Under the pieces are notes generated by a model, which was given only the letters and a program-made list of their open reading frames with translations, searched no databases and was not told the origin of the DNA. Below are positions 1 through 64,000 of a stretch of DNA of 64,000 bases, piece after piece. Location: positions 138,628-202,627 of the forward strand of contig JAHIVH010000129.1 in NCBI GenBank assembly GCA_018816735.1, written 5' to 3'. The position numbers and the translations under genes were made by a program. The stretch is from Pseudomonadota bacterium. Its GTDB lineage: Bacteria > Desulfobacterota > Desulfobacteria > Desulfobacterales > JAHIVH01. How positions within the stretch are numbered: the stretch's first letter is position 1; each line of letters opens with the position of its first letter.

Positions 1-1610
1 TTGCACTGATCGATTACAATGTCACCTGGAAATCCGTTGAATCCGAAGCTATCATGAGAGTATCCCGGTTCACTTCAAACACCTGGCGGGCCATATCCTT
101 TTTTCTGGATAAACAGAAATCCGCGCTTGTATTTGCCGCACACGATAACACATACGAGGAACTTTCAAATCCCGAGCGTCTCTCAGAACTGCTTGAAAAT
201 TTGAGAAAAGGATTCGGAGATTATACGGATATCGGTGTCATTGATTCCACAGGTCGCCAGATTGCCTATGTGGGACCCTATCGTCTTGAAGGGAGGAGTT
301 ATGCAGATCAATCCTGGTTCCATGAGGTAACTGATAAGGGTGCTTATATCAGCGATGTGATTTTGGGGTATCGGAACGTGCCGCATCTTATGATTGCCAT
401 CAGGCACAGATCAGAGGACGGGTCTTTCTTTGTGTTACGGGCTACCCTCGAGCATCAGTTCAGCAATCTGCTTTCATCCATGGAAGCCGATATCAGGAAA
501 GATGTTTTTCTCATCAATAAAAAGGGGGTCGTGCAGACCCCTACCCGGTTTTTCGGAAATGTTTTTGAAACCATGCGAATGCCCGTTCCTCCCTATTGCG
601 AAAAAACAAGCGTGGTTAACTTCGATAATGTCAATGGCGAGCCCATGATAATCGGTTACCGTTACATTCCGGATATCCCTTTTATTCTGATCGTGGCTAT
701 GCCCAAAACAAAATTGATGGAGCCGTGGTATACTCCCCGCATGAATTTGATCGGATACCTGCTTGCAAGCATTACGATGATACTTTTATGGATTATCGGT
801 GTGACGTCCTATATGGTGAAAAAATTGAAAGTGACGGATAAACGGCGCATCCGTAATTTCCATATGGCGGAATATTCCAATAAATTGGCTTCAATCGGCC
901 GTCTTGCCGCAGGCGTTGCCCATGAGATCAATAATCCGCTGGCCGTCATTAATGAAAAGGCCGGTCTTGTCAAGGACATGTTTGAATTCAAGAACGAGTA
1001 TAAGGCTGACCCCAAACTGATCAAATCCATTGACAGTATTATTTCCTCGGTGGATCGCTGCAGCAGGATCACAAGAAGGCTTCTGGGATTTGCAAGGCAT
1101 CTGGATGTGAGCATCCAGATAGTCAATTTAAAGGAGCTTATCACCGAAGTCATGGGATTCCTGGAAAAGGAAGCCTTATATCGATCGATCGATGTTATGA
1201 TTGATATCCCGGATAATATTCCTCCGATAGAAAGTGACCGGGGCAAACTTCAGCAGATTTTCCTGAATATTCTGAATAATGCGTTTGCGGCCCTGAAGAA
1301 TGGCGGCAAACTCCGGATCAGTATAGTACTGAAACCCAATCGAGGCATCTCCATTGACCTGGAAGATAATGGTTGTGGCATCTCGCCTGATAATCTCAAG
1401 CGTATTTTCGAACCTTTTTTCTCCACAAAAACAAAGAGTGGCGGCACGGGCCTGGGCCTTGCGATTACTTATGGCCTGGTGCAGGAGATCGGAGGCACAA
1501 TTGAGGTCAGAAGTGAAATTGGCAAAGGCACATGTTTTACCATTGTATTGCCATTCAGGATTAAACCGGAAAAAAAGGCCGCGATCGAAAATAATGGCAG
1601 CAAGCCATAA
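1..1610 (+). CDS. Sensor histidine kinase (Cache-like sensor + HisKA + HATPase_c), probably truncated at the 5' end by the window edge
   Basis: The frame is open from nt 3 up to the first ATG at 54. The only TM-like segment (LIGYLLASITMILLWIIGV) follows a long extracytoplasmic-looking region, so TM1 and the true start probably lie upstream. H-box is AAGVAHEINNPL. ATPase boxes are NILNNAFAA, DNGCGI and GGTGLGLAI. Confidence 0.85.
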   Translation, partial: ALIDYNVTWKSVESEAIMRVSRFTSNTWRAISFFLDKQKSALVFAAHDNTYEELSNPERLSELLENLRKGFGDYTDIGVIDSTGRQIAYVGPYRLEGRSYADQSWFHEVTDKGAYISDVILGYRNVPHLMIAIRHRSEDGSFFVLRATLEHQFSNLLSSMEADIRKDVFLINKKGVVQTPTRFFGNVFETMRMPVPPYCEKTSVVNFDNVNGEPMIIGYRYIPDIPFILIVAMPKTKLMEPWYTPRMNLIGYLLASITMILLWIIGVTSYMVKKLKVTDKRRIRNFHMAEYSNKLASIGRLAAGVAHEINNPLAVINEKAGLVKDMFEFKNEYKADPKLIKSIDSIISSVDRCSRITRRLLGFARHLDVSIQIVNLKELITEVMGFLEKEALYRSIDVMIDIPDNIPPIESDRGKLQQIFLNILNNAFAALKNGGKLRISIVLKPNRGISIDLEDNGCGISPDNLKRIFEPFFSTKTKSGGTGLGLAITYGLVQEIGGTIEVRSEIGKGTCFTIVLPFRIKPEKKAAIENNGSKP

Positions 1611-1846
1611 AACGATGTTTTTAAAATCAATCGTCTGATATCGTCAGTCGTCATCTGCGAAAATCTGCACGCTGCGTATAGGTTAAATGAAAAATCAGGG
1701 TTTTCAAATTATTGATTTGCATTGCGAACGACTTTTGTGATACGCAACAAGGATACGGGAAATAACATAACATCTTACCTTAAGAATCGTCAGATGGTTA
1801 GGATATACCTGAGTCGGGGCTCCTTCCTTTAGCCAGGAGAGAGTCA

Positions 1847-3376
1847 TTGTCTGTTAATTTATTTTTTTGTGATGGGTTTATGAAACGAATACTTCTGGTT
1901 TATGCAGTTAATCATACCATTCAGAACCCTTTAGGTGGGGTTGCCCCCCCTTCGGGCCTGTCATGGATACAGAAATCCCTTTATGTAAAGGGGTTTGACT
2001 ATCGCACCTGTGACCTTTCCCTTGCCAGGGAAAAGGAAGATATTGAAGCGTTTATCAAACAAGCGGTCAATACATATCAACCAGATGCTGTGGGCATTTC
2101 CATTAGAAATATTGATACTTCCGTGAATCCGCCACGAACCTTTTTCCCATTTTTAAAGGACGTCGCACTTGCGATCCGTCGTGAAACAGATGTCCCCATG
2201 ATTCTGGGCGGTCCTGGATTTTCTCTGTATTCCAAAAAATGCATGGAGATTATGGCGGCGGATTATGGCATCGTGGGAGAAGGAGAAGCGTCGTTTCCTG
2301 AATTGTTGAATGCTATTTTTTCCGGTAATGAATTGAGTCCATCTGTCGCCGGTCTGATTTCAAAAAGAAACGGGGCGTTTCAGGAGATTCCCAGGGAAAT
2401 TTTTTTGGATTACACAACATTTGGGAAAGCCCGGCATGAGGGCATTGATTATGAATCTTATGAAAAAATCGGAGGCTATTATCCCATTCAGACAAAAAGA
2501 GGGTGCGCGTTTAATTGCATATATTGCGATTACCCCTATCTTGAGGGCCGGCAGTATCGCATGAGACAACCATCGGTGATTGTGGACGAGATCGAAGAAC
2601 TGACAGGAACCTATGCGTTGAATCATTTTTTCTTTACGGACAGTGTGTTTAATTTCCCATCAGAATTTTGTAAAAGCATTCTTGACGAAATTATAAAAAG
2701 AAAGTTGGCAATCAAGTGGACAGCATATGTGAACCCCAGAGATTTGACATTGGGTCTTGTTGAACGGTTCAAACAATCCGGATGTACACGCGTTGAGGTT
2801 ACCATAGACACACTGACACGCCCAACCCTTATATCCTATCAGAAAAATTTCAGCCAGGAAGAAATTATCAATGCCGATGCCTGCTTCAGGCAGTTTGATA
2901 TTCCCACCTATTACTGGATCAATCTCGGCGGGCCAGGTGAAACACAAGAAACCTTTGGGAGGAATCTGGCCCATCTTGGACGGCTGACCCACGTGACAAA
3001 GGGATGGATCGGTGTGGGGTTTGTTGTCCTTCCGGGCAGCCCCCTTTATGATCTGGCCGTTCAGGAAGGCCGTATTGAGCGAAATGGCATAAGAGAACCG
3101 TATTTATATATAAGCAAAAATCTGCCTGAAGACTATGCGGAACAGATTCAGATGTTTGCCATAGACCACCCGGAATGGTTTTCCGTTTATGATATGCTGG
3201 ACACCGATTACCGGCAGATGGCCATGAAAATCATCAATGAAAAAATCAGGGATCACTGGCCCATGCAGGCAGGCTATGGCGAAAAAAGGCGACAAAAATA
3301 CAGGCAGGGCGATCTGAAAATCATGTCTCACCAAGTGTATCTGGAAAAATTGCAGAAGAAACAAAGGAAAAAGTAG
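1847..3376 (+). CDS. B12-binding-domain radical SAM protein
   Basis: Radical-SAM cluster motif CAFNCIYCDYPY (CxxxCxxC), preceded by an N-terminal Rossmann-like region (ILLVYAV..., ILGGPGFS) typical of class B radical SAM enzymes. TTG at 1847 lies 6 nt after AGGAGA. An alternative in-frame ATG is at 1880. Confidence 0.8.
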   Translation: MSVNLFFCDGFMKRILLVYAVNHTIQNPLGGVAPPSGLSWIQKSLYVKGFDYRTCDLSLAREKEDIEAFIKQAVNTYQPDAVGISIRNIDTSVNPPRTFFPFLKDVALAIRRETDVPMILGGPGFSLYSKKCMEIMAADYGIVGEGEASFPELLNAIFSGNELSPSVAGLISKRNGAFQEIPREIFLDYTTFGKARHEGIDYESYEKIGGYYPIQTKRGCAFNCIYCDYPYLEGRQYRMRQPSVIVDEIEELTGTYALNHFFFTDSVFNFPSEFCKSILDEIIKRKLAIKWTAYVNPRDLTLGLVERFKQSGCTRVEVTIDTLTRPTLISYQKNFSQEEIINADACFRQFDIPTYYWINLGGPGETQETFGRNLAHLGRLTHVTKGWIGVGFVVLPGSPLYDLAVQEGRIERNGIREPYLYISKNLPEDYAEQIQMFAIDHPEWFSVYDMLDTDYRQMAMKIINEKIRDHWPMQAGYGEKRRQKYRQGDLKIMSHQVYLEKLQKKQRKK

Positions 3377-3381
3377 AGGGA

Positions 3382-4257
3382 TCAGTTTATTTCAAAATCG
3401 ATCACCTGGTTTCTGCCCCTTCGTTTCAGTTCGACAGAAAGTGAGCTCGATGAGTTCAACTGGTTATAGAATCCCATGGCATCATCTATGCTGCTGATTT
3501 TCCGGCCATCGATCCCGGTGATGATATCGCCATTTCTCAGGCCGAATCTTCTGAAAATGGAATTCCGGTTGATTCTGGAAACCTTGATTCCTTCTGCATG
3601 GGGATAAAAACGGACCTGTTTCATGAGGGTGTTCAGATCACCCATGGCGTTTTCTATTTCGGTTCGTTTGATCGTTCTTTTGGATCGAACAGGTGGTCGC
3701 GTTGACCGGTTTCTGCTATAGCGATTGTATGGACGTCTTCTGCTGTCGCTTTTGAATTCTTCCAGTTCAAGAATTTCATTTTCCCCTTCAAACTTCAGTA
3801 TGATTTTTTCATCGAGAATCTGAACGATCGTTGCTCCCTGAACCTGATCCCCTGTGGAATAAAGCATCTGGGTATTTCGGCTTTTGGGACCTTTTGTTTC
3901 TTCGATCACGGCAAATGGTTTCCGGGTGTTGCCGGTCACCGTCCCCCATAATTTTAAGTCAAGTTCAGTCAGCTCAAGCGATTCATCAACGATTTTTTTT
4001 TCCTTTTTTTCAGATGGCCCATCTGTTTTAAAAAGATCCCGCTTGATGATGGACTTGTAGTATGAAAACGGATGGAGTGTTTTTTTGCTTTTCGGGAGAA
4101 AGGCACTTTGCTCTGAACGGGTGGATGCCCCCGATATATTTGCTGATTCGATAAATGTATCGAACTTTGCATCGGCAATATTGTAAATCATGTCCACAAA
4201 TATATAGGACAAAAGCGTTATTAACAGCGTATTTATAATGATAAAGTTGGTCTTCAT
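3382..4257 (-). CDS. GspC-like membrane protein with a C-terminal PDZ domain (orphan; no other T2SS genes nearby)
   Basis: N-terminal TM helix (FIIINTLLITLLSYIFV). C-terminal PDZ-like segment (GIKVSRINRNSIFRRFGLRNGDIITGIDGRKISSIDDA). Size and layout resemble type II secretion protein C. Confidence 0.55.
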   Translation of the reverse strand: MKTNFIIINTLLITLLSYIFVDMIYNIADAKFDTFIESANISGASTRSEQSAFLPKSKKTLHPFSYYKSIIKRDLFKTDGPSEKKEKKIVDESLELTELDLKLWGTVTGNTRKPFAVIEETKGPKSRNTQMLYSTGDQVQGATIVQILDEKIILKFEGENEILELEEFKSDSRRRPYNRYSRNRSTRPPVRSKRTIKRTEIENAMGDLNTLMKQVRFYPHAEGIKVSRINRNSIFRRFGLRNGDIITGIDGRKISSIDDAMGFYNQLNSSSSLSVELKRRGRNQVIDFEIN

Positions 4258-4414
4258 TGATGCTTTTTCCCCTTAAATGGATATCACGGTCATCACCCTC
4301 TGAAGTGCAAATGTATCAGAGCCGGGTTAGGTTATGCATAGGGTGGATTATGTATAACGCATGTAAAAGGAGTGTATTTGCCATGCATTTGGCTGGCTTG
4401 AATTATTTTTTTGC

Positions 4415-4428
4415 ACTGACCGGTCAGT
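4415..4428. promoter_or_regulatory. Perfect 14-bp palindrome ACTGACCGGTCAGT, a candidate operator
   Basis: Read directly from the sequence. It lies 5 nt upstream of a -35-like TTGACT. A 12/14 match with similar flanks occurs at 14715-14728. Confidence 0.5.
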
Positions 4429-4433
4429 TTTTA

Positions 4434-4462
4434 TTGACTTTGTTTTTTTTCCTTTTTATAGT
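4434..4462 (+). promoter_or_regulatory. Sigma-70-type promoter candidate (TTGACT-17 nt-TATAGT)
   Basis: -35 at 4434-4439 and -10 at 4457-4462, with a counted 17-nt spacer. It sits about 55 nt upstream of the 4515 start codon. Confidence 0.5.
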
Positions 4463-4514
4463 TACGGTCATAAATGCCAAATCATGCAGACTGCATTGAC
4501 ACGGAGGAAACAAT

Positions 4515-5987
4515 ATGAACACAACCGGATATGCCATCAACACATACCCTGATACGAAAAAGATATATGACCAATTACATGCGCTGATTCGTCAGCCCAT
4601 GCGCACGTTGAAACCGTCTGCCATGGAACGGTATCTGTCGTATTTCAAGGCGCGTTGCCCGAAATCGAAACAAATGATCGATTCGGCCAGAAACGTCATT
4701 CCCGGAGGGGTTCAACACAATCTGGCATTTAACTATCCCCACCCGCTTGCCTTTGAACAAGCAAAAGGCGCTTATCTTTACGATATTGACGGCAATCGCT
4801 ACATTGATTTTCTGCAGGCCGGAGGCCCTACGGTTCTGGGGAGCAATCCTGACGCGGTGAGGGAAAAAATAATTCATCTTCTTGAGACCTGCGGCCCTGT
4901 GACCGGGCTTTTTCATGAGTATGAACTGAAACTGGCGAAATTCATTTGTGACCATTTTTCTTCAGTGGACCGGTTTCGAATGTTGGGGAGCGGCACGGAA
5001 AGCTGCATGGCTGCCATTCGTGTGGCCAGGCTTGCCACAGGTAAAAAATATATCATCAAAATGGGAGGGGCATACCACGGCTGGAGTGATCAGCTTTCTT
5101 ACGGCATGAGGATTCCGGGCACTGGATCTCTGGAATCCCATGGCATTCCAAAATCGTGTTTCAGATATACCCAGGAGGTCTATCCGAATGATATTGAGGC
5201 CCTCGAGAAAAAACTTTCCATGAACCGGTATCGTGGCGGAACGGCAGCGGTTATTCTGGAACCGGTGGGACCGGAGAGCGGCACCAGGCCGGTTGATTAC
5301 AATTACAATCAAAAGGCCCGTGAACTCTGTGACCGGTTTGGCGCGTTGCTGATTTTTGATGAAGTGGTCACGGCCTTCAGAGTAGGCATTGACGGTGCGC
5401 AAGGGTATTTCAAGGTGAAACCGGATTTGACGGTTTTCGGAAAAGTAGTGGCAGGCGGGTATCCTTCAGCAGGCGGACTTGGCGGTAAGGAGGAATACAT
5501 GGCCTTCCTTGCAGCAGGCGTTGGCGGGAAGAAATCCAAACAGGCCCACGTGGGCGGGACACTTGCCGCAAACCCGTTAAGTGCTGCAGCCGGATATTAT
5601 ACCTTGGTGGAAATAGAGAAAACAAACGCCTGCGAGAAGGCAGGGCGGGCCGGAGATCGTCTGACAAAAGGTCTTCAGGCAATTATGGGAAAATACGGGC
5701 TTCCGTTTGTGGTTTACAATCAGGGGTCAATTTGCCATCTGGAGACAGTGGGCACCATGCTGTTTGATATCAATCTGTTCAAACCCTGGCAGATTCCATC
5801 CCGTCTCAAGGAGATTCACGCCAGGAAGGATGTGATGACCCATATGGGTGCGGCTTACATGGCAGAAGGTATTGTCACCCTGGCCGGTAGCAGGCTGTAT
5901 ACCTCTTCTGCAGATACCGACGATATTATCGATGATGCGCTTTCGCGATTTGACCGGATTTTTTCTGAGATTGAGGGAGTGAATTGA
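4515..5987 (+). CDS. Class III PLP aminotransferase / glutamate-1-semialdehyde aminomutase-like enzyme with a ~60-aa N-terminal extension
   Basis: GSAM-like motifs: GSGTESCMAAIRVAR, LIFDEVVTAFR, and the PLP-lysine context DLTVFGKVVAGGYP. At 490 aa it is longer than typical HemL, so it is not called hemL. Confidence 0.85.
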   Translation: MNTTGYAINTYPDTKKIYDQLHALIRQPMRTLKPSAMERYLSYFKARCPKSKQMIDSARNVIPGGVQHNLAFNYPHPLAFEQAKGAYLYDIDGNRYIDFLQAGGPTVLGSNPDAVREKIIHLLETCGPVTGLFHEYELKLAKFICDHFSSVDRFRMLGSGTESCMAAIRVARLATGKKYIIKMGGAYHGWSDQLSYGMRIPGTGSLESHGIPKSCFRYTQEVYPNDIEALEKKLSMNRYRGGTAAVILEPVGPESGTRPVDYNYNQKARELCDRFGALLIFDEVVTAFRVGIDGAQGYFKVKPDLTVFGKVVAGGYPSAGGLGGKEEYMAFLAAGVGGKKSKQAHVGGTLAANPLSAAAGYYTLVEIEKTNACEKAGRAGDRLTKGLQAIMGKYGLPFVVYNQGSICHLETVGTMLFDINLFKPWQIPSRLKEIHARKDVMTHMGAAYMAEGIVTLAGSRLYTSSADTDDIIDDALSRFDRIFSEIEGVN

Positions 5988-6658
5988 TGGACCCGGTTGA
6001 AAACATCCGCATAACGGGTCTTTCAAACGCCCAAACAATCGTCTGGGACGCGGGGCTGCGACTTCATCGGGAAGGACTTGTGGCAAGAACCTGGGGGAAT
6101 ATCAGTTTCCGGGTGAATGAAAATCTGTTTGTCATCACCCCAAGCGGTATCGCCTATGAGCACTTGACACCCGAGAGAATTGTCCCTGTAAACTTAAGGG
6201 ATTTAACTTATCATGGCAAACTGAAACCCTCTTCGGAAAAAGGAATGCATGCGGCTATTTATCGGGATCGGCCTGAGATTAAGGCGATTATCCACACCCA
6301 TCAGCAGGCTGCTTCAAGTGTGTCAGCAGCCCGTATGGATATTGAAAATATACAGGGAGAAGATAGAATGATTTTGGGGCCGGTTGTAAAAACAACACCG
6401 TATGCACTTCCCGGAACAAAAAAGCTTGCCAAATCAGCGTTCATGGCCATCCGGGGAAGCAATGCCACCCTTCTTTCAAACCATGGGGCGATATGTATCG
6501 GAAAGAATATGGCGGAGGCGTTTCACGTGTGCATATCTCTTGAATCACTTTGCGAGCGTTTTGTGGCGGAAAAGGTCATGGCAGCCGCAGGCGTAAAAGA
6601 ATACGCGCCTGGCATGATCCATCGATTTTATCTTGAACACCATGCCCGAGGCCGATAA
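5987..6658 (+). CDS. Class II (metal-dependent) aldolase/adducin-family protein, fuculose-phosphate-aldolase-like
   Basis: Catalytic/zinc motifs are present: KPSSEKGMH, IIHTHQQAAS (HxH) and LLSNHGAICIG. The ATG at 5987 overlaps the upstream TGA (TGATG). Confidence 0.85.
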   Translation: MDPVENIRITGLSNAQTIVWDAGLRLHREGLVARTWGNISFRVNENLFVITPSGIAYEHLTPERIVPVNLRDLTYHGKLKPSSEKGMHAAIYRDRPEIKAIIHTHQQAASSVSAARMDIENIQGEDRMILGPVVKTTPYALPGTKKLAKSAFMAIRGSNATLLSNHGAICIGKNMAEAFHVCISLESLCERFVAEKVMAAAGVKEYAPGMIHRFYLEHHARGR

Positions 6659-7294
6659 ATGGAAAAAAGAGATATCAGAAAGGAAGTCGCCGACAATTAT
6701 GAAGTGCTTCTTTCAGCAGGTGTCATCAGAAAAGATGGCGGAAGTTTCAGCATGCAGTTTGAAGGGGAGCTGTATTTCCCGGATGGACAGACCGGCCCCT
6801 CTGATTTATATGGCAAAAGAATTGACGAAAAACTACCTGAACAGACACCAGCCTGGTGCAGGCTTCATCAATACTTGTACAGGCAACGGAAAGATATCCG
6901 TGTCCTTCTCACTTCACGGCTGTCTTACACCATGACTGCTGCCTGCGCCGGGCATGAAGTGCCGCCGCTTCTCGATGATTTCGCTCAGCTTGTGGGGGTG
7001 ACCGCCCGGGTTGTTTATGTGGAACCAACGGACCCGGTGTTTTTTAGAAAGATCCTGAAAGGGATGCGGAGACGAAATGCCGTATTGATTCCGCAGATGG
7101 GGGGGCTTTGTGCAGCCGCTTCCTTTGAAGATACGCTTGCCGTGTCCCAGGTGTTGGAAAAGGGATGCCGGGCCTATATCGACACGGCATTTTTGGGTGG
7201 CGGTTTTCGGATCAGCTGGATCGAATCCTGGCTCATGCGGCTTGTGTTCAAGTTTAAATATTCAAATTTGAAAAATAAGTTATCAGGCAGTTAA
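6659..7294 (+). CDS. Class II aldolase-like paralog lacking the metal-binding histidines (probable non-catalytic partner)
   Basis: It aligns by eye to the preceding aldolase. The HxH position reads LLTSRLSY, and the NHG position reads IPQMGGLC. Its start directly abuts the upstream stop. Confidence 0.6.
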   Translation: MEKRDIRKEVADNYEVLLSAGVIRKDGGSFSMQFEGELYFPDGQTGPSDLYGKRIDEKLPEQTPAWCRLHQYLYRQRKDIRVLLTSRLSYTMTAACAGHEVPPLLDDFAQLVGVTARVVYVEPTDPVFFRKILKGMRRRNAVLIPQMGGLCAAASFEDTLAVSQVLEKGCRAYIDTAFLGGGFRISWIESWLMRLVFKFKYSNLKNKLSGS

Positions 7295-7375
7295 AGTCGG
7301 TGAAAAATGGTGAAACCAAACTTGTTTAGAATTACTGTCTAAAGGTATTGAGAAGCAGGTTTCTTTGGGTGCCTT

Positions 7376-8329
7376 TTACTGCATGAAAAATGCGGTCATA
7401 TACTTAAAAGCCGTAAACAGGATGATTCCGGTGAGCATCCATTTGATCCCTTTTGCAGGGACGAATTTTTGGCACCGCGCGCCAAGATACATGCCAGCCA
7501 TGCCGCCTACGCCGAAAAGCGCTCCAAGTATCCAATCGGGTGCTACAGAAATATTGGGATAAAGGTGGGCGATAGCCTGATAGAAAATCACACCGGCGAC
7601 AGACGTGACAAATGTACCCATAAGCGCGGCCCCTGCAACAGTGTAGACGGGCAACTTGAAAAAGGTGACAAAAAAAGGTGCGATGATAGAGCCTCCCCCA
7701 ATGCCATAAATACCACCGATAATGCCCACGACGAAGCTTAGCGCGAAAACACTCCAGAAAGGTACATCAAACTGTTCATCATAAAATGTATATCCCAAAC
7801 GTCTCAGATTGAAATGTGTCACCCTGACCACCGGTAAAATATTTTTACCAGGCTTTTCTGAACCTGAGGAACTTGAACGGGTAAGACGGACCATTTCCTG
7901 AAAACGTTTTTCACTGTTCGTATTGCCCGTGTTTTTTTTCATCAAGTCCCGGATGAGTTTAATACCAATATACAGAAGAACAGACGCAGCGAAAAGTTTG
8001 AAATGTCTGGGGTTGGGAAGATATAACACGCGGATGAATGCACCAATAAGAACCCCAGGAAGGGTGCCTATGATCACAATCCATGTTAATGGCCATATCA
8101 TTCGTCCTTCTTTGAAATAGCGATAGACACCCGCAGGAATCGCAACGATATTAAAAAGTTGGTTGGTGGCACTTACCGAAGGATGTGTATACCCTAGAAA
8201 GGATATTTGAAAGGGTAGCAGTAGAAACGCCCCGGACACGCCGCCCATGGAGGTGAAAAAGGAGATGCCAAAAGCGATCAATGGTGGCAACCAGGGCTCG
8301 ATTTCAATACCCGCTGTATGAAACAACAT
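7376..8329 (-). CDS. TauE/SafE-family anion (sulfite/sulfonate-type) exporter
   Basis: Polytopic membrane protein with two Gly-rich repeat halves (GGVSGAFLLLPF and GGIYGIGGGSIIAPF) separated by a hydrophilic loop. Confidence 0.8.
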   Translation of the reverse strand: MLFHTAGIEIEPWLPPLIAFGISFFTSMGGVSGAFLLLPFQISFLGYTHPSVSATNQLFNIVAIPAGVYRYFKEGRMIWPLTWIVIIGTLPGVLIGAFIRVLYLPNPRHFKLFAASVLLYIGIKLIRDLMKKNTGNTNSEKRFQEMVRLTRSSSSGSEKPGKNILPVVRVTHFNLRRLGYTFYDEQFDVPFWSVFALSFVVGIIGGIYGIGGGSIIAPFFVTFFKLPVYTVAGAALMGTFVTSVAGVIFYQAIAHLYPNISVAPDWILGALFGVGGMAGMYLGARCQKFVPAKGIKWMLTGIILFTAFKYMTAFFMQ

Positions 8330-8384
8330 GGGAACCTCCGTTCAAAAATAGATTATCAGCATCACTTTTTTGATTGTATATAGG

Positions 8385-9473
8385 CTACGAAATAAAGACA
8401 ATTTGTTTTTCCGGTATTGCGAGTTTAATTTTTTTCCCCTGAAACAGATTATATTTCTTTTCAAGATATTTTGGCATCTTTATTTCAAAATCATATTCCA
8501 TAGGGCTGCCCGCTAATTTGGCATATATCATGAAATTCTCCGGAAGACGCAAAATGGACACAATCTCAACGTGGAAAAGATTATTTTTTAATGATCCCTT
8601 TAAAGGGAACCCATCCTTGATGATTTTAATATCTTGCGGCTTGATACATATTTTTACCGTTTGCCCTGATGGTATTTTCTTTGGGATCACCATACTGAAA
8701 TGGCCAAAATCAAGATTCATTGTTTCGTTGCAGGCCCCCACGATTCCAGAAAAAATATTGCGATAGGTCAAATACCGGGCGACTCCTTCACTCGCGGGCT
8801 GTTCAAATATAATTTGTTTTAAATCACTTTGATGCAGTTTGCCATTTAACAGAACCGATATTCTATCACCCATGCTGTATGCTTCTTCAAGATTGTGGGT
8901 AATATGAAAAGCAGTTATGCCTACCTCATTGATGATTGTTTTTAATTCGATCCAAAGGGTTCGTTTGGCTCCTTCGTCAATGGAGGAAAAGGGTTCATCG
9001 AGCAGTACGATATCCGGTTGTATGGCTAAAGCCCTGGCAAGAGCCACTTTCTGCTTTTCTCCACCTGACAGGTGGTGAACATTCCTCTTTCGGAGTTTTT
9101 GGATATCAAGGATGGAACAAAGTCTATCAACAATACGGTCCGGGTCTTTGACCTTATTATTTTTTCCGTGAAAACCGAACCGGATGTTCCCCTCTACATT
9201 TAAATGGGGGAAAAGGGAATAATTCTGTGGAACATAGCCCATACACCTACGTTCGGGAACTTCCTTTGTAATATCCTTATCCTTTAAGAAAATCGTTCCG
9301 GTGTTGACACTGTGAAAACCCAAGATACATTTCATTAAGGATGTTTTGCCACTCCCCGTGGGGCCAAGCAGGATATGGTACTCCCCCTTTTCACAAGAGA
9401 GGTTAATGTTTTGCAATGAAAATTTGCCCAACGACAGATTCAACGACTCAATTTTTAAATAGGAGGTTTTCAC
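8385..9473 (-). CDS. ABC transporter ATP-binding protein, molybdate/tungstate type, with a C-terminal TOBE-like extension
   Basis: Walker A GPTGSGKTS, signature LSGGEKQKVALARAL, Walker B IVLLDEPFSSID. A ~120-aa C-terminal extension is present. It overlaps the permease gene by 4 nt. Confidence 0.85.
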   Translation of the reverse strand: MKTSYLKIESLNLSLGKFSLQNINLSCEKGEYHILLGPTGSGKTSLMKCILGFHSVNTGTIFLKDKDITKEVPERRCMGYVPQNYSLFPHLNVEGNIRFGFHGKNNKVKDPDRIVDRLCSILDIQKLRKRNVHHLSGGEKQKVALARALAIQPDIVLLDEPFSSIDEGAKRTLWIELKTIINEVGITAFHITHNLEEAYSMGDRISVLLNGKLHQSDLKQIIFEQPASEGVARYLTYRNIFSGIVGACNETMNLDFGHFSMVIPKKIPSGQTVKICIKPQDIKIIKDGFPLKGSLKNNLFHVEIVSILRLPENFMIYAKLAGSPMEYDFEIKMPKYLEKKYNLFQGKKIKLAIPEKQIVFIS

Positions 9474-10246
9474 AATTTCCCGCCTTGAACAGATCTGACG
9501 AAAAACAGAATGGCCAGAGACATGACAACAAGGATGGTGATATAAATTAATGCACCCGTGATGTCGGCTGACTCAAAGCTTAAATAAATCGCAGTCGGTA
9601 TAGTTTCTGTCTTCATGGTAGTAGCCCCTGCCAGCGTTACTGTTGCGCCGAACTCACCGATAGCTCTTCCCCAGACCAATAAAAAAGATCCCATAAGACC
9701 CCTGCCAGCCATGGGTATCACGACCTTTTGAAAGGTCTGTATTTTATTGTAACCTAAAGTCCGGGCCAGGTTTTCATATTCGGGGTCGATCCCTTCAAAC
9801 GTGGTTCTCAGTAATCTTATGGACAGGCCGACGATAACAAAAAATTGTGCAACAACAATCCCTTTTACCTCAAAGACAATGGCACCGAAATGGTGTTCAA
9901 TCTGTTTTCCAACAGCGGTGTTGAAAAAAATGAGCAACATCGCGCCAAGGGCTATGGGCGAAAGCACAATGGGCAGGTCTAACAGCGTATCAATAAAAGC
10001 CTTGCCGAAAAAAGACTGCCGTGAAAACAAATACGCAACCGGGACAGAAGAAAGAATTGCAACAACAGATGAAATCGTGGCGGTTAACAGTGAAAGTTTG
10101 ATTGCAAACCAAATACGATCAAAATGAGGGAAGGACAATGCATTTGTGCCAGCGAGTTCAATAATCATGCTACCAAAAAGGCTGATAAACACGAATATGA
10201 GCAACACAGTCGCACCCCACATCAAGGTGTCAAAGGTGCGATTCAT
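9470..10246 (-). CDS. ABC transporter permease (ModB/WtpB-like)
   Basis: Six-TM permease with an EAA-type loop (YENLARTLGYNKIQTFQKVVIPMAGRGL). It abuts the binding-protein gene. Confidence 0.85.
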   Translation of the reverse strand: MNRTFDTLMWGATVLLIFVFISLFGSMIIELAGTNALSFPHFDRIWFAIKLSLLTATISSVVAILSSVPVAYLFSRQSFFGKAFIDTLLDLPIVLSPIALGAMLLIFFNTAVGKQIEHHFGAIVFEVKGIVVAQFFVIVGLSIRLLRTTFEGIDPEYENLARTLGYNKIQTFQKVVIPMAGRGLMGSFLLVWGRAIGEFGATVTLAGATTMKTETIPTAIYLSFESADITGALIYITILVVMSLAILFFVRSVQGGKL

Positions 10247-11113
10247 TTATTTTTTCCATAAATCTTTGATAATTTCGAAATATTTGTCGGGAAGGGTATA
10301 TAGACCACCGACAGCAGCCTCTGGCGCAAATTTTTTTGCATCTTCCAGAATACTCAAGTACCCGTATTTTTTATAAATGGATTTTCCTATCGGTGAAAGG
10401 GTATATTCAATGAAGGCCTTTGAAAGATTGACGTCCTTGGTATACACGGGAATTGATATCGGGATATATGAAATTCTAGGTATTTGTTTCGGATTGATAG
10501 CTACAAATTCCATGCGCTCCGGATTCCAGAAATGAAACACGCGCCAGCCGAGAATGGCATCAACCTTATTCAACGCTGCCAAATTCGCTGTTTTTGAACA
10601 GGAGCCCCCGAAGGTAACCACATTTTTTAAAACCGGTTCCAAGAGACTATTTTTTTCCAGTAGTTCTATACCGTATAAACCTAGGCACACCGTTTCCGGA
10701 TTCCCGATCCCCAAGCGAAGGCCTGGCCGGGTCAGATCCTCCAATGTATGGATATTTGCGGGATTACCCGCTGGCGTGATAATGGCTGGAACAAGGTAGG
10801 CAACGATTTGATCACTGTTTTCAATGATCAGTTTTTTCTTTTCGGCAATGATAATATAATCCGGTGACCCCGGCAAATAGATCTCACCCTTTTTCGATAA
10901 CTCGATTTGAGAAAGCAAGGTGCCCGATCCGCCGAAAATCATATTGACTTCGACATTCTTGTCTTCCTTGAATTTTGCGGCGATCTCCTCCATGGCCGGT
11001 TTATTGGCAGAGCCGCAAAATACTGTTATGGATTGCATCTCGGCAAACCCATTTTCCCACCCAATGCATACAATTAATAAGACCATTAATAAAACGATTC
11101 TGAACCTGTTCAT
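10247..11113 (-). CDS. Periplasmic molybdate/tungstate-binding protein (ModA/WtpA-like)
   Basis: Signal peptide, then ModA-like motifs (ITVFCGSANKPAMEEI, IFGGSGTLLSQIE, LPGSPDY). First gene of the ABC operon. Confidence 0.8.
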   Translation of the reverse strand: MNRFRIVLLMVLLIVCIGWENGFAEMQSITVFCGSANKPAMEEIAAKFKEDKNVEVNMIFGGSGTLLSQIELSKKGEIYLPGSPDYIIIAEKKKLIIENSDQIVAYLVPAIITPAGNPANIHTLEDLTRPGLRLGIGNPETVCLGLYGIELLEKNSLLEPVLKNVVTFGGSCSKTANLAALNKVDAILGWRVFHFWNPERMEFVAINPKQIPRISYIPISIPVYTKDVNLSKAFIEYTLSPIGKSIYKKYGYLSILEDAKKFAPEAAVGGLYTLPDKYFEIIKDLWKK

Positions 11114-11150
11114 TCTTTTTCTTTTTCCTTTTCATTCTATGAAGTTTTTT

Positions 11151-11202
11151 TGCACTCAATAATCACCCATCCTTAAAACACTTCCCGAGTTTCTGCACTC
11201 AA
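11151..11202 (-). promoter_or_regulatory. Two copies of the 9-mer TGCACTCAA (plus-strand reading), 43 bp apart, in the promoter region of the oxyanion ABC operon
   Basis: Copies at 11151-11159 and 11194-11202, both followed by xAA and preceded by a T-run. They lie between the regulator gene end (11252) and the binding-protein start (11113). Confidence 0.3.
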
Positions 11203-11251
11203 CAAATCGATTCAGCCCCAACCGCTATTGCCCGTTTTATTTTACCGTAAG

Positions 11252-12286
11252 CTACACCGTTTCTTCATCACCCGTTGTCCGGGTATCTATTCCTTTAAAA
11301 CGGGTTAAGTTTTTTCTATAGCTCACGCTGCGAATGACCTTACGCAAGCCCACGATGCGAGGATCTTTTTCCATGTATTTGGGGTAGCATAAATCAAATG
11401 TTTCCTGACTGACCTGAAGAAATTCAAGACCGGCCTGTTCGGCGGCCAGACGGTGGCAGACACCCGCGTCCACCCATCCCTGTCGCACGGCCATGGTGAC
11501 CTCCCAGTGATTTTGGGCTACATTCTTGATGGCCCTGTCGCTTGGCAGAACCTTGTCCTGGCACCTACGGGCTCCGGAACCTTGCTTGCGGCCAATCCAA
11601 CGAATGTGAGGAGAAACGGTTTTCCTAATCTCCGTCAAGCCTTCTCCGGGGCGTACGGCTATGCCTTCGTGCCAAACCGCACCCCTTAACAAACCAAATC
11701 CCTTGCCCAGAAGGTCGCAAACCACGGATGCATTACCCCCAGGTTCATCGATTTCCCGGAGGTGCGTGCCTGCCACATGCACCACTCCTTGTTTGAGCAA
11801 AGAAAGCGCTTCATTACTGGAGCGGTGAAAGGACAACACGCGCATACCAGTCTTTGCGCCTATCATGGCCGATAGGAGCCCCACCGCCGGATCGCAAGAG
11901 GCCATGATCAGTGTCATACTTGAGGCGTCTGACGAAAGCGGTTTTCGTGATCGGCCATCGAACCAACCGTCAGGCGGCAGAATGTTGTAAGGCAAAGGTT
12001 CTACCGGAAAAGCCAGAACTTTTTGGTCGAAAGAGGCTTCCCAGTATGCCGGAAAATCTTGGGTGGGATGCCATGCCCAAGCGATGGTGGCACCTTCCCC
12101 TTCTTCGGAGAACAATTCTTCAACCGTACAATCAAGTGCACGTGCTAATGCCAGCGCCGCATGCACTGATGGAACCAGCGCGCCGTTTTCGATGGCGGCA
12201 ATGCGGGAACGTGAAACATTTGAGCGACGGGCCAACTCTGCCTGTGTCCAATTTTTCTTATTGCGGAAAATACGTAAACGGGACAT
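11252..12286 (-). CDS. XRE-family HTH regulator fused to a periplasmic-binding-protein-like (PBP-like) sensor domain
   Basis: N-terminal HTH (WTQAELARRSNVSRSRIAAIENG) followed by a ~270-aa PBP-fold-like domain. Located immediately upstream of the molybdate/tungstate ABC operon. Confidence 0.7.
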   Translation of the reverse strand: MSRLRIFRNKKNWTQAELARRSNVSRSRIAAIENGALVPSVHAALALARALDCTVEELFSEEGEGATIAWAWHPTQDFPAYWEASFDQKVLAFPVEPLPYNILPPDGWFDGRSRKPLSSDASSMTLIMASCDPAVGLLSAMIGAKTGMRVLSFHRSSNEALSLLKQGVVHVAGTHLREIDEPGGNASVVCDLLGKGFGLLRGAVWHEGIAVRPGEGLTEIRKTVSPHIRWIGRKQGSGARRCQDKVLPSDRAIKNVAQNHWEVTMAVRQGWVDAGVCHRLAAEQAGLEFLQVSQETFDLCYPKYMEKDPRIVGLRKVIRSVSYRKNLTRFKGIDTRTTGDEETV

Positions 12287-12405
12287 GGTTATCCTCCTAT
12301 TTTGTCAGGATTTATTACACGGTGTCAGGAAGCTGTCAAGCCTTTTTGAGCTTTACGATGGATGCGATAATGATGGAATTGTGGATCGGAATTATTATGA
12401 CACTA

Positions 12406-13002
12406 TTAAAACTGCACTTTTACCGGGTTTAAAAGGCCCGTGGAGAGTATGGCAAATATCGTTTCAATGATTTCCTCCATGGAGTGATCATCGGTTTCAT
12501 TCACCTGATTGTTGCAGAGGGATTCGATGATTCCTATCAGAGCAGTGGCGGAGAGATGCTGGTTCAGGGGTTTTAAATAGCCTCGTTCCTGACCGGTTTG
12601 AAGAATGTTTGTCACAAAGTCTATGAATTGGTTCCGGATTTGTTTTATTTCCGTGAGTGTCTCCGGATCAAGGCCGCTTGACAGCTCGTTTACATAAATT
12701 TTGGTGACTTCGCTGTGCTTGAGGTAAAGCCTGATGCTGCTCGATAAAAGCAGCCGGAAGTGGTCCAGAAAGGGAAGATCCGATTCAAGTTCCTTGCTGA
12801 TGGTCTGCATGATTTTTTTCATGCCGTCTGTGACGGTAGCCGCAAAGAGTTTGGATTTGCTTGAATAGTTGTAATAAAGGGTGCCTTTGGCCACCTTGGC
12901 CACATTTGCAATCTCATCCATTTTTGCCTGATGAAATCCCTTTTCGGAGAAGATTTTCGTGGCAGCTTTCAGTATTTTCTGTTGTTTTGTAAGGTTCTGC
13001 AT
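12406..13002 (-). CDS. TetR/AcrR-family transcriptional regulator
   Basis: N-terminal TetR HTH (ILKAATKIFSEKGFHQAKMDEIANVAKVAKGTLYYNYSSK). About 200 aa. Confidence 0.85.
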   Translation of the reverse strand: MQNLTKQQKILKAATKIFSEKGFHQAKMDEIANVAKVAKGTLYYNYSSKSKLFAATVTDGMKKIMQTISKELESDLPFLDHFRLLLSSSIRLYLKHSEVTKIYVNELSSGLDPETLTEIKQIRNQFIDFVTNILQTGQERGYLKPLNQHLSATALIGIIESLCNNQVNETDDHSMEEIIETIFAILSTGLLNPVKVQF

Positions 13003-13048
13003 GGGACGGTATCCTACATCTTTTTTGATAAAAAGGGAAGGGTTTGAA

Positions 13049-14641
13049 TTACCTTTTGTTTAACGTGCGAAAGAGTGTTTTGTTTTTTTGATAAAGGGAT
13101 TTGAAAACATCAAAGTTACGATCGTAAACTGCCCGGTATTCCGGCTGGGGATGAAAACTGCTTCCCATGGGGATCAATTCTTTTGCACCTTTGAAGGTCG
13201 GGAGTATTTTTAACCCCACCCCGCAGACAATGGCGGCGCCGACCGTTCCGATATCCTGGGGATATTTAACCGTTCGGATTTTCCTGCCTGTCACATCTGC
13301 CATGATCTGGCACCAGACATCGGATTTGGCCCCACCACCTACGAAACAGATGCTTTTCTGAAATGGAATTTTCTTTTCCATGGCTTCCAGTATCCATCTT
13401 TTGTGATAGGAGACGCCTTCAAGCACTGCCCGGATCATCTGGCGTTTACCGGTGTTCATGCCGATGTTGAAGAATATGCCCCGTGCGTTTGCATCTTCTC
13501 TGGGCGCACGATTGCCATGGAGCCAGGGTGTAAAGATGAGATTGCCTGCGCCAGGCTCGGTTTCTGCCACCACCTGGTTCAGGAGTTTGTAAAGATCTTC
13601 CATCTGTTCTTCAGGGTCTTTTTTTCCCTGAAGATAGATGCCTATTTCGTCTAAAGCCAGATGGTCCCGGACCCATTTCAGGCACGCGCCGGATGTTTCC
13701 TGTTCACCCACATAATTGTATCTTCCGGGCACAGCACCCAGAATGGACGCCATGAAATTTTCAATATCGACCCATCGTTTGTTCACATTGGCAGCCACCC
13801 ACCCTGATGTTCCCACGTAAATATGGGTATCAAAAAGGTCCAGGCAACCCGATCCGATTGCGGCCATGGTCACATCGCCGCCCCCGCCAAATACCGGAAT
13901 ACCTGGAGAAAGACCTGTTTCAGATGCGGCATTTGCGCTGAGGGTGCCCACCACATCTGTGGCATGGACGACTTTTGGCAGATGATCCATATTCACACCG
14001 AATGTGTGGCAGAGACCGGGGTGCCATTTTTCCTTTCCGGGCCGGGTGTCGTAAATGAACGTGACATGGGCGGAATCACGGGTCATGCCGATTTTTCCGG
14101 TACACCTCAAAATCAGGTAATCTTTGACATCCAGCCATTTGTGGACTTTTTTGAAGATGGCGGGCTCGTTCTCGCGAACCCAATGGTATTTCCAGAGCGG
14201 ATCCTTGGGGGTGGCGGCAACACCTCCGGTTATTCGCAAGGCATTCAATGCTTTTATCAAATTCATGCCGCTGATTCTCAACAATCCATGGCAGAGATGG
14301 TCTTCCATCTGGCGTGTGGCCCGCCCGTCCATGTATATCATGGGATTCCTCAATGCATTTCCCTGACGGTCCACGAGTATTGACCCCTGCATCTGGCAGC
14401 AGAACGCCAGACCTTTGATTGCATCCGGTGCAAGGGATGCTTTTGCGAGCACTTCCCTGCTTGTGGTGCAAACCGCCTGCCACCAGTCATCTGCTTTTTG
14501 TTCAACGCCGCCGTCATCCGTAACATGAAGGGGATATTCGGCAAGTGCTGCACCCAAAAGATCCAGCGTTTTTCCGATACGGTAAAGGCAGGTTTTGCAC
14601 CCGGTGGTTCCCAGGTCATAGGTCAGTACGAACGTATCCAT
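13049..14641 (-). CDS. FGGY-family carbohydrate kinase (xylulokinase/ketose-kinase-like)
   Basis: FGGY N-terminal motif YDLGTTGCKTCLY and C-terminal motif FVGGGAKSDVWCQIMADVTG. I prefer the start at ATG 14641 (RBS AAGAGG 7 nt upstream), because a strong promoter-like element lies inside the longer 14707 ORF. Confidence 0.85.
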   Translation of the reverse strand: MDTFVLTYDLGTTGCKTCLYRIGKTLDLLGAALAEYPLHVTDDGGVEQKADDWWQAVCTTSREVLAKASLAPDAIKGLAFCCQMQGSILVDRQGNALRNPMIYMDGRATRQMEDHLCHGLLRISGMNLIKALNALRITGGVAATPKDPLWKYHWVRENEPAIFKKVHKWLDVKDYLILRCTGKIGMTRDSAHVTFIYDTRPGKEKWHPGLCHTFGVNMDHLPKVVHATDVVGTLSANAASETGLSPGIPVFGGGGDVTMAAIGSGCLDLFDTHIYVGTSGWVAANVNKRWVDIENFMASILGAVPGRYNYVGEQETSGACLKWVRDHLALDEIGIYLQGKKDPEEQMEDLYKLLNQVVAETEPGAGNLIFTPWLHGNRAPREDANARGIFFNIGMNTGKRQMIRAVLEGVSYHKRWILEAMEKKIPFQKSICFVGGGAKSDVWCQIMADVTGRKIRTVKYPQDIGTVGAAIVCGVGLKILPTFKGAKELIPMGSSFHPQPEYRAVYDRNFDVFKSLYQKNKTLFRTLNKR

Positions 14642-14677
14642 AAAGAGCCTCTTGGATGTTTGATTTTTTCTTGACCT

Positions 14678-14707
14678 ACTATAGGGGAGGCGGTATGGTT
14701 CTGTCAA
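14678..14707 (-). promoter_or_regulatory. Sigma-70-type promoter candidate (TTGACA-18 nt-TATAGT on the minus strand)
   Basis: Reverse complement of 14702-14707 is TTGACA, and of 14678-14683 is TATAGT, with a counted 18-nt spacer. It sits about 35 nt upstream of ATG 14641. Confidence 0.5.
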
Positions 14708-14714
14708 CTTTAAA

Positions 14715-14728
14715 ACCGACTGGTCAGT
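14715..14728. promoter_or_regulatory. Second copy (12/14) of the ACTGACCGGTCAGT palindrome
   Basis: Minus-strand reading is tttgaACTGACCAGTCGGTttt, followed after 7 nt by the -35 TTGACA. This is the same architecture as the 4415-4428 site. Confidence 0.45.
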
Positions 14729-14746
14729 TCAAATATACCGTGATGC

Positions 14747-16195
14747 CTACACAATAAAATTCTTCTCGGAAAATGTCTCCGGATCAGTATAGGTGATTTT
14801 TGTGAGATACGTATGGAGGTCAATATCTGCCTTGGCTGTATATTTTTTAAAGGTATAGGTCAGGACCACCTTGTTTTCCGGAGAAGGCTGGATGGCAAAG
14901 TCTCCTTTGAAGGCCGGATAAGTGTTCCTGAATTCCATCAACCGGATCAGTCTTTGCACAACCGGTTTTTTTACGGCGTCATCAATTTCATCCAGGGTAA
15001 AATTGTGCCGGTTGATATCTCTTCCGTTTCGGGTTTTCTCTACCAGATCGATATCGTTTTCCCCGGCCAGAAGACCGACATAGTAAACCTGGGGCACGCC
15101 AGGTGCAAAAAACTGGATGGTCCTTGCGGCAATATAGGAATTATCGTTACATTCCAGAGCCGAGTAGTAGGTGCAGTTCACCTGATAAATATCAAGGTTC
15201 TGATAGGCTTCGCTGGAATAAACCGGTTTGACGTTTGAGCCTTTTTCATAAAGCCCGTTTATGGTTTTTTCAATGTCTGACGCTGTCATGAGATCTTCAA
15301 CATCCACCACCCCTATGCCGTCATGGGTATCTAAAGTGGTCACCTGTTTTCTGGGGCATATCTGGAGCCAGTTTAAAAGAGCGGTATTGGTATGGTGATA
15401 CAATGTGTGAAGCACCAGCATGGGAAGGGCGAAGTCATAGACCCAGTACCCTTTTTCCGAAAGTTTTTTCTGATAGGTGTAGTGGCCGTGGACTTCCGGC
15501 AGAATCCGTGAGTCAAAAGGCGTCACAAAACCAGCTAACATTTCAAGAAGTTTCCAGACGTCAGGCTCGAGAAAAAAACAGTTGGTGCCCAGCTTGATGG
15601 TGGTATAGGCAAATGCATCCATCCGGATAAATTCCGGTTTTTTTCTTGAAAGGAAAATCAGAAAATCCCTGAACAGTTCCCGTGTCTTCGGGGATGTAAC
15701 ATCAAGGTCGATCTGTTCAAAGTCAAACGTGCACCAGAGGGTTTCAAGAGATCCGTCAGGACGTTGCACATCCTGAAAGGGCGGCCTAGGTTTCCGGGTG
15801 TATACTTTTTCAAGATCCTTTTTATCTATTTTTCCATCCGGGCTCAGTTTGTTGAAGCTCATAAATATATCCGCAAACTCGGAATCCTTTCCGTTTTCCA
15901 GATAATCGACGAAGTATTTGGATTGTCTTGAAATGTGGTTCACCATGAAATCGATCATAATATCATAGTCTTCCTGTATCATTTCAATGTCACGCCAGGT
16001 GCCGAATGCGGGGTCCACCTGATAATAGGTCATGGGGGCAAACCCCCTGTCTGCAGATGACGGGTAAAAGGGGAGAATATGGATGCCGCCCACTGCTTTC
16101 CTGAAATAGCGCCTCAATACGTAATGGAGTTCCTGAAGATTTTTACCCAGGCTATCCGGGTAGGTAATGACCTGAATTCTGTTTTTAAATGGCAT
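14747..16195 (-). CDS. GH13_18 sucrose-phosphorylase-family glycoside phosphorylase (donor specificity not determinable from sequence)
   Basis: Family motifs with the catalytic triad contexts intact: GGIHILPFYPSSADRGF, FIRMDAFAY (nucleophile Asp), LPEVHGH (acid/base Glu), LDTHDGIGV. Confidence 0.8.
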   Translation of the reverse strand: MPFKNRIQVITYPDSLGKNLQELHYVLRRYFRKAVGGIHILPFYPSSADRGFAPMTYYQVDPAFGTWRDIEMIQEDYDIMIDFMVNHISRQSKYFVDYLENGKDSEFADIFMSFNKLSPDGKIDKKDLEKVYTRKPRPPFQDVQRPDGSLETLWCTFDFEQIDLDVTSPKTRELFRDFLIFLSRKKPEFIRMDAFAYTTIKLGTNCFFLEPDVWKLLEMLAGFVTPFDSRILPEVHGHYTYQKKLSEKGYWVYDFALPMLVLHTLYHHTNTALLNWLQICPRKQVTTLDTHDGIGVVDVEDLMTASDIEKTINGLYEKGSNVKPVYSSEAYQNLDIYQVNCTYYSALECNDNSYIAARTIQFFAPGVPQVYYVGLLAGENDIDLVEKTRNGRDINRHNFTLDEIDDAVKKPVVQRLIRLMEFRNTYPAFKGDFAIQPSPENKVVLTYTFKKYTAKADIDLHTYLTKITYTDPETFSEKNFIV

Positions 16196-16216
16196 ATACG
16201 TTCCTGTGTGCTTAGG

Positions 16217-18424
16217 TTAGTCATTTATTTTTTTTGCTTTTTCGATGAACTGATAGTGGGAAATCCCTTCAAGAATGCCTCCTGCGCAGGGTTCATCTGC
16301 AAAATAGATATTTCTTGCACCTTTAAGGGGCTCAAGCTCATGACTGTAGTTTCCCACCACTACCCCCATGGGTTCACCTCTCAGCATTTCATCGTCGTTC
16401 CCGGAATCGCCGCAGACCAGAAAATTGCCGATGGGAATTTCCCATTTGTAGCTCAAATACCGGATGGCCTTTCCTTTGGACGCTCTATGGGGGAGAATGT
16501 CCAAAAACTGGTCATGGGAATATATCAGCGTATATCTGCAGCTGTTTTTGCTCAGAAGGTCATGGATAGTTGCCACACGGTCTTTGGAAGGGGGCATGTA
16601 ATAGCTTATCTTGTATTTTTTTTGGGTGTCATCTTCCTGATATTCGAGGAAATCAAGCTGATCAAGCAGTTCCTTTATTTTCTCCCTTTCCCATTTTTTT
16701 GAAATGTGCGATTCCCATCCTCTTGAGAACTGGAGTTGTTCCCCATAGTGGAGTTCCGAGCCCACCGATGAAATGATGAGATCCGGCAAGTCGATGTTGT
16801 GTTTTTTGAGGATCGCCACAGCAGATTCCACGGTTCTTCCGGTGGCCACGCCGAATCCGATTGTCTCTTTGTTTTCTTTCAGCAACCGGATCAGCTTTTT
16901 CAGTTTTGTATTGTCTTCTCCGATCAGTGTATTGTCGATATCTGTGACCAGGAAAGAATTGAGTTTGATGATGCGTCTGCCGATCATGTCAGACGGTTTG
17001 GCTGGTGTCAGATCAGATGCAGTGGATTTTTTCACAATCGGTTTCAGATCGTTGAGGTATTTTTTCACATGACTCTCCCAGGTGTATTTTTTGCGTATGT
17101 TCATCACACCATTTTTGGAGTAGGTCTTCCACAGATCGGCATCAGCGATGATTTTTTTTATGGCATGGCTGATTTGCCGGGTATCTGTGGGATCGACCAG
17201 AATGCCGCACTGACAGTTTTTAATAATGTCTTTGGGACCGCCATCCCGGGTGGCCACAACCGGAATGCCTGTGGCTGCGGCTTCGATAAGGGTCAGGCCA
17301 AATGGTTCCGTGAGCGCGACATTGACAAATACGCCTTTTTTTTCACCGGTAATGCGATACAGCTCAGGCACTTCATACTGAAAATCATGCTTCTTGGGAA
17401 TCGCCATTTTTCCGTAAAGGTCGTATTTGTCCATCAGAAGCAGCATGCGGGTCAAGACATCCTTTTCATTGTCGTCCTTCCGGGAGATGTCTTTCCTTAT
17501 GCCGGCAAAAATCGCCAGATTGGCCATGGACTGGAGTTCCTTGTCCTCACCATAGGCGCTCACCAGACCGCTGATGTTCTTTTTTTTATCCGGCCGGCAC
17601 AGGGTGAGGATAACCGGTTTATCCGGATTCATGAAAAAACGGTTCAGCTCTTCCAAAAGGGATGCATGGGCGTATAACTGATGCTCATTTAGTTCCGGTT
17701 CTGAGATTTTGCCGTAGTAATAGGGGTAGAACTTTTCAAGATCAAGGCCCGGAGGGATGACCTGGAAACGGGGAAGCCCGTTTAGGTGATAGGTTCCATA
17801 CTGCTGTTTGATTTCCTGGTTGGTGCTTGTGACAACCAGATCTGCTTTTTTAAGAATATCTTCTTCTGTTTGTATTCTGTAATTGATTTTGTATTTTTTT
17901 TCGATCTCGGTTTCATCAAGACCGTCATTTAACAGTTTCTGTTTTTTGGGCCTTCCCAGAGAGTGGCCCGTAAATATAAAGGGCGTGCCGAAAAATTCCG
18001 CCAGCTGACCTGCCACATATCCGCCATCCGCGTAATGCCCGTGAACGATATCCGGGATACACGCTTCGGTTTTTATGAATTTAATGGTCTTGTCGATGTA
18101 TTCGTCCAGGTGGGGCCACAGACGTTCTTTGCGGATGTATTTTTTACCCCCGCACTGGATTCTTATAATCCTGAATTTGTCATTGACGGTTTCAATTTCT
18201 TTTGCATAATCGGTAGAAACGGTTTTATCGGAAATCAGCCGTGTAAACAGATCCACGCGTTTGACTGTTTTTCCCCGGCTCAAGGCCCTTCCCAGTTCGA
18301 CCACATAATGGATCTGGCCGCCTGTGTCTGCATTTTTCCCCAGTTCCATGTTCTCTGAACGTAACAGGCCATGAATACTGAACATTTGAATATAGAGCGG
18401 TCTAGTCATCCGGTTTTTCTCCAT
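16217..18424 (-). CDS. Sucrose-phosphate synthase (GT4) fused to an SPP-type HAD phosphatase domain
   Basis: N-terminal half has SPS-like GT4 motifs (GGQIHYVVELGRAL, EPFGLTLIEAAATGIPVVAT). C-terminal half has all HAD motifs (TDIDNTL, VATGRT, GDSGNDDEML). I chose an internal start (ATG 18424 or 18409), since the longer ORF would overlap the upstream kinase gene by over 200 nt. Confidence 0.85.
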   Translation of the reverse strand: MEKNRMTRPLYIQMFSIHGLLRSENMELGKNADTGGQIHYVVELGRALSRGKTVKRVDLFTRLISDKTVSTDYAKEIETVNDKFRIIRIQCGGKKYIRKERLWPHLDEYIDKTIKFIKTEACIPDIVHGHYADGGYVAGQLAEFFGTPFIFTGHSLGRPKKQKLLNDGLDETEIEKKYKINYRIQTEEDILKKADLVVTSTNQEIKQQYGTYHLNGLPRFQVIPPGLDLEKFYPYYYGKISEPELNEHQLYAHASLLEELNRFFMNPDKPVILTLCRPDKKKNISGLVSAYGEDKELQSMANLAIFAGIRKDISRKDDNEKDVLTRMLLLMDKYDLYGKMAIPKKHDFQYEVPELYRITGEKKGVFVNVALTEPFGLTLIEAAATGIPVVATRDGGPKDIIKNCQCGILVDPTDTRQISHAIKKIIADADLWKTYSKNGVMNIRKKYTWESHVKKYLNDLKPIVKKSTASDLTPAKPSDMIGRRIIKLNSFLVTDIDNTLIGEDNTKLKKLIRLLKENKETIGFGVATGRTVESAVAILKKHNIDLPDLIISSVGSELHYGEQLQFSRGWESHISKKWEREKIKELLDQLDFLEYQEDDTQKKYKISYYMPPSKDRVATIHDLLSKNSCRYTLIYSHDQFLDILPHRASKGKAIRYLSYKWEIPIGNFLVCGDSGNDDEMLRGEPMGVVVGNYSHELEPLKGARNIYFADEPCAGGILEGISHYQFIEKAKKIND

Positions 18425-19316
18425 TGCCAAAAAGCGGCCGGAACACCTGATAGAATGAATCCTCCTCGGGGACGGCACCTCTGATTTTACATATTTCTTT
18501 GGCAAAATCCGTGGCCACGGACATGATTTTATCCGGCTTCCATTTTTTAAGGTATCCAACGGCCAGAACTGCGGAAAAACCATCTCCCGCACCCACGGTA
18601 TCCGCGATTTCAAAATTGGAGTCAAAACACAAGACTGTGTAGTGCTTTCCGTTTTTTATAATTTCACTGCCATCTGCACCCTTGGTCACAGCCACCATTT
18701 CAATATCATATGTTTTCATCATGTTTTTGATGAATGCGTCGTTCTTCCCGGTGAATCCGTTCATTTCCTTGATGATATTGAGTTCATCAAGATTCAGTTT
18801 CAATATATCCGCATGCGTGAGGCAGGAAGAAACAAGTGTTTTGTCAAAGCATCCTTTTCTCAGATTGATATCGCACATGCATTTGGTCTGTTTGTCTTTT
18901 TTCCTGATAAAGTCTGAGAAAAGAGAAGATGCTTTTTTCGTACGTTGAAAAACAGACCCAAAATAGACGAGATCGACCGGCACCTTTCCGGCCAGTAAAA
19001 GTGTTTTGGAGAGTTTGATGTGATCAAAGGCGGCATCCGGGAGAATTTCAAAATCCGGTACACCTTTTTCATCAAGGTTGACAATTACGCTGCCGGTTTT
19101 ATAATTCGGATCGATCTGGACGTCCGAAGGATAAAATCCTTCCTGCTTTAGATAGGATATGATGTCTTCGCCATCCGGGTCGAATCCCACTCTTGAAATA
19201 AACCGGACAGGGAATCCCAGCTTTTTCAAATGAAATGCAAAATTAAAAGGAGCCCCGCCCATGCGTTTGTGAGTGGGAAACATGTCGAAAAGGATTTCGC
19301 CGATGGAAACAATCAT
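18402..19316 (-). CDS. PfkB-family sugar kinase (fructokinase-like)
   Basis: Motifs GGAPFNFAFHLKKLG and DTVGAGDGFSAVLAVG. Its stop overlaps the SPS start region. Confidence 0.8.
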   Translation of the reverse strand: MIVSIGEILFDMFPTHKRMGGAPFNFAFHLKKLGFPVRFISRVGFDPDGEDIISYLKQEGFYPSDVQIDPNYKTGSVIVNLDEKGVPDFEILPDAAFDHIKLSKTLLLAGKVPVDLVYFGSVFQRTKKASSLFSDFIRKKDKQTKCMCDINLRKGCFDKTLVSSCLTHADILKLNLDELNIIKEMNGFTGKNDAFIKNMMKTYDIEMVAVTKGADGSEIIKNGKHYTVLCFDSNFEIADTVGAGDGFSAVLAVGYLKKWKPDKIMSVATDFAKEICKIRGAVPEEDSFYQVFRPLFGNGEKPDD

Positions 19317-19352
19317 ATGGTGTCTTTCAAAAAAACGTGAATATTGTCCGGT

Positions 19353-20486
19353 TTATGTTTTGATCTGTATTATTTTTCGTCCCGGTTGATTCGGAAAACC
19401 TTCAAGAGACGACATGGTTTTCCTGTCTCGTTTAAATACAGGATCACTCTGGATATAAAGGAGAATCAGGTTGGCTGTGGCGATGAGAGACGAAATGTGT
19501 GTCCGTTCATAACCATGTGAGCCGTCCACACCAAATCCCACAAGCGCTGTTCGTGTGTCATTTCCTGCTTCTATGGCAGATGCTGAATCCGAACGATAAA
19601 ACCTGAAGATGTCCTTTCTGTAATCGATTTTATATTTTTTACATAAATCTACAAGTTTGCGGTTTAAATGATAATCATAGGGCCCGGTCTGGTCCATCAT
19701 GCCTATGGTTACGCTGAATTCAGTGGAATTCTGGCCGGGTGCTACAGGCGCATGATCCAGAACGATCATTTCATTTACATCTTCATATAACACAGATGAC
19801 GCACCAGATCCAACCTCTTCGAATATAGTGAATAAAAAATGACAGTCAACAGGTATTTCAATTTCATGTTGCCTGATCGCTTTGATAATGGAAAGGAGAA
19901 TGGCTACACCGGCCTTGTCGTCCAGATGCCTTGCGTTGATAAACACGTTATCTGTAATTTCAGGCATCGTGTCAAAGGAAATAAAATCCCCGATATCAAA
20001 TCCTTTTTTTAACAAATGGGTTTTATTCGGACATATTTCATCAACCCTGATTTCCAGGGATTTCCAGCTTGTTTCCTGGGTATCGATTTCTGAATCAAAC
20101 ACATGGCCCGAGGCCTTTAGCGGCAAAACTGTTCCCCTGTACGGTGACTTCTCCGTGAAGATGGTCACCCTGGACCCTTCGGCAAATCGGCTGGACCATG
20201 TTCCGATAGGTACAATGGCCAGGCGACCGTTTTCCTTTAACTCAGATACCATGGCGCCAATGGTGTCCAGGTGCACGGTAATGGCCCTGTCAAATGCGTT
20301 TGTGACCCCTTTGAGGCTTGCCCGGATGGCACCTCTCCGGGTGACGTTAAAATCAATTTTCAATTTTTTAAGTTCTTTGCCCACATAGTGGACGATCTGA
20401 TCGGAATATCCCGATGGACTGTGAATGTTCAGGAGGGATAGGAGTATGCTTGTGAGATAGTCATTGTCAATTTTTGCGTTTTCCAT
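19353..20486 (-). CDS. M42-family peptidase of the NAGGN osmoprotectant system
   Basis: M42 glutamyl-aminopeptidase-like length and motifs (HLDTIGAMV, ARHLDDKAGVA, FTIFEEVGSGA). It follows asnO-ngg, the known three-gene arrangement. Confidence 0.8.
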   Translation of the reverse strand: MENAKIDNDYLTSILLSLLNIHSPSGYSDQIVHYVGKELKKLKIDFNVTRRGAIRASLKGVTNAFDRAITVHLDTIGAMVSELKENGRLAIVPIGTWSSRFAEGSRVTIFTEKSPYRGTVLPLKASGHVFDSEIDTQETSWKSLEIRVDEICPNKTHLLKKGFDIGDFISFDTMPEITDNVFINARHLDDKAGVAILLSIIKAIRQHEIEIPVDCHFLFTIFEEVGSGASSVLYEDVNEMIVLDHAPVAPGQNSTEFSVTIGMMDQTGPYDYHLNRKLVDLCKKYKIDYRKDIFRFYRSDSASAIEAGNDTRTALVGFGVDGSHGYERTHISSLIATANLILLYIQSDPVFKRDRKTMSSLEGFPNQPGRKIIQIKT

Positions 20487-20546
20487 GAGCCTCCCAATTT
20501 TTTTTGAGATCGATTTATCTGGTTAAATATATTTGGTGTCGGTTTG

Positions 20547-22346
20547 TTATTTGCGAATCGTGTGAGGGAATAAAAGATCGACAAATTTTTCAGCAGTAGG
20601 CTGCGGCTCATGATTTGCCAACCCCGGTCTTTCATTTGCCTCAATAATCACATAATGATCTTTTGTCATATCCGGAACGCAAAAATCGAGTCCCGTCACC
20701 GGGATATTCAGTAAGGTGGCCGCTTTTTCTGCAGCTTTGACCAGTTCTTTATTCAAATTTCCTGTCACATCATGGATCGTGCCACCTGTATGTAAATTGG
20801 CGGTTTTTCTGACCGGTAATTTTTTACCAGAAGGAAGCACACTATTTAAATTGTATCCTTGAGAAGCGATGCACCGTTTGGTTTCATCATCAAAAGGAAC
20901 CTTGCTTTCACCGGCTGTGGCTGCCATGCGTCTCCTATTGTACTTTTCCAAAAGTTTTTTGACCGTATGTGTTCCTGTTCCAACGATTTCAGGCGGTTTT
21001 CTTATGGCTGCTGCAACGACTTTGTAATCAATGACAATCACCCTTAAATCAAGGCCTTCCACATATTCCTCGATAATCACGTCGTTGCAGAAGTGTTTTG
21101 CCAGTGATATTGCGTGTTTAAGATCTTTTTCTTTTTTTATGTCCACACTGATGCCATTTCCCTGTTCTCCCCTTGCAGGTTTGACCACAACCCGTCCTAA
21201 CCGTTCAAGGGCCTCTAAATTGACATTGAAATCTGTATCTGAGGCCATGAGTTGTCGGGGAACGCTTAATTCCCCTTTTTTGAGTACACTATTTGTTATC
21301 CGTTTGTCATCGCACCTTGACATGGCCACAGCTGATGTTAATTCAGACAATGATTCCCGACAGATGATGGACCTGCCGCCATGATCCAGCTTGAAATAGC
21401 CATTTTCTTCATCGATAATGTCAATACTGATCCCTCTTTTCCTTGCTTCCTCGATAATAATTCCGGCATATGGGTTCATGTTGTCTTCAGGCAGCTGGGT
21501 CACAAAAAGGGGTTCATTGATCGGATTTTTCCGTTTGATCGCGTACACCGGAATTCGTTGAAATCCCAGCTTTTCATAGAGTTTCATGGCTTCATCATTG
21601 TCGTGCATGACCGATAAATCCACATAACTCCGGCTTTTGGTGAAATAATGTTCCACCAGATGACGGACCAGTGCTTCACCCATTCCCGGCAATTCCCCTT
21701 GTGCGTCCACGGCAAGGCACCAGAGGCTTGCCCCATTTTCTGGATCATTAAAGGCTTCCACATGATCAATACCTGTAACTGTTCCGGTGATCCGGCCTTC
21801 ATATTGGGTTTCACATGTCAGATAGGTTTTGAGCTTTGTCGCTTTTTCATCCAGGAGGAATTCCGGTGCACACTGCATCATATGTCTTTGGGCGTAGATC
21901 CGGTTGATTTCATTTGCGTCTTTTAATGAATTGATCCGCCGGATTGTGTAACCGCCTGTGGAAGGTCGGTTAACCTGCTTGTAGTCGTGCTGCCAGAGGC
22001 GATAGGTGTGCGAAGGGTCAAGAAAAATATTATCCGGTCTCATGGACAGGAGTACATGAACATCTCTGATATAAATGGCGATATCCCGTTTCTGGTTTTC
22101 CTCTTCTAAAATTGTTGAAAGAAGCGTTTGATTTGTTTGAAATGTATGACCAAAAATGATTCTTCCCCATCCCATGTCCACTGTGGCGTCCGGTTTTATT
22201 TGGCTGAATTCCGCCTTTGGAAGGGGCCGCCAGTTCCTTAAGGTTGGACTTCTGATCAGATTTCTCGTATTTTTGAGACGCATTGTTTTTTTCATAACGG
22301 GTTTACCTCTTTTGGGGGATTGAATCGGTCTATGGTGCGTTTGCAT
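20547..22346 (-). CDS. ngg: N-acetylglutaminylglutamine synthetase (GNAT acetyltransferase + ATP-grasp ligase)
   Basis: GNAT region (LWCLAVDAQGELPGMGEALVRHLVEHY...KLYEKLGFQR) followed by an ATP-grasp region (VVKPARGEQGNGISV, NLHTGGT, IIEANERPGL). Position between asnO and the M42 peptidase. The true start may be the internal MKKTMRL. Confidence 0.8.
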   Translation of the reverse strand: MQTHHRPIQSPKRGKPVMKKTMRLKNTRNLIRSPTLRNWRPLPKAEFSQIKPDATVDMGWGRIIFGHTFQTNQTLLSTILEEENQKRDIAIYIRDVHVLLSMRPDNIFLDPSHTYRLWQHDYKQVNRPSTGGYTIRRINSLKDANEINRIYAQRHMMQCAPEFLLDEKATKLKTYLTCETQYEGRITGTVTGIDHVEAFNDPENGASLWCLAVDAQGELPGMGEALVRHLVEHYFTKSRSYVDLSVMHDNDEAMKLYEKLGFQRIPVYAIKRKNPINEPLFVTQLPEDNMNPYAGIIIEEARKRGISIDIIDEENGYFKLDHGGRSIICRESLSELTSAVAMSRCDDKRITNSVLKKGELSVPRQLMASDTDFNVNLEALERLGRVVVKPARGEQGNGISVDIKKEKDLKHAISLAKHFCNDVIIEEYVEGLDLRVIVIDYKVVAAAIRKPPEIVGTGTHTVKKLLEKYNRRRMAATAGESKVPFDDETKRCIASQGYNLNSVLPSGKKLPVRKTANLHTGGTIHDVTGNLNKELVKAAEKAATLLNIPVTGLDFCVPDMTKDHYVIIEANERPGLANHEPQPTAEKFVDLLFPHTIRK

Positions 22347-22370
22347 GACGTTTTCTCATATGAAAAAAAA

Positions 22371-24158
22371 TCAGGAAATGGCGTTGACCGACAGCCAGTA
22401 TTCAAGAACGGCCATCTGCCATAACCGGGCGCCTCTGAGAGGCGTGATATGGTCATCGGGATTTTTGATGACCGCTTCAACATACTTGGGAGAAAAAAGG
22501 CCTCTTTTCTTGACTGTGTCATCTGTGAGGATTTCCTTTACAAAATCAAAATAGCGGCCTCTGAAATACTTCAGCACAGGTACGGGAAAATACCCTTTGG
22601 GTCGGTCTATCACCGCTTCCGGGATAACATGCCTTGCAATTTCCTTTAAAATATATTTGCCGCCATGAGAAACCTTGTATTCTGAAGGAATTCGGGCTGC
22701 CAGTTCAACGAGTTCGTGATCCAGAAAAGGTACTCTGGCCTCCAACCCCCATGCCATGGTCATATTATCCACGCGTTTTACAGGATCATCCACGAGCATG
22801 ATCCGGGTATCCATATCAAGCACTTTATCGATAGGTCTTTTGGGTGCGCCCGGTTGGTTGAAATAATCGGAAACAAAGGCGGCACTGAAATCCTGATCCA
22901 GATAGTCAGGCGTTATGGTCTTTTTGTACGCATCAAACGTGCAGTCAAAAAAGTATTTCTGATAATCCGCAAAAACATTTTCGCTGACCATCATCGGGGG
23001 ATGCCAGTGATACCCGCCAAATACTTCATCTGCGCCCTGGCCGCTCTGAACCACCTTTACCACTTTTGAAACCGATTGACTCAAGAGATAAAAACCGATG
23101 CAATCATGACTGGACATCGGTTCGCTCATAGCCCGGATGCAGGCGTCCATGTTGGAGAGAAGAAGTGTCGATCCGATATTGATTTTATGATGAACTGTGT
23201 CAAAGTGTTCGGCAATGAGATCGGAATACCGGAATTCATTGCCGTTTTCATCGTCCACGCTCTCAAACCCAATGGAAAATGTATTCAGCTTTTCGCTGTC
23301 TATGCCCGCATCCTTTAGCAGACCCACAATGAGACTGCTGTCCAGGCCGCCCGATAAGAGCACGCCAACCGGTACATCGGCCGTGAGCCTTTTTTGTATG
23401 GATTCCTTTAGGGCATGTTTCAGACAATATGCCCAGTCTTCAAATGAATAGGTCTGTTCTTCCGGGTGCTTTTTAAAATCAAGATCCCAGAATTTTGACA
23501 GTTCATATGATCCATCCGGGTTGATAGTCAATGTATGGGCTGGCGGGAGTTTCCGCACCGATTTGAGAATCGTGAACGGCGAAGGGATGACAGAATGAAA
23601 TGTCAGATAATAGTGGAGGGAAACCGGATCAATGTCATGGCTGATATCGTTTCCGGAAAGAAGTGAAGGCAGAGAAGATGAAAAACGAAAGTTTCGGGCT
23701 GTTTTAACGTAGTATAGGGGTTTGATACCCAGTCTGTCTCTTCCGATCACCACTCTTTTCGTATCCCGTTCCAGAATCGCAAAGGCAAACATGCCGTTAA
23801 ACCGCCTCACACAATCTTTGCCCCAGGCATGATAGGCTTTTAATATGACCTCAGTATCCCCTTTTGAAAAAAAAGTGTATCCCATGCCTGAGAGTTCATC
23901 CCGAAGTTCTTTGTAATTGTACACAGCACCATTATACACGATGGTTAACCCCAGATGGGCGTCTGTCATCGGCTGCTCGGCACAGTCCGAGAGATCGATG
24001 ATTTTTAGCCTTCTATGGCCCAAGGCAACATTGTCCTGGATTTTCATGCCGGATGCATCCGGGCCTCTTGAGGCCATTTTATCGACCATTTGTTGAAGGG
24101 ATGGGAGAGAAAGAGAATCGGTTCCGTTAAATGAAATTTCTCCACAAATACCGCACAT
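22371..24158 (-). CDS. asnO: Asparagine-synthase-like glutamine amidotransferase (NAGGN amidotransferase)
   Basis: N-terminal MCGI nucleophile Cys. Asn-synthase PP-loop SGGLDSS. First gene of the asnO-ngg-peptidase set. Confidence 0.85.
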   Translation of the reverse strand: MCGICGEISFNGTDSLSLPSLQQMVDKMASRGPDASGMKIQDNVALGHRRLKIIDLSDCAEQPMTDAHLGLTIVYNGAVYNYKELRDELSGMGYTFFSKGDTEVILKAYHAWGKDCVRRFNGMFAFAILERDTKRVVIGRDRLGIKPLYYVKTARNFRFSSSLPSLLSGNDISHDIDPVSLHYYLTFHSVIPSPFTILKSVRKLPPAHTLTINPDGSYELSKFWDLDFKKHPEEQTYSFEDWAYCLKHALKESIQKRLTADVPVGVLLSGGLDSSLIVGLLKDAGIDSEKLNTFSIGFESVDDENGNEFRYSDLIAEHFDTVHHKINIGSTLLLSNMDACIRAMSEPMSSHDCIGFYLLSQSVSKVVKVVQSGQGADEVFGGYHWHPPMMVSENVFADYQKYFFDCTFDAYKKTITPDYLDQDFSAAFVSDYFNQPGAPKRPIDKVLDMDTRIMLVDDPVKRVDNMTMAWGLEARVPFLDHELVELAARIPSEYKVSHGGKYILKEIARHVIPEAVIDRPKGYFPVPVLKYFRGRYFDFVKEILTDDTVKKRGLFSPKYVEAVIKNPDDHITPLRGARLWQMAVLEYWLSVNAIS

Positions 24159-24344
24159 ATAAAAATAGTCCTCCTTATGTTTTATTTTAAATGATATCCA
24201 AACCTGTCATGAATGCGAATATCCAATCAATTTACAAAAAGAATGATAAATGTTATATACGCAGTATTATGTATATTGGCCTGTATGATAGGGTATATCG
24301 TCCGCATGCTTTTATGAGTTACAGATTAGGAACAGAGAGCAGCC

Positions 24345-25001
24345 ATGAATAAAACATATCGCGTGGTGATTGCCGAAGACCAGACGATTGTCAGGAAAGG
24401 TCTTCGGTCGCTACTGGATGCCGATGAGATGATTGAGGTTGTGGGAGAGGCCGAAGATGGACTCGAGGCGATTCGGATCGTGGGAAAAGCGAAGCCGGAT
24501 CTTGTGCTTATTGACCTTGCCATGCCCCGGATGAACGGGATCGCCGCGATGAACGAAATTGTAAGGCTTTATCCGAAAACAAGGATACTGGCGCTTACCG
24601 TCCACGATTCAGAGGAGTACATCCTTGCGGTGTTCAAGGCCGGTGCAGATGGGTATTGCCTGAAAAGTGACAGCCACACAGATCTTTTCGCTGCCATGAA
24701 GAGTATTTTTAACGGAAAAAAATATTTGAGCCCATCCATATCGGATAAAGTCGTTAAAGGGTATCTGGACGGCAGGAAAATTATCGCCGAAGAAACCGAA
24801 TGGTCGCCGCTTACCCCGCGTGAACGGGACGTGTTGCAGCTGATTGCGGAAGGGTATAAAAGCAAAGAGATCGGTGATCTGTTATGCATCAGCCCCAAAA
24901 CGGTGGACAAACATCGATCCAACATGATGAGAAAACTCGACCTCCATAGTGCACCGGAATTGACGGCCTATGCCTTAAGACGGGGGATCGTTGCCAGATA
25001 A
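24345..25001 (+). CDS. NarL/LuxR-family response regulator
   Basis: Receiver domain (VVIAEDQ, LVLIDLAMPRMNG) plus LuxR HTH (LTPRERDVLQLIAEGYKSKEIGDLLCISPKTVDKHRSNMMRKL). Confidence 0.9.
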   Translation: MNKTYRVVIAEDQTIVRKGLRSLLDADEMIEVVGEAEDGLEAIRIVGKAKPDLVLIDLAMPRMNGIAAMNEIVRLYPKTRILALTVHDSEEYILAVFKAGADGYCLKSDSHTDLFAAMKSIFNGKKYLSPSISDKVVKGYLDGRKIIAEETEWSPLTPRERDVLQLIAEGYKSKEIGDLLCISPKTVDKHRSNMMRKLDLHSAPELTAYALRRGIVAR

Positions 25002-25005
25002 CCCC

Positions 25006-26184
25006 CTATGCTATCGGCCATGACGCCTCAATGGCCGTGCCTTTTCCCGGTTTTGTAATTAACCGGAAGCGGCCGTTGAAGAGTTCTGTCCGCTCCATCA
25101 TGCTTGAAATCCCCATGCCTGTTGCCGGATGTTTGAATGAACGGATATCTGCCTCAAAGCCAATACCATTATCGACGATGCCAAGTTCGATATGGGATTT
25201 CTTTTTTTTCAGATAAATTTTGACAGATGTGGCCTGACTGTGCCTGCATGCATTGGTTATCGCTTCCTGAGCCACTCTGAATATCAGGATTTTGATCGAT
25301 TCAGGGATGAGGGTTTCATCTACGTTTAGAATCGATGAAAACGTGATATGCGAATAGAGCATTTGAAATTCTCTTGATATATCCCTGATGGCCGCCAAAA
25401 TACCCAGATCGTCCAGAACGGACGGCCTCAAGTGTCTTGAAATCCGCTGGGTTTCATCAATGGTTACCTTGACCAGGTGAATGAGGTTTTCAAGCGCTAC
25501 GCTCCGTTTTTTGTCGGGTGGTCTTAAGGAAGTGACCATTTCTTCAAGGCCGTATTTGATGCCGGTCAATTTGCCGCACAAGCTGTCATGGATTTCCTGG
25601 GAGATGCGTTTTCTTTCATTTTCCTGGGCATCGATCAACCTGGCGGAAAGCACACGAAGTCTGTTTTCCGCTGTTTTCCTCCGGGTGATATCCGTGACTG
25701 AAATAAGGAGGCCGTTTTTTTCTCCTTCACTGTTGCAGATGAGGGAACTGGATATCAATCCCCAGAAATAGCTGCCATCCTTGCATTTAAAGGGGAGTTC
25801 AATGTTGTGAAGAATAGATGGCCTGGTTTTAAAATCATCAAATATTTTCCGGTATTCATTCATAATATCAGACGGCCAGTAGATAAATGGCCATGTGGTT
25901 TCAAGAAGTTCATCTTTTTTCCATCCGGTCATTCGCGAAAAAACGTCATTTACATAGATCTGTTTCCCATCCAGATCAAAACCGATGATACCGCAGGGAA
26001 TGGCTTCCTCGATCGATTTCCGGAAAACATGCTCAACTGCCAATGCCTGGGATATGATATTTTGGTCGTTGATTTCTTCTTCGAAGATTTCAAGTGCAAT
26101 TTCAGGCACTGCTTTTTTTTTACCTTTTGAATTTCTAAGCGTTTTCTTTAATGCGCGGACGGATTTTTCTTTGTTTTCATGCAT
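25006..26184 (-). CDS. PAS-domain sensor histidine kinase (HisKA_3/NarX-type)
   Basis: PAS region (GIIGFDLDGKQIYVNDVFSRMTGW), H-box QEIHDSLCGKL, ATPase boxes TNACRHS and DNGIGF. Convergent with the adjacent response regulator. Confidence 0.85.
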   Translation of the reverse strand: MHENKEKSVRALKKTLRNSKGKKKAVPEIALEIFEEEINDQNIISQALAVEHVFRKSIEEAIPCGIIGFDLDGKQIYVNDVFSRMTGWKKDELLETTWPFIYWPSDIMNEYRKIFDDFKTRPSILHNIELPFKCKDGSYFWGLISSSLICNSEGEKNGLLISVTDITRRKTAENRLRVLSARLIDAQENERKRISQEIHDSLCGKLTGIKYGLEEMVTSLRPPDKKRSVALENLIHLVKVTIDETQRISRHLRPSVLDDLGILAAIRDISREFQMLYSHITFSSILNVDETLIPESIKILIFRVAQEAITNACRHSQATSVKIYLKKKKSHIELGIVDNGIGFEADIRSFKHPATGMGISSMMERTELFNGRFRLITKPGKGTAIEASWPIA

Positions 26185-26242
26185 GGGCTGTTTTATCTGT
26201 TCAATTCATTCCCGAATCATGTCCGATTCAGATTTCACATTT

Positions 26243-27025
26243 TTAATGAGCCGCAAGAAAATCCCTGACGATTCGGTTGTAGACATCCGGTTTTTCCATA
26301 TTGACGATATGGCCTGTGTCCGGGATTTCAACCAATTTGCCTTTGGGAATTCTTTGTGTGTAATCCTTTTTATGGCCAAGCGGCGAATAGTCGTTTTCCG
26401 AATGGACCACAAGGACAGGGCAGTTGATCAGGGAAAGGCGATCCATGACCGTCCAGTTTTTAAGGGCAGCCAGTGATGCCAGATACGGTTTTTTTTCATT
26501 TTCAGCCCACCGGTCCTCGAGAAGCGTCCTCAGGGCCTTCTGATCGGGCTTTTTAAATACATTTGACGCAATGACTCTGCCCATTTTTCTCATGCCAAAG
26601 AGTTTTACGGTGAGCACACGGGCGTAATACATTTTTTTCTGGGCAAATGTTTGAACCGGCATGGCGGCGCTCATGTTTGTAATCACTGCGGTCCTGACCA
26701 TGCCCGGGTAATCGATTGAAAGATGAAAGGCCGTTGCCGCACCCATGGAAAGGCCAATCACATGAACCGGTTTGTCACATCTTTTTTGAATCAGCTCGGC
26801 CACATCATCGGCAAACATGGAAATAGAATACGGCCCTTTTGGCTTTCCGGTCCGGCCGTGTCCCCTCAGGTCAGTCGTTATCACCTGATAATTTTTCCTG
26901 AATTCAGCCACCTGGTCTTCCCAGTCTCTCGTACTGGAGCCAAGGCCGTGAATGAACAGAACCGGGTCACCTTCTCCGGCGATTTCATAATAGGATGAAA
27001 TGCCATGAATGGTCATGAACGGCAT
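26243..27025 (-). CDS. Alpha/beta-fold hydrolase
   Basis: HGLGSS oxyanion region, nucleophile elbow GLSMGA, C-terminal DTGH. Confidence 0.8.
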   Translation of the reverse strand: MPFMTIHGISSYYEIAGEGDPVLFIHGLGSSTRDWEDQVAEFRKNYQVITTDLRGHGRTGKPKGPYSISMFADDVAELIQKRCDKPVHVIGLSMGAATAFHLSIDYPGMVRTAVITNMSAAMPVQTFAQKKMYYARVLTVKLFGMRKMGRVIASNVFKKPDQKALRTLLEDRWAENEKKPYLASLAALKNWTVMDRLSLINCPVLVVHSENDYSPLGHKKDYTQRIPKGKLVEIPDTGHIVNMEKPDVYNRIVRDFLAAH

Positions 27026-27190
27026 CGCGTGATTCCTTTTTTTAAAAGGTGAAAATCATCAAACATCTCATTTTAGAAAAAGCCGTACGGAATTTCAATT
27101 TAAAAATCAAAAAAGAACGTACACCAAAATAGAATTCTCTGATATAGATTGGGGCAGACGTTTGGCGCTTAAAATCATTTTAATGACCTG

Positions 27191-28258
27191 ATGAGGACCT
27201 TCATGAGAGTGACATGCCGGAAATGTAAAAAAATCTACGACATTCCTGACAGCAGGCTTCCTAAAGGCAAAAAAATCGCTTTCCCTTGCAAGGAGTGCGA
27301 AACCCTGGTTGAGGTCGATCTGCGGCCTTATCTGGAGCGATATGGGGATGCTGCAGAAAATAATCAAACAGACACGATGGGGGAAACAGTGGCCGGGCCA
27401 GTTGAAAAAGAAAAAAAGAAACTGGCCGGTGATTCTCTGAAGAAGGTCATTTTGAGTAAAATCAATAAACTGCCTGCCATGTCCGAGGTGGTTGTCAAAT
27501 CCATGAAAATTATCAAACAACCGGATGCCAGCTTTAAAGAGATCAGTGAAGTCCTTGAAACCGATCAGGCGATTACTATCGGTGTGTTGAAGGTGGCCAA
27601 TTCAGCCTATTATGGTCAGATGGGGAACATCGCATCTGTTCATAATGCCGCCATTGTGCTGGGTTTGCAGACGCTTGTTGAGTTGATTTCAATTGTGGGG
27701 GCATCAAAGCTTTTGAAAACGAATCTGAAAGGGTATGGTCTGAAGGCGGACTACATATGGAAACACTCCCTGGCAACGGCTTTTGCCGCAAAAATTCTCT
27801 CTAAGCGAAAAGACGACATTGATGAGCATGATGCATTTACTGCCGGATTGATTCACGATGTGGGTAAGATGGTTCTGGACCGCTATGTGGATGAAAGAAA
27901 AGAAGAATTCGATGACTATTTTTCTACCCATCAAAGAATGATGTATCATGCTGAAAAACGGTTCCTGGGGTTTGACCATGCGGAGATTGCCTCAGATTTG
28001 TTGCGGGTATGGAATATCCCTCAGGACATCCGGGATGGGGCCAAGTTCCATCATGAACCGTCAAAACTTAAAAAAGGTATGGCCTACATTGTTCACGTTG
28101 CCGATTTGATTGCCAAAAGAACCAATGTCGAACCGAAAAATGAAAATGCTATCATGGAAACAGACCGAATGGCCTTCACGTTCCTGGATCTGGATGAATC
28201 GGATATTGCCTATATCATCGAAGACGTCGAAAATGCGGTGGCAAATATTATGGCATAA
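27191..28258 (+). CDS. HDOD-domain signalling protein with an N-terminal zinc-ribbon
   Basis: CRKCKKIYDIP...CKECETLV (two CxxC pairs), then an HDOD-like core (LPAMSEVVVKSMKII, GLIHDVGKMVL, HHEP). Confidence 0.8.
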   Translation: MRTFMRVTCRKCKKIYDIPDSRLPKGKKIAFPCKECETLVEVDLRPYLERYGDAAENNQTDTMGETVAGPVEKEKKKLAGDSLKKVILSKINKLPAMSEVVVKSMKIIKQPDASFKEISEVLETDQAITIGVLKVANSAYYGQMGNIASVHNAAIVLGLQTLVELISIVGASKLLKTNLKGYGLKADYIWKHSLATAFAAKILSKRKDDIDEHDAFTAGLIHDVGKMVLDRYVDERKEEFDDYFSTHQRMMYHAEKRFLGFDHAEIASDLLRVWNIPQDIRDGAKFHHEPSKLKKGMAYIVHVADLIAKRTNVEPKNENAIMETDRMAFTFLDLDESDIAYIIEDVENAVANIMA

Positions 28259-28412
28259 TGATTTGCGTGATTATCGGCTTGGTATGTGCCCAAACCATTC
28301 AGAAAAGATAAAAACCTTCTCCTTTCAAACTATCCAGTTCCAAATAAAATTTAAAAAATCAGAAAAAGTGAATTCTTCCATAATGTGAATTCATTTGCCC
28401 AGGATTATATAA

Positions 28413-28869
28413 CCAATTGCTCAAATAATGATTCAAGTTTATTTTTCAGTGACTCATGGCGGATTTTTCAATATTAATGTCTGGGCCACTGATAGCGGCG
28501 ATCCGGAAATCAATTTGTTGTTCAATGACGGTGTTCTTTCAATGGATGACTTTATTGAAAACGATGATGATGGTGGCGCTGGTTTAAAACAGCTATATTG
28601 GAAGAAATCTGGGTATAGGCGATTATCTGCTGCGGGTCAGCGAGTTTGATTTTGGTGCTTTTGACGGATCAGACCCAATCATTCTGGCAGGTTTTGAAGA
28701 TTCCGTAGAGGGTGATTTTTTCTTTAACTATAGCATCGCATCCCAGTGTGGAACGGTCGTACCAGGTTCAGACGAACATCAGCCGGTTCCCGAACCTGCA
28801 ACCATGATGCTCATGGGATTGGGCCTCATCGGCCTTGCAGGTGTGGGCAGAAAGAAAATAAAAAAATAA
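28413..28869 (+). pseudogene. Decayed PPC-like / PEP-CTERM protein gene (frameshifted, with no signal peptide left)
   Basis: The frame-0 ORF ends ...NDDDGGAGLKQL. Removing one A from the A4 run at 28586-28589 joins it to ...GLNSYIGRNLGIGDYLLRVSEF...PVPEPATMMLMGLGLIGLAGVGRKKIKK*, a textbook PEP-CTERM anchor. An upstream in-frame stop lies at 28410-28412. Confidence 0.55.
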
Positions 28870-28894
28870 TTCACGGTTTTCTATATCTTATCTG

Positions 28895-28930
28895 AAAAAA
28901 GGCAGGGCTATAATGGCTCTGCCTTTTTTT
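28895..28930. terminator. Bidirectional intrinsic terminator hairpin
   Basis: AAAAAA-GGCAGGGC-loop-GCTCTGCC-TTTTTTT, located between two convergent genes. Confidence 0.6.
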
Positions 28931-29574
28931 CAGGTATCTTCCAATCGGAACACGACCGGTACATTGACCCACATGTCAATTTTTTTGTCTCCTTTTCTGC
29001 CAGGCTCGAATGCCCAGTTCTTCACGGCTTTTTGGGCGGCACTGTCCAGCATATCGTAGCCGCTTGAATTTATAATTTTTATTTCCATGGCCTGGCCACG
29101 TTTATCCACCAGAACCCGAAGCAGCACTTGCCCGGAATAGCCTCGCCTTATAGCCATGGCCGGGTATTTGGGTGGTGGATTGATTTTATAAAGCGGTGTT
29201 GCTTCATTGACTGCTTCCACATTCGCCATATCCTTCCCTGCTTCAGGCAGCACATCCGGCTCTTCCTCTTGTATTTTTTCAGCAGGTTCAGAAGGTTCTT
29301 CCGGTTCGGATATTGCAGGAGGTTTTTCAGGGGAAGGAAGAACCGGTTTTTTTGCATGTGTGGGTTTTGGTTTCTGTTTGATAGGGTTTTTTTTTTCAGG
29401 TTGGGTGACAGATGGTCTGACCGGCATCTTTTTTTTCTGTTGAAAGAGCGTCATGGTGACCATCCTGATTTGGGGGGGATGTTCTTTTTCCGTATTTTTC
29501 AGGTGTATTTTACAGGTAAAAAAGAACGCGTGAACCAGGATGGCCAGAATCAAAGCTGCCAATAACCGTTTCAT
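28930..29574 (-). CDS. tonB: Energy transducer TonB
   Basis: N-terminal TM anchor, Pro/Lys/Glu-rich spacer (PKPTHAKKPVLPSPEKPPAISEPEEP), and a TonB C-terminal domain (YPAMAIRRGYSGQVLLRVLVDKRG...VPVVFRL). Confidence 0.85.
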   Translation of the reverse strand: MKRLLAALILAILVHAFFFTCKIHLKNTEKEHPPQIRMVTMTLFQQKKKMPVRPSVTQPEKKNPIKQKPKPTHAKKPVLPSPEKPPAISEPEEPSEPAEKIQEEEPDVLPEAGKDMANVEAVNEATPLYKINPPPKYPAMAIRRGYSGQVLLRVLVDKRGQAMEIKIINSSGYDMLDSAAQKAVKNWAFEPGRKGDKKIDMWVNVPVVFRLEDT

Positions 29575-29576
29575 TT

Positions 29577-29981
29577 TCAGTTTTCTTTCTCCGCCTGCAT
29601 GGAAACTCTTTCGATACCTGCCAGTTTGATCTGGTCCAGAACGGAAAAAAGTTGTTGATAGGGAAGACGGTTATCTGCAAAGAGAAGAACGCCCGGTTTT
29701 TCCTGACCTGTCATTTTCTGCTTCAGATAGCTTCCCAGTTCTTCAACCGGAATGGGGGTTTTGTCGACAGATACGGCTCCTGCCGAATCAATGGAAATCG
29801 AGAGAAGAAGGTTCTTATCCACTTCTGCTGTGGAAGATACCGGAAGATTAATCGGTAATCCTCTGTGAACAGCCATGGAAAGCATGGCGTAGATAAAAAA
29901 AACAAGAAGCAGAAAGACAATATCAATCAAAGGCAGCATTTCAATTCTTGCTTTTCGGTCAATATCAAGGCGGAGTTTCAC
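29577..29981 (-). CDS. exbD: ExbD/TolR biopolymer transport protein
   Basis: IEMLPLIDIVFLLLVFF, with the conserved TM aspartate. 134 aa. Confidence 0.85.
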   Translation of the reverse strand: MKLRLDIDRKARIEMLPLIDIVFLLLVFFIYAMLSMAVHRGLPINLPVSSTAEVDKNLLLSISIDSAGAVSVDKTPIPVEELGSYLKQKMTGQEKPGVLLFADNRLPYQQLFSVLDQIKLAGIERVSMQAEKEN

Positions 29982-30612
29982 GGTTCCCCTCCTTTAGGGT
30001 TTGTTTTGAAGGACTCAAAAGCCTTTCATAGACAATTTCAAGACTTGTGGCGTATTTTTCGATATTCAATGCAGCTCTTTCAATCCGTGAATTAAAATAG
30101 TTATAGGGAAAAACAGTGATTATGGCGATCCCAAGCCCGGATGCCGTCGTAATCAGGGCTTGGGCTATACCGCCTGTGACAGCAACCGGATCACCGATCC
30201 CTGCTTGCCCCAGCATGTCAAATGATGAGATGATTCCCAGAACCGTTCCAAAAATTCCCAGAAGAGGGGATACCGTTATCATGGTGTCAAGGATGCCCAT
30301 ATATTGTCTCATGTTTCTTATTTCTTCTGCGCCAGCCTGTTCCATGGCCTTTACGAGGGAGTATTCCCGGTGGACAATTCCGGTGACCAGCACTTTGATG
30401 ACATAGTTTTTTGATCCGGTTACTTTTTTTCGAACACTTTCCCAATCACCCTTTTCACAGAGATCGAGCATTTCATGAATGAGATCTTTATTTTTTCTCA
30501 TGCCAACGGCAACCCAGAAAAATGCTCTTTCAATGATAACCGTAAGCGATATCACCGAACAGAGCAACAGCGGGTACATTACCGGCCCACCGTTTTTAAA
30601 TATTTCAATCAT
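29965..30612 (-). CDS. exbB: MotA/TolQ/ExbB proton-channel protein
   Basis: Three-TM layout with the conserved C-terminal half (LGIFGTVLGIISSF, GGIAQALITTASGLGIAI). Confidence 0.85.
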   Translation of the reverse strand: MIEIFKNGGPVMYPLLLCSVISLTVIIERAFFWVAVGMRKNKDLIHEMLDLCEKGDWESVRKKVTGSKNYVIKVLVTGIVHREYSLVKAMEQAGAEEIRNMRQYMGILDTMITVSPLLGIFGTVLGIISSFDMLGQAGIGDPVAVTGGIAQALITTASGLGIAIITVFPYNYFNSRIERAALNIEKYATSLEIVYERLLSPSKQTLKEGNRETPP

Positions 30613-30626
30613 CTGTTTTTACCCTA

Positions 30627-31937
30627 TTAAAATAACGTTTTGAAAAATGAAAACCCGGCTGTTTGAATAAAGCATAACCTGTCGGAATTACTTCCGTCAT
30701 CATCATCTTCTTCGGTAGCTGTGCTTATCGTGCCACAGAAGACGATGTCTCCCGGATTGAATTGGGTTTCTATGACTTCGTCTATTGTATTTGAAGACGG
30801 ATCATAGATGATGATGGACGGTTCATCCAGGCCACCTGCTGTTCCGCTATTCACCCAGAGCATGTCATTCTCATCCGCATAAATTCCATTTGACATGCCT
30901 GAGATATCGAGATTTTGAAGACCGGTCACTTCTCCTGTCACGCTGCCTGTTGATGGATTGAATTCATAAACCGTGCAGTCTCCCCAGGCGTGATAAGACA
31001 CAAAATAGCTTTTGGCGGCAGAAACAATGGCCATGCCGAAAATTCTTCCCCCGTAAAGAGCGGTTCCGTCACCTGCCGTATCGTCATCCACAAGTTTTGT
31101 CACTTCATACGTATCTGGATTCAATGACACGATACCGCCTGCGAGATCGCCATCTGTACCGGAGCCCTGGATGTAAATCATATTATTTTCAGGAAGATAT
31201 TGAATTTCTCCGGTGTTTTTAATGGTGGAAGGGATGCCTTTCATCCCCCCTTCTCCTTTGCCGGTGTCGATTTCCGTATCCGTATCCGTGTCTATGACGG
31301 CAATATAGGATGTGTTATATACATAATTGCCCCAACCGCCTGAAAAATCGATCCGTTGAATATTGACAAACAACTTGCCGTCTACAATGGTTCCCTTGTG
31401 CATTTCCGGTACACCGTCATTGTCTGCATAAGCACTGAAGTCGATTTCACCGGTTTTGAATTCAGCTTGTGTGGTTGCGGAAGGGTTGACAATCCATGCT
31501 TTGGTGGAACCGTATCGTAACAGATAGGCTTTTTGTTCGGATAAAAAAATGAGGTCATGGGGGTTTGCTGCTGCAATATCTTCTCCCTGACAGGAATACT
31601 GATAAATCATCGTCTCCGGGTTCTTCACATCATATTTGGTAATGCTGTTAAAATCCATACGCTCTATTCTGTAAAAGTAATCGCCATAGGCAACCAGTAT
31701 AAAATCCGTATTGAGAATGGAATTGACCAAATTATTGGCCGACCGTTTCCCATCAACTTTTTCCACAGATATGATGGAGAGTGCGGCAGACGTCCATGCC
31801 GGATCAATGGTTCCCACCACAGCCGTCTGGCTGGCAAATGCCTTTAGGGGAAGAATAAGCATAACCGTCAAAATCATACCGGGTAAAAAGTGTTTAATTT
31901 GCCTTGAACATGGTTTAAATAAAAGTGTCATCTTCAA
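30627..31937 (-). CDS. Secreted protein of unknown function (possibly beta-propeller-like), encoded inside the cobalamin-riboswitch operon
   Basis: Signal peptide (MILTVMLILPLKAFA/SQT). Beta-rich, Gly/Asp/Thr-rich sequence with an acidic run (TEEDDDDGSNSD) and a hydrophobic aromatic C-terminus (CFIQTAGFSFFKTLF). I recognise no family motif. Confidence 0.6.
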   Translation of the reverse strand: MKMTLLFKPCSRQIKHFLPGMILTVMLILPLKAFASQTAVVGTIDPAWTSAALSIISVEKVDGKRSANNLVNSILNTDFILVAYGDYFYRIERMDFNSITKYDVKNPETMIYQYSCQGEDIAAANPHDLIFLSEQKAYLLRYGSTKAWIVNPSATTQAEFKTGEIDFSAYADNDGVPEMHKGTIVDGKLFVNIQRIDFSGGWGNYVYNTSYIAVIDTDTDTEIDTGKGEGGMKGIPSTIKNTGEIQYLPENNMIYIQGSGTDGDLAGGIVSLNPDTYEVTKLVDDDTAGDGTALYGGRIFGMAIVSAAKSYFVSYHAWGDCTVYEFNPSTGSVTGEVTGLQNLDISGMSNGIYADENDMLWVNSGTAGGLDEPSIIIYDPSSNTIDEVIETQFNPGDIVFCGTISTATEEDDDDGSNSDRLCFIQTAGFSFFKTLF

Positions 31938-31951
31938 ATCTCCTTTTTAAA

Positions 31952-34030
31952 TTAAAATGTATATTTTGCCGTTACCGAAAATGATCTACCCGGCAACGGA
32001 TATTTATAAAATTCCTCATAAATGTCATCGAACAGGTTTTTCCCTTCAAGAGTTACCAGTAAGTCATTAAAAAGAATGGAAACGCCTGCGTTCAACTCTT
32101 TTTTATCTTCGGCTTTTCCTGCCGGTAAGTTTGGAATGTCATAGTACATATCCTGTTGAAGAATATACTCGGAAAAGAGTTTCAATCCGTTGTATCTGAA
32201 TTCGATCTTGCCCAGAAACGATTTTTTAAACCGGCCGGGAAGTTCTTTACCATTATGAGCCGATTGGTTGCTTTCATTGTTCGTGTCCTGCAGCGTCGTA
32301 TTCGCGGTCAGATAAAAATGATTCAGGAGTTGTATGTTTATGGCTGACTCAATACCATGGACAGTTGATGTGGCAATATTCTTAGGCTGTGCATTGCCGC
32401 CCGAATCGTAAACCATGACGATGAGGTCATCCACCTTGCTCGAGAAGAATGCCGTGCTGAGCCTGAAATCATTTAGAATCAGTCTTTTGCCGAATGATTG
32501 ATGAATATCCGCACCAATATCAAAATTGGTTCCTTTTTCAGCGTCAATATCAATATCACCTTTAAAATATCCCCGGTCTCCGAAAAGTTCGAAAAAAGAC
32601 GGCTCCCGAATATATCTGGCGGCATTTGTTTTTAACGTCAGCCATGTGTTTACGGCATATTTGAACCCGATCTGGGGGGTCACATATTCTTTTTTCACAT
32701 GGGATGTTTCAGGGAGGCCGATCGCTTCTGTGCCGCTTTCCCGGTGATCGTCAAATACGGTGTAGTTAACAGCAGGCGTGATCATTACCCGGTCATCAAG
32801 CAACATGAGGCTGTATTGAAGTGCGGTGACAAAACTGTTTCTGTGGCTCTGGTTGATATCTGTTGACTCAGAGGTATTCTTGTTGTCTGCATCAAATTCT
32901 TCCCGGCTGACTTCAATACGGGCATTTAAAATTCCATAGGCGGTAATCGATTCCAGAAAAAAATCACCTGAATATCGTCTATTAAGATAAATAACATCTA
33001 TAGGCGCATGGGAGGCGTTGCCGAATTCATCGGAGTAGGCCTCTTCTTTCCAGGAATATTCAAAGCCGGTCCGGGTATTAAGCTGAAAATCGGTTAGATT
33101 GTTTTTGATCAGACTGATGGAGCTGATATTTCGTTTTGTATCGAGCCTTATATTCGAGTCTTTTGTGTTGCTGCGGTCAGGCAGATCCTGATCTTTTTCA
33201 AACCACTGATTCATGAGATCAATACGCGAATCAGAAGAAAAATCATAACCGAGTTTGGCAAGGATGTTGTGCTGGTTGACGGCCGCATGGTTCCTTTTTT
33301 GCCAGTAATCATCCTCAGGTACCTCGCGTGTATTATTAGGGTTTAGATAATCAAAATCGTTGTCCGAGCCCGAATAATCCGCTGAAACCAGATAATCAAA
33401 GGGGCCGGGTTTGTGACTGATAAGGCCTGCGAGTTTGACTGTATTGAATGACCCGTAACCGGCCGTGATCGATTTCTGCATTTCTTTTCCGGCGCGAAGG
33501 GTTTTAATGTTCACCACGCCGCCAATAGAGGACCTATTGAAATTGATCGGTGCCATGCCCTTGTAGATTTCCACAGATTCCACATCGGAAAGGGAGATAT
33601 TGCTTAAATCCACACCCCCTCCTGAGGCTTCGTTCAACAGGATGCCATCAAGATAAACCATGACCTGTTCGCTGGATGATCCTCTCAGAGAAACAGACGA
33701 ATAACTGCCAAAGCCTCCGGTTTGAGTCACCTGAATACCTGCTTCTTTTTCGATGACATTTGCGAGGGTTTCCATTTTTCCGTCAAATTCATCATGAGTA
33801 ATTGTGGCGGAAAATGCGGTCGTCTGTTCCGGATCAACGTCTCCTGTCTGAAAGTTTTCTTCCGCCTTTTTGGCAGACACGATAACGGGTGCCATTGTGA
33901 CCGGACTTTCATCAGATGCGATTGCCCTGTTCAGGTGGCTTAAAAATTCCGGCACCAGGAAAAGAGCGATGAAAACAAGCAAAATGCGTTTAACAAAAAT
34001 CATGGTCAATTCATGTCTCCCATTCATCAT
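31952..34030 (-). CDS. TonB-dependent outer-membrane receptor (BtuB-like by context)
   Basis: TonB box TMAPVIVSA, plug motifs (GFGSYSSVSLRGSSSEQVMVYLDGILLN, IEIYKG), terminal ...SVTAKYTF. The true start may be the internal MIFVKR. Confidence 0.85.
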   Translation of the reverse strand: MMNGRHELTMIFVKRILLVFIALFLVPEFLSHLNRAIASDESPVTMAPVIVSAKKAEENFQTGDVDPEQTTAFSATITHDEFDGKMETLANVIEKEAGIQVTQTGGFGSYSSVSLRGSSSEQVMVYLDGILLNEASGGGVDLSNISLSDVESVEIYKGMAPINFNRSSIGGVVNIKTLRAGKEMQKSITAGYGSFNTVKLAGLISHKPGPFDYLVSADYSGSDNDFDYLNPNNTREVPEDDYWQKRNHAAVNQHNILAKLGYDFSSDSRIDLMNQWFEKDQDLPDRSNTKDSNIRLDTKRNISSISLIKNNLTDFQLNTRTGFEYSWKEEAYSDEFGNASHAPIDVIYLNRRYSGDFFLESITAYGILNARIEVSREEFDADNKNTSESTDINQSHRNSFVTALQYSLMLLDDRVMITPAVNYTVFDDHRESGTEAIGLPETSHVKKEYVTPQIGFKYAVNTWLTLKTNAARYIREPSFFELFGDRGYFKGDIDIDAEKGTNFDIGADIHQSFGKRLILNDFRLSTAFFSSKVDDLIVMVYDSGGNAQPKNIATSTVHGIESAINIQLLNHFYLTANTTLQDTNNESNQSAHNGKELPGRFKKSFLGKIEFRYNGLKLFSEYILQQDMYYDIPNLPAGKAEDKKELNAGVSILFNDLLVTLEGKNLFDDIYEEFYKYPLPGRSFSVTAKYTF

Positions 34031-34061
34031 TAAATAAAAAAGGGATATTCCCTGTATTTAA

Positions 34062-34886
34062 TTAAATCCCAGGAATATCCTTTACTTTGAGAATCGTTCC
34101 CCTTTTTCCCGGAACAAGTGTCACTCTGGGAAAATCGCCCATAGGACTTTGATCGATAATGAGTTCGCATCCATATGTTTTTTTAAGGATGCTTTCTGTC
34201 AGAACGTCTCGGGGTGATCCCATTTTTACAATCGTTCCATTTTTTAACAGGAGAAGATCATCGCCATACATGGATGCCAGATTCAGATCATGCGATACCA
34301 TGACAATGGTCAACCCTTTTTCTTTTTTCAGTTTTTCCATCAGGCTCATGACATTGATCTGATGGGCCAGATCAAGGGAAGCAGTCGGTTCGTCAAGAAG
34401 AATAATATCCGGTTCCTGGCAGATGGCCCTTGCAATAAATACCCGCTGGCGTTCTCCCCCGCTTAATTGATTGAGTTTTTTTTGGGAATGATGGGCAATG
34501 CCTGTGAATTGCATGGCTTTTTCAGCAATATCCCGATCTTTTTCCCCGTGAACCCCTAACACACCCAGATACGGGGTCCGTCCCATCAATACAAGCTCCG
34601 TGACCGTGAAAGGAAAGTCAGTTGGAATGGTTTGAGGCACGAATGCCATTTGACGGGCCAGTTCTTTTCTGGCATGTCGTCTGATTGACCGGCCGAAAAG
34701 CTTTAATTTGCCTTTTTTAAATTTTTCAACACCGGATAGCATTTTCATCAGTGTGGTTTTTCCGGAGCCATTGGGCCCGATGATGACAAAAAACCGGCCC
34801 TTTTCTATTGAAAAGGAGATGTCCGCCAGGACGATCTCTTTTTTGTATGAAAAATATATGTTTTTAACATCAATCGCAGGCGTCAT
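34062..34886 (-). CDS. ABC transporter ATP-binding protein (BtuD/FepC class)
   Basis: Walker A GPNGSGKTT, signature LSGGERQRVFIARAI, Walker B IILLDEPTASLD. 4-nt overlap with the permease gene. Confidence 0.85.
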   Translation of the reverse strand: MTPAIDVKNIYFSYKKEIVLADISFSIEKGRFFVIIGPNGSGKTTLMKMLSGVEKFKKGKLKLFGRSIRRHARKELARQMAFVPQTIPTDFPFTVTELVLMGRTPYLGVLGVHGEKDRDIAEKAMQFTGIAHHSQKKLNQLSGGERQRVFIARAICQEPDIILLDEPTASLDLAHQINVMSLMEKLKKEKGLTIVMVSHDLNLASMYGDDLLLLKNGTIVKMGSPRDVLTESILKKTYGCELIIDQSPMGDFPRVTLVPGKRGTILKVKDIPGI

Positions 34887-35896
34887 GAGGCAGTCTTTTT
34901 TAATAGTATAATAAACAGGGGTGCGCCAATCAGTGCTGTGATCACGCCTGCGGGCATTTCTCCCTGGGCAGGAAGCACTCTTGCAAGAAGGTCACAAAAA
35001 ACCATATAGGCACCTCCACCCAGTAAACATGCCGGTACCAGTATCCTGTGATCAGGTCCTAAGATCATCCTTAATAAATGGGGAATAACGAGGCCCACAA
35101 AACCGATCAGGCCACAATGGCTGACCGTGGCGCTTATCATGAATGTCGTTGTGGTAAGAAGAATCAGGGTGACCCGCTTGATATGAATTCCCATGGTGAG
35201 GGCCAGTTCATCTCCCAGCAGAAGGATATTCATGATATTTGAATACCTGAAAATGACAACAAAGCATGGCAAAAGCAATATTGAAAGGATGCCCACCTGA
35301 TGAAGATCAGAGGAGGACAGGTCGCCCATCAACCAGAACATGATATTATGCAGCCGGGCATCCTGGGTCAGGGAAATCAAAAACATGATGACGGCAGAAC
35401 AGAATGCATTGACCATCACACCGGATAAAAGCAGGGCATCTTTGATCAGAATGGATTTACCGGAGGCCATTAAAAGGATCAGGAGAAGGGTGGTGATGCT
35501 TCCTGAAAAGGCGGTCAGGTTGACACCGGGAAATCGGGACAGACCCAGGAGTATGCCAATAATAGCACCAATGGCGGCCCCGCCTGAAATACCTAAAATA
35601 TAAGGCTCTGCAAGCGGATTTTTTAAAAGCGCCTGAAACACAAGTCCGCCTGAAGACAGGGCCGCACCCACGAGGGCTGCCACAAGAACGCGCGGTAACC
35701 GGATTTTCCAGATAATGGACGCCAGCATGGCGTCATCCGCGTTGGACGGGTTTAAAGATCGCCAGATGGCGGAAAAACCACCACCCGTGGAGCCTTCTGA
35801 CAATCCCAGAACCATGGCAAAGAAGAGCAACAAAAGCAAAATAAACGAAACCGTGAAGATGCGTTTGATAAGGGCTGAGGTTAAATTTGCGTTCAT
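34883..35896 (-). CDS. FecCD/BtuC-family ABC permease
   Basis: Polytopic membrane protein with FecCD motifs (LPRVLVAALVGAALSSGGLVFQALLKNPLAEPYILGISGGA). Confidence 0.85.
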   Translation of the reverse strand: MNANLTSALIKRIFTVSFILLLLLFFAMVLGLSEGSTGGGFSAIWRSLNPSNADDAMLASIIWKIRLPRVLVAALVGAALSSGGLVFQALLKNPLAEPYILGISGGAAIGAIIGILLGLSRFPGVNLTAFSGSITTLLLILLMASGKSILIKDALLLSGVMVNAFCSAVIMFLISLTQDARLHNIMFWLMGDLSSSDLHQVGILSILLLPCFVVIFRYSNIMNILLLGDELALTMGIHIKRVTLILLTTTTFMISATVSHCGLIGFVGLVIPHLLRMILGPDHRILVPACLLGGGAYMVFCDLLARVLPAQGEMPAGVITALIGAPLFIILLKKTAS

Positions 35897-35901
35897 GTCA
35901 T

Positions 35902-36837
35902 TTACTCGTAAGGGGTAAACAGCTCAGGATGAATCAGCCTGGCAATCAGTTCAAGTCCATCCACCAGCCGGGGCGTGGCCCGATCCAGAATATCTGAATC
36001 CGCAATAAGGATACGGTCATTTTTAACAGCCGGAAGATCGGACCAGGTCGACCATTCTTTTTTTGCCTGATCAAAAGTCTTCTCTCTTTCCATGGAGGTG
36101 ATAATGATAATTTCCGGTGACAATGAAAGTACCTGTTCTTTTGAATACCTGGGGTAGGGGATAGGCCCTTCTGAAAGGTTTTTGCCACCGGCAAGAACAA
36201 TCAATTCATGAAGAAAGGTCTGGGTTCCCACAGAGACAATGGGAGAAATGCCTATTTGAAGGAAAACCTTTGGTATATGCGTGGCTTTGGAAATGTTTTC
36301 TTTGACACGGTTGATTCTTGCCTGCATGTCTGCCACGATTTTTTTTGCCTCAATTTCCGCGTTAAGCAGATTTCCGATTTCAATGAGGGCTGTCATCACC
36401 GACTCTAGATTGTTGGGGTCCACCGCATACACAGGGATGCCAAGACCGTCAAGTTTATCGACAGCGGATTTGGGATTGCCATCCTTCACAGCGATGCACA
36501 GATCCGGGTTGAGTACGACAATTTTTTCCACATCAAGATGAATATATGATCCCACAGAGGCAATCTGTCTGGCTGCTTTCGGGTAATTGCTGAATTGGGT
36601 GACCCCTTTTAAAAGCGACCCTCTGCCAATGGCAAAAACGATTTCCGTAATACTGGGTGCCAGGGACACGATTCGTTTTGGATGATCTGGAACAATGACA
36701 GTACGTTCCAATTGGTCTGTTACCGTTTTTGCCTGTACATTCAATGTGTTCACAGGCAGCAGCATCATGGCGCAAAAATACAAAAATATGCGTCTCAGGC
36801 TGAGATATCGATATTGTCGAATGATTCCTGTTGCCAT
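35902..36837 (-). CDS. Periplasmic binding protein (BtuF/FhuD class)
   Basis: KRIVSLAPSITEIVFAIG motif. I chose the start at ATG 36837, which is preceded by GAGGAGAG. The longer ORF (to 36873) would run into the riboswitch terminator. Confidence 0.8.
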   Translation of the reverse strand: MATGIIRQYRYLSLRRIFLYFCAMMLLPVNTLNVQAKTVTDQLERTVIVPDHPKRIVSLAPSITEIVFAIGRGSLLKGVTQFSNYPKAARQIASVGSYIHLDVEKIVVLNPDLCIAVKDGNPKSAVDKLDGLGIPVYAVDPNNLESVMTALIEIGNLLNAEIEAKKIVADMQARINRVKENISKATHIPKVFLQIGISPIVSVGTQTFLHELIVLAGGKNLSEGPIPYPRYSKEQVLSLSPEIIIITSMEREKTFDQAKKEWSTWSDLPAVKNDRILIADSDILDRATPRLVDGLELIARLIHPELFTPYE

Positions 36838-36852
36838 TTCCGGACTCTCCTC

Positions 36853-36890
36853 AAAAAAAAATCCCCGAACCAAAACTCATGGCCGGGGAT
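36853..36890 (-). terminator. Intrinsic terminator-like hairpin forming the riboswitch expression platform
   Basis: Minus strand reads TCCCCGGCC-atgagttt-GGTTCGGGGA followed by T9, directly upstream of the RBS of the first operon gene. Confidence 0.5.
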
Positions 36891-36894
36891 AGAT

Positions 36895-37085
36895 GTGTCC
36901 CATTGTCGTGCCCCTGTCCACGGAGGTTTCTATTATCAGGCAGGTTTTCTGACTCCCGGATCATCCTACTTGCTGCGCCTTCCCGTCAGAATTGTTTCCT
37001 GACAGTGGCCAGATGGCAGCTTTCGTCCCCGATCACAGCGGCGGGCCCGTCCCGGTTTTTCACCGGGTTCCCTTTTTAATCCGTT
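36895..37085 (-). promoter_or_regulatory. Cobalamin (AdoCbl) riboswitch
   Basis: The minus strand carries the consensus blocks AAAAGGGAACCCGGTGAAAAACCGGGAC, GCCGCTGT, GCCACTG and GGGAAGGC, plus the B12 box GAGTCAGAAAACCTGCC (36939-36955). Confidence 0.85.
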
Positions 37086-37937
37086 TTTTTCCGGATCAAG
37101 CTCAGTGCGAGCACCTGAATATTATCCGTATCATTAAATGAAAATGGAATTACAAGTCAAGGAAAATCTCAGAAGTCAGCAGTTCACATTAAACGCGGTG
37201 ATGTGTGATTCAGATGACAAATAAATCGTATGGATTATCCTACACAGTATTAAGCAGGTTCCTCTGCCGGGAAATATCACTTTTATAAAAATTCGGATAT
37301 ACCAGAGGCCTTGGACTTAATATCTGGGCTCACAATAATGCCATGTTGGCATTGAGGCATATATCGGATTTTTTTAGCGAATGTATGAAATACCCTTCGG
37401 CATTTCAGGCACTTGAAAACCGGTCGCTGGATGATTTGGGACAAGGGTGCATGGAAGAACAGGTGTATGGATAATCCTTCATTTATTTGCCATATTGCCA
37501 GATTGATGCAGATTATTAAAGATAAATAGTTAATAAAAACAATATAATAAAAGTAATATATCGTATGTGGCACAGGCTTTGATAACAGAGTCTGTAAATG
37601 TGGACAATCTATGCAGAAGATTGAAGGCATGAGGGCAGTCACGCACAGGAAACGAATCGAAAAAAAGGGATAAAAGGAATGAAAGCAGGTTTTTTGCACA
37701 ATCAGGCAAGGTGTATAAAAATAGTTACAGGTAAGATGGCCAATTTGCTAAAAACCATACTTCCTGCCTGGATTTCAAAATCATTTTATCTCATTAAAAA
37801 AATGACTGTGGTGAATCGTTGTTATGTAAATGTGGGCCGGTATCTGCACAAGAGCAGGATAAACAGTCATTTAACCAGGATACACGCGATTCATTATCAG
37901 AACAGATGACGTGATCTGTTTTTATTCATACTGCCTT

Positions 37938-37953
37938 TGGCATGTGGTGTGCA
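37938..37953 (+). promoter_or_regulatory. Sigma-54-type promoter candidate TGGCAT-N5-GTGCA
   Basis: GG (37939-37940) and GC (37951-37952) are separated by exactly 10 nt. About 90 nt upstream of the 38042 start codon (RBS AGGAGGA). Confidence 0.45.
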
Positions 37954-38041
37954 TTTTCGGCTTTTGGGAATTAGAAGTGTGCAGGAGAATTGGGAGAAAC
38001 GAATATTTTTTTAAGGGCTTTTAAGGATAAGGAGGAAAAAA

Positions 38042-38677
38042 ATGTTTTCATTATTTCAAAGCGGCGGTTCATTCATGTATGTGATTTTATGCGTCTCTAT
38101 TATTGCGCTGGCCCTTTTTGCAGAAAGAGCCACCTTTCTCTACTTCAAAATGAAAATGAATATTGAGGGCCCGTTTCAGAAAATAGTGAATGCTTTGGAG
38201 AAAATGAACTACAGGGGCGCCATTGAGGAATGCACCCGAATCGAGTCGCATCCCATGGGCAGAATCCTGAAGGCAGGTCTTTTAAAGGCCGATAAACGGG
38301 ACAAGGATATCGAGCGGGTACTGGAAGAGAAGATTTTACAGGAAATTCCTTTAGTCAAGGCACGAATCAATCTTCTGACCATGTTCGCCAATATCTCAAC
38401 TCTTCTTGGTCTTCTGGGAACCATTATCGGTCTGATCAGTGCATTTCAAGGCGTAAGCAGTGCCAATGCCGCCATGAAACAGGAAATCCTCGCTAACGGT
38501 ATTTCCGTGGCCATGCTGACCACGGCATTTGGTCTTATTGTGGCCATCCCCTGCCTGGCAGGTTATTATATACTGAATAACCGGGGTGAATATCTTATCG
38601 ATCAGTTCGAGGAAAAAGCATTGTCCCTATTTAACACATTGTCCTCCATAAAAAGAGATAAGGAAGCATCATGCTAG
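38042..38677 (+). CDS. MotA/TolQ/ExbB-family proton channel (AglR-like by context)
   Basis: Three-TM layout with the conserved C-terminal half (LGLLGTIIGLISAF, NGISVAMLTTAFGLIVAIP). Confidence 0.85.
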   Translation: MFSLFQSGGSFMYVILCVSIIALALFAERATFLYFKMKMNIEGPFQKIVNALEKMNYRGAIEECTRIESHPMGRILKAGLLKADKRDKDIERVLEEKILQEIPLVKARINLLTMFANISTLLGLLGTIIGLISAFQGVSSANAAMKQEILANGISVAMLTTAFGLIVAIPCLAGYYILNNRGEYLIDQFEEKALSLFNTLSSIKRDKEASC

Positions 38678-39183
38678 GAAGAGGCCGAAAAAGAAGAAAA
38701 AGTGAAGATGACGTGGAACTGGATATGGTCCCCATCATGAATATGTTTCTGGTATTGATCCCGTTTCTATTGATGTCGGCCAGTTTTTTTCACTTAAAAG
38801 CCATCAACACATCTGTTCCTGTTCTTTCAAATGGTGAAAATAATGATGCCATAAAACCGGATGACACAGTCAAGCTCACATTGATCGTTGAAATAAAAAA
38901 GGACGGTATCCACCTTTCGGCATCATCAGACAATGCGGAAGAAAATATTTTGGCAGGTATAGAAAAAACGTTCAGAATTACAGGGAAAAATGATTATCCC
39001 TTTGACGAATTCAGCACCTGTTTGAGGGATATAAAGGCAAGATATCCGAAAAGCGATACGGTGATCATTATTCCGGAGAAGAGTGTGATTTATGAAACCA
39101 TTATTCAAACCATGGATGTGGCACGATACTCAAAGGAAAGCCCCATGTTTCCGAAAGTCGTGTTGTCCGGGAAAGTAGGATAG
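38671..39183 (+). CDS. ExbD/TolR-like protein, a variant with Asn in place of the conserved TM Asp
   Basis: The TM segment LDMVPIMNMFLVLIPFLL aligns with PLIDIVF of the canonical ExbD in this window. The Asn codon AAT is at 38740-38742. 7-nt overlap with the upstream gene. Confidence 0.75.
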   Translation: MLGRGRKRRKSEDDVELDMVPIMNMFLVLIPFLLMSASFFHLKAINTSVPVLSNGENNDAIKPDDTVKLTLIVEIKKDGIHLSASSDNAEENILAGIEKTFRITGKNDYPFDEFSTCLRDIKARYPKSDTVIIIPEKSVIYETIIQTMDVARYSKESPMFPKVVLSGKVG

Positions 39184-39195
39184 GAGAACGTGTAA

Positions 39196-39681
39196 ATGGC
39201 ACTTGGCAAAAGAAGAAGACAAAAAGGTGCATTTATTCCGCCCAAACTTCAGATTACGTCCATGATGGATATGTTTACCATCATATTGATTTTTCTCCTG
39301 TTTTCATTTTCAGATAAACAGGAAACCCTTTCCCTTGATAATGACCTGCAATTGCCCACATCCAATGCCAAGCTCGATTATAATGATTCGATAAAACTCG
39401 TGCTCACCAAAACACAGCTGCAAATCGATGATAAAGTTGTTGCCAAAATCAGGGATGGTCAGGTTCAGGGGTTGAATCCAAATGATCTCAAGGCATCTGA
39501 GCTTTACAAACAACTGGAATCAAGAAAAAAGAACGATGACAGGACGCGTGAAGATGAAGAAAAGGACACCATTCTGTTTCTTTGCGATAAAAGACTTTCG
39601 TTTGATACGATAAACAGCATTGTAAAAACAGCGGGAATGGCAGGATATCCCAACTTCCAATTTGGCGTATTAAAAAAGTAA
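39196..39681 (+). CDS. ExbD/TolR-like protein (conserved TM Asp retained)
   Basis: LQITSMMDMFTIILIFLLF. 161 aa. Confidence 0.8.
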   Translation: MALGKRRRQKGAFIPPKLQITSMMDMFTIILIFLLFSFSDKQETLSLDNDLQLPTSNAKLDYNDSIKLVLTKTQLQIDDKVVAKIRDGQVQGLNPNDLKASELYKQLESRKKNDDRTREDEEKDTILFLCDKRLSFDTINSIVKTAGMAGYPNFQFGVLKK

Positions 39682-39688
39682 CGGGAAA

Positions 39689-40024
39689 ATGATGAAGAAC
39701 ATGACAGTGACAATGAAAAGAATGATTCAGTCAGGCATCCTGTTTATGCTGATGATGGCTGTATGCGTGACAACATCTTATGCTGCTGAAAAACAGCAGC
39801 AAGGCGCGAACCAGCGGCTTGAAAACCGGATAGATTTCGGAAACTCCTATATCCTGGGGCAGAGCATCAAGTCCGGCGCAGTATACCTTTTGCAGCGAAA
39901 AAAGTCTGATATCAACAGCATGCTTCATGTCAGGGAAAATTATCGAAAAGAGATATTGGAAGATTTTACGGTCAATGATTTAAGCATGGACGATAAAAAA
40001 GGGAATTCCAAAAAAGAAAAGTAA
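39689..40024 (+). CDS. Small secreted protein (position analogous to GltF/NfsF)
   Basis: Signal peptide (ILFMLMMAVCVTTSYA/AEK). 111 aa, no recognised motif. Called mainly on tight operon spacing. Confidence 0.5.
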   Translation: MMKNMTVTMKRMIQSGILFMLMMAVCVTTSYAAEKQQQGANQRLENRIDFGNSYILGQSIKSGAVYLLQRKKSDINSMLHVRENYRKEILEDFTVNDLSMDDKKGNSKKEK

Positions 40025-40077
40025 GATTTCCGTCCTTGGAAGGGCAACTTAATTACGAGACGAAAAGGGATAGCACC

Positions 40078-42675
40078 ATGTCAGTAAATGCGTTTAACAT
40101 CAATCAGCAAGACGAATTTAACGATAAAGATGCATCACTTCCGATTCCATCTGGTCGTGAGTCTTCAACCCAGAACCGTTTCGTTGTTCAATTTTTTATT
40201 TTTTATGGCGAAAATTTTCTGGGTTGGGATTGTTTTTACAAAAAGAAAATTGTTATTGGAAGTGACGACACAGCGGATCTGATTCTGGTTGGTGAACACA
40301 TCGAACCGATTCATGCGGTTGTCTATTTTAAAGGAGACCAGGTTATTGTCTCCGATAAATCCAGTAACACGGGCCTGGTCGTCAACAATCGTTCTGTCAA
40401 AACGATCATTCTCGGCAATTACGATTATATCGATATTGGCCCCTATACGCTTAAAATCAAGGTCAAGCAAAACCAGAATCCGGTTTCAGAGGCCCTCAAA
40501 ACAGATTCGTCCACTGTAAAACAGGGACATGGCGGAGATTCATCGTCTGTTTCAGAAAAAAGTACCGTAAATAGCCAGGCATCGTCCATCAATACCCAAA
40601 AGCCCAAAAAAGCCATTTATTATCCGTTAAAGAAAAATAGCCCGCTGGAGATTTTACCTGCATCAAACACCGAAAAAATTGTTTCTGAACCAGAAGAAAA
40701 CAAACCGTCGGCAATCGCTGCAAAGAACGAAACATCCTATCGGCTTGTCTGTCAGGGTGAGATCGCCCCTGATAAAGATCCTGTGGAAGTGATCGAAAAC
40801 CTGGCCGTGATGATGAAGAAAGAAAAAGACGAGGTCGAGAAGCTGGTTTCAGGTTCCAGGGTTATTCTTAAAAAAGATATCGATATGGCTGCCGCTGAAA
40901 GACTTCGGAAAACATTTGAGCGATTGGGCCTTATCGTTAATATTGAAAAGACGGGCACCGCAGTTGAGAATCAGGAAATAGCGAAACCGGCGGTCCGGGA
41001 AGAGCAGGTTGAAAGGCCTGTGGAAGAGATCCCCGATCAACAGGAACTATCGAAACCGACACAAGATAATCAGAAAGAAACACAAAAGGAAGAAAAACAA
41101 CCGTCCGTATTTGAGGCTGTACCCCAACCTGAGCCTGAAATGGAAAAAGATCCATTTCAAACCATGTCTTTTCAATACGATGACGACGATGACGATGACG
41201 ACGAACCCGATACAGTCGCGGATTTTTTACTGAGAGAAAGAATTCTTGATTCAGGTATAAAATCATCTTCTTCCAAATCATCCGGTCAACCTCTTGTTGA
41301 AGTCATGAAATACCGTTCAGATACGGTTATGGATATCACTTATTTAAATGTAAATGAAAAATACGTCATTCAACATGGAAAAGACAAATTCTGTCTGGCC
41401 CGCCATCAGAAAAAAAACGGCGGCCTGTTTTATTTTGATGAGGAGATAGAAGGTATCGTTCAGTATGACGCCTCCCAACAGAAAGAAATAAATTCCCTCC
41501 GGTCTGACGACCGCATTCATAAAAAAGGAAAGGGAGTTTACAGGGAATCCCTTCCGAAAAATGGTGTCGTCATTCTGACCGATGATGTGTTTACCTATCA
41601 TATCAGGATGGTAGACGGTATCGAACTTCCGGAGGTTCACATTGCTTCCGGAAAGAGTATCGGCTTTCATAAATTTCTGGCCAAGTCGTCTGTATTCCAT
41701 GTGGTCATGATCCTGCTTCTGTCTCTTATTTACGCACTGAGCCAGAAACCTATAGTAAAACCGCCTGAAACCTATTTCGTCAACATGGATATGGATACGC
41801 TGGCTGAAATAAATAGGGTCTTGAAACCGCCTGTCAAACCTCAACCAGAAGTGATGGATCTGGCAGAAGAGCCCCCAAAAACAGTTGAAAAAAAGCCGGT
41901 TCCCAAACCTGATGCCCCTCAAAAAAATGTGGCAAAAGCACCTGCCAGGCAAATCAGCAAAAAGGGGAAGGGCACTGTTTCAAGATCACCTAAAGCCGGT
42001 GGCGGATTTGGAGATGGCAACGTGGCAAACCGGAATATCAATGAAGCCGGTCTTTTGGGGATTCTGGGAACAGCCATGGATGCCGCCGCTCCCAGTCAGG
42101 CGCTTGCTGCCGTCACCAATCTCGATGCCGTGTCGTCTTCATCATCCCAAAATGCCAATTTCAAGGTGGGTGGAATCGTAGGGAAGCTTGGCACATCCAG
42201 GATCGAGTTGACCTCACCCGGAGATATAGGCGGAGGAACCAAAGGGGATAGACAGGTCTTGAGAAGCTACGGCGCCGGCGGAGAAGGAACCGTTGCGGCC
42301 CTTGAAAAAGGAACAACCGGTCAGAAACAGGTCATGGGTCTTGTCAAGGCCAATCTGACCAAAACAGTTACCATACAGGGCGGGATGAGCAGAGAAGCGG
42401 TAAAACGGGTGATTGACGAACATCTGGACGAAATCAGTTACTGTTATGAAACCGCCCTTATTTCCAATCCGTCGATAATGGGCAGAGTCGTATTTGAATG
42501 GAAAATTCTCGCATCAGGACGTGTCGGTGAAGTGACGATCAAGTCCTCTTCGATCAATTCAAACGAGATTCATTCATGCATTAAATCTTCAATCAAAACC
42601 TGGCAATTTCCCAAACCCACAGGAAGCGAGGTTGTCGTATCATATCCGTTTATTTTCGATATTGTCGGATTCTAA
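40078..42675 (+). CDS. FHA-like / single-TM / Pro-rich / AgmX-PglI-type (TonB_C-like) C-terminal domain protein (GltG/GltJ-like)
   Basis: FHA-like block IVIGSDDTADLILVGEHIEPIHAVVYFKGDQVIVSDKSSNTGLVVNNRSV. Long E/K/P/Q-rich region with the run DDDDDDDDEPD. TM helix FHVVMILLLSLIYAL. Pro-rich spacer. C-terminal GGMSREAVKRVIDEHLDEISYCYETAL...VVVSYPFIFD. ATG 40078 is preferred over the TTG at 40036. Confidence 0.8.
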   Translation: MSVNAFNINQQDEFNDKDASLPIPSGRESSTQNRFVVQFFIFYGENFLGWDCFYKKKIVIGSDDTADLILVGEHIEPIHAVVYFKGDQVIVSDKSSNTGLVVNNRSVKTIILGNYDYIDIGPYTLKIKVKQNQNPVSEALKTDSSTVKQGHGGDSSSVSEKSTVNSQASSINTQKPKKAIYYPLKKNSPLEILPASNTEKIVSEPEENKPSAIAAKNETSYRLVCQGEIAPDKDPVEVIENLAVMMKKEKDEVEKLVSGSRVILKKDIDMAAAERLRKTFERLGLIVNIEKTGTAVENQEIAKPAVREEQVERPVEEIPDQQELSKPTQDNQKETQKEEKQPSVFEAVPQPEPEMEKDPFQTMSFQYDDDDDDDDEPDTVADFLLRERILDSGIKSSSSKSSGQPLVEVMKYRSDTVMDITYLNVNEKYVIQHGKDKFCLARHQKKNGGLFYFDEEIEGIVQYDASQQKEINSLRSDDRIHKKGKGVYRESLPKNGVVILTDDVFTYHIRMVDGIELPEVHIASGKSIGFHKFLAKSSVFHVVMILLLSLIYALSQKPIVKPPETYFVNMDMDTLAEINRVLKPPVKPQPEVMDLAEEPPKTVEKKPVPKPDAPQKNVAKAPARQISKKGKGTVSRSPKAGGGFGDGNVANRNINEAGLLGILGTAMDAAAPSQALAAVTNLDAVSSSSSQNANFKVGGIVGKLGTSRIELTSPGDIGGGTKGDRQVLRSYGAGGEGTVAALEKGTTGQKQVMGLVKANLTKTVTIQGGMSREAVKRVIDEHLDEISYCYETALISNPSIMGRVVFEWKILASGRVGEVTIKSSSINSNEIHSCIKSSIKTWQFPKPTGSEVVVSYPFIFDIVGF

Positions 42676-42688
42676 GGAGCCACTATTT

Positions 42689-43417
42689 ATGAAAAACATT
42701 TTGTCATTTGTCATTGCCATCATGCTTGTTTTTTCCATGACAGGTCCGTTTTTACAGACTGCATCCGGTAAAGAAGCGGAACCGGTTTTGGTCATCCAAA
42801 ACCGGGTGTTTCACAAAAATCATGAACTTTCGCTGTCTTTCGGGTATGTTGCGGATGATGATTTTTTTAATGTATACCCGGTTGGCATCAGTTATACCTT
42901 CAATTTTTCGGATCATATCGCCTGGGAAGTGGCAAGAGCGCAATTCAATCTGACCCGGGAGAAAGATCTGAAAGGCAATCTTGAAAATGAATTCGGCGCC
43001 ACCCCTTCTGAATTCACCGAACCGATTTATTCCATTCATTCCAGTTTTGTTTTAAAACCGTTTTACGGAAAGGAATCGATTTATAACAAGCGCGTCATCA
43101 ACCATGAAACCTATTTCCTTCTGGGCGCGGGTATCGCCAATTTTGAACGGAAAAAAAGCTATGGAGATCCGGACACGGAAAATGCAATCTCCATCGGTGT
43201 GGGTGTTGGCAAGAAGTATTATATCAATAAGCACCTCTGTGTGAATTTTGAACTTCGGGACTATGTCAACCTGAAAGAAGACAATACCCAGAACACCATA
43301 TTCTTTGGCATGAGCCTGGGGTTGCGGTTCAATCTTCTGCCGCGGAAAACAGATAGCGACAAAACCATCGAGACATTGAACGACTACCTGAAAATGGGGG
43401 ATTCAAATGCTTTATAA
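42689..43417 (+). CDS. Outer-membrane beta-barrel protein (GltH/GltK-like position)
   Basis: Signal peptide (MKNILSFVIAIMLVFSMTGPFLQTASG). Alternating hydrophobic beta-strand pattern (HELSLSFGYV, VGISYTFNF, CVNFELRDYV, FFGMSLGLRFNL). The start at ATG 42689 follows GGAG. Confidence 0.6.
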   Translation: MKNILSFVIAIMLVFSMTGPFLQTASGKEAEPVLVIQNRVFHKNHELSLSFGYVADDDFFNVYPVGISYTFNFSDHIAWEVARAQFNLTREKDLKGNLENEFGATPSEFTEPIYSIHSSFVLKPFYGKESIYNKRVINHETYFLLGAGIANFERKKSYGDPDTENAISIGVGVGKKYYINKHLCVNFELRDYVNLKEDNTQNTIFFGMSLGLRFNLLPRKTDSDKTIETLNDYLKMGDSNAL

Positions 43418-44927
43418 CAGGCGTTTAGCGGGTTTCCTGGGGATATTCATTCTGATGCTGTCGGTCTTGGCAGGGCCTTACCAGAGCGACGTGTATGCCG
43501 TTTCTTCCAAAAACGAATCTGATAAGAAAGATCCAAAGGTCCAACCTGTCGTTGCAAATGAATATGATCGCAAGGATTTTGAAAAAGGCTATCATTACTT
43601 TGAAAAGGAAGATTATGAAGCGGCGGCGCCTTATTTTTATCGGTTTGTAAAAAATCATACAGCCGATGATGAAGACTATGAATGGGCGGAATTTTTTCTG
43701 GCCATCTCTCTTGCAAAAACCGGCTTTTCCCATGCATCGGTGGATATCCTTTCTATGCTGGTCACCCGGAAGCCCAATCAGAAAATTGTCACGTATGCCC
43801 TGGAAGTATTTGAAACGATAGTGAGGACAAAACCGTTTGACAGGGAACTGGTGATCAATCAGGCCATATGTGATCAGGATTATGGTTTTGTAGATGGCAG
43901 ACTCTCCAATTTTATTCATTACTATCAGGGCGTCTATGACTGGCAGCATGGATTTTTCGAGTGGGGAGACGGTCATTTCAGGAATATTTCAAAAGAGTCG
44001 TATTACTATTACAAATACCTGTACCAGAAGGCCAAACAGGAACTTCACAATGATAAAATCGATGAGGCTATCGCCACGTTAAAAACCATTATGGTGAGAG
44101 ATGTCAAGGAAACGGATCTGAAGGATGATGTGCGGAAAATGCTGGCAAGACTTCTTTATGAAAAAGAAGATTTCAAGGCAGCCAATCGACTGTATCAGGA
44201 CATTGAACAGAATATTCTGGATCAGTCCCAGAATCTCATGGAACTCGCATGGGTTCAATACAGACAGGGAAATCCGGAAAAAGCCATGGGGCTTTTATAT
44301 GCATTTGAGGCGCCTTCTTTTAAAAACAGTTTTACACCGGAGTACTTCATATTGAAATCGTTTATCTATAAGGATGTCTGCCACTACCAGCGTGCTTTGG
44401 ATGTGGTCGAGGATTTCAGGGCACGCTACGGGGATGCCCTTACCCATATCTATAACAGGAAAGAACCGATCACCAATGAAGCGTTGATACTCGTCCTTTT
44501 AGGTAAAAAACAGATCAACGATACGTTCAAATTCCTGAATCTTTTGACCAGGGAAAAAGAGAAGGTGAAGGGTATCAAGGACAGCGTGTTTCAATTCTAT
44601 ATGAACAGGCTCTATGATCTCAAAATAAGGGAAAGTGCGGAAACGCTAAGAAATCAGATTCAGGAGTCTTACGAAGAAATGGCCAATGAGCTTTTGAAAT
44701 ATGAGGAAGAAGCCTACCTGATGGCATATGAGATCGGTCTTGACATGTATCAGCGGGTTACGGATCACCATTATGCAGGTGAAGAAAACAAGGAACAAAA
44801 ATCTGACAAGGGAATCGTGGTATATCCGTTCCAGGGAGAATTCTGGAATGACGAATTATCAGATTATCATGTGAGTCTGCCGGATAAATGCAACCAAATG
44901 GAAGAATGGGATATCTTTTTCAAATGA
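43407..44927 (+). CDS. Exported TPR-repeat protein (GltE/NfsE-like size and position)
   Basis: Signal peptide, then repeated TPR-like A/Y/L patterns (FEKGYHYFEKEDYEAAAPYFYRF, YEKEDFKAANRLYQDI, YRQGNPEKAMGLL). Overlaps the upstream gene by 11 nt. Confidence 0.7.
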   Translation: MLYNRRLAGFLGIFILMLSVLAGPYQSDVYAVSSKNESDKKDPKVQPVVANEYDRKDFEKGYHYFEKEDYEAAAPYFYRFVKNHTADDEDYEWAEFFLAISLAKTGFSHASVDILSMLVTRKPNQKIVTYALEVFETIVRTKPFDRELVINQAICDQDYGFVDGRLSNFIHYYQGVYDWQHGFFEWGDGHFRNISKESYYYYKYLYQKAKQELHNDKIDEAIATLKTIMVRDVKETDLKDDVRKMLARLLYEKEDFKAANRLYQDIEQNILDQSQNLMELAWVQYRQGNPEKAMGLLYAFEAPSFKNSFTPEYFILKSFIYKDVCHYQRALDVVEDFRARYGDALTHIYNRKEPITNEALILVLLGKKQINDTFKFLNLLTREKEKVKGIKDSVFQFYMNRLYDLKIRESAETLRNQIQESYEEMANELLKYEEEAYLMAYEIGLDMYQRVTDHHYAGEENKEQKSDKGIVVYPFQGEFWNDELSDYHVSLPDKCNQMEEWDIFFK

Positions 44928-47900
44928 AAAAAGGTCATATGTTAAAAAAAATAATCGGTGTATGTCTTTTTGTACTGCTGCTTTCAGAATGGTCGGGTAT
45001 GGTCCTTGCCGCTGTTGATCAGTACGGGTATCAGCAGACGAATCAGGATGAGGAACGGAAAAAATATATCGCCAAACTACTGGAGGACAGACAAAAAGTT
45101 GAAATGGCGATTTTAAACACCCGTTCCCTTATCGATAAATCAAGGAACAGGCCCTATCTGCCGGAGCTTTACTTAAGACTTGCAGAACTCCACATTGAAA
45201 AATCGAGAATCGCTTTCTTTGTAAGAAAAAACCAGAGAGACGGTGAAAGCTCTTCCCTCGATCAGTTTGAATCAAATACCCTGAAAAACAGGGCGCTTGA
45301 GATTTATCAGCGAATTCTGGACGATTTCCCTGATTTTCAGGATCAGGATAAAGTGCATTTTTTCATGGCCCATGAATTCAGGGAGCTCAATAAAACCGAT
45401 GAGATGATCGCCCATTACCGGGAAATTATACGTAAATACCCCAATAGTTCATATGTGCCGGAATCCTATCTTCTTCTGGGAGATTACTTCATGGGCAAAG
45501 GCGATGTGGACATGGCCAAACGTCATTATGAAAAGGTCATCGATTACCCGTTCAGCCAGGCTGTGGTTATTGCACGGTATAAACTGGCCTGGTGTCATAT
45601 CAACAATGCGGATTATAAAAGTGCCATTCATCTGTTCGAAGATGCCGTGAGTCAGTCGGAAAATCTGAAAAATATCGATATTGATACATACAGGCGCGTG
45701 GATGTCAAACAGGAAGCCCTGATCGACATGGCCTATTGTTATACCGAATGTTACAAAGACAGCACCCCTGAAGAGGCACTTACTTACTTCCAGAAATATA
45801 GCTGGTCCAGACAGGTCTATGTGGTCGTTCTCGAAAAGCTTGCCTACAGATATCTTTTAAAGAAAAAATGGCATCATGCAGCCCTGGTTTACAGACAGCT
45901 TTCTATTTTGCAGCAGGATGCAGACAAGCTGCTTGATTATTCGAAAAATATTTTTGAATGCGTCCAGGCCATGGGAAAATTCGATGATGTGGATCAGGAT
46001 ATGGCCATTATCGTAAAAGCGTTGAAAAAACAGAAATACGCTGCTGACGTCACGGATGAAGTCAAAGCGAAAAACGTCAAGGATTATGAGTTGTATGCAA
46101 GAGATCTGGCCACCCACCTGCATCAGAAAGCGAGGAAAGACAAATCCGCAGATGACTTCAGGCGTGCGGCAGACGCTTATAAAACCTATCTCGAATTTTT
46201 TAACGAAAGTCCTGTGAAACAGGAAATGAACGTGAATTATTCAGAAGCACTCTTTTCCTCCAAAGATTACCTTCATGCAGGAAAGCAGTATGAAAAACTC
46301 GCACTTGCATCTGAAAAAGATCCGAAAAACAGAAAAGAAAATTTATACAGTTCGGTCATATCCTATTATACCGCCATTAAAAACAAGGATAACCTGGATT
46401 CATATGAACTGGCATTTGCCAGAGGCGGACTGAAAGAAACAGGGAAATCGTATGCCAAGGAGTTCCCCACGTCCCGCTATGTGGAGGATGTGTTATTCAA
46501 TGTGGCATGGATTTCCTACGATGCCGGCAACTATGACGACGCGATCAAAGATTTTTCAGAATTTGTGAATAAATATCCGGGCGGCAAACCGGCGAGTGCG
46601 GCGGTTCATCTGATTCTGGATGCCTATCATCTGAAGGAGGATCATGAAGGATTGATTGCCTATGGCCGGAAAGTATTGGCCGACAACCGTATAAGGGATT
46701 CGAAACTCAAACAGGATGTGGTCCAGATCGTCAAGGCCACGGAATCCAAAGTGGTATCCAATCTCACCATCGCAGCCATGGATGACTGGGAAAAAGGGAA
46801 ATCCGAGCTGCTGGACCTGGCCGAAGACAGCACGACATCCGGCATGGGTGAGCAGGCGTTGAATGCGCTTATTATTTCCGCAAAAGACAAAGACGATCTT
46901 CAGGCGCTTTTTACCGGCGGCAACACATTCATCAAGAAATATCCGAAGTCGGACAAGCTTGAAAGCACCATGAATGCAATGATCGATTCATCCCTTAAAA
47001 TCAATCAATACAGAATGGTGGCTTCCTACCTGGAATCCTTTGCCGAAAAATTTCCCAAAAACAAGGTGGCACAAGATTTTCTCAATCAGGCTGGTCAGAT
47101 CAGAAAAAATCTGGGCCAGAATGAGCTTTCCAACAGAAATTACATCAGAATCCTGAATACCTATTCTATGAACGACGGTGTTGCCGATGAGGTTGTCTTC
47201 AACATGGCTGATAATTACATCGCGCTCAACAAGGATGACGGGGCCATCAGTGTGATGGAGGGCAACTTAAAGAAGTTGTCGGAAACCGGAAAAGTTAGAG
47301 CAGAAGCCATGATCGCCGGTTTATATCTGAAAAAAGGCCAGGAGAAAAATGCACTGAAGTACAGAAAAATGGCCTATAGCGACTATTCCGGAAAGACGGC
47401 TGGAAAAGATCCTGCCCTTGATGAGGCTTTTGCCGAAATGGCATTTCATGCGGTGCAAAGAAATTACAACGACTACTCAGCCCTTCAGTTGAAAGGGAAA
47501 ATAGACAATACGGTTGTGGCCCGGAAAGCCAAACTTTTGGAGGATCTGGAAAAAGGGTATCAATCCATCATGGGGTACCCGTCTCCGGTATGGGTGCTTT
47601 CAGCCTGTTATTATGCTGCCCGGATCAATCATGAATTCGCCCGTTTCCTGATTGAATCGCCATTGCCTGAACTGTCCGCCGACCAGAAGGAAAACTATCT
47701 TAAGATCATTCAGCAGAAAGCGGATGGTTATTCAAAAAAAGGGGATCAATATCTGGATACGTTCGTCAAACAGGCCAAGAAACTTGAAATTTGTGATTCC
47801 AAAGTGGCAGGGCTTGTTGATTTGTCATCAGGAAAGGTGACCCAAAAAGGTCGTATGCAATCGTTTAACGGCAGCGAAGAACGGGTTTCGGTCGCCCAGA

Positions 47901-48355
47901 ACAGCCTGAAAGATGAGGATACAAAGATCCTTCATGAAAAATTGATGAAACATTCCAATGATGCCGGTCTTCTTTTATCTCTGTCATCTGCGTTCATCAA
48001 CAAGGGAGATTATCGTCTTGGCCTCTTAATCGCCCAGAATGCCCTGTCCGGGATAAAAACCGGAAAGAGTGAGGTCAAGGCAGATTTGTACAATAATATT
48101 GGCGTGGCTTATCTCTTCATGGGGCAGGACGAGCTTGCAAAAGACGCATTTAAATCATCATTGGAAAATTCCGGAAAAAATATCGGCGCCCAGGTGAATC
48201 TGGCAGGCCTTTATTCGTATTATGGACATGAAAGACGTGCCTATTCGATCTATGACACACTTCCGGGTACAAAGCTGATCGAAGAAACCGGTCAGATCAT
48301 TCACCCAAAAGCAAAAGAACTCTACATGGCCCAGCGTGGCGGGAAAAGGAAATAA
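44924..48355 (+). CDS. Large exported TPR-repeat protein (GltD/NfsD-like size and position)
   Basis: Signal peptide (LKKIIGVCLFVLLLSEWSGMVLA), then more than 15 TPR-like units (for example LLGDYFMGKGDVDMAKRHYEKVI, KLAWCHINNADYKSAIHLFEDAV, NIGVAYLFMGQDELAKDAFKSSL). ATGA start/stop overlap at 44924. Confidence 0.75.
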   Translation: MKKGHMLKKIIGVCLFVLLLSEWSGMVLAAVDQYGYQQTNQDEERKKYIAKLLEDRQKVEMAILNTRSLIDKSRNRPYLPELYLRLAELHIEKSRIAFFVRKNQRDGESSSLDQFESNTLKNRALEIYQRILDDFPDFQDQDKVHFFMAHEFRELNKTDEMIAHYREIIRKYPNSSYVPESYLLLGDYFMGKGDVDMAKRHYEKVIDYPFSQAVVIARYKLAWCHINNADYKSAIHLFEDAVSQSENLKNIDIDTYRRVDVKQEALIDMAYCYTECYKDSTPEEALTYFQKYSWSRQVYVVVLEKLAYRYLLKKKWHHAALVYRQLSILQQDADKLLDYSKNIFECVQAMGKFDDVDQDMAIIVKALKKQKYAADVTDEVKAKNVKDYELYARDLATHLHQKARKDKSADDFRRAADAYKTYLEFFNESPVKQEMNVNYSEALFSSKDYLHAGKQYEKLALASEKDPKNRKENLYSSVISYYTAIKNKDNLDSYELAFARGGLKETGKSYAKEFPTSRYVEDVLFNVAWISYDAGNYDDAIKDFSEFVNKYPGGKPASAAVHLILDAYHLKEDHEGLIAYGRKVLADNRIRDSKLKQDVVQIVKATESKVVSNLTIAAMDDWEKGKSELLDLAEDSTTSGMGEQALNALIISAKDKDDLQALFTGGNTFIKKYPKSDKLESTMNAMIDSSLKINQYRMVASYLESFAEKFPKNKVAQDFLNQAGQIRKNLGQNELSNRNYIRILNTYSMNDGVADEVVFNMADNYIALNKDDGAISVMEGNLKKLSETGKVRAEAMIAGLYLKKGQEKNALKYRKMAYSDYSGKTAGKDPALDEAFAEMAFHAVQRNYNDYSALQLKGKIDNTVVARKAKLLEDLEKGYQSIMGYPSPVWVLSACYYAARINHEFARFLIESPLPELSADQKENYLKIIQQKADGYSKKGDQYLDTFVKQAKKLEICDSKVAGLVDLSSGKVTQKGRMQSFNGSEERVSVAQNSLKDEDTKILHEKLMKHSNDAGLLLSLSSAFINKGDYRLGLLIAQNALSGIKTGKSEVKADLYNNIGVAYLFMGQDELAKDAFKSSLENSGKNIGAQVNLAGLYSYYGHERRAYSIYDTLPGTKLIEETGQIIHPKAKELYMAQRGGKRK

Positions 48356-48358
48356 ACC

Positions 48359-49699
48359 ATGTTCTTTATGAAACATATTTTAATCGGTTTTGTCATTTTC
48401 TTCATCGGGTGTGGTGGCGGCGGTTCCGGTAACAGCGGTGATGACAGCTCAAACAATGACAATGACACAACCTCACAGGAATGGGTCTGGGAGAAAGCAA
48501 AGATCACAGAAATAGACGGTGGCGGCATGCTGACACCTAACATCATTGCATCCAAAGGAAATGCCCATGATGTGCACATTGTCTATTTTGAAGATGATAC
48601 GGCAAATGGATATGCCATAAATCACCTGATCGTAGATGACAGCGCGTTTACAGTATCTGCCGAAGATAAAATTCTCTCGGTTGACAATTGCAGAACATTG
48701 GGCGTTTCAGGTGCTGCATCAGGCACGCCTGTTGTGGCTTATCAGGGGGGTGAAATAAGGGAATGCGGTTCCGAACAGCAGTCTGATGCCATGATAAGCA
48801 TTTGGAGTGGCAACGCCTGGACCGAATATACAGCAGGAATCGGATATGTGGAAAGAAATCCCGTGTTTCAGGATGGCCTGGCCGGGAAAACCGTGGCAAC
48901 AGCCATGGATTCGAAAGGAGATATCCATGTCTGCTATCAGTTCTTTTATGAAGGATGCGATGCCATGAATTTTAATTTTCCGGACCTCCTTTATGTAAAA
49001 AAAGATGGCGCGAATCTTTCCGCAGCGAGTGCTGAAGAAGTCGTTACCGGAAATGTCTATAATCCCAACGGTACGGCAAGCGAGCAGAACAGAATCGGGG
49101 ATCGGGTGGCTATCATGGTGGATGAAAACGACGCGCCTGTTATTTTTTACGATGCCGATCTTTCACCTGTCATGCCGGACCCGGATGAGAAAGGGCTTCG
49201 GGTGTCACGAAAAACAGGGGACCGTTTTGAGCATGCCTGGATCGAAACCGGCATTAAGGTCGCCTATTTGAGCTGTGCCATGGATAAGGACGGAAACCCT
49301 GCGGTGGCCTACTATATAGAAGATGAATATGAAGATACAACCGGAACTCACGAGAAATGTCTGAAATTCGCCATATTGAAAAATGACCAATGGACGGTTC
49401 AGATGGTGGATGAAAGCGTTCTCTGCGGCAATTACTGCTCGCTATCCTTTGATCAGAATGGAAATCCATGGATTGCCTATTATGCGGAAGGCAATCACAG
49501 CGGCAGTATTTCCATGAAGGATCTGAAAGTCGCGTATGATGATGGTACGGCCTGGAAGAAAGAAGTTGTTTCAGAAACAGGAGATATCGGCAGTTTCAAT
49601 ACCCTGTGGTTTGATACGGATAATATGGCACGGATTTGTTCCTATGAAAAAGTCGGGAAGGCAATTTATATGTTTGTTCAGCGTGAAGGAGGACAGTGA
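48359..49699 (+). CDS. Lipoprotein with seven internal D-x-x-G-x-P-x-[IV]-A-Y-type repeats (probable 7-bladed beta-propeller)
   Basis: Lipobox FFIGC followed by GGGGSGNSGDD. Repeats: KGNAHDVHIVYFED, ASGTPVVAYQGG, DSKGDIHVCYQF, DENDAPVIFYDA, DKDGNPAVAYYIED, DQNGNPWIAYYAEG, DTDNMARICSYE. Confidence 0.65.
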   Translation: MFFMKHILIGFVIFFIGCGGGGSGNSGDDSSNNDNDTTSQEWVWEKAKITEIDGGGMLTPNIIASKGNAHDVHIVYFEDDTANGYAINHLIVDDSAFTVSAEDKILSVDNCRTLGVSGAASGTPVVAYQGGEIRECGSEQQSDAMISIWSGNAWTEYTAGIGYVERNPVFQDGLAGKTVATAMDSKGDIHVCYQFFYEGCDAMNFNFPDLLYVKKDGANLSAASAEEVVTGNVYNPNGTASEQNRIGDRVAIMVDENDAPVIFYDADLSPVMPDPDEKGLRVSRKTGDRFEHAWIETGIKVAYLSCAMDKDGNPAVAYYIEDEYEDTTGTHEKCLKFAILKNDQWTVQMVDESVLCGNYCSLSFDQNGNPWIAYYAEGNHSGSISMKDLKVAYDDGTAWKKEVVSETGDIGSFNTLWFDTDNMARICSYEKVGKAIYMFVQREGGQ

Positions 49700-50493
49700 T
49701 GAAAACAGTTAGATTATTAATAACAGGTATACTTTCGTTTTTGCTGTTCAATATCCATGCAACAGCGGATATCGATCCCAATGCATGGTTTGACGAATGC
49801 CCGGACGCCAATTGCGGTGCACCGCCTGCAGGTGGTGTGGGCGGTGGTGGCGCAGGGGGCGGTCCCATTGTCGTCAGTTATGATTTGGGACCGTTATGGT
49901 CCCTTGAGGAAGATGCAGACGCAGATGGTGTACTGGATACCCGGGATAATTGTCCCTATCTTGAAAACGACCAGGAAAACTATGATGGGGATGACTACGG
50001 GGATGCCTGCGATAACTGTCCGGCGGTTGTCAATAATGATCAGGAGGACACGGACGGTGATGGCACGGGCGATGCCTGCGATGGCGATATAGATGGGGAC
50101 GGCCTTTCAAACAGCCAGGATAACTGTTCTCTTGTATCAAATCCCCTTCAGACAGATACGGACGGCGATGGCATAGGGGACCTTTGTGACGACGATGATG
50201 ATAATGACGGCATCCCGGATACAGTGGATAACTGCAGCAAGGAACCGAATCTTGATCAGGCGAATGCGGATTTTTATATGACAGGCGATACCCTGGGCGA
50301 TGCCTGTGACGACGACTGGGATAATGACGGGTTTACAGATGATGTCGATCTCTGTCCACGGTCACATTCGGATCTGAATTCAGATACAGATGGCGACGGC
50401 ATAGGAGATGTGTGTGATAATTGTCCGAGGATTTCAAATTCGGATCAGGCGGATTCAGACCAGGACGGAAAAGGAGATGCTTGTGATGGCTAA
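49696..50493 (+). CDS. Secreted thrombospondin type-3 (TSP3) calcium-binding repeat protein
   Basis: Signal peptide and a Gly run (GGVGGGGAGGG), then about ten DxDxDGxxDxCD(N)CP loops (for example DTDGDGTGDACD, DTDGDGIGDLCD, DSDQDGKGDACD). The start overlaps the upstream stop. Confidence 0.8.
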   Translation: MMKTVRLLITGILSFLLFNIHATADIDPNAWFDECPDANCGAPPAGGVGGGGAGGGPIVVSYDLGPLWSLEEDADADGVLDTRDNCPYLENDQENYDGDDYGDACDNCPAVVNNDQEDTDGDGTGDACDGDIDGDGLSNSQDNCSLVSNPLQTDTDGDGIGDLCDDDDDNDGIPDTVDNCSKEPNLDQANADFYMTGDTLGDACDDDWDNDGFTDDVDLCPRSHSDLNSDTDGDGIGDVCDNCPRISNSDQADSDQDGKGDACDG

Positions 50494-52087
50494 GGGTAAG
50501 AACACCTATCTTATGATTTTTTTATCGTTCCTGTTGATGGTTGGCTGCACCAGCAGTCCGCCTCTTGAACGGACCCAGGAAAGACGGCAGGTGACGCTGT
50601 CCGGCTCGTTTCTGACCGAAAGCCCGGATGAAATCAATTTTCCGGTCAAAGTCCTTTTTGCCATCGACTGCTCGTTAAGCATGGGCGATGAAGAAGTCGG
50701 CGTTGTGGCCGGTTCGGATCCCTATTTTTTAAGAATCGAAGCGGTCAGAAATTTTATCAATGAATACAACAGCAATGAAAACACGTCCTTTGAAGTGATG
50801 CTGTGGAGCAATACGGTGTTTGAAACCACCCATGGATTTACCAAAGACCCGGCTGTTCTCGATAATATCCTTACGGATGTTCAAAATGATACAACCACGG
50901 ACTACCTGGGAACCCTTGATGAAATGTTTGTGGATATCCGAAACGATATTCTGGATTCAAATGAAGAGAACCGTGTCAGATCAAAATACGTCGTGGTGTT
51001 TCTGAGCGACGGTGTATCAAACGCCCAGGGCATGATTCAGGATGACGCCGATATCTGGAACAGCGTGGAAGATATCAATGACATGGTTGCGGAATATGGT
51101 GTGGGGTCGTTTAATTTTCATACATTCCTCCTCCTTGGAAATTTCGGAGCAGATGCAAGCGGTCAGGCTGCACTGGCCCATGCGGAAAATACCCTTCAGG
51201 GCATGGCAGAAAGGGGAGATGGCCAGTTCAGACTGTTTGAAAATGCGGAAGCAATTGATTTTATCAATATTGTGGATATGCGGCTTACCGTGGAATACGA
51301 TGTTAAATTTATGGTGGCCTATAATTTCAATGTGCGCCCGGGAATCGATCTGATCTACGTGGACAGCGATGGGGATGGCCTTTCAGATGAAGAAGAAGAA
51401 ATGTATGGCACGGATCCGACCCTTAAAGATTCGGATGCTGACGGGTTTTCGGACTTTTTTGAAATCAAGCTAAGCTCACCCGGACATGTTCTTGATCCCC
51501 TTGACCCGGCTGACAGCAATTGCGATGCAGGCGTCACAGGAATCGATTCGGACAGTGATGGATTGTCGGACTGCGAGGAGTATGTCAAGGGCACAAACAG
51601 GCTCAATCCGGACTCGGATTCCGATGGCATCCCTGATGGCATCGAGTTTCTGACAGGAACCAATCCCCTGGAGGAACAGCAGGCAGTGGATACCGATTTT
51701 GATGGTCTGCTCGATTGGCTAGAAGTTCAGCGGCATTCCAATGTCTCCTCCAATGATGAGATCATCCGGGAACGGTACAGCTATAACTACGACATCAGGG
51801 ATGGTGGACTGGTGGAGATTGATCAGGGAACGGAAATGGCGTCTTTCGTACGTCAGTATGAATTTGATATCTCAAACATCGATGTCATGGAAACACTCGG
51901 GTATACAATGGCAAATGGTGAAGCGTGGCTTGAAGGTGATAATTTGATCCGCTTTTATCTGGCGGAAGTACCGGAAGATACGCCTGACCATGCACCGGTT
52001 TTCAGAGTGGCGGAAGTGATTGTAAACATCAATGATGATGATAAGCATATTGTGTTGTCGCCTGCGGATTTCAAACTTATACAATAG
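50486..52087 (+). CDS. Lipoprotein with a VWA-like domain (DxSxS MIDAS) followed by TSP3 repeats (CglD-like architecture)
   Basis: Lipobox LLMVGC. VLFAIDCSLSMGDEE (DxSxS) and VVVFLSDGVSN. Five TSP3-type loops (DSDGDGLSDEEE, DSDADGFSD, DSDSDGLSD, DSDSDGIPD, DTDFDGLLD). ATG 50486 lies 10 nt after AAGGAG and overlaps the upstream gene by 8 nt. Confidence 0.75.
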   Translation: MAKGKNTYLMIFLSFLLMVGCTSSPPLERTQERRQVTLSGSFLTESPDEINFPVKVLFAIDCSLSMGDEEVGVVAGSDPYFLRIEAVRNFINEYNSNENTSFEVMLWSNTVFETTHGFTKDPAVLDNILTDVQNDTTTDYLGTLDEMFVDIRNDILDSNEENRVRSKYVVVFLSDGVSNAQGMIQDDADIWNSVEDINDMVAEYGVGSFNFHTFLLLGNFGADASGQAALAHAENTLQGMAERGDGQFRLFENAEAIDFINIVDMRLTVEYDVKFMVAYNFNVRPGIDLIYVDSDGDGLSDEEEEMYGTDPTLKDSDADGFSDFFEIKLSSPGHVLDPLDPADSNCDAGVTGIDSDSDGLSDCEEYVKGTNRLNPDSDSDGIPDGIEFLTGTNPLEEQQAVDTDFDGLLDWLEVQRHSNVSSNDEIIRERYSYNYDIRDGGLVEIDQGTEMASFVRQYEFDISNIDVMETLGYTMANGEAWLEGDNLIRFYLAEVPEDTPDHAPVFRVAEVIVNINDDDKHIVLSPADFKLIQ

Positions 52088-52128
52088 GCGTTTTGAAACA
52101 CGGGACTTGGGAGTAAAGGAGAAACGTT

Positions 52129-54396
52129 ATGAAAAAAATACACTATCTAATTCCGGTATTCATGTTGCTGTTGGCTTCATGCGGCGGCCTGGGCAGTTCG
52201 TCTGATGATTCGGATACGGCGGAATTGTCTTTGAACAAGAAAGTCAAGGGAACGATTTCAAAAGAAGGGGAAGTGGACTGGTACCGCTTTCGGGCGGTTG
52301 ACGCCAATGCACTTCTGCAGGTCAAGTGCACCAGTGAAACCTTAAGGCCGGAAGTCGATCTTTTGGTGGGCGTATATCAGGAAGACACCAATGGAAACAA
52401 GGTGCTCATATATGCCGATCACGCGCCGGACGGAGGCATGTCCCCGGCTGACCTTACCCTTCATGCCTATATTGATGTTCCCAAGGATATTTATATCTCC
52501 GTCCGGGATCTGATGGATGATGATTTCTCGGATAATCCCTATTATATTTCCGTTGATATGGAAGCTTCTGCCGAGGAAAATGACAGTTTTACAACAGCAA
52601 CCACCCTGGCCGTGGATGACGGTATGGGGGCCTCGGACAACATCGGCCGAGTGGGGGATATCGACTGCTACCAGTTTACATCAACTGGCGGTGTTTATGA
52701 TGTCAACGTGGAATTCACCCCATTTGCAGGCACGAGTGTCCAGTTGTCCGTAGATTTATATGACAGCGAAGGAAATATCGTGGGTTCCCAGACCAGCGCC
52801 ACCAGGAAAAGCTATCATCTGATTCACTTTCTTCCTGCCGGCCTGTATTTCGTTCATATCGATGACTATGGCATGAATGATTTTGACACGGCATCCACCT
52901 ATACGGTTTTCGTAAATACCGTAACTGCCGATGAAGCAAATGAGAATGATTCCTCATCTCAGGCGGAAACCGTGAATATGTCTTCCTGGAATACGGATGT
53001 GACGATCACAGGTACCATCGCCTATGCGGAAGACAAGGATTACTACCTGCTTTCACTTCCATCACCCCTTGACGGTTTCAGGGTGCTTGAACTGAGTTTT
53101 TTTGCGGCATCATCGTTTGAATACAACATCCATCTGTTGGATCAAAACCTGAATACTGTATTTTCCCAGACATATAAAGGGGGATCAACCCTTTTCCATA
53201 CCCTATTGAAACTGGAATCCGGCAACGCATATCTGGTTATAGAGCCTGTGACCGGCACAACCGGTTTTGAATCGTCTTCTTATACGGCCACCCTTCAGGT
53301 ACAGAATATCGTGGATGATGCAGACACGACGCCAAATGAAAACGATACGATTGATACGGCAGATACGCTGACGCCTTCAAGCAATCCGGCATCTGCCACA
53401 TCCGGAAAAATTTCCTACAGAGGTGATGCAGACTGGTATTCATTAACCATTGCCGCTCATGCCTCGCCGCAGATTCTGGAAGTGTTTGTAAACGCCCCCT
53501 TATCTTCAGTGGCTTACGCCTTAACCGTTATCGGCGATTCTGTGAATGAAAAAATATACAACAGTCATCCGGAAACCATCCCCACGCAACTGAAAACATC
53601 ATTCCTGGTGTCTGCCAATGATGAATCAGCTGTGTATTCTTTCCGCGTGGGCGATTTTCAGGATGATGACGGCGATGATGCAGCTTATACCATCCGTGTT
53701 GATTTGAAGGATATTCCCCCCACGCTGCCAGCGGTGGCGCAAACAGCATCCCCATATGGCGCAACCGTCGCCTATTATAATGAAGTAAATGATACTGGCG
53801 GAAACGAAGTTACCCTTGAATACAATCCGGTTACGAAGAAAACCTTTAATGCCGATACCACCCGCCTTGATTTTGCCAATGCAACAGTGGAACAGAACAC
53901 GCCTGCAGATGGTCAAACCCGACTCACATTCCCATGGATCGGCGGCTATATCGATTATCAGGGAGATCAGGACTGGTTCATGATCGATTTCCAGCCGCTT
54001 GACAGCTCAAGCACCTGGTATTACGAACTGTCAGTGGAATTTTATGCGCCTTCGACGGATGTGGAATATGTGTGGAAATTCTATCCGGACAGAAACGACA
54101 ATGATGTGATGGCCGAGCAGTCAAGCGGTTATGACGGATTTATCGCAAGTGCAGGTGACACGGGTATTTCAGAGGCCGCCTTTGATATCACCACGCCCGC
54201 ACAGGGCGACAGCGATTTCTGGGTGGGCCGCTCATGGCAGGGCCAGGCCTTTTTCAGCATCAGTGATTTCAACTATCTCTATGACGAAACAGAGGCGGAC
54301 AACACCGTTCCAGACGACGACTGGGGCGGATACGGCCAGGCGCCATATTATTTCAGATTAACCCTTATCTATCATCCAGGCGTTTCAAACCCCTGA
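52129..54396 (+). CDS. Lipoprotein with five PPC-like (pre-peptidase C-terminal type) modules
   Basis: Lipobox LLLASC. Recurrent G-x-I-x(3-4)-D-x-D-W/Y-Y motif: GTISKEGEVDWYRF, GRVGDIDCYQF, GTIAYAEDKDYYLL, GKISYRGDADWYSL, GGYIDYQGDQDWFMI. Confidence 0.65.
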   Translation: MKKIHYLIPVFMLLLASCGGLGSSSDDSDTAELSLNKKVKGTISKEGEVDWYRFRAVDANALLQVKCTSETLRPEVDLLVGVYQEDTNGNKVLIYADHAPDGGMSPADLTLHAYIDVPKDIYISVRDLMDDDFSDNPYYISVDMEASAEENDSFTTATTLAVDDGMGASDNIGRVGDIDCYQFTSTGGVYDVNVEFTPFAGTSVQLSVDLYDSEGNIVGSQTSATRKSYHLIHFLPAGLYFVHIDDYGMNDFDTASTYTVFVNTVTADEANENDSSSQAETVNMSSWNTDVTITGTIAYAEDKDYYLLSLPSPLDGFRVLELSFFAASSFEYNIHLLDQNLNTVFSQTYKGGSTLFHTLLKLESGNAYLVIEPVTGTTGFESSSYTATLQVQNIVDDADTTPNENDTIDTADTLTPSSNPASATSGKISYRGDADWYSLTIAAHASPQILEVFVNAPLSSVAYALTVIGDSVNEKIYNSHPETIPTQLKTSFLVSANDESAVYSFRVGDFQDDDGDDAAYTIRVDLKDIPPTLPAVAQTASPYGATVAYYNEVNDTGGNEVTLEYNPVTKKTFNADTTRLDFANATVEQNTPADGQTRLTFPWIGGYIDYQGDQDWFMIDFQPLDSSSTWYYELSVEFYAPSTDVEYVWKFYPDRNDNDVMAEQSSGYDGFIASAGDTGISEAAFDITTPAQGDSDFWVGRSWQGQAFFSISDFNYLYDETEADNTVPDDDWGGYGQAPYYFRLTLIYHPGVSNP

Positions 54397-54528
54397 AAAA
54401 AATCCGGCAAGCGCCAATCAGGCGTTTGCCGGACGTTTTGCAAACATTTGATTTACATACACACAAATATCGTGATAAGGGTTTTTGACCTATTGAAAAA
54501 CACTGCGGCTTAAAAGTGATGACATTGA

Positions 54529-55230
54529 ATGGAAGATAATACCTATACGATCCGATATCATTTCCTTTTTAAAAACGGAAAAGAAAATACATTTGATGTG
54601 AAGATCGATTCATCAACCATGTTGAATCTTTTACCCCAACCTGAAAACAAACCGTTCTGGACGGAGCTCGATTACCATCAATGCGAGTGCTGCCCCCTTG
54701 ACAAGGCACAGGTTTCCCATTGCCCTATTGCGCTTAATATAATGGGGCTTATCGAGGCATTCAAAAATGTCATGTCATCAGAAAAATGCCAGGTATCCTG
54801 CATCACACCTGAAAGAACCTATTCCAAAGAAGTCGATATCCAGAATGGGCTCTTTTCAATTTTCGGCATCATCAATGCCACCAGCAGTTGCCCGATCATG
54901 AGCTTTTTTAAACCCATGGCGAAGTTTCATCTGCCCTTCTCCACCATTGAAGAGACCAAGGTAAGGGTCATATCATTTTATCTTCTGTCCCAATATTTCA
55001 AACAGGAAAAAAGCGATACAATAGACATCCAGCTTGAACAACTGGAATCCTTTTATTCCAAAGTAGAACTGCTCGATGCGGGGATCCTAAACAGAATCCG
55101 GGGAATTTCTGACAGTGATGCAGATAAAAATGCCGTTATTATCCTGAATTCCATAGCGCAATTAATCTCAATGGAAATTGATGAACAACTCCAATCGATA
55201 GAAGATATTTTTAAAACAAGTGGATTTTAA
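54529..55230 (+). CDS. Cytoplasmic hypothetical protein with a C-x-C-C-x9-C cysteine cluster
   Basis: No signal peptide. DYHQCECCPLDKAQVSHCP cluster. Last ORF before the terminator, 132 nt after the preceding gene. Confidence 0.5.
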   Translation: MEDNTYTIRYHFLFKNGKENTFDVKIDSSTMLNLLPQPENKPFWTELDYHQCECCPLDKAQVSHCPIALNIMGLIEAFKNVMSSEKCQVSCITPERTYSKEVDIQNGLFSIFGIINATSSCPIMSFFKPMAKFHLPFSTIEETKVRVISFYLLSQYFKQEKSDTIDIQLEQLESFYSKVELLDAGILNRIRGISDSDADKNAVIILNSIAQLISMEIDEQLQSIEDIFKTSGF

Positions 55231-55297
55231 AATTTATCATTTGTTCGGTTTTTACGGGAAGAGGATGATAAGCGTTTTCGTTTGCTTAAGCTAAAGA

Positions 55298-55338
55298 ATA
55301 AAAAAGGCAGAGCAAAATACAGCTCTGCCTTTTTTTTG
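55298..55338. terminator. Bidirectional intrinsic terminator hairpin
   Basis: AAAAAA-GGCAGAGC-8 nt loop-GCTCTGCC-TTTTTTTT, located between convergent genes. Confidence 0.65.
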
Positions 55339-55390
55339 TATAAGAGTATATCAAAACATCTTAGGGCGCCTTGATTTCAATTGCCTTACA

Positions 55391-56902
55391 TCATTTTTTG
55401 CATGTGTAATCTTTATCCTTGCAAGTCAATGTCCACCAATTGTTATCACATGAAGATTCGACGGGGCAGGTCACGAATGCAGAATCTTCATCTGTTACCT
55501 GCATTGATCCAATTCCCGCTTCAACTACAGCAACATTTTCAATATCGCATGGAATACGTTGTTCCTCACAAACCTCTTCCCACTCACAAACGAGTTTCCA
55601 AACGCAGAAACCACACCAGAGTTGCACTTTTTTCCATGTATACACCTTTTTTTGTTCACATACAGTTTCATAACAGGTATCGTCGTCGCATGGTGATTCT
55701 TGTAAAAGAGCCTCAAACCCCTGTGTTTCTTTTGTAATAATTCGTTCTTCCCCTACATCCAGAGTCCCGATATTAATACCGTCAATACCGAGTTTTTCAT
55801 CGGTGATGATAACGTCCTCCAACGCCACATCGCCACAATTGGTGACAACGAATCTATATTCAACGCTGTCTTTAACCTCAAGAGCCTCTTTTGCTGTATC
55901 TGCGTCAATCCATTGTACCTCAGGTTTACATATATAATTGTCATAGGAACATTTGTTTAAATCAGAAACGCAAGACGTTTTGCAATAGTCCAACTGAGAT
56001 TTCACCGTACAATAGGAACTGCATTTTTGTTCTTTTTTCACCTGCTTTTTGATTTCAATACACGGTTCTGCTTCCACACAATCTGAGATAAATATGCCGG
56101 ATAGGTGTGAATTGTTATTTAATAGAAATCGCTCAGGGCATAAATCATCGCCATCTAAAAGCCTTTTAGTTTCAATTCTTATACTTGTTTCTCCAGTCAA
56201 CCCACTAATGTCAAAAACCACGTACTTGCCTTGAGAAAAATTGTCAATCTGTCCTTCTTGCACGACGGTTTTTTTAGATTCAATATCGGTCACAATTACT
56301 TTCAATGATTCAGTTCGGCATACGTTTTCTGCTTCGAGAAAATAATATGCGATTTTTAAAGAGCCAGTAAAATTGATTTTTATTTCAGCAACAAGTGGTT
56401 CAATAATACCATGTTCTTCAAAGTCCCCGCTATCCCATGTGGTTGCCTTAAAAGGCGCTTCAGGAGGAACTTTATCAAGTAGACATGGGATATATTGCGC
56501 TCCTCCGGGCTTTGGTGGCTGGCCTGGACTAGTTAACCACCAGGCTAAAACATAGATATCTTCGGTTTCTCGAAAAATTCTAAAATCAATATCGCTTTTG
56601 GCCGGCACTGGATCAAAAAGAAATCCTCCCATGCAAGTGTTATCGTCGTAATTATCGGGATACATACTGTACCATCCCGGTCCTGTTTTTTCTTCATCTG
56701 GAGGTAAAAGCTGTGTGTTTGGCAATACATAAAAACAGTCTCCGTATATACCGCGCCAGTCACCCCCAGTTTCTTCATCAATAGTCGGATCACTTACTGA
56801 GATTCCGGCAATCGACGCACTTGAAATCAGCAAAATTGAAAATACAGTGATCGTTAAAACAAAATAAAACTTTGGCTTCTTCAAAAAATTGTTATCCATC
56901 AT
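55391..56902 (-). CDS. Secreted cysteine-rich protein with a DUF11-like repeat domain
   Basis: Signal peptide (FYFVLTITVFSILLISSASIAG). DUF11-like segment YRFVVTNCGDVALEDVIITDEKLG. Roughly 35 Cys residues concentrated in the C-terminal half (for example CSSYCTVKSQLDYCKTSCVSDLNKCSYDNYIC). Confidence 0.6.
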   Translation of the reverse strand: MMDNNFLKKPKFYFVLTITVFSILLISSASIAGISVSDPTIDEETGGDWRGIYGDCFYVLPNTQLLPPDEEKTGPGWYSMYPDNYDDNTCMGGFLFDPVPAKSDIDFRIFRETEDIYVLAWWLTSPGQPPKPGGAQYIPCLLDKVPPEAPFKATTWDSGDFEEHGIIEPLVAEIKINFTGSLKIAYYFLEAENVCRTESLKVIVTDIESKKTVVQEGQIDNFSQGKYVVFDISGLTGETSIRIETKRLLDGDDLCPERFLLNNNSHLSGIFISDCVEAEPCIEIKKQVKKEQKCSSYCTVKSQLDYCKTSCVSDLNKCSYDNYICKPEVQWIDADTAKEALEVKDSVEYRFVVTNCGDVALEDVIITDEKLGIDGINIGTLDVGEERIITKETQGFEALLQESPCDDDTCYETVCEQKKVYTWKKVQLWCGFCVWKLVCEWEEVCEEQRIPCDIENVAVVEAGIGSMQVTDEDSAFVTCPVESSCDNNWWTLTCKDKDYTCKK

Positions 56903-57831
56903 TTCTCTCCTTTTGTTTTTGAATTATAAATCTTAGTTATTCATTCCCTTAGACGAACTTCAATTTATATATACATAGCCCCATCAACATCTGAATTGCC
57001 ATGCAATGGAGCTTGTTTTTTTTTAGGGCTATTTTTTTAAATGAGAAGTTCTGTGTTTATAGAAAGGTAAGGCATGAGCAATTTTTGTGCCATATGAATT
57101 TAATATTGAAAAGGACGTTTTTTAAATGGGTTATAAGAAATGGTTAATTTTTGAAAACGGATATTGTGTAATTCGTTTCATTATACATATGTAATATACT
57201 TCCTAAAAATAATCAGATACTGTAATTGACCTTAATAAAAGAATAAAGAGTTACGTCCTAAAACTTCTAAAGACGATTAATTTTGTTATTGAATTTTGAG
57301 TTTTTTTCCTATTTAAGGTATAAATTCCTGATTAAAAAATGGATGAATTTCTGGATTTTTAATGGCGAAAATGCTTATGCAAAGTCTAAAATTGTGAATT
57401 TTAGGTTATATAAAACTATATAGTTATTTTCACAATTATATTTAAGACTATTTATATTTTTTAAAAAAAGATTATTTTTTAAAATACTTACATAGTATAT
57501 TTTGTTGTTTTGAAATTTGGTCTCTTCTTTGCATAAAGTCTTCGCTATTAAATTCATTTTACAATTCGAGTGGCATGCAATTTTCAACAGGATACTTATG
57601 TAACTGAGAGAGCGGAGCTATATCTTTCAAGGCCTATTTACTTTTTTTATTACATGGACATTTCCTTAATTTTTATGATAATAGGCGATGTCATCTTTTA
57701 ACCTGCCCAACACGCCAAGCTGTGAGCAAATCAATCCTTTTTTTGCTAATAAGCACACACAAAAGAATTATTATTATCTCAATGATTAACCTATAAACAT
57801 TTGTTGGTTTGCGACAGAGTAGAGGTGAAAT

Positions 57832-58596
57832 ATGAAAGTTGTCATCCTTGCTGGGGGCTTTGGAACACGTATTTCTGAAGAAACCCAAATGAAACCCAAA
57901 CCTATGGTGGAAATTGGTGGTAAACCCATATTATGGCATATCATGAAGATTTATTCATCATATGGGCTAAACGATTTTATTATTTGTTGCGGATACAAGG
58001 GCTATGTCATAAAGGAATATTTCGCAAACTATTACCTTCATAATTCAGACATTACATTTGACATGGCAAAACAAATGACGGAGATCCATCAAAATGGCAC
58101 TGAACCTTGGCGCGTGACTTTAGTTGACACCGGCCAAAATTCAGGGACAGGTGGCAGACTGCGAAAGGTCCGCCACTATCTCGGTGATGAAGATTTTTGT
58201 TTTACCTACGGGGATGGTGTGTGTGATGTTAATATATCTGAATTGATCCAATTTCATCGCTCAAAGAATAAGTTAGCGACGGTTACGGCAATATTGCCTC
58301 CTTCTAGCAAAGGCGTTTTAAATTTCGATGATAGGAGTGTTCGTTCATTTGAAGAAAAACCCGAACAGAGCTGGATAAATGGAGGTTTTTTTGTGCTTTC
58401 GCCAAAAGTGATTGATTATATCGAAACAGATGAAACCATGTGGGAGCATGCCCCGATGAAACATCTTGTTAGCAAAAATGAATTGGCAGCTTTTCCGCAT
58501 AAAGGATTCTGGCACTGTATGGATACGCTGCGCGATAAACAAAATTTGGAAAGGCTGTGGGCGTCAAGCAAAATTCCGTGGAAAGTGTGGCGTTAA
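57832..58596 (+). CDS. rfbF: Glucose-1-phosphate cytidylyltransferase
   Basis: MKVVILAGGFGTRISEETQMKPKPMVEIGGKPILWHIM... matches the RfbF N-terminus. 254 aa. Confidence 0.9.
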   Translation: MKVVILAGGFGTRISEETQMKPKPMVEIGGKPILWHIMKIYSSYGLNDFIICCGYKGYVIKEYFANYYLHNSDITFDMAKQMTEIHQNGTEPWRVTLVDTGQNSGTGGRLRKVRHYLGDEDFCFTYGDGVCDVNISELIQFHRSKNKLATVTAILPPSSKGVLNFDDRSVRSFEEKPEQSWINGGFFVLSPKVIDYIETDETMWEHAPMKHLVSKNELAAFPHKGFWHCMDTLRDKQNLERLWASSKIPWKVWR

Positions 58597-58659
58597 AATA
58601 TAAGTGATTAGGGTATTTTATAAATGTTTAATTAATATTAGGATATAGGAATTATTCAT

Positions 58660-59682
58660 ATGAAAGTATTAGTGACGGGGACTAGCGGGTATATCGGCGT
58701 ATTATTGGCACCAATTTTACTTGATCATGGTTTTGACGTTGTTGGTTTGGATACCGGATACTATCAGGATGGATGGCTTGTAAATAGTATCAAAAAGTTT
58801 CCGGCCTGGATAAGTAAAGACATTAGAAATATTACAACAGAGGACTTGCTTGGTTTTGATGCCGTTGTCCATCTTGCTGAACTTTCAAACGATCCTTTAG
58901 GGCAGCATAATCCGAAAATAACCTTTGATATCAATCACAAAGGGACTGTTGAATTAGCTAAAAAGTGCATTGAAGCTGGCGTATCGAGGTTCGTTTATAC
59001 TTCATCTTGCAGTGTATATGGGTTAGGATCAAATGAGTTTAAGACAGAAGAATCAACAACCAATCCTCAGACAGCCTATGCCAAATGCAAGGTCAATGTC
59101 GAACAGGATTTGGGTAAAATGGCAGATGATAATTTCTGCCCGACATTTTTACGCAACGGTACTGCCTATGGACCATCACCAAGAATGCGGTTTGATATTG
59201 TGCTAAACAATTTAGCCGGTCTTGCCTGGACAATAAAAGAGATAAAAATGACAAGCGACGGTACACCATGGCGTCCTCTTGTACATGTCCTCGACATTTG
59301 TGAGGCAATTGTCTGCACCTTGAAAGCACCCAAGGAGATCGTTAATAATCAAATCTTTAATGTTGGGGACTCTAAAGCAAACTACCAAGTTAAGGAGATT
59401 GCTCAGATTGTCGCAGATGTATTCCCTGATTGCACATTGTCTTTTGGACAAAGCGATCCTGACAATCGCAGTTATAGGGTTTCTTTTGACAAAATCAATA
59501 CACAACTACCAGGGTTTAAATGTAGACAAGACCCCGTATCTGGTGCAAATCAGCTGCGCGAGGTATTCGAACGAATCAACATGCCCGCAGACATTTTCAA
59601 TTTTAGGGCGTTCACTCGGCTAAAACAGCTTGAATATCTTATTAAAACCAAACAAATAGACGAAAAGTTTTTTTGGGTTTAA
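58660..59682 (+). CDS. NAD-dependent epimerase/dehydratase (extended SDR)
   Basis: VTGTSGYIG Rossmann motif and YAKCK (YxxxK) catalytic motif. Confidence 0.8.
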   Translation: MKVLVTGTSGYIGVLLAPILLDHGFDVVGLDTGYYQDGWLVNSIKKFPAWISKDIRNITTEDLLGFDAVVHLAELSNDPLGQHNPKITFDINHKGTVELAKKCIEAGVSRFVYTSSCSVYGLGSNEFKTEESTTNPQTAYAKCKVNVEQDLGKMADDNFCPTFLRNGTAYGPSPRMRFDIVLNNLAGLAWTIKEIKMTSDGTPWRPLVHVLDICEAIVCTLKAPKEIVNNQIFNVGDSKANYQVKEIAQIVADVFPDCTLSFGQSDPDNRSYRVSFDKINTQLPGFKCRQDPVSGANQLREVFERINMPADIFNFRAFTRLKQLEYLIKTKQIDEKFFWV

Positions 59683-59721
59683 ACAGGATTTGTATTTACG
59701 ATTAAATCAGGGAAAATAATA

Positions 59722-60954
59722 ATGGAAACACTTTGCCGATTTTGTGGCGCAAAACTGAAACACACATTTGTCGACTTAGGCGTGTCGCCTCTGGCAAATT
59801 CATATTTAAAAATTGATCAAATGAACCAGATGGAGCCTTTTTATCCTCTCCATGCTTATGCTTGTGAAGAATGTTTTTTAGTACAACTGGAAAAGTTCGA
59901 GACGCCAGACCACATTTTTAGTGATTACGCCTATTTTTCATCTTTTTCTGACAGCTGGTTGCAACACGCAAAAACATATGTAGAAATGATGATAGACCGT
60001 TTTGGTTTTAACAAAAAAAGTCAAGTAATAGAAATCGCAAGTAATGACGGTTATTTACTGCAATATTTCATAGAAAAAGGTGTCCCGGTCATGGGCATTG
60101 AGCCTGCTGCCAATGTCGCAGAAACCGCAATTGCAAAAGGCATTTCAACGCTGATAAAATTCTTCGGAAAAAAGACAGCCTTGGAGCTTGTGGCTGATGG
60201 CACCCAAGCCGATTTAATTATTGGCAATAATGTGCTGGCTCATGTACCTGATCTAAATGATTTCGTTGGAGGGCTGAAGGTGCTTCTCAAACCTCAAGGC
60301 ATCATTACGATGGAGTTTCCGCATCTGATGCGTTTGATAGATGAGAATCAGTTTGATACCATTTACCATGAGCATTTTTCATACTTCTCTTTTTTAACGG
60401 TGGAAAAAGTTTTTGCAAAACATGGTCTTGTGCTCTTTGATGTCCAGGAAGTGCCAACACATGGCGGATCGCTTAGAATTTATGCACGTCATGAGGATGA
60501 TTTGTCCAAATCAACTGAAAAACGGATTGGTGAATTACGTTCTAGAGAAAAGGACAAAAGATTTGATAGTATCGATTACTATTTGTCATTTTCTGAAAAG
60601 GTGACAGAAACCAAACGAAAGCTATTAGAGTTTCTGATTACGGCCAAAGGGCAGGGCAGATCTGTTGTCGGATACGGGGCTCCGGCAAAAGGCAACACAC
60701 TGCTGAATTATTGTGGCATTCGATCAGATTTTTTAGATTACACAGTCGACCGCAGTCCACATAAACAGCAGCATGTCTTACCTGGTACACGTATCCCCAT
60801 CTATCCTCCTGATAAAATCAGAGAAACCAGGCCGGACTACTTATTGATATTACCCTGGAATTTAAAAACAGAAATTATGGAACAAATGGCCCATGTGCGA
60901 GAATGGGGGTGCCAGTTCGTGACACCTATTCCTGAGTTAACGATTCATGCATAA
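59722..60954 (+). CDS. SAM-dependent NDP-hexose C-methyltransferase-like enzyme
   Basis: N-terminal Zn-ribbon (CRFCGAKL...CEECFLVQL), class I MTase core (VIEIASNDGYLL), and a C-terminal C-methyltransferase-type domain (GYGAPAKGNTLLNY). Confidence 0.8.
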   Translation: METLCRFCGAKLKHTFVDLGVSPLANSYLKIDQMNQMEPFYPLHAYACEECFLVQLEKFETPDHIFSDYAYFSSFSDSWLQHAKTYVEMMIDRFGFNKKSQVIEIASNDGYLLQYFIEKGVPVMGIEPAANVAETAIAKGISTLIKFFGKKTALELVADGTQADLIIGNNVLAHVPDLNDFVGGLKVLLKPQGIITMEFPHLMRLIDENQFDTIYHEHFSYFSFLTVEKVFAKHGLVLFDVQEVPTHGGSLRIYARHEDDLSKSTEKRIGELRSREKDKRFDSIDYYLSFSEKVTETKRKLLEFLITAKGQGRSVVGYGAPAKGNTLLNYCGIRSDFLDYTVDRSPHKQQHVLPGTRIPIYPPDKIRETRPDYLLILPWNLKTEIMEQMAHVREWGCQFVTPIPELTIHA

Positions 60955-61053
60955 TTTAGCAAACGTTCAATGTGGACCTGAGGTAAATATCGTTCAGAAC
61001 ATCCATTCCATCAAGAAAGATTCGATCTTGTTTGCAGGAGAAAATATAAAAAC

Positions 61054-62358
61054 ATGAGAAATATTGCCATACTGGGAGCAGGAATGGCTGGCCTCGGTGC
61101 TGCCCACCATTTGTTTTCTGAAAAAATATCATCAGTTGTTTACGAAAAACATTCCTATCATGGTGGTCATGCCACATCATTTAAATTTGAAAATAGTTAT
61201 ATTTTTGATGATGGGCCACATGTCTCATTTACTCAAAATGAACGTTTGCAAAAATTGTTTGTTGAGAGTGTGAACGATAAATATGAAGTTATTCATACTC
61301 AAGTAAATAATTATTGGAAAGGACAATGGATCAAGCATCCGGCCCAATGCAATTTATATGGGTTGCCAAAAGAACTGGTGGTTAAGATTTTAAAAGATTT
61401 TATTGATGCGCAATACAAGGATCATGGCCTGATAAATAACTATGCAGACTGGCTAATTGCAGCCTTCGGCAAAACATTTGCCGAAACGTACCCCATGGAG
61501 TACGGGTTGAAATACCACACCACAACGGCGGACAACATGAATACCAGTTGGCTGGGGCCAAGACTTTACCGACCCAATTTGGAAGAAGTGTTAAATGGCG
61601 CGTTGTCATCCGAAACGCCCGATGTCCATTATGTTGACTATTTTCGATATCCTTCTCATAATGGGTTTGCATCTTACCTGGATATTTTTCTAAAACAGGC
61701 CGATCTTAAATTAAACCATGAATTGATAAAACTCGATCCTAAAAAGAGGATGCTTTATTTCGGTAATGGTACAACCCGAAGTTATGATGCAGTGATTTCC
61801 TCTATACCTCTTCCTGAAATTGTGCCCATAATTGACGGTGCGCCGGATGATGTCCTGGCGGCAGCAGAAAAGCTGGCTTGCACAACATGTGTGGTCGTAA
61901 ATGTTGTGATTGACAGAGAAGATATTTCTAACGCTCACTGGTCCTATTTCTATGATCGGGACATTTTCTTCACACGTTTAAGCTTTCCTCATATGCTTTC
62001 ACCAAACAATGTGCCAAAAGGCACTGGCAGTATTCAGGCTGAAGCCTATTATTCAAAAAAGTATCGACCACTTGATCGTTCACCCGAAGATTGCATTCAC
62101 CCCATCATACGGGATTTAAAAAAATGTAATCTTATCCGCGAGGATGATCAGATTCTGTTTACAAATACCTGGGTGATCCCATACGCGAACGTCATTTTTG
62201 ATCTTGATGAAGCAGAAGCACGTGAAACAGTGCAGGGCTATTTAAGTGATATCGGTATTCATTATTGCGGCCGCTATGGTGAATGGAAATATATCTGGAC
62301 GGATCAGTCCTTTTTAAGCGGTGAAATGGCCGCTCAGTCAGTATTGGATGAACGTTAA
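61054..62358 (+). CDS. FAD/NAD(P)-binding oxidoreductase (amine-oxidase/protoporphyrinogen-oxidase-like fold)
   Basis: N-terminal dinucleotide motif IAILGAGMAGLGAA. 434 aa. Confidence 0.7.
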   Translation: MRNIAILGAGMAGLGAAHHLFSEKISSVVYEKHSYHGGHATSFKFENSYIFDDGPHVSFTQNERLQKLFVESVNDKYEVIHTQVNNYWKGQWIKHPAQCNLYGLPKELVVKILKDFIDAQYKDHGLINNYADWLIAAFGKTFAETYPMEYGLKYHTTTADNMNTSWLGPRLYRPNLEEVLNGALSSETPDVHYVDYFRYPSHNGFASYLDIFLKQADLKLNHELIKLDPKKRMLYFGNGTTRSYDAVISSIPLPEIVPIIDGAPDDVLAAAEKLACTTCVVVNVVIDREDISNAHWSYFYDRDIFFTRLSFPHMLSPNNVPKGTGSIQAEAYYSKKYRPLDRSPEDCIHPIIRDLKKCNLIREDDQILFTNTWVIPYANVIFDLDEAEARETVQGYLSDIGIHYCGRYGEWKYIWTDQSFLSGEMAAQSVLDER

Positions 62359-62424
62359 AAAATAATGTAACGTTATTTCAGCAAATCTCAATAGCGTGAC
62401 AATGAACCTGAGGAAGAACAGAAT

Positions 62425-62955
62425 ATGAAATTTATAGAAACACCGCTTCGCGACGCCTATATCATCGAATTGGAACCTCTTTCAGATGAAAGAGGTTTTT
62501 TTGCCAGGAGCTGGTGTCAAAAGGAGATGTTGGATAAAGGGTTGAATACCGATATGGTACAATGCAATGTCTCCTATAATAAACTGGCAGGTACGTTGAG
62601 AGGTATGCATTATCAGGATTCACCCCATGAGGAAATCAAGCTTGTACGATGCACAAACGGATCAATTTATGATGTAATTATCGATCTGCGGCCTGATTCA
62701 CCGACTTTTAAAAAATGGTTTGGTGTGCAACTCTCCAGGCAAAATTTGAAAATGCTTTATATTCCCAAATTATTCGCCCATGGGTTTTTGACTTTAGAGG
62801 ATGATACCGAAGTTTTTTATCAAATGTCTGAATTTTATTATCCGGAATGTGCAAAAGGCATCAGATGGAATGACACCCTTTTTAATATAGAGTGGCCGGA
62901 AGACGTTTGTACGATTTCAGATAAGGATCAAACTTATCAGGATTTTGTTATATGA
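62425..62955 (+). CDS. dTDP-4-dehydrorhamnose 3,5-epimerase-family (RmlC-like cupin) enzyme
   Basis: RGFFARSW, GTLRGMHYQ, KLVRCTNGSIYDVIIDLR. 176 aa. Confidence 0.85.
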   Translation: MKFIETPLRDAYIIELEPLSDERGFFARSWCQKEMLDKGLNTDMVQCNVSYNKLAGTLRGMHYQDSPHEEIKLVRCTNGSIYDVIIDLRPDSPTFKKWFGVQLSRQNLKMLYIPKLFAHGFLTLEDDTEVFYQMSEFYYPECAKGIRWNDTLFNIEWPEDVCTISDKDQTYQDFVI

Positions 62956-63863
62956 AAAAATTTTTTGTTACAGGTGCAACCGGATTTATCGGAAGTCATT
63001 GTATAGAAAGTCTAAGCATGAGATCCGATATAGAGGTTCATGCACTGACCATTGATGATATCAGCCAAGATTCTTTAAATGTCCAGTGGCATAAGGCCGA
63101 CTTGATGGACACGAAAAGCATGCATGATTTATTAAATGACATTCAACCCACACATCTCCTTCACTTTGCGTGGTATGCTGCTCCGGGGAAATATTGGACG
63201 TCTATAGAAAATCTTGCCATGGTCCAGGCCAGTTTGGCATTGTTAAAGACTTTTGCAGAAGTTGGCGGTAAAAGATGCGTTATGGCAGGATCATGTGCTG
63301 AATATGACTGGCACTATGGATATTGTTCTGAAAGAATTACACCAACGGTACCAGGTAGCTTATACGGCACATGCAAATCCGCAATGCAGAAAATATTAGA
63401 GTCTTTCAGTCTCCAAACAGGGGTGAGTAGTGCCTGGGGAAGAATTTTTTATCTTTATGGTCCCAGAGAGCATCCAAGCCGTTTGGTACCTTCTGTCATA
63501 TGTTCTCTTCTCAAAGATAAACCCGCTAAATGCTCTCATGGGGAACAAATCCGAGATTTTCTCTATGTGAAAGACGTGGCTGATGCGTTCATTGCTCTCT
63601 TGGAGAGTGATGTCAGGGGATCAGTAAACATTTGTTCCGGGATACCCATTAGGTTGTCTGAAATTATAATGAATATTGCGGAAGTATTTGATAAACAGGA
63701 TTTTGTTCAACTCGGTGCCATACCTGTTTCACCTGATGAGCCTGGTCTGATAGTTGGGAATAACGGTAGATTGTTCAAGGAAGTTGGCTGGAAACCAAAG
63801 TACATGATGGAACAAGGGATTAGCGAGACCATTACCTGGTGGAAAAAACATCTTGATGTGTAA
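62952..63863 (+). CDS. NAD-dependent epimerase/dehydratase (SDR; probable 4-keto reductase of the sugar pathway)
   Basis: VTGATGFIGSH and YGTCK (YxxxK). ATGA overlap with the upstream gene. Confidence 0.8.
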   Translation: MKKFFVTGATGFIGSHCIESLSMRSDIEVHALTIDDISQDSLNVQWHKADLMDTKSMHDLLNDIQPTHLLHFAWYAAPGKYWTSIENLAMVQASLALLKTFAEVGGKRCVMAGSCAEYDWHYGYCSERITPTVPGSLYGTCKSAMQKILESFSLQTGVSSAWGRIFYLYGPREHPSRLVPSVICSLLKDKPAKCSHGEQIRDFLYVKDVADAFIALLESDVRGSVNICSGIPIRLSEIIMNIAEVFDKQDFVQLGAIPVSPDEPGLIVGNNGRLFKEVGWKPKYMMEQGISETITWWKKHLDV

Positions 63864-63918
63864 GAAATTTGATCTACGACAGTAATGGTAACCAATAAAT
63901 CTATGGAATTTTTAAGGA

Positions 63919-64000
63919 ATGTTAATATTGAATTCGAATCGTGTTAGTATTATCCAACCCGCTTCCAAGTGGCAAGGCCTGAATTTAAAGGAGTTAAAGG
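63919..64000 (+). CDS. Possible 5' end of an ABC-2-type polysaccharide export permease (Wzm-like), truncated by the window
   Basis: MLILNSNRVSIIQPASKWQGLNLKELK... resembles the conserved N-terminus of Wzm/KpsM-type permeases. Only 27 codons are visible and RBS spacing is poor. Confidence 0.3.
   Translation, partial: MLILNSNRVSIIQPASKWQGLNLKELK

Follow-up and report, generated by a model that had tools for sequence, protein, structure and literature searches.

A conserved, presumed TetR operator linked to a transaminase, a probable two-subunit aldolase and a kinase: a candidate module for amino alcohol use in Desulfobacterales

In the 64,000-nucleotide stretch of DNA analysed here (the window), a class III PLP enzyme and two aldolase-like proteins are encoded behind one palindrome, and a kinase and a TetR-family regulator behind a similar one, which raises the question of whether one repressor governs both operons and what their enzymes accomplish together. 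From sequence features, conservation and synteny we infer repressor binding and repression, a substrate class and an order of reactions, and we tentatively propose, with slightly more doubt than confidence, an inducible module in which a TetR repressor controls a transaminase, a two-subunit aldolase and a kinase for the use of small primary amino alcohols. The features concerned are as follows.

4415-4428, no strand assigned: operator O1, a perfect 14-bp palindrome, ACTGACCGGTCAGT, centred at about -48 relative to the predicted transcription start.
4434-4462, plus strand: promoter P1, TTGACT (4434-4439), a 17-nt spacer and TATAGT (4457-4462).
4515-5987, plus strand: AT, a class III PLP enzyme of 490 aa, GSA-aminomutase-like, not HemL (PF00202, 171 bits).
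5987-6658, plus strand: ALD, a class II aldolase of the FucA/DrdA type, 223 aa (PF00596, 163 bits).
6659-7294, plus strand: ALD', an aldolase-like paralog of 211 aa without the metal and phosphate residues.
12406-13002, minus strand: a TetR-family regulator of 198 aa (PF00440, 54.9 bits, and PF17932), the presumed binder of O1 and O2.
13049-14641, minus strand: an FGGY-family kinase, XylB-like, 530 aa (PF00370 and PF02782).
14678-14707, minus strand: promoter P2, TTGACA, an 18-nt spacer and TATAGT (11 of 12 positions).
14715-14728, no strand assigned: operator O2, ACTGACCAGTCGGT on the minus strand, with two mismatches to O1.

The original prediction described a palindrome 5 nt upstream of a near-consensus promoter, and both elements were located: five nucleotides (TTTTA) separate O1 from the TTGACT of P1, which is the top promoter-like match within 4200-7500 (10 of 12 positions). 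The recurrence of the operator before the FGGY kinase-TetR operon, also predicted, was found with the two mismatches of O2, which lies 7 nt upstream of the P2 TTGACA. Both operators are centred at about -48 to -50, upstream of the -35 box, a position that activators use too.

Perfect 14-bp palindromes of any sequence are expected about four times per 64 kb by our own arithmetic, so a single one is not rare, and a second O1 copy with at most two mismatches in the window has a p of about 0.2. Allowing up to three mismatches, we counted six matches to O1 in the window, where 1.25 would be expected; none of 100 shuffles gave as many, and the four sites with three mismatches look like chance. The operator is judged to be more than chance because of the decisive evidence that palindrome, spacing and promoter were found again at homologous positions in 10 other loci of related Desulfobacterales. 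An O1 equivalent, identical or with one or two mismatches, precedes the orthologous operons (L001, L005, L008, L009, L011, L014, L015, L092 and L093) in the layout of operator, 5-7 nt gap, TTGACA, 17 nt and TATAAT, and an O2 equivalent lies upstream of the FGGY kinase (L001, L007, L008, L011, L014, L015 and L093). About 25 sites composed of the operator, a 5-7 nt gap, TTGACA, 17 or 18 nt and TATAAT or TATAGT stand beside module genes in 10 Desulfobacterales loci, where the genes behind them encode the transaminase operon, the kinase, the TetR regulator, a HAD-IB phosphatase, an MFS transporter and a FadL-like porin; the site upstream of the TetR gene itself was seen at 12640 in L001 and 11476 in L005. 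The conservation upstream of orthologous operons on which the original prediction had been made to depend was thus found.

The TetR gene follows the kinase stop codon at a distance of 46 nt, and the two genes are probably co-transcribed. FadR- and FasR-type TetRs are the nearest relatives of its product. The recognition helix VAKGTLYYNY is invariant where the operator is of the ACTGAC type and different where it is of another type: in group A this helix pairs with ACTGAC-N2-GTCAGT, and in group B the helix ISVGSLYKYF pairs with GTGAGTGA-N4-TCACTCAC, situated at the -10/start site, so that helix and operator types co-vary between the groups. Nearly every locus with sufficient flank has a TetR gene no more than 10 kb from the operon; in most other phyla the module is under a different TetR, sharing only 17-22% identity, and a different operator. 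The palindrome appears to be a conserved TetR repressor binding site, the operator of the protein encoded at 12406-13002. This operator adjoins the -35 box at two near-consensus sigma-70 promoters. In its occupied state it would silence both the AT-ALD-ALD' and the kinase-TetR operons, and in sister genomes it also precedes the HAD-IB phosphatase, the FLVCR-type MFS transporter and an outer-membrane channel. Since the kinase-TetR operon stands under the same operator, we propose that the TetR gene is autoregulated.

The first gene of the operon had been predicted to encode a GSA-aminomutase-like class III PLP enzyme with an N-terminal extension, in agreement with the PF00202 match and with about 36-45 additional, conserved N-terminal residues, to which two insertions are added. 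AT has the catalytic Lys, its Lys/Asp motifs FGKVVAGG and IFDEV align with GSAM motifs, and it matches the Bacillus subtilis enzyme of the GSAM group with 219 bits. HemL itself was rejected, as the scores lie below the equivalog cutoffs (273.6 against 527.3 for TIGR00713 and 296.2 against 398 for NF000818) and, in the alignment to 3bs8, NL-AF faces the GSAM PVRAF, whose substrate-carboxylate Arg (Arg32 in Synechococcus numbering) is missing. AT orthologs across phyla are 60-84% identical, and the family comprises at least 7,896 database clusters at E <= 1e-100, which carry generic annotation only and come from gut Clostridia, Paenibacillus, Leptospira, Spirochaetes, Bacteroidales, sulfate reducers and Myxococcota.

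AT, ALD and ALD' are translationally coupled, with the ALD ATG overlapping the AT stop (TGATG, 5985-5989) and the ALD TAA followed directly by the ATG of ALD' (6656-6661). The view of the first aldolase as a bona fide Zn-type enzyme is well founded, since ALD retains the FucA positions T26-N29, T43/G44, S71/S72, E73, H92, H94 and H155 in 68 of 68 orthologs. Position Y113 is Gly or variable, and the corresponding position in ALD' is Asp-Asp. The nearest PDB matches of ALD are DrdA (6btd, 33% identity) and FucA, and the best FucA model scores 117.9 against an equivalog cutoff of 264. L-Ribulose-5-phosphate 4-epimerase (AraD) was considered and rejected: AraD has Asp in place of the Glu73 metal ligand (PSSD motif), ALD has PSSE, the araD models cover the N-terminal half only, and TIGR00760 gives 88.5 against 389.

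In 85 of 88 loci, ALD' has other residues in place of H92, H94, H155 and E73, and its GN and SG loops are missing or degenerate; the features kept are an invariant VPPLLDDFAQ loop (including PLLDDFAQ) and the C-terminal FLGG...KYS tail. Three single-gene aldolase relatives hold both feature sets in one chain, and in Firmicutes the ALD and ALD' genes are fused. This evidence suggests that ALD' is probably an obligate subunit, the complementing half of a two-subunit aldolase. The earlier label of pseudo-aldolase therefore stands as regards the lost metal ligands and falls as regards a dead paralog. In the predicted model of ALD', the N-terminal 55 or so residues have low pLDDT and the remainder is confident; a concatenated ALD + ALD' two-domain model reached a pLDDT of 87 and a pTM of 0.88.

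The kinase gene has its true start at the ATG at 14641, preceded by AAGAGG. Its product scores 284 bits for XylB, 111 for FucK and 36 for RhaB, and its PDB matches are XylB and LsrK; XylB-like kinases are distal-hydroxyl kinases. Xylulokinase XylB proper was rejected, since TIGR01312, the top of 13 FGGY models, gave 284.2 against a curated equivalog cutoff of 380.25; as all family scores here lie under curated cutoffs, the catalytic assignments hold at the superfamily level only. Orthologs of the kinase (48-75% identity) adjoin the AT operon in many loci.

The AT-ALD-ALD' trio was found in about 100 loci of Desulfobacterota, Myxococcota, Leptospira, Spirochaetes, Bacteroidales and Firmicutes, and a comparison of genomic context, as had been suggested for the aminotransferase-aldolase pair, showed AT and ALD or ALD' adjacent without exception. 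A TetR gene is usually and an XylB-like kinase often present, and kinase, TetR and MFS recur over at least six phylum-level lineages; the kinase, aldolase and aminotransferase, predicted to be one set, do travel together across phyla. The gene order is AT-FGGY-ALD in Bacteroidales and AT-ALD-FGGY in L091, L096 and L097, and in Myxococcota the operon reads AT-ALD-ALD'-HAD, and neither a kinase nor a TetR gene lies close to it. Desulfoluna butyratoxydans, Anaerocolumna sedimenticola and Paenibacillus are among the carriers of the module. We found no description of this module in the searchable literature.

Further module genes come from sister loci, as neither the HAD-IB phosphatase nor the MFS transporter is present within the 64-kb window. 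The MFS protein aligns over its full length with FLVCR1 (133 bits, E = 9e-38), and 10 of 10 module transporters retain W125, Q214, F348 and Q471 but have Asn in place of Y349; these five FLVCR residues have roles in choline and ethanolamine binding (PMC11168923). Judged by sequence, it is a member of the FLVCR choline/ethanolamine transporter family. Its four of five ligand-contacting residues point to a small primary amino alcohol as the substrate, which lends independent support to the amino-polyol or amino-sugar substrate suggested originally. The HAD-IB phosphatase occurs in only about 12 of roughly 100 loci, is nearest to histidinol-phosphatase-type enzymes, which act on 2-amino-1-phosphate esters, and is transcribed divergently from the kinase across one shared operator. 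A FadL/TodX-family porin stands behind the operator in three genera (55 bits against Toluene_X, cutoff 29.7), and the porins of other phyla are unrelated to it. In eight Acutalibacteraceae loci, an MTA/SAH nucleosidase adjoins the operon.

In the proposed module, AT would take off the amino group and so yield nitrogen, and the carbonyl product would be linked to dihydroxyacetone phosphate (DHAP) chemistry by the class II aldolase, to which ALD would bring the metal and phosphate site; ALD', as the adjacent subunit, would contribute its Asp-Asp loop and C-terminal tail. Sugar phosphate would then reach central metabolism through the action of the XylB-like kinase. In our preferred order, an ethanolamine-type amine would be converted to a hydroxy-aldehyde, the aldehyde and DHAP would give a ketose-1-phosphate, the phosphatase would free the ketose, and the kinase would form the ketose-5-phosphate. 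This order is favoured because the kinase resembles a distal-hydroxyl enzyme and is divergent from the phosphatase across a single operator, because AT-ALD translational coupling is expected if a reactive aldehyde passes between them, and because FucA and DrdA, nearest to ALD, handle C2 aldehydes. Against this explanation stand the operator position shared with activators, the scarcity of the phosphatase and the location of phosphatase and MFS outside the window. To our knowledge, there is no precedent for a GSAM-like ethanolamine transaminase. The FadL-family porin in the regulon, together with the FadR-like TetR, hints at a ligand more hydrophobic than ethanolamine, and the Bacteroidales order AT-kinase-ALD fits a cleavage route. 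Taken to its most specific form, which we consider unlikely, the preferred order would make the module a widespread B12-independent and O2-independent assimilation of ethanolamine or a similar amino alcohol. Transamination would harvest the nitrogen, an obligately heteromeric aldolase (a metal-site chain and a chain with the trans-acting Asp-Asp loop) would trap the toxic hydroxy-aldehyde immediately on DHAP, and phosphatase and XylB-like kinase would convert pentulose-1-phosphate to the 5-phosphate for the pentose phosphate pathway.

The original prediction had ordered the steps as transamination, phosphorylation and cleavage, which is viable as one of two viable routes. Here, the substrate would be a 2-amino-2-deoxy-polyol of at least four carbons. 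Transamination at its C2 would give a ketose, the FGGY kinase would phosphorylate this ketose, and the aldolase would cleave the product to DHAP and a small aldehyde. We regard this as doubtful. It has a simple three-enzyme logic without a phosphatase, which most loci lack, and ALD has a complete FucA-type DHAP site; the Bacteroidales gene order and that of L091, L096 and L097 are consistent with it, and the Y349 to Asn change could suit a more hydroxylated amine. However, it needs phosphorylation at C1 beside the keto group by a kinase that is XylB/GntK/LsrK-like and not FucK/RhaB-like, it leaves the co-regulated HAD-IB phosphatase without explanation, and we know of no abundant natural small 2-amino-polyol. 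Run in the direction of synthesis, the same enzymes could join DHAP and an aldehyde to a ketose-1-phosphate, convert it to a 2-amino-polyol-1-phosphate, dephosphorylate this by HAD-IB and export the amino-polyol, perhaps an iminosugar-like or signalling compound, by the MFS protein. Transamination combined with dephosphorylation is the logic of HisC/HisN, SerC/SerB and, in deoxynojirimycin synthesis, GabT1/Yktc1, and both the kinase-free Myxococcota operon and the affinity of HAD-IB to histidinol-phosphatase-type enzymes argue for such a pathway. It is nonetheless quite improbable: in most lineages a kinase is regulated together with the other genes, uptake would better explain why outer-membrane channels and an FLVCR-type facilitator share the repressor, and the surroundings of the module contain no conserved genes for tailoring or resistance.

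The porin and the acyl-CoA-sensing FadR and FasR relatives of the TetR, as well as the fatty-acid specialists among the carriers (Leptospira, Desulfobacterales), would fit the degradation or detoxification of a lipid amine, in which a phytosphingosine-like 2-amino-1,3,4-triol passes through the 2-ketone and its 1-phosphate to DHAP and a fatty aldehyde; sphingoid bases are the main natural 2-amino-1,3,4-triols. This reading is very unlikely, as lipid substrates are not known for FGGY kinases or FucA-type aldolases, most phyla have the dissimilar TetR and unrelated porins, and no fatty aldehyde dehydrogenase or acyl-CoA gene is conserved in the module. Slightly less probable again is the salvage of SAM-derived 5-deoxy or thio sugars, similar to the DHAP shunt or to methionine salvage, with the aldolase-fold enzyme acting as DrdA or MtnB and the transaminase last. 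Its attractions are that the best solved ALD relative is the 5-deoxyribulose-1-phosphate aldolase DrdA, that the nucleosidase adjoins some operons, and that kinase, aldolase-fold enzyme, HAD and transaminase mirror the enzyme types of methionine salvage; yet the module lacks an isomerase, an enolase and an MtnK-type kinase, only one family has the nucleosidase, and the FLVCR-type transporter is left unaccounted for.

With the transaminase now placed in a module of five or six defined genes, for which a substrate class is predicted, a large uncharacterised metabolic block becomes directly testable. If true, the ethanolamine reading would be a new entry of C2 amines into central metabolism, and an ethanolamine-like substrate would mean that the use of ethanolamine has to be scored differently in those anaerobes and gut bacteria that have no eut system. 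The aldolase pair would be a clear example from nature of a duplication after which the copies lost cis and trans active-site elements in complementary fashion and were then fused again, of use for studies of enzyme evolution and DHAP aldolase engineering, and the two operator/TetR pairs would be ready-made orthogonal regulatory parts.

Compared with known systems, AT shares fold, PLP lysine and overall sequence with HemL and the GSAM-like transaminases (D-phenylglycine aminotransferase, beta-transaminases, FumI, GntE), but differs in falling below every curated cutoff, in the missing Arg, in the N-terminal extension of about 40 residues and in the two insertions. The module MFS resembles FLVCR1 and FLVCR2 in its full-length alignment and four conserved residues; unlike them, it is bacterial and invariably has Asn for Y349. 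As in the FadR (Bacillus), BetI and QacR units, the gene for a small HTH protein lies next to the genes that it controls, each regulated promoter and the regulator's own operon carry a short perfect palindrome, and repression is presumably relieved by a ligand. In contrast to those units, the operator lies just upstream of the -35 box and not over the -10 or start site, and elsewhere the same metabolic module uses an unrelated TetR lineage with an operator at the -10/start site.

The FucK/FucA (L-fucose, D-arabinose) and DrdK/DrdI/DrdA (5-deoxyribose) pathways also combine an FGGY or other sugar kinase with a Zn-dependent class II aldolase, which reversibly splits a ketose-1-phosphate into DHAP and a C2 or C3 aldehyde, and ALD keeps all FucA catalytic and phosphate residues. 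Here, however, a PLP transaminase takes the place of the isomerase, the kinase is XylB-like, and the aldolase appears to be split into a catalytic and a complementing chain; Tyr113, which in FucA comes from an identical neighbouring subunit, corresponds to the Asp-Asp of ALD'. Adducin head domains (PDB 8iah, among the PDB matches) are likewise aldolase-II-fold pseudoenzymes that have lost the metal site and work only within alpha/beta hetero-oligomers. Unlike in adducin, the degenerate ALD' is paired with an intact catalytic paralog, and as it retains exactly the elements that reach the neighbour's active site in FucA, it probably completes catalysis, beyond acting as a mere scaffold.

The regulon defined by the palindromic operator is, in our assessment, very probably real. 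The underlying observation is confirmed with high confidence, and the interpretation given in the original prediction is supported in its testable parts. As described there, a perfect palindrome lies 5 nt before a near-consensus promoter, and a copy recurs before the operon of the FGGY kinase and the TetR regulator. The first of these promoters is the top-ranking promoter-like match in the region 4200-7500. Since the transaminase (AT) and aldolase (ALD) genes overlap and the stop of ALD abuts the start of the aldolase-like gene (ALD'), the three genes form one translationally coupled operon. The elements of the two operons are as follows.

Predicted operators and promoters, and genes, of the two operons in the window
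4415-4428: operator site 1, palindrome ACTGACCGGTCAGT
4434-4439 (TTGACT) and 4457-4462 (TATAGT): promoter 1, after site 1 and a TTTTA gap, with a 17-nt spacer
ATG at 4515, downstream of promoter 1: AT, class-III PLP enzyme, 490 aa
ATG overlapping the AT stop (TGATG, 5985-5989): ALD, class II aldolase, 223 aa
ATG at 6659, directly after the ALD TAA: ALD', aldolase-like protein, 211 aa
14715-14728: operator site 2, palindrome copy with two mismatches, 7 nt upstream of promoter 2
Minus strand: promoter 2, TTGACA-18-TATAGT, predicted to drive the FGGY kinase
ATG at 14641 (true start), minus strand: FGGY kinase
46 nt past the kinase stop: start of the TetR gene

From the window alone, the case for the operator is only suggestive. 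One perfect palindrome of 14 bp is no rarity in a 64-kb sequence, and by our own arithmetic a second copy with two mismatches would arise by chance with a probability of about 0.2. The 3-mismatch matches at 20808, 27421, 29702 and 62325 were treated as chance, the one at 20808 lying inside an ORF without promoter geometry. No Rfam family at E <= 1 matched the leader or the operon (4200-7400), and a riboswitch or other RNA element is unsupported there.

For the comparative analysis, 103 loci were gathered using ALD' as a rare marker (44 matches in 5.8 billion clusters), a motif scan with one genome per species, exact-sequence look-ups and a metagenome scan; the last, directed at further close relatives, yielded only 12 loci and added no regulon members. 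The sequence ACTGAC-N2-GTCAGT, with at most two mismatches, was found in every Desulfobacterales locus with a window-type TetR, followed by 5-7 T-rich nucleotides, TTGACA, a spacer of 17-18 nt and TATAAT or TATAGT. Conservation upstream of orthologous operons, on which the original prediction had staked itself, was borne out by recurrence before the transaminase operon in nine Desulfobacterales loci. The operator also precedes the kinase (seven Desulfobacterales loci), the TetR gene itself (L001, L005), the MFS transporter (L001, L093) and a FadL/TodX-family porin (L001, L008, L014), and in six loci (L007, L008, L011, L014, L015, L093) one site lies between a divergent HAD-IB phosphatase and the kinase. 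About 25 of the 27 matches with at most two mismatches in 1.5 Mb of loci fall in intergenic regions of these module genes, and about 5 such matches would be expected by chance anywhere in that sequence.

The sequence data point to the window TetR as the putative binder of the palindrome, because it is the module's only constant regulator companion (L003 lacks it) and because differences in its recognition helix go together with differences in the operator. The helix VAKGTLYYNY is invariant in loci with the ACTGAC operator. In Firmicutes, Leptospira, Spirochaetes and other loci the helix is ISVGSLYKYF, in TetR proteins with only 17-22% identity to that of the window, and these loci carry another conserved palindrome, GTGAGTGA-N4-TCACTCAC, at or just past the -10 box, often doubled in the region between the divergent TetR gene and the transaminase operon.

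Sites of the palindrome GTGAGTGA-N4-TCACTCAC, in locus coordinates
L017: 3781-3802 and 3896-3915
L064: 7778
L078: 7683 and 7798
L086: 9944-9967
L091: 6505
L095: 1488 and 1590
L099: 811

As a TetR with a matched palindrome is present in both groups of loci, the module is under predicted TetR control everywhere except in L003. The clade of the window has a distinct predicted regulator, and the midpoint of its operator lies at about -48 to -50. Since the two promoters in the window are both close to consensus, we read this TetR as a repressor, and its footprint would extend to the -35 box and the T-rich spacer; it may instead be an activator. The exceptional locus, from a Myxococcota MAG, has a HAD-IB gene in the operon and neither kinase nor palindrome; a DUF6178 protein is encoded at 5149-6837, 61 nt upstream of its transaminase operon.

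The description of AT as a GSA-aminomutase-like class III PLP enzyme with an N-terminal extension holds: it retains the PLP lysine and aspartate, its N-terminal extension is conserved, and it also carries two insertions. Its identification as HemL itself was rejected, as scores are far under the HemL cutoffs and the arginine of the PVRAF motif, which binds the substrate carboxylate in GSAM, is missing. Among its solved relatives are GSAM, D-phenylglycine aminotransferase, beta-transaminases, ForI and the aminopentol transaminase FumI, and the specificity of AT is not readable from homology. A transaminase requires a primary amine.

ALD fits the bona fide Zn-type class II aldolase that had been proposed: aligned with E. 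coli FucA, it keeps the metal ligands E73, H92, H94 and H155, together with T26-N29, T43/G44 and S71/S72, in 68 of 68 orthologs, and the position of FucA Tyr113 is variable. ALD' had been called a pseudo-aldolase. Its alignment to FucA indeed shows the loss of Glu73, the metal triad and the phosphate loops, but "pseudo" in the sense of non-functional is probably wrong, given an invariant loop, PLLDDFAQ, with its two aspartates opposite FucA Tyr113/Met114, a conserved C-terminal tail (FLGG...Y.KYS), and natural fusions with ALD. FucA Tyr113, like the FucA C-terminal tail, acts in the active site of the adjacent subunit; the FucA mutant entries Y113F and Y209F were among the structure matches. 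The fusions occur in Firmicutes, as one protein of 385-410 aa. A head-to-tail model of ALD and ALD', built on an alignment of these fusions, is confident except for the first ~55 residues of ALD' (pLDDT 87, pTM 0.88), and its fold matches DrdA and FucA. A DD-loop domain without the cis set was found in 85 of 88 loci; the cis set, DD loop and tail are united in one chain in the single-gene aldolases of three lineages, Bacteroidales L087, L091 and Rectinemataceae L022.

Single-chain aldolases with metal/phosphate residues, PLLDD[FM]AQ loop and tail, in locus coordinates
L087: 13019-13681
L091: 8001-8657
L022: ~2757-3386
L096: 5011-5655
L097: 7884-8522

In L087, L096 and L097 the FGGY kinase that accompanies this enzyme is more divergent (30-35% identity). 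The single-chain aldolase is probably the ancestral, homo-oligomeric form. On the simplest reading, it would have been duplicated, each copy then losing complementary elements, which would leave an obligate hetero-oligomer with activity only at ALD:ALD' interfaces. We hold this complementation model to be fairly probable.

The transporter is the most informative clue to the substrate. Along its whole length, the MFS protein of the module can be aligned with FLVCR1 and FLVCR2 of human (133 bits, E = 9e-38), established choline and ethanolamine transporters (PMC11168923). Five residues of FLVCR1 contact the ligand: Trp125 makes a cation-pi contact with the amine, the hydroxyl is bound by Gln214 and Gln471, and Phe348 and Tyr349 line the site (PMC11168923). 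Ten transporters of the module, drawn from five or more phyla, all keep the W, Q, F and Q and all have Asn in place of Tyr349, which argues for a small ligand with an amine and a hydroxyl; an amino alcohol is the substrate class that we slightly favour.

Two orders of reaction both fit, and the sequence data do not decide between them. An ethanolamine-type amine could be transaminated to a hydroxy-aldehyde, which the aldolase would condense with DHAP to a ketose-1-phosphate, the phosphate then being shifted to the distal end by the HAD-IB phosphatase and the XylB-like kinase. This capture route explains the XylB-like character of the kinase, the kinase/phosphatase pair on one shared operator and the tight coupling of AT and ALD; we regard it as rather unlikely to be the correct order. 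Alternatively, a 2-amino-polyol could be transaminated to a ketose, phosphorylated and cleaved to DHAP and an aldehyde, which explains why most loci are without the phosphatase and why Bacteroidales have the gene order AT-kinase-ALD. Lipid-amine, biosynthetic and 5-deoxy-sugar salvage readings of the module are minor ones.

AT and the aldolase gene(s) are neighbours in every locus collected. AT identity from Desulfobacterota to Firmicutes is 60-84%, and its family comprises at least 7,896 clusters at E <= 1e-100, all with generic names only. The XylB-like kinase (48-75% identity), TetR and the MFS transporter recur beside them in Desulfobacterales, Leptospirales, Rectinemataceae, Oceanispirochaeta, Bacteroidales, Syntrophomonadaceae, Lachnospiraceae, Oscillospiraceae relatives and Paenibacillus. 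As no further enzyme consistently accompanies the module in the collected loci, the pathway appears self-contained, with transporter, transaminase, aldolase, kinase and sometimes phosphatase. The 64-kb window holds no HAD, MFS or porin homologs elsewhere.

Several lineages have additional neighbours. In Leptospira licerasiae (L086 5234-9174), three tandem paralogs of 394-429 aa, 35-42% identical and weakly matching Porin_O_P, are encoded just upstream of the module TetR and may be a lineage-specific outer-membrane channel for the substrate; no homology was found among module-adjacent outer-membrane proteins of different phyla. In 16-17 loci of Candidatus Fimenecus and related Clostridia, a divergent operon adjoins the module (L029 1-7359; L077 2497-7469), encoding a second GSAM/GntE-like transaminase (421 aa), a transketolase split into N and C halves, and two conserved proteins without family match (255 and 274 aa), with an SDR and a 592-aa unknown protein nearby; this operon may supply the same metabolism with an accessory branch. 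A gene for an MTA/SAH nucleosidase is divergent to the transaminase operon in eight similar Acutalibacteraceae loci, among them L044 (6613-7287), with BNR/sialidase-like and GH27-like genes downstream; the nucleosidase link may be functional or may reflect local synteny.

Other genes around the two operons in the window
7376-8329, minus strand: TauE/SafE-family membrane protein, convergent with the AT-ALD-ALD' operon
8385-12286, minus strand: molybdate/tungstate-type ABC transporter (ModA-like, ModB-like, WtpC-like ATPase)
14747-19316, minus strand: sucrose-type compatible-solute cluster, on the strand of the kinase and immediately upstream of it
28930-36873, minus strand: TonB, ExbB, TonB-dependent receptor and FecCD-type ABC uptake cluster
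40036-54396, plus strand: series of large FHA, TPR and TSP3-repeat proteins, several without family match

A link to sulfonate metabolism through TauE/SafE was rejected, as this gene stands beside the module in no other locus; no clear intrinsic terminator was seen between it and the AT-ALD-ALD' operon. The sucrose genes (an amylosucrase-like alpha-amylase family protein, an 802-aa sucrose-phosphate synthase/phosphatase fusion and a PfkB kinase) were likewise set aside: they are not conserved beside the module in other loci, and the kinase has an operator and a promoter of its own. The molybdate/tungstate-type transporter set, with its XRE-HTH and PBP_like-domain regulator, lies between both operator-controlled operons and has no relation to either.

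The analysis defines a module that is unannotated and very widespread, and that is now open to experiment. We know of no pathway that matches its combination of transaminase, aldolase, kinase and FLVCR-type transporter, and the full-text literature covered, which takes in only part of the subscription literature, held no description of it under enzyme combinations, operators, phytosphingosine or an ethanolamine/glycolaldehyde route. Its enzymes belong to known superfamilies, and each fails the curated test for the nearest named family (HemL, FucA, AraD and XylB). For a catalytic class II aldolase chain complemented by a degenerate one, the adducin head domains are the sole, loose precedent. 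The regulatory design of the window is like that of ordinary TetR/operator units, although the position of its operator is unusual.

Follow-up and report, generated by a model that had tools for sequence, protein, structure and literature searches.

Genes of the two operons

The window, by which we mean the whole 64-kb stretch of DNA analysed here, contains two operons that are placed on opposite strands and headed by copies of the same palindrome (Table 1). The plus-strand operon (4515-7294) encodes a class III aminotransferase followed by two proteins of the class II aldolase family, as compared to a single aldolase gene in the clusters outside the window lineage. The minus-strand operon (14641-12406) encodes an FGGY-family kinase followed by a regulator of the TetR/AcrR family, and a terminator scan found no terminator-like site between these two genes.

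Table 1. Genes, operator sites and promoter elements of the two operons, with positions counted from the first nucleotide of the window.
Feature	Position	Strand	Remarks
Operator site 1, perfect palindrome	4415-4428	.	reads ACTGACCGGTCAGT on the plus strand; 5 nt 5' of the -35 box of the aminotransferase operon
Promoter TTGACT-17 nt-TATAGT	4434-4462	+	TTGACT at 4434-4439, TATAGT at 4457-4462; followed by GGTCA at 4466-4470
Class III aminotransferase, 490 aa	4515-5987	+	resembles glutamate-1-semialdehyde aminomutase
Class II aldolase/adducin-family enzyme, 224 aa	5984-6658	+	
Second, divergent class II aldolase-family protein, 211 aa	6659-7294	+	weak match (E 3e-9) that covers the C-terminal part only
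TetR/AcrR-family regulator, 198 aa	12406-13002	-	MBU0996096.1; starts 46 nt past the kinase stop codon
FGGY-family kinase, 530 aa	13049-14641	-	xylulokinase-like; under every equivalog cut-off
Ribosome-binding site AAGAGG	14648-14653	-	6 nt ahead of ATG 14641
GGTCAA element	14671-14676	-	1 nt past the -10 box, about -5 to +1; resembles the right operator half GGTCAGT
-10 hexamer TATAGT	14678-14683	-	18-nt spacer; relatives keep TATAGT or TATGAT
-35 hexamer TTGACA	14702-14707	-	invariant in the orthologous promoters
Operator site 2	14715-14728	.	reads ACTGACCAGTCGGT on the minus strand; 7 nt 5' of the -35 box of the kinase-TetR promoter

The regulator contains the TetR_N helix-turn-helix domain at residues 10-55 (PF00440, E 7.6e-15) and a C-terminal ligand-binding and dimerisation domain (PF17932, TetR_C_24, E 9.8e-9) that scores 35.9 bits against a cut-off of 26.4. 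It scores 75.1 bits with the Bacillus FadR equivalog NF053878 and 48.9 bits with the RutR equivalog TIGR03613, which is below their respective cut-offs of 200 and 368 bits. Its relatives among the solved structures are remote, the best being FadR-like (E 2e-13), and the weak matches include the PfmR-type structures 3vpr and 3vuq. The kinase carries both FGGY domains, yet it cannot be named a xylulokinase, with 284 bits against the XylB equivalog TIGR01312 and a cut-off of 380. None of the NCBIfam equivalogs was reached by the aminotransferase, the kinase or the aldolases, and the matches to solved structures are generic (GSA aminomutase, D-phenylglycine aminotransferase and xylulokinase). Because no enzyme reaches an NCBIfam equivalog cut-off, no name can be given to the pathway, and a function for it was found neither in the curated family models nor in the searchable literature. 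Likewise, nothing relevant on the enzyme combination or the exact motif was found in the literature searched. Phytosphingosine-like or amino-alditol substrates were considered by chemical logic alone, and we make no claim for them.

Directly upstream of the kinase promoter is a gene for sucrose phosphorylase (14747-16195, minus strand; TIGR03852, 650 bits), preceded by a sucrose-phosphate synthase/phosphatase fusion gene (16217-18625, minus strand), and this sucrose gene neighbourhood (14747-18625) is absent from the relatives. Since the stop codon of the sucrose phosphorylase gene is located 18 nt from the operator and no terminator was predicted, transcription may read through into the kinase-TetR operon. 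The TetR gene is followed directly by the genes for an ABC transporter of the tungstate/molybdate type, with its ATPase, permease and binding protein, and for a regulator with XRE-HTH and PBP_like domains (8385-12286, minus strand), which are unrelated to the operator regulon. Elsewhere in the window, a full-length cobalamin riboswitch (RF00174, 108 bits; 36922-37133, minus strand) is placed ahead of a minus-strand cluster that ends near position 36873.

The first-pass annotation had moved the start of the kinase gene from a mechanical open reading frame of 552 aa to the ATG at 14641. This start codon is correct, but it corrects only the mechanically longest frame, as the 530-aa form was already deposited as MBU0996097.1, and an exact look-up finds no record of 552 aa. 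The longer frame was said to begin with an ATG at 14707, whereas the codon at this position is a TTG and constitutes the first three bases of the -35 hexamer. The proteins of 18 orthologues begin 0-8 residues from Met-14641 (MDTFVLTYDLGTTG), and the FGGY_N domain begins at residue 5 of the kinase. Conservation does not extend to the 22 additional residues, and most relatives have in-frame stops in the matching frame. The would-be extension is instead filled by the conserved promoter, in line with the earlier suggestion that the promoter is located inside the 5' end of the 552-aa frame, and the proposed ribosome-binding site AAGAGG is also present.

Operator sites and promoters in the window

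On the plus strand, the region of site 1 reads tttgcACTGACCGGTCAGTttt, also given as tttgcACTGACCGGTCAGTttttaTTGACT(17 nt)TATAGTtacggtca, with the core followed by 5 nt, the TTGACT hexamer, 17 nt, the TATAGT hexamer and the ATG of the aminotransferase gene. The region of site 2 on the minus strand is tttgaACTGACCAGTCGGTttt, also given as tttgaACTGACCAGTCGGTtttaaagTTGACAgaaccataccgcctccccTATAGTaggtcaag...ccaagaggctctttATG, where the core is followed by the 7 nt tttaaag, TTGACA, 18 nt and TATAGT. The core of site 2 has a G at position 12 (GTCGGT), which makes this half imperfect, and the same G is present in three of the sites in the relatives. The first-pass annotation had described site 2 as a second copy of the operator together with its TTGACA and TATAGT hexamers, and both this description and the identity of 12 out of 14 core positions between the sites were confirmed. 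Its statement that the two promoters have the same geometry holds in that the operator is located 5' of the -35 box in both, but the gap between the operator and the -35 box is 5 nt in one and 7 nt in the other, and the spacers are 17 and 18 nt. The T-rich flanks that it mentioned are real, with TTTTGT on the promoter-distal side of most sites and TTT on the proximal side of many. Since these flanks are asymmetric, they are more likely to represent DNA-shape or UP-like features than a part of the palindrome.

A scan for promoters of the sigma-70 type gave scores of 11/12 for the kinase-TetR promoter and 10/12 for the aminotransferase promoter, each of which was top-ranked in its own region. 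The spacers of both (TTGACA-18-TATAGT and TTGACT-17-TATAGT) are within the range of 16-18 nt for this type, and both hexamers are kept in the relatives. With a start about 7 nt past the -10 box, as is usual for this type, transcription is predicted to begin at about position 14671 on the minus strand and at about position 4469 on the plus strand. Relative to these predicted starts, the operators span about -57 to -44 at site 2 and -54 to -41 at site 1.

To score the sites, we used a symmetrised weight matrix based on 22 sites from related genomes, from which the window was excluded to avoid circularity. The scores were 26.1 bits for site 1 and 21.6 bits for site 2, while the next-best site in the 64 kb reached 9.4 bits (position 29702, within an ExbD-like coding region). 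The mean number of hits with at least 21.6 bits was 0.005 in 200 shuffled windows, and the two sites were the only ones in the 64 kb with at most two mismatches to the pattern.

It is scarcely credible that two such 14-mers near promoters represent a chance resemblance. A simple count, which is our own calculation, does give an expectation of about 0.2 sites within two mismatches of a given 14-mer per 64 kb. However, the independently derived matrix placed both sites more than 12 bits above the rest of the window, the shuffled sequences hardly ever matched them, both sites are intergenic with matching promoter geometry, and the site is kept in 11 related loci and in about 16 metagenome contigs that encode orthologues of these genes. 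The earlier view that coincidence is unlikely is thus shared by the matrix gap, the shuffling and the conservation in the relatives, and in our assessment the conservation data already refute the chance reading. No further members of the regulon were found in the window, where the best leftover match to the matrix is the one inside the ExbD-like coding sequence, and a tblastn search of the window gave no homologues of the FadL-like, HAD, GMC and PLP genes that are preceded by the operator in the relatives.

Conservation of the gene cluster and the operator

A scan with the kinase as the query, including one genome per species, gave 80 loci with a total length of 1.39 Mb. The closest loci, with 62-77% identity, were from metagenome-assembled genomes of Desulfobacteraceae and other Desulfobacterales, followed by Spirochaetota and Leptospira. 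In seven of the Desulfobacterales loci (L005-L008, L011, L015 and L068), the aminotransferase gene is located directly 5' of the kinase gene in a single operon. The aldolase gene follows 3' of the kinase gene in L005-L008, L011 and L015, and the TetR gene is located further downstream on the same strand. The gene order in Spirochaetota is kinase, aminotransferase, MFS transporter and aldolase. Overall, the cluster was found in Desulfobacterales, Spirochaetota and Chloroflexia. Judging from these gene orders, the two operons of the window are parts of one conserved functional module, and a common control of both would therefore be expected. In L005, a low-complexity tandem repeat CCAGTATCCAGCAT... 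is placed between the aminotransferase and kinase genes (approximately 9780-9920).

A scan of the 80 loci for ACTGACCNGTCAGT with at most one mismatch identified 25 matches in 11 Desulfobacterales loci (L001-L008, L011, L015 and L068), as compared to only two in all the remaining sequence. Each of the matches that were checked sits in the promoter region of a gene for the aminotransferase, the kinase, TetR, the FadL-like porin or the HAD protein. Where a TTGACA follows the operator, the gap between the two is 6 nt in the relatives, as compared to 5 and 7 nt in the window. The first-pass annotation had proposed an alignment of orthologous upstream regions as a check, and in the alignment of six kinase upstream regions the invariant positions cluster in the operator (12 of its 14 positions), the -35 box, the -10 box and GTCAA, so that the operator and the promoter boxes stand out as conserved blocks in otherwise diverged sequence. 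The upstream neighbour of the kinase gene is the sucrose phosphorylase gene in the window and a divergent HAD gene in the relatives, which together with the diverged surroundings suggests that the operator-promoter module travels with the kinase gene. In L001-L003, there is an additional leader of about 65-110 nt between the kinase promoter and the ATG (L001 9870-10000, L002 955-1050, L003 9892-10000), which is absent from the window and L004. The 3' part of this leader is partly conserved (..GCG.AAA..A.C.G..AAAA.GG..), and a search of the window and L001-L003 gave no Rfam match for it.

The location of site 2 raises the question of an RNA hairpin, in which case positions 14715-14728 would be the intrinsic terminator of the sucrose phosphorylase gene that ends at 14747. 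The site is 18 nt past that stop codon and is followed by TTTT, and no other terminator was predicted there. However, the terminator scan did not flag site 2, the stems are only 5-7 bp long and the folding is no better than for shuffled sequences (z +0.57 and -1.53). Furthermore, site 1 and most sites in the relatives have no co-oriented upstream gene, and the conservation is in the sequence rather than compensatory, with central NN positions that need not pair (CC, AT, CA). Based on the folding, the type of conservation and the missing upstream genes, we rejected the hairpin and terminator reading, which is very improbable for these palindromes.

The promoters that contain the operator can be sorted into two types. 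Type A promoters, as in the window, L001-L004 and the metagenome contig L179, consist of the operator, 5-7 nt, TTGACA, 17-18 nt, and TATAGT or TATAAT. They are located 5' of the kinase gene and of the aminotransferase operon, as well as 5' of stand-alone TetR genes (L003 at 15620, L002 at 3041) and, according to the Pfam matches, of an operon for a FadL/TodX-like channel (L001 at 6301, L003 at 8136 and L004 at 9037). In L002, a mirror-image TTGACA from the same operator faces a gene for an HAD phosphatase. In these close relatives, the operon of the FadL/TodX-like outer-membrane channel (L001 1349-6287, L003 3337-8129, L004 6474-8923) also encodes a conserved protein that lacks a Pfam match and is 243 aa long, or 311 aa in L004. 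The operon extends in L001 and L003 to genes for a PLP enzyme of the Ala_racemase_N type and a GMC oxidoreductase. None of the proteins of this operon has a homologue in the window.

Type B promoters, as in the more distant relatives L005, L007, L008 and L015 and the metagenome contigs L085, L094, L139, L143, L152, L194 and L197, contain two full operators, one of which is located 6 nt 5' of TTGACA and the other past the -35 box, over or just beyond the expected -10 box. The centres of the two operators are 44-45 or 53 bp apart. L006 and L011 contain the downstream operator only. When the dual-operator promoters were aligned to the window promoter, no convincing -10 box was found in them.

In the kinase promoters of L001-L004, L179 and the window, six in all, the GTCAA past the -10 box does not vary, and GTCA is also present at this place in two TetR promoters and in the aminotransferase promoter of the window (4467-4470). 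The GGTCA(A) element is located 1-3 nt past the -10 box and 43-45 bp from the operator centre, which is the spacing of the second operator in the type B promoters, as compared by hand, and places it in register with the right half of that operator. This suggests that the element may be a residual half-site that aids a second dimer or a loop, for which the statistical support is weak given the common descent of the kinase and TetR promoters.

Association between the operator and the TetR gene

The motif was identified in all nine Desulfobacterales loci that contain an orthologue of the TetR gene (43-66% identity), and it was absent from the 14 orthologous kinase clusters in which no TetR gene is present. 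The latter include the clusters of Spirochaetota and Leptospira, which have a gene for an AraC-type regulator instead. The motif was also found without a TetR gene in view in L001 and L068, where the contigs end 1.9 kb past the kinase gene and inside the kinase gene, respectively. All TetR-bearing loci are from Desulfobacterales, so the co-occurrence is confounded by phylogeny. TetR genes that are not linked to the kinase gene are equipped with an operator-promoter of their own, as in the two stand-alone cases above. The motif thus has the distribution expected of a cognate operator, namely a palindrome of about 14-16 bp at the promoters of adjacent target genes and of the regulator's own transcription unit. 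Residues 28-53 of the helix-turn-helix (MDEIA..A.VAKGTLYYNY.SKS.LF) hardly vary among the orthologues, in contrast to the divergence in the rest of the protein. Taken together, the co-occurrence and the operator at the promoter of the TetR gene itself lend support to the first-pass proposal that one regulator controls both operons, with the co-transcribed TetR as the candidate.

In Spirochaetota and Leptospira, where both the TetR gene and the TetR motif are missing, five clusters (L016, L019, L020, L021 and L027) share a different conserved palindrome, TCTGATTAATCAGA, which is located about 150-200 nt 5' of the kinase gene. In L021, it is placed at the 3' end of a gene for an AraC-type protein with a 7TM sensor domain, and is followed by ATTGCGTAGACAA.

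We also scanned metagenomes for ACTGACNNGTCAGT-N6-TTGAC independently of the genes, which gave 120 contigs with a median length of 3.7 kb. A TetR-family protein was encoded by 56 of these, as identified with the TetR of the window as the query, and in 46 of the 56 the TetR gene starts 0-300 nt from the motif. Genes orthologous to those for the aminotransferase, the kinase, the aldolase, HAD or FadL are present on about 16 contigs. The other contigs represent TetR subfamilies that are more distant and have longer palindromes, for instance TAATAACTGACCAGTCAGTTATTA. The occurrence of the same core with these distant subfamilies suggests that it serves several subfamilies and represents a widespread type of TetR operator. 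An abundant separate group (L088, L091, L105, L129, L149, L160, L174, L182, L196 and others) has the extended palindrome TAATAACTGACC(A/G)GTCAGTTA(T/G)TTA at 6 nt ahead of TTGAC, and a distant TetR gene immediately downstream with about 25-47% identity, mostly in the helix-turn-helix. The 14-mer itself was not found in the searchable literature.

That the core is common to distant subfamilies means that its specificity may not be unique, and the view covers 64 kb of the genome only. A different regulator encoded elsewhere, either a TetR paralogue or a member of another family, might therefore bind the sites with the neighbouring TetR as a bystander. We consider this quite improbable, since no regulator gene other than the TetR orthologue is conserved beside the motif in the nine loci or accompanies the motif module, and the unlinked TetR genes carry the motif at their own promoters. 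Furthermore, the related loci contain no counterpart of the nearby XRE-PBP_like gene (11252-12286), which is located beside the tungstate/molybdate transporter.

A model for repression by TetR

The arrangement of the sites suggests that ACTGAC-NN-GTCAGT is probably the operator of the TetR protein, which would repress both promoters until a ligand releases the dimer. According to this model, a TetR homodimer would bind one copy of the operator 5-7 nt 5' of the -35 box at each of the two strong promoters of the sigma-70 type. One of these would drive the aminotransferase-aldolase-aldolase operon and the other the kinase-TetR operon, and the regulator would thereby control its own synthesis. The ligand-free dimer would hold both promoters down with a footprint from about -41 to -57, which would abut the -35 box and cover the place where an UP element or an alpha-CTD contact would be located. 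Help may come from the conserved GGTCA half-site at the start of transcription. The dimer would be released by a substrate or an intermediate of the route from the aminotransferase via the FGGY kinase to the class II aldolase. What the analysis shows is the conservation of the site, its co-occurrence with the TetR gene, the geometry of the promoters, the functional link between the two operons and the start codon of the kinase, and from these we infer the binding of TetR, the repression, the identity of the ligand and the reactions of the pathway.

Several features argue for repression. The relatives have a second full operator past the -35 box, or only that one. The near-consensus promoters of the window should not need an activator, and the variation of 5-7 nt between the operator and the -35 box fits occlusion rather than an activation that depends on the face of the helix. 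Repression with autoregulation is also favoured because the TetR gene is placed in the controlled transcription unit. However, other features speak against this model. The operator is located wholly 5' of the -35 box (about -41 to -57), a place that suits an activator better than a simple steric repressor, the gap to the -35 box is not the same in the two promoters, and the full downstream operator of the relatives is missing in the window. Against a single regulator is the use of the core by several TetR subfamilies, so that another paralogue in the genome could bind, and the TetR protein is without a close characterised relative.

Some members of the TetR family, such as those of the FasR and HapR/LuxR types, activate transcription. 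It is conceivable, though unlikely, that the same TetR protein does so here and recruits the RNA polymerase from about -48 to -51. In L001-L004, as in the two promoters of the window, the operator is centred 5' of the -35 box, and the protein shows a weak NCBIfam similarity to FasR (E 4e-14) that is far under the cut-off. On the other hand, the near-consensus promoters should fire unaided, and with the change of the spacing from 5 to 7 nt, the helical faces of the two window promoters differ by about 100 degrees. In addition, a second operator past the -35 box, which is the sole one in L006 and L011, is the arrangement of a repressor.

Comparison with characterised TetR systems

The predicted regulon represents a well-supported and conventional case of a TetR operator, with a textbook regulatory principle. 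As in TetR/tetO and QacR/IR1, the regulator is a small protein with an N-terminal helix-turn-helix (PF00440) and a C-terminal ligand-binding domain, the palindrome is about 14-15 bp, and the gene for the autoregulated protein is placed beside or inside the operon that it controls. Paired operators, another feature of those systems, are present in the relatives of the window system. However, the targets of TetR and QacR are efflux pumps rather than genes for metabolic enzymes, and their operators are placed over the -10 box or the transcription start, whereas the window has a single full operator 5' of the -35 box.

The Bacillus-type FadR (YsiA; 5gp9, 5gpa and 3whb) is the best match to the TetR protein among both the NCBIfam models and the solved structures, and it is a TetR-family metabolic repressor that is released by a metabolite of its pathway. 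It differs in that the score of 75 bits is far below the equivalog cut-off of 200 bits and that the window has no linked genes for fatty-acid degradation. The sequence of the Bacillus FadR operator also differs from that of the window operator. The operator of RutR in E. coli, TTGACCAnnTGGTCAA, contains a TGACC/GGTCA half-site as here. RutR is likewise a metabolic regulator of the TetR family, but the spacing of the half-sites is different, the regulon for pyrimidine utilisation is unrelated, and the NCBIfam score remains at 48.9 against 368 bits.

Similar half-sites are found in Thermus, where SbtR of Thermus thermophilus (TTHA0167) recognises the palindrome TGACYrnnyRGTCA and TTHB023/PfmR a palindrome of the CTGACCG.TCGGTCAG type (PMC4948773, PMC7022988). 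Both are TetR-family repressors with experimentally defined palindromes of TGAC(C)/(G)GTCA half-sites (PMC4948773, PMC7022988). As in the window, their sites overlap the promoters of metabolic genes. They differ in the inner TGAC-GTCA spacing, which is 6 nt as compared to 2 nt here, and in their targets, which belong to fatty-acid and phenylacetate metabolism, and the similarity between these proteins and the TetR of the window is remote (E about 1e-7).

Implications for the pathway

With respect to the function of the regulon, we offer a tentative and rather doubtful suggestion. The two operons, together with the genes for a FadL-like porin, a GMC oxidoreductase, a PLP enzyme and an HAD phosphatase that are preceded by the same operator in the relatives, might constitute an undescribed catabolic route. 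In this route, transamination of an amine-bearing polyol or lipid-like compound would yield a ketose-like product, the FGGY kinase would phosphorylate this product, and the class II aldolase would cleave the resulting phosphate ester. The TetR protein would then serve as the sensor of the substrate and repress from an unusual position 5' of the -35 box, possibly aided by the residual half-site at the transcription start.

In summary, the analysis defines a predicted regulon and an operator consensus, ACTGAC-NN-GTCAGT, for an uncharacterised TetR subfamily of the sulfate-reducing Desulfobacterales. The operator 5' of the -35 box in the window lineage is a point of modest interest. The physically separate aminotransferase-aldolase and kinase-TetR operons would thereby be joined in one uncharacterised pathway that is present in several phyla, and the TetR protein with its operator would provide a handle, in the form of a reporter or a ligand screen, toward the substrate of this widely distributed gene cluster.

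Follow-up and report, generated by a model that had tools for sequence, protein, structure and literature searches.

A conserved 12-gene operon in a sulfate-reducer-type bacterium joins a gliding-machine-like apparatus, predicted to be proton-driven, to putative Ca-binding adhesins

Results

The window analysed here, a 64,000-nt stretch of DNA, carries 13 co-directional open reading frames (ORFs), g1–g13, in agreement with a preliminary description of 13 to 14 co-directional genes with overlapping or very short junctions. The genes and associated elements are as follows.

37938–37953, + strand: sigma-54-type -24/-12 element, TGGCATgtggtgTGCA, 104 nt upstream of the g1 ATG
38042–38677, + strand: g1, AglR/TolQ/ExbB-like proton channel, 211 aa, 3 TM segments (PF01618, E 1e-28)
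38671–39183, + strand: g2, first ExbD/TolR paralogue (AglQ/S-like), 170 aa (PF02472, E 9e-14)
39196–39681, + strand: g3, second ExbD/TolR paralogue, 161 aa (PF02472, E 7e-11)
39689–40024, + strand: g4, small exported GltF/CglF-like protein, 111 aa (NCBIfam CglF, E 6.5e-7)
40036–42675, + strand: g5, GltG/PglI-like protein, likely ATG at 40078
42632–43417, + strand: g6, GltA/GltB-type outer-membrane beta-barrel, likely ATG at 42689
43407–44927, + strand: g7, GltC-like periplasmic TPR protein, 506 aa (NCBIfam GltC, E 6e-28)
44888–48355, + strand: g8, GltD-sized exported TPR protein, ~1143 aa from the likely start at 44924
48359–49699, + strand: g9, seven-repeat lipoprotein, 446 aa, lipobox FFIGC
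49696–50493, + strand: g10, exported TSP3 Ca-binding protein, 265 aa (TSP_3, E 3e-43)
50408–52087, + strand: g11, VWA + TSP3 lipoprotein with a C-terminal beta domain, likely start at 50486
52129–54396, + strand: g12, MtsF-like lipoprotein, 755 aa, lipobox LLASC, five PPC-like beta-sandwich modules
54403–54431, + strand: terminator-like hairpin directly 3′ of g12, 13-bp stem followed by ACGTTTT
54529–55230, + strand: g13, DUF6901 protein (PF21842, E 6e-73), co-directional, outside the conserved operon
55300–55335, no strand assigned: strong hairpin between g13 and a convergent gene, a bidirectional terminator of 14 bp with A-tract and T-tract

Genes g1–g12 form a packed operon (38042–54396, + strand), and all five of the overlaps described earlier were verified: 7 nt between g1 and g2 (38671–38677), 11 nt between g6 and g7 (43407–43417), an ATGA overlap between g7 and g8 (44924–44927, provided that g8 starts at the ATG of MKKGHML), 4 nt between g9 and g10 (49696–49699, two bases of the g10 GTG start also belonging to the stop codon of g9), and 8 nt between g10 and g11 (50486–50493, provided that g11 starts at MAKGKN). 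The boundary between the core genes (g1–g8) and the accessory genes (g9–g12) is a gap of 3 nt, and the remaining intergenic gaps within the operon are 3–41 nt. Direct reading of the translations identified lipoboxes in g9, g11 and g12, and signal peptides in g4, g6, g7, g8 and g10.

An AGGAGG lies 8 nt ahead of the g1 ATG. A loose sigma-54 consensus scan returned 66 matches where 58 were expected, which is not significant, and the same holds for TGGCATgtggtgTGCA taken alone. The pattern TGGYAT-N6-TGCA matched once in the whole window, counting both strands (0.38 expected), and this element is found 70–143 nt 5′ of the first gene in 4/4 genomes with an available upstream region (the window, L083, L084 and L085). 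At the other end of the operon, the hairpin at 54403–54431 has a dG of -27.7 kcal/mol (z -6.1; 0/200 shuffles fold as well). Gene g13 begins 132 nt beyond g12, and no syntenic locus has a homologue of it downstream of g12. Given the hairpin directly 3′ of g12, and the lack of g13 in syntenic relatives, we conclude that the conserved unit comprises 12 genes. A single operon is confirmed for g1–g12, with a promoter of the sigma-54 type and a separate terminator hairpin. Of the bracketing elements proposed previously, the sigma-54-type element stands, but the terminator of the conserved unit is the hairpin at 54403–54431 and not that at 55300–55335, which terminates g13 and/or the convergent gene; likewise, operon membership holds for g1–g12 but not for the thirteenth gene.

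Eight other Desulfobacterales loci retain the gene order of the window across every operon gene that they contain, with protein identities to the window of 26–71%. Two of these (L084 and L085) have all 12 genes, including the motor; L002 holds g8–g12 and L083 holds g1–g8, while the upstream reach of the others, with a 10-kb flank limit, is to g3 (L003 and L005), g4 (L004) or g5 (L010). The flanking genes differ among loci, and none is conserved with the operon. The recurrence of accessory genes beside the core in these Desulfobacterales loci, together with the overlapping start and stop codons, bears out the coupling of the two halves that had been proposed from the window. The sugar-nucleotide gene cluster found 3.5 kb downstream of the operon is not conserved with it.

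Profile searches upheld the domain predictions made for the core: MotA_ExbB, two ExbD proteins, FHA with an AgmX/PglI C-terminal domain, an outer-membrane barrel and two TPR proteins. The channel protein g1 scored 73 bits against the NCBIfam TolQ model (cutoff 221) and shares 28% identity with the conventional ExbB elsewhere in the window; with scores far under the equivalog cutoffs, we rejected g1 as a TolQ or ExbB equivalog. Alignment showed that g2 has an Asn in place of the conserved TM Asp (motif VPIMNMF), a substitution common to the window, L084 and L085 orthologues, whereas g3 retains the Asp in a conserved motif (TSMMDMF); g3 has orthologues in L003 and L005, and pairs with a Myxococcota ExbD from L030. 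The CglF match of g4 is below cutoff (29 bits versus 90). The g4 family profile nonetheless matched the Myxococcus xanthus gene at the MXAN_1331 position (1e-15), and that gene itself matches CglF (1e-8).

The g5 protein has an N-terminal FHA domain (E 4e-9), an acidic linker, one TM segment, a Pro/Lys-rich linker and a TonB-like AgmX/PglI C-terminal domain (NF033768, 113 bits, cutoff 40), and matches GltG (5e-33). In BLASTP comparisons with the FHA protein of the M. xanthus G5 cluster, both its C-terminal region (9e-31, 34% identity) and its FHA domain (5e-15) matched. The barrel g6 exceeded the cutoff of TIGR04565, OMP_myx_plus (90 bits versus 60), and its family profile detected the M. xanthus G5 barrel (3e-35) and both barrels of L011. 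The GltC match of g7 spans model positions 111–429 of 622 and is under the equivalog cutoff; the g7 profile matched a G5-type protein of L011 (1e-101), and g7 is 100% identical to a recorded protein, KJ737_26810, from a Proteobacteria MAG. The largest protein, g8, contains many TPR families and YbgF-like repeats, and its profile matched, in a G5-type cluster of L011, the protein at the GltD position (3e-145). MXAN_1327, at this same position, has been listed as a GltD homologue (Luciano et al. 2011). By size, position and this profile match to the L011 cluster, g8 appears GltD-like.

Taken together, these matches support the assignment of g1–g8 to a Myxococcus Agl/Glt-type core. Significant similarity to Glt families was obtained for the 506-aa TPR, FHA/TonB-like and barrel proteins, and the AgmX/PglI C-terminal, GltG, GltC, CglF/GltF and OMP_myx_plus matches in NCBIfam agree with the Glt/Nfs-type core that had been recognised earlier. 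The assignments of the 506-aa TPR protein and the barrel change: g7 is GltC-like rather than GltE-like, and the barrel is of GltA/B type, with a single copy in the operon. Domain and family searches found no GltE in the operon.

The accessory predictions for g10 (TSP3) and g11 (VWA and TSP3_bac) also held in profile searches. The seven repeats previously noted in the lipoprotein g9 are each ~55 aa, with the motif G-x-P-x-[IV]-A-Y-Y; BNR_4 matched 3/14 relatives, and g9 is probably a beta-propeller, but the pLDDT of its single-sequence structure model was only 38. The g10 protein matched NCBIfam MtsC (E 1.7e-63; 215 bits, where the cutoff is 350). In an alignment, g10 and MtsC share an N-terminal E-C-x4-C-G-x-P, poly-Gly signature, and g10 lacks the MtsC Ig-like domain and MYXO-CTERM tail; as judged by these comparisons, g10 corresponds to MtsC in its N-terminal half. 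In g11, the VWA domain (25.4 bits versus a cutoff of 23.8) has an intact MIDAS DxSxS motif (DCSLS), accompanied by TSP3_bac repeats (E 7e-12). NCBIfam matches for g11 were to MtsD (E 4.6e-33) and CglD (E 2e-14), and its profile detected MtsE best in M. xanthus (1e-74), followed by MtsD (8e-52). An AF2 model of g11 (pLDDT 69) matched adhesin and receptor VWA domains in Foldseek (E 3e-7 to 1e-4), and the modelled fold of g11 is that of a VWA domain resembling those of adhesins. Five G-x-I...D-x-D-W-Y modules are visible in g12, as expected from the "5xPPC" label given to it earlier, but PPC is not significant for g12 alone; PPC (PF04151) matched 5/14 family members, with a best E of 2.6e-8. The g12 profile detected M. 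xanthus MtsF (2e-17) and proteins of L011, L001 and L006 (1e-26 to 1e-31).

The accessory half had been thought undescribed. This is not entirely the case, since g10 and g11 match MtsC and MtsD, and profiles of g9–g12 found all four families in Myxococcota mts "cell-cell cohesion" loci; they were not found at generic TSP3 loci. The g9 profile detected proteins beside mts genes in L001, L006, L008, L014, L020 and L039, as well as in M. xanthus (3e-12). No counterparts of MtsA and MtsB were found in the window.

In M. xanthus, homologues of g4, g5 and g6 are located in G5, a cluster of Glt paralogues that includes a GltG paralogue (the FHA protein compared with g5 above), and the G5 genes (GltC-like, barrel, GltG-like and GltF-like) are divergent from mtsA-F across ~100 bp. 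The layout of L011 is the same, with two barrels and a GltD-like gene. In L008 and Bradymonas L001, Glt-like genes lie downstream of mts on the same strand, and in L030 two ExbD genes lie upstream. Glt-like genes and mts are linked in three different arrangements across Myxococcota and Bradymonadota. Adjacency within 10 kb was seen at 4/11 loci examined; no Glt-like neighbours were found within 10 kb of mts in Stigmatella aurantiaca, L088, L006, L007, L020, L022 or L039.

Discussion

The 12 genes are best explained as encoding one trans-envelope machine of the Agl/Glt/Nfs class, G5 subtype, with dedicated Mts-type surface partners. We slightly favour, over all else, a role as a Glt-like transducer, powered by the PMF, whose task would be to retain, expose or activate integrin-like Mts adhesins that depend on Ca. 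If such a machine works as modelled for Agl-Glt, a TolQR-like stator (g1, g2 and g3) would turn proton flow into conformational work, which would be received by the GltG-like g5, with its FHA domain in the cytoplasm and its TonB-like C-terminal domain spanning the periplasm. The work would be relayed through the GltD-like scaffold g8 and the GltF-like (g4) and GltC-like (g7) connectors to the outer-membrane barrel g6. This barrel platform may hold an integrin-like, Ca-binding module made up of g11 (VWA/TSP3 lipoprotein), g10 (TSP3 protein), g12 (PPC lipoprotein) and g9 (propeller lipoprotein), and switch its exposure or adhesive state. The outcome would be regulated, sigma-54-dependent, Ca-dependent cell-cell or cell-surface cohesion. 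We infer the use of PMF, the contacts between parts, the relation of core to accessory cargo and the cohesion phenotype from homology and gene arrangement.

The closest known counterpart is the M. xanthus G5 cluster (MXAN_1327-1331) with mtsA-F (MXAN_1332-1337). G5 shares GltF-, GltG-, GltC- and GltD-like proteins and a GltA/B-type barrel with the window, and its core gene order, F-G-B-C-D, is identical; on the mts side, the counterparts are MtsC (g10), MtsD/MtsE (g11), MtsF (g12) and, after another 3.5 kb, a g9-like lipoprotein. However, the M. xanthus genes form two divergent operons with the motor genes elsewhere (candidate M2, MXAN_3003-5), whereas the window has one sigma-54-type operon that includes the motor. 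M. xanthus also has MtsA, MtsB, and an MtsC with the Ig-like domain and MYXO-CTERM tail, all lacking in the window, which has a single g11-type gene. MtsC is described as having a role in cell-cell cohesion, S-motility and development (PMC11980579), with which its NCBIfam name agrees, and the mts genes are reported to have no role in A-motility (PMC12475490). A polar insertion in MXAN_1327, the last gene of G5, left gliding and twitching visibly normal (PMC3169522); given that the mts genes are reported to matter for S-motility, Mts function in M. xanthus may not need G5. We found no published link between G5 and mts in the literature searched.

A core of AglRQS with GltC, D, E and G was described by Luciano et al. 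(2011), who gave its function as unknown, and named "basal transport machinery" by Wartel et al. (2013). Its Group B comprises stand-alone clusters in which a simplified Glt-like apparatus accompanies an Agl-like motor; the host bacteria are not known to glide (Luciano et al. 2011). The operon in the window is a cluster of this kind, but it lacks GltE and adds GltF-like and barrel genes and a fixed four-gene adhesin module. The published set covers gamma-proteobacteria, Geobacter, Fibrobacter, Bdellovibrio and Myxococcales, with no Desulfobacterales. Because the core and adhesin sets lie side by side in M. xanthus too, the operon suggests a job for a Glt-type core whose function has been listed as unknown since 2011.

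In the Agl-Glt gliding machinery, a structural model places the force path along AglRQS-GltG-GltD/F-GltC-GltA/B (PMC11761067), the outer-membrane platform keeps the VWA lipoprotein adhesin CglB in place and exposes it (PMC9946355), and CglD is a Ca-dependent lipoprotein of the apparatus with TSP3/COMP-like and VWA domains (10.1101/2023.10.19.562135). The window has the same motor-to-barrel path (AglRQS, GltG, GltD, GltF, GltC and GltA/B), and its partners match CglB and CglD in type, being a MIDAS VWA lipoprotein and a TSP3/COMP-like Ca-binding protein. However, its proteins are far below the equivalog cutoffs, and its adhesins are encoded inside the operon, whereas the genes for CglB and CglD do not lie with the glt genes. 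It is conceivable, though unlikely, that the operon encodes a compact gliding apparatus, in which the Glt-like complex travels along the envelope under power from the motor, the VWA/TSP3 proteins are substratum adhesins like CglB and CglD, and the carriers glide. Some Desulfobacterales, such as Desulfonema, do glide, which counts towards this reading; the carrier had earlier been presumed to be non-gliding. The operon holds most of the potential-glider set of Luciano et al. (2011), namely AglRQS, GltD, F, G, C and an A/B-type barrel, and the architecture of g11 resembles CglD and CglB. Set against this, it lacks GltE, GltH, GltI, GltJ, GltK, a second barrel, and the cytoplasmic regulators, including any AglZ/MglA-type connector. 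Moreover, the closest characterised relatives are G5, whose disruption is motility-neutral, and mts, which reportedly lacks an A-motility role (PMC12475490).

The Agl-Nfs spore-coat machine likewise combines a paralogous Glt-like complex with the Agl motor for a surface-assembly task, and transports spore-coat glycan; the core has been proposed as a basal transport machine specialised by its cargo (PMC3858216). We consider it improbable, and somewhat more so than gliding, that the operon encodes a similar polymer handler that moves or organises an exopolysaccharide or surface layer, with the TSP3, PPC and propeller proteins acting as glycan binders and not in cell-cell adhesion. Carbohydrate binding is frequent among PPC- and BNR-like modules, and the downstream sugar-nucleotide cluster would fit, but that cluster, like all other flanking genes, is not conserved with the operon, and the 12-gene unit contains genes for neither glycosyltransferases nor polysaccharide export. 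The Nfs machine works on the Exo glycan in sporulation without TSP3/VWA partners, while the window layout is closer to G5 and its accessory proteins are homologous to cohesion proteins, with a MIDAS-bearing VWA domain.

Finally, TonB-ExbBD and Tol-Pal share with the operon an ExbB/TolQ-type channel, ExbD/TolR-type subunits and a TonB-like C-terminal domain. As had been argued, this is not the housekeeping Ton/Tol system: the TolQ/ExbB equivalog cutoffs are not reached, and one of the two ExbD paralogues lacks the TM Asp. The separate conventional ExbB-ExbD-TonB set said to lie 8 kb upstream was located, with a TonB-dependent receptor, at 28930-34030 (minus strand). Least likely of all is that the halves are co-transcribed and independent, the core being a Ton/Tol-type envelope-maintenance or uptake system and the Mts-like proteins ordinary secreted adhesins placed downstream by chance: g1–g3 do belong to the ExbB/ExbD superfamily, g8 has YbgF/CpoB-like repeats and several Myxococcota mts loci stand without Glt-like neighbours, but TolA, TolB, Pal and a TonB-dependent receptor are all missing from the operon, the canonical Ton system is elsewhere in the window, the junctions are translationally coupled, gene order is kept in 8/8 related Desulfobacterales loci while flanks vary, and the linkage recurs in different arrangements in other phyla.

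The conserved unit comprises 12 genes

The preliminary description counted 13 to 14 co-directional genes, and 13 open reading frames are present (38042-55230, +). The tight junctions reported between them are real: g1 (TolQ/ExbB-like) and g2 (ExbD-like) overlap by 7 nt, g6 (barrel) and g7 (GltC-like) by 11 nt, and g9 (seven-repeat lipoprotein) and g10 (TSP3 protein) by 4 nt (49696-49699), with the GTG start of g10 having two bases in common with the g9 stop. The ATGA overlap at 44924 holds provided that g8 (a TPR protein of GltD size) starts at MKKGHML, and the g10/g11 overlap, which is 8 nt, provided that g11 (VWA/TSP3 lipoprotein) starts at MAKGKN. Other intergenic gaps within g1-g12 are 3-41 nt. 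The following features lie downstream of g12 (PPC-like lipoprotein):

54403-54431 (+): hairpin after g12; 13-bp stem, then a short T-run; dG -27.7 kcal/mol, z -6.1
54529-55230 (+): g13, DUF6901 protein, after the g12 hairpin at a gap of 132 nt
55300-55335 (no strand): stronger bidirectional hairpin, 3′ of g13

The operon had been described as bracketed by a strong terminator. The hairpin at 55300-55335 exists, but the conserved unit ends earlier, at g12, with its own hairpin, and no g13-type gene lies beside the operon in any syntenic relative. Comparison with relatives fixes the unit at 12 genes: L084 (7.66 Mb) and L085 (6.48 Mb), both complete genomes of Desulfobacterales type, have g1-g12 in identical order and nothing more. 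Four further loci, L003, L004, L005 and L010 (a Desulforapulum autotrophicum MAG), have the gene order of the window through g12 and reach upstream to g3, g4, g3 and g5, respectively, these limits being set by the end of the examined 10-kb flank. L002 includes g8-g12 and Desulfatiferula olefinivorans (L083) g1-g8, each up to a contig end. Identity between the operon proteins of the window and those of relatives ranges from 26% to 71%. The g7 protein is 100% identical to KJ737_26810 from a "Proteobacteria bacterium" MAG, which places the window in that assembly; a look-up of g10 by exact sequence gave no match. As the preliminary description would predict, the accessory genes (g9-g12) stay next to the core (g1-g8) across relatives with gene order kept, while no flanking gene is conserved beside the operon in the syntenic loci compared, the neighbours being unrelated between genomes.

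The core half is of the Agl-Glt type

The proposal of a Glt-type core is borne out by an ExbB-like channel, two ExbD proteins, a GltG architecture and a barrel, g7 being clearly homologous to GltC but below the equivalog cutoff. The g1 product is a MotA/TolQ/ExbB-type channel (PF01618, E 1e-28) that comes nowhere near the equivalog cutoffs for TolQ and ExbB (the NCBIfam scores above which a protein counts as a same-function member) and is 28% identical to the ordinary ExbB of the window. Adjoining the channel gene, as an AglQ/AglS assignment requires, g2 and g3 encode two ExbD/TolR paralogues (PF02472). L084 and L085 keep both types, each of which pairs with one of the two ExbD genes in the Myxococcota locus L030. 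In g2 (38671-39183), Asn occupies the position of the protonatable transmembrane Asp of ExbD/TolR, as it does in both aligned orthologues (L084 5619-6077; L085 5696-6205); the g3 type keeps the Asp, and the L030 pair has Asp in both. Asn in one type and Asp in the other imply that the stator is heteromeric and that only one type of subunit binds protons.

The small exported protein g4 weakly matches CglF/GltF (6.5e-7). The g5 product has the GltG/PglI architecture of an FHA domain (37 bits; cutoff 20.7), a transmembrane segment, a Pro-rich linker and an AgmX/PglI C-terminal domain (NF033768, 113 bits; cutoff 40); it partially matches the GltG equivalog (114 of 650 bits) and, by BLASTP, MXAN_1330 (9e-31). 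A short tandem DNA repeat at 41177-41211 encodes eight Asp then Glu in its cytoplasmic linker. The g6 barrel is of the GltA/GltB type and exceeds the cutoff of TIGR04565 (OMP_myx_plus; 90 bits vs 60); the operon has one copy, against two in the Myxococcota locus L011. The GltC model matches g7 at 6e-28 (98 bits, positions 111-429 of 622; equivalog cutoff 450), a score similar to the 75 bits of its Myxococcota G5-type counterpart. For g8 (~1150-aa TPR) there is no GltD-type NCBIfam match, nor is there one for the G5-type protein of L011, which occupies the GltD position and is matched by the g8 profile at 3e-145.

The operon has no GltE-type gene, its only two TPR genes being GltC-like and GltD-like by assignment, and no GltH, GltI, GltJ, GltK, CglB or AglZ/MglA-type gliding component was found in it or elsewhere in the window. 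The earlier gene list, which extended the likeness to GltD-H, stands for the GltG- and GltF-like proteins but not for GltE and GltH. The force path proposed for Agl-Glt runs from AglRQS to GltG, then via GltD and GltF, bridging to GltC, to the GltA/B barrels (PMC11761067). The operon core would correspond to this path, with GltE, H, I, J and K absent. Cores of this type have been described before (Luciano 2011; Wartel 2013, PMC3858216), and the accessory proteins have named relatives.

The core is also distinct from a housekeeping Ton/Tol system, as had been claimed. In addition to TolQ/ExbB and TolR/ExbD scores far short of the equivalog cutoffs, no TolA/TolB/Pal or TonB-dependent receptor gene is present in the operon, and the window has a canonical uptake system on the other strand, so that the operon is not the housekeeping Ton system:

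28930-36873 (-): TonB, ExbD, ExbB, 436-aa protein, TonB-dependent receptor, ABC ATPase, FecCD permease, BtuF-like binding protein; the ExbB-ExbD-TonB and TonB-dependent receptor part spans 28930-34030

The accessory half is related to Mts proteins

The accessory half had been thought undescribed. This no longer holds: g10 and g11 match the NCBIfam MtsC and MtsD models, and all four families recur in loci of the mts type, named after mtsA-F, the cell-cell cohesion locus of Myxococcus xanthus. MtsC is MXAN_1334 (PMC12475490); its described roles are in cell-cell cohesion, S-motility and development (PMC11980579). The g10 product matches the MtsC model at 1.7e-63 (215 bits; cutoff 350) and aligns with the N-terminal half of MtsC, keeping the E-C-x4-C-G-x-P and poly-Gly signature and the TSP3 repeats; it ends before, and thus lacks, both the Ig-like domain and the MYXO-CTERM sorting tail. 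In Myxococcus, proteins with this tail, MtsC among them, are released through the T2SS. The window includes a GspC-like gene (T2SS protein C plus PDZ; 3382-4257, -), and g10 has no MYXO-CTERM tag.

The g11 product matches MtsD at 4.6e-33 (114 bits; cutoff 800, so not an equivalog) and CglD at 2e-14, and has a MIDAS DxSxS motif. Its structural model (24-sequence alignment, pLDDT 69) has a VWA fold, with matches at E 3e-7 to 1e-4 to VWA domains of adhesins and receptors: ITIH1, CMG2, the Mfa5 pilus tip, LapA, the PilB pilin and RrgA. PPC domains occur in 5 of 14 members of the g12 family, the g12 of the window having five such modules; a T9SS sorting domain in g12 was rejected, the match being weak (E 0.003) and mid-protein. 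The g9 product has seven propeller-like repeats, and its single-sequence AlphaFold model was unusable (pLDDT 38). The repeat unit of g9 (48359-49699; residues ~303-430) was found in 5486 representative proteins at E<=1e-3, with up to 22 copies in giant proteins of as many as 6384 aa; about 40 clusters have the full-length ~450-aa form.

Pairwise BLASTP detected no similarity between g9 and the MtsA-position protein of L007, and only motif-level similarity between g12 and the MtsF-position protein of that locus. Family profiles were required. Profiles of g3-g12 were built from Desulfobacterales orthologues and run against every fetched locus. Most of the 80 loci scanned contain generic TSP3 proteins without other operon families, and in other phyla such loci had no other operon family at all. 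Bona fide mts loci, a status supported for L007 by MtsC and MtsD scores above cutoff (554 and 858 bits), all include the g10 family (MtsC) and the g11 family (MtsB/D/E paralogues). The g12 family corresponds to the ~700-800-aa gene after MtsE (MtsF) and is present wherever the mts locus extends that far (1e-20 to 1e-31 for the same-position gene in L001, L006, L011 and L039); the g9 family lies near the mts genes in most of these loci. The window has no counterpart of MtsA (820 aa), and MtsB is matched only as one more paralogue of g11.

Glt-like and mts genes are linked in some Myxococcota and Bradymonadota

Luciano et al. 2011 listed a M. xanthus cluster without assigned function, G5, consisting of MXAN_1327 (GltD homologue), 1328 (GltC), 1329 (GltB), 1330 (GltG) and 1331 (GltF); like the operon, G5 has no GltE homologue (Luciano et al. 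2011). In the M. xanthus locus (L086), genes for a 538-aa protein, a 211-aa barrel, a 756-aa FHA protein and a 133-aa protein lie on the minus strand, and about 100 bp beyond, on the plus strand, are MtsA (820 aa), MtsB, MtsC, MtsD, MtsE and MtsF. Profiles from the operon match proteins on both strands.

Table. Matches of operon profiles to M. xanthus proteins (protein; profile; E value)
133-aa protein; g4; 1e-15
756-aa FHA protein; g5; 8e-69
211-aa barrel; g6; 3e-35
448-aa protein, 3.5 kb past MtsF; g9; 3e-12
MtsC; g10; 4e-65
MtsE; g11; 1e-74 (full length)
MtsD; g11; 8e-52
MtsF; g12; 2e-17

L011, a locus from a MAG of 7.3 Mb, is laid out divergently in the same way and also has the GltD-like gene and two barrels. 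Other arrangements place GltF- and GltG-like genes (L008), or a GltA/B-type barrel and a TPR gene (Bradymonas sediminis, L001), downstream of mts genes, and two ExbD genes upstream of them (L030). Within 10 kb of mts, no Glt-like genes were found in Stigmatella aurantiaca, L088, L006, L007, L020, L022 or L039.

A sigma-54-like element precedes the operon

37938-37953 (+): sigma-54-like element TGGCATgtggtgTGCA, upstream of g1

The GG-N10-GC spacing and flanks of this element are those of sigma-54 promoters. The earlier claim of such a promoter fared unevenly: the element is unremarkable against a loose consensus (two mismatches), which is not enriched in the window (66 matches vs 58 expected), but it is conserved, and in each of the four genomes with upstream DNA a TGGYAT-N6-TGCA element precedes the first gene by 70-143 nt. 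The promoter call rests on this conservation. TGGYAT-N6-TGCA occurs exactly once on both strands of the window (expected 0.38), a statistic that is indicative only, since the pattern was refined after the four sites were known. There is no sigma-54 activator gene in the window, and the stretch between G5 and mts in M. xanthus has no convincing sigma-54 element.

Genes for sigma-54 activators that begin with an FHA domain adjoin mts genes in several Myxococcota (L007 4498-5886; L020 3457-4803; L022 4135-5442; L039 5477-6862; L088 21640-21950), including several mts loci without Glt-like neighbours; they recall both the FHA domain of g5 and the sigma-54-type promoter ahead of the operon. A perfect match to the sigma-54 consensus occurs just once in the window, as TGGCACaaaaaTTGC (57078-57092, -), ~176 nt upstream of a convergent gene (55391-56902, -) for a 503-aa Cys-rich exported DUF7507/DUF11-repeat protein, and GC content in the surrounding 56-58 kb is only 0.335.

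The operon may control adhesin display

We reasoned that one operon in one phylum, and repeated linkage in varied arrangements in another, argue that core and accessory proteins work together. Among systems studied by experiment, the closest analogue is the outer-membrane platform of Glt. It recruits the VWA lipoprotein CglB, then holds and exposes it, and mutants in gltA, gltB or gltK shed CglB (PMC9946355). The platform also associates with CglD, a Ca-dependent TSP3/COMP-plus-VWA lipoprotein (10.1101/2023.10.19.562135). From the linkage of the two halves and this analogy, we lean towards a reading in which a PMF-driven Glt-like transducer would control the retention, exposure or adhesive state of Mts-type adhesins, the outcome being regulated Ca-dependent cohesion. 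Two observations count against it: insertion in MXAN_1327 caused no visible motility defect (PMC3169522), and Glt-mts linkage in Myxococcota is patchy. A minimal gliding apparatus, against which the missing GltE, GltH-K and AglZ/MglA-type components count, seems unlikely. An Nfs-like polymer handler, against which the Mts relatedness of the accessory half counts, is slightly less plausible still. Mere co-transcription of core and accessory genes, which patchy linkage might allow and the unbroken 12-gene order does not favour, is the least probable.

If adhesin control is the function, a broader and distinctly more tentative proposal, which we think rather doubtful at present, is that G5-type Glt systems have as their native cargo the Ca-binding, integrin-like adhesins of the Mts type, and that the Agl/Glt core ancestrally used the PMF to control surface adhesins in cell-cell cohesion. 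Were this true, gliding by focal adhesions (CglB/CglD on Glt) would have been elaborated later from an adhesion machine, Desulfobacterales would have kept the operon undivided, and orphan M. xanthus genes (G5, perhaps the M2 motor, MXAN_3003-3005) would gain a function.

A limited literature search found no description of a Glt core-Mts partnership, or of any Glt-like system in Desulfobacterota; the data set of Luciano 2011 includes no Desulfobacterales. The question of what a Glt-like core and the M. xanthus paralogues G4, G5 and M2 do dates from 2011-2013, and the operon, which joins motor, transducer and a four-protein adhesin set in one transcription unit, makes it testable. The same families adjoin in M. 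xanthus, a genetically tractable species for whose mts mutants a cohesion phenotype has been reported, so that one can ask there whether G5 and M2 control the display of Mts proteins. The operon also suggests a way for sulfate reducers, widespread in sediments, to draw on inner-membrane energy in regulating aggregation or attachment.

Other features of the window

A nucleotide-sugar cluster that is not conserved with the operon lies at 57832-63863 (+) and encodes a nucleotidyl transferase, epimerases/dehydratases, a C-methyltransferase, a dTDP-sugar 3,5-epimerase and an amine oxidase-like protein. At 14747-18625 (-), a sucrose-phosphate synthase/phosphatase fusion adjoins an amylase-family gene, a pair that suggests metabolism of sucrose or compatible solutes.
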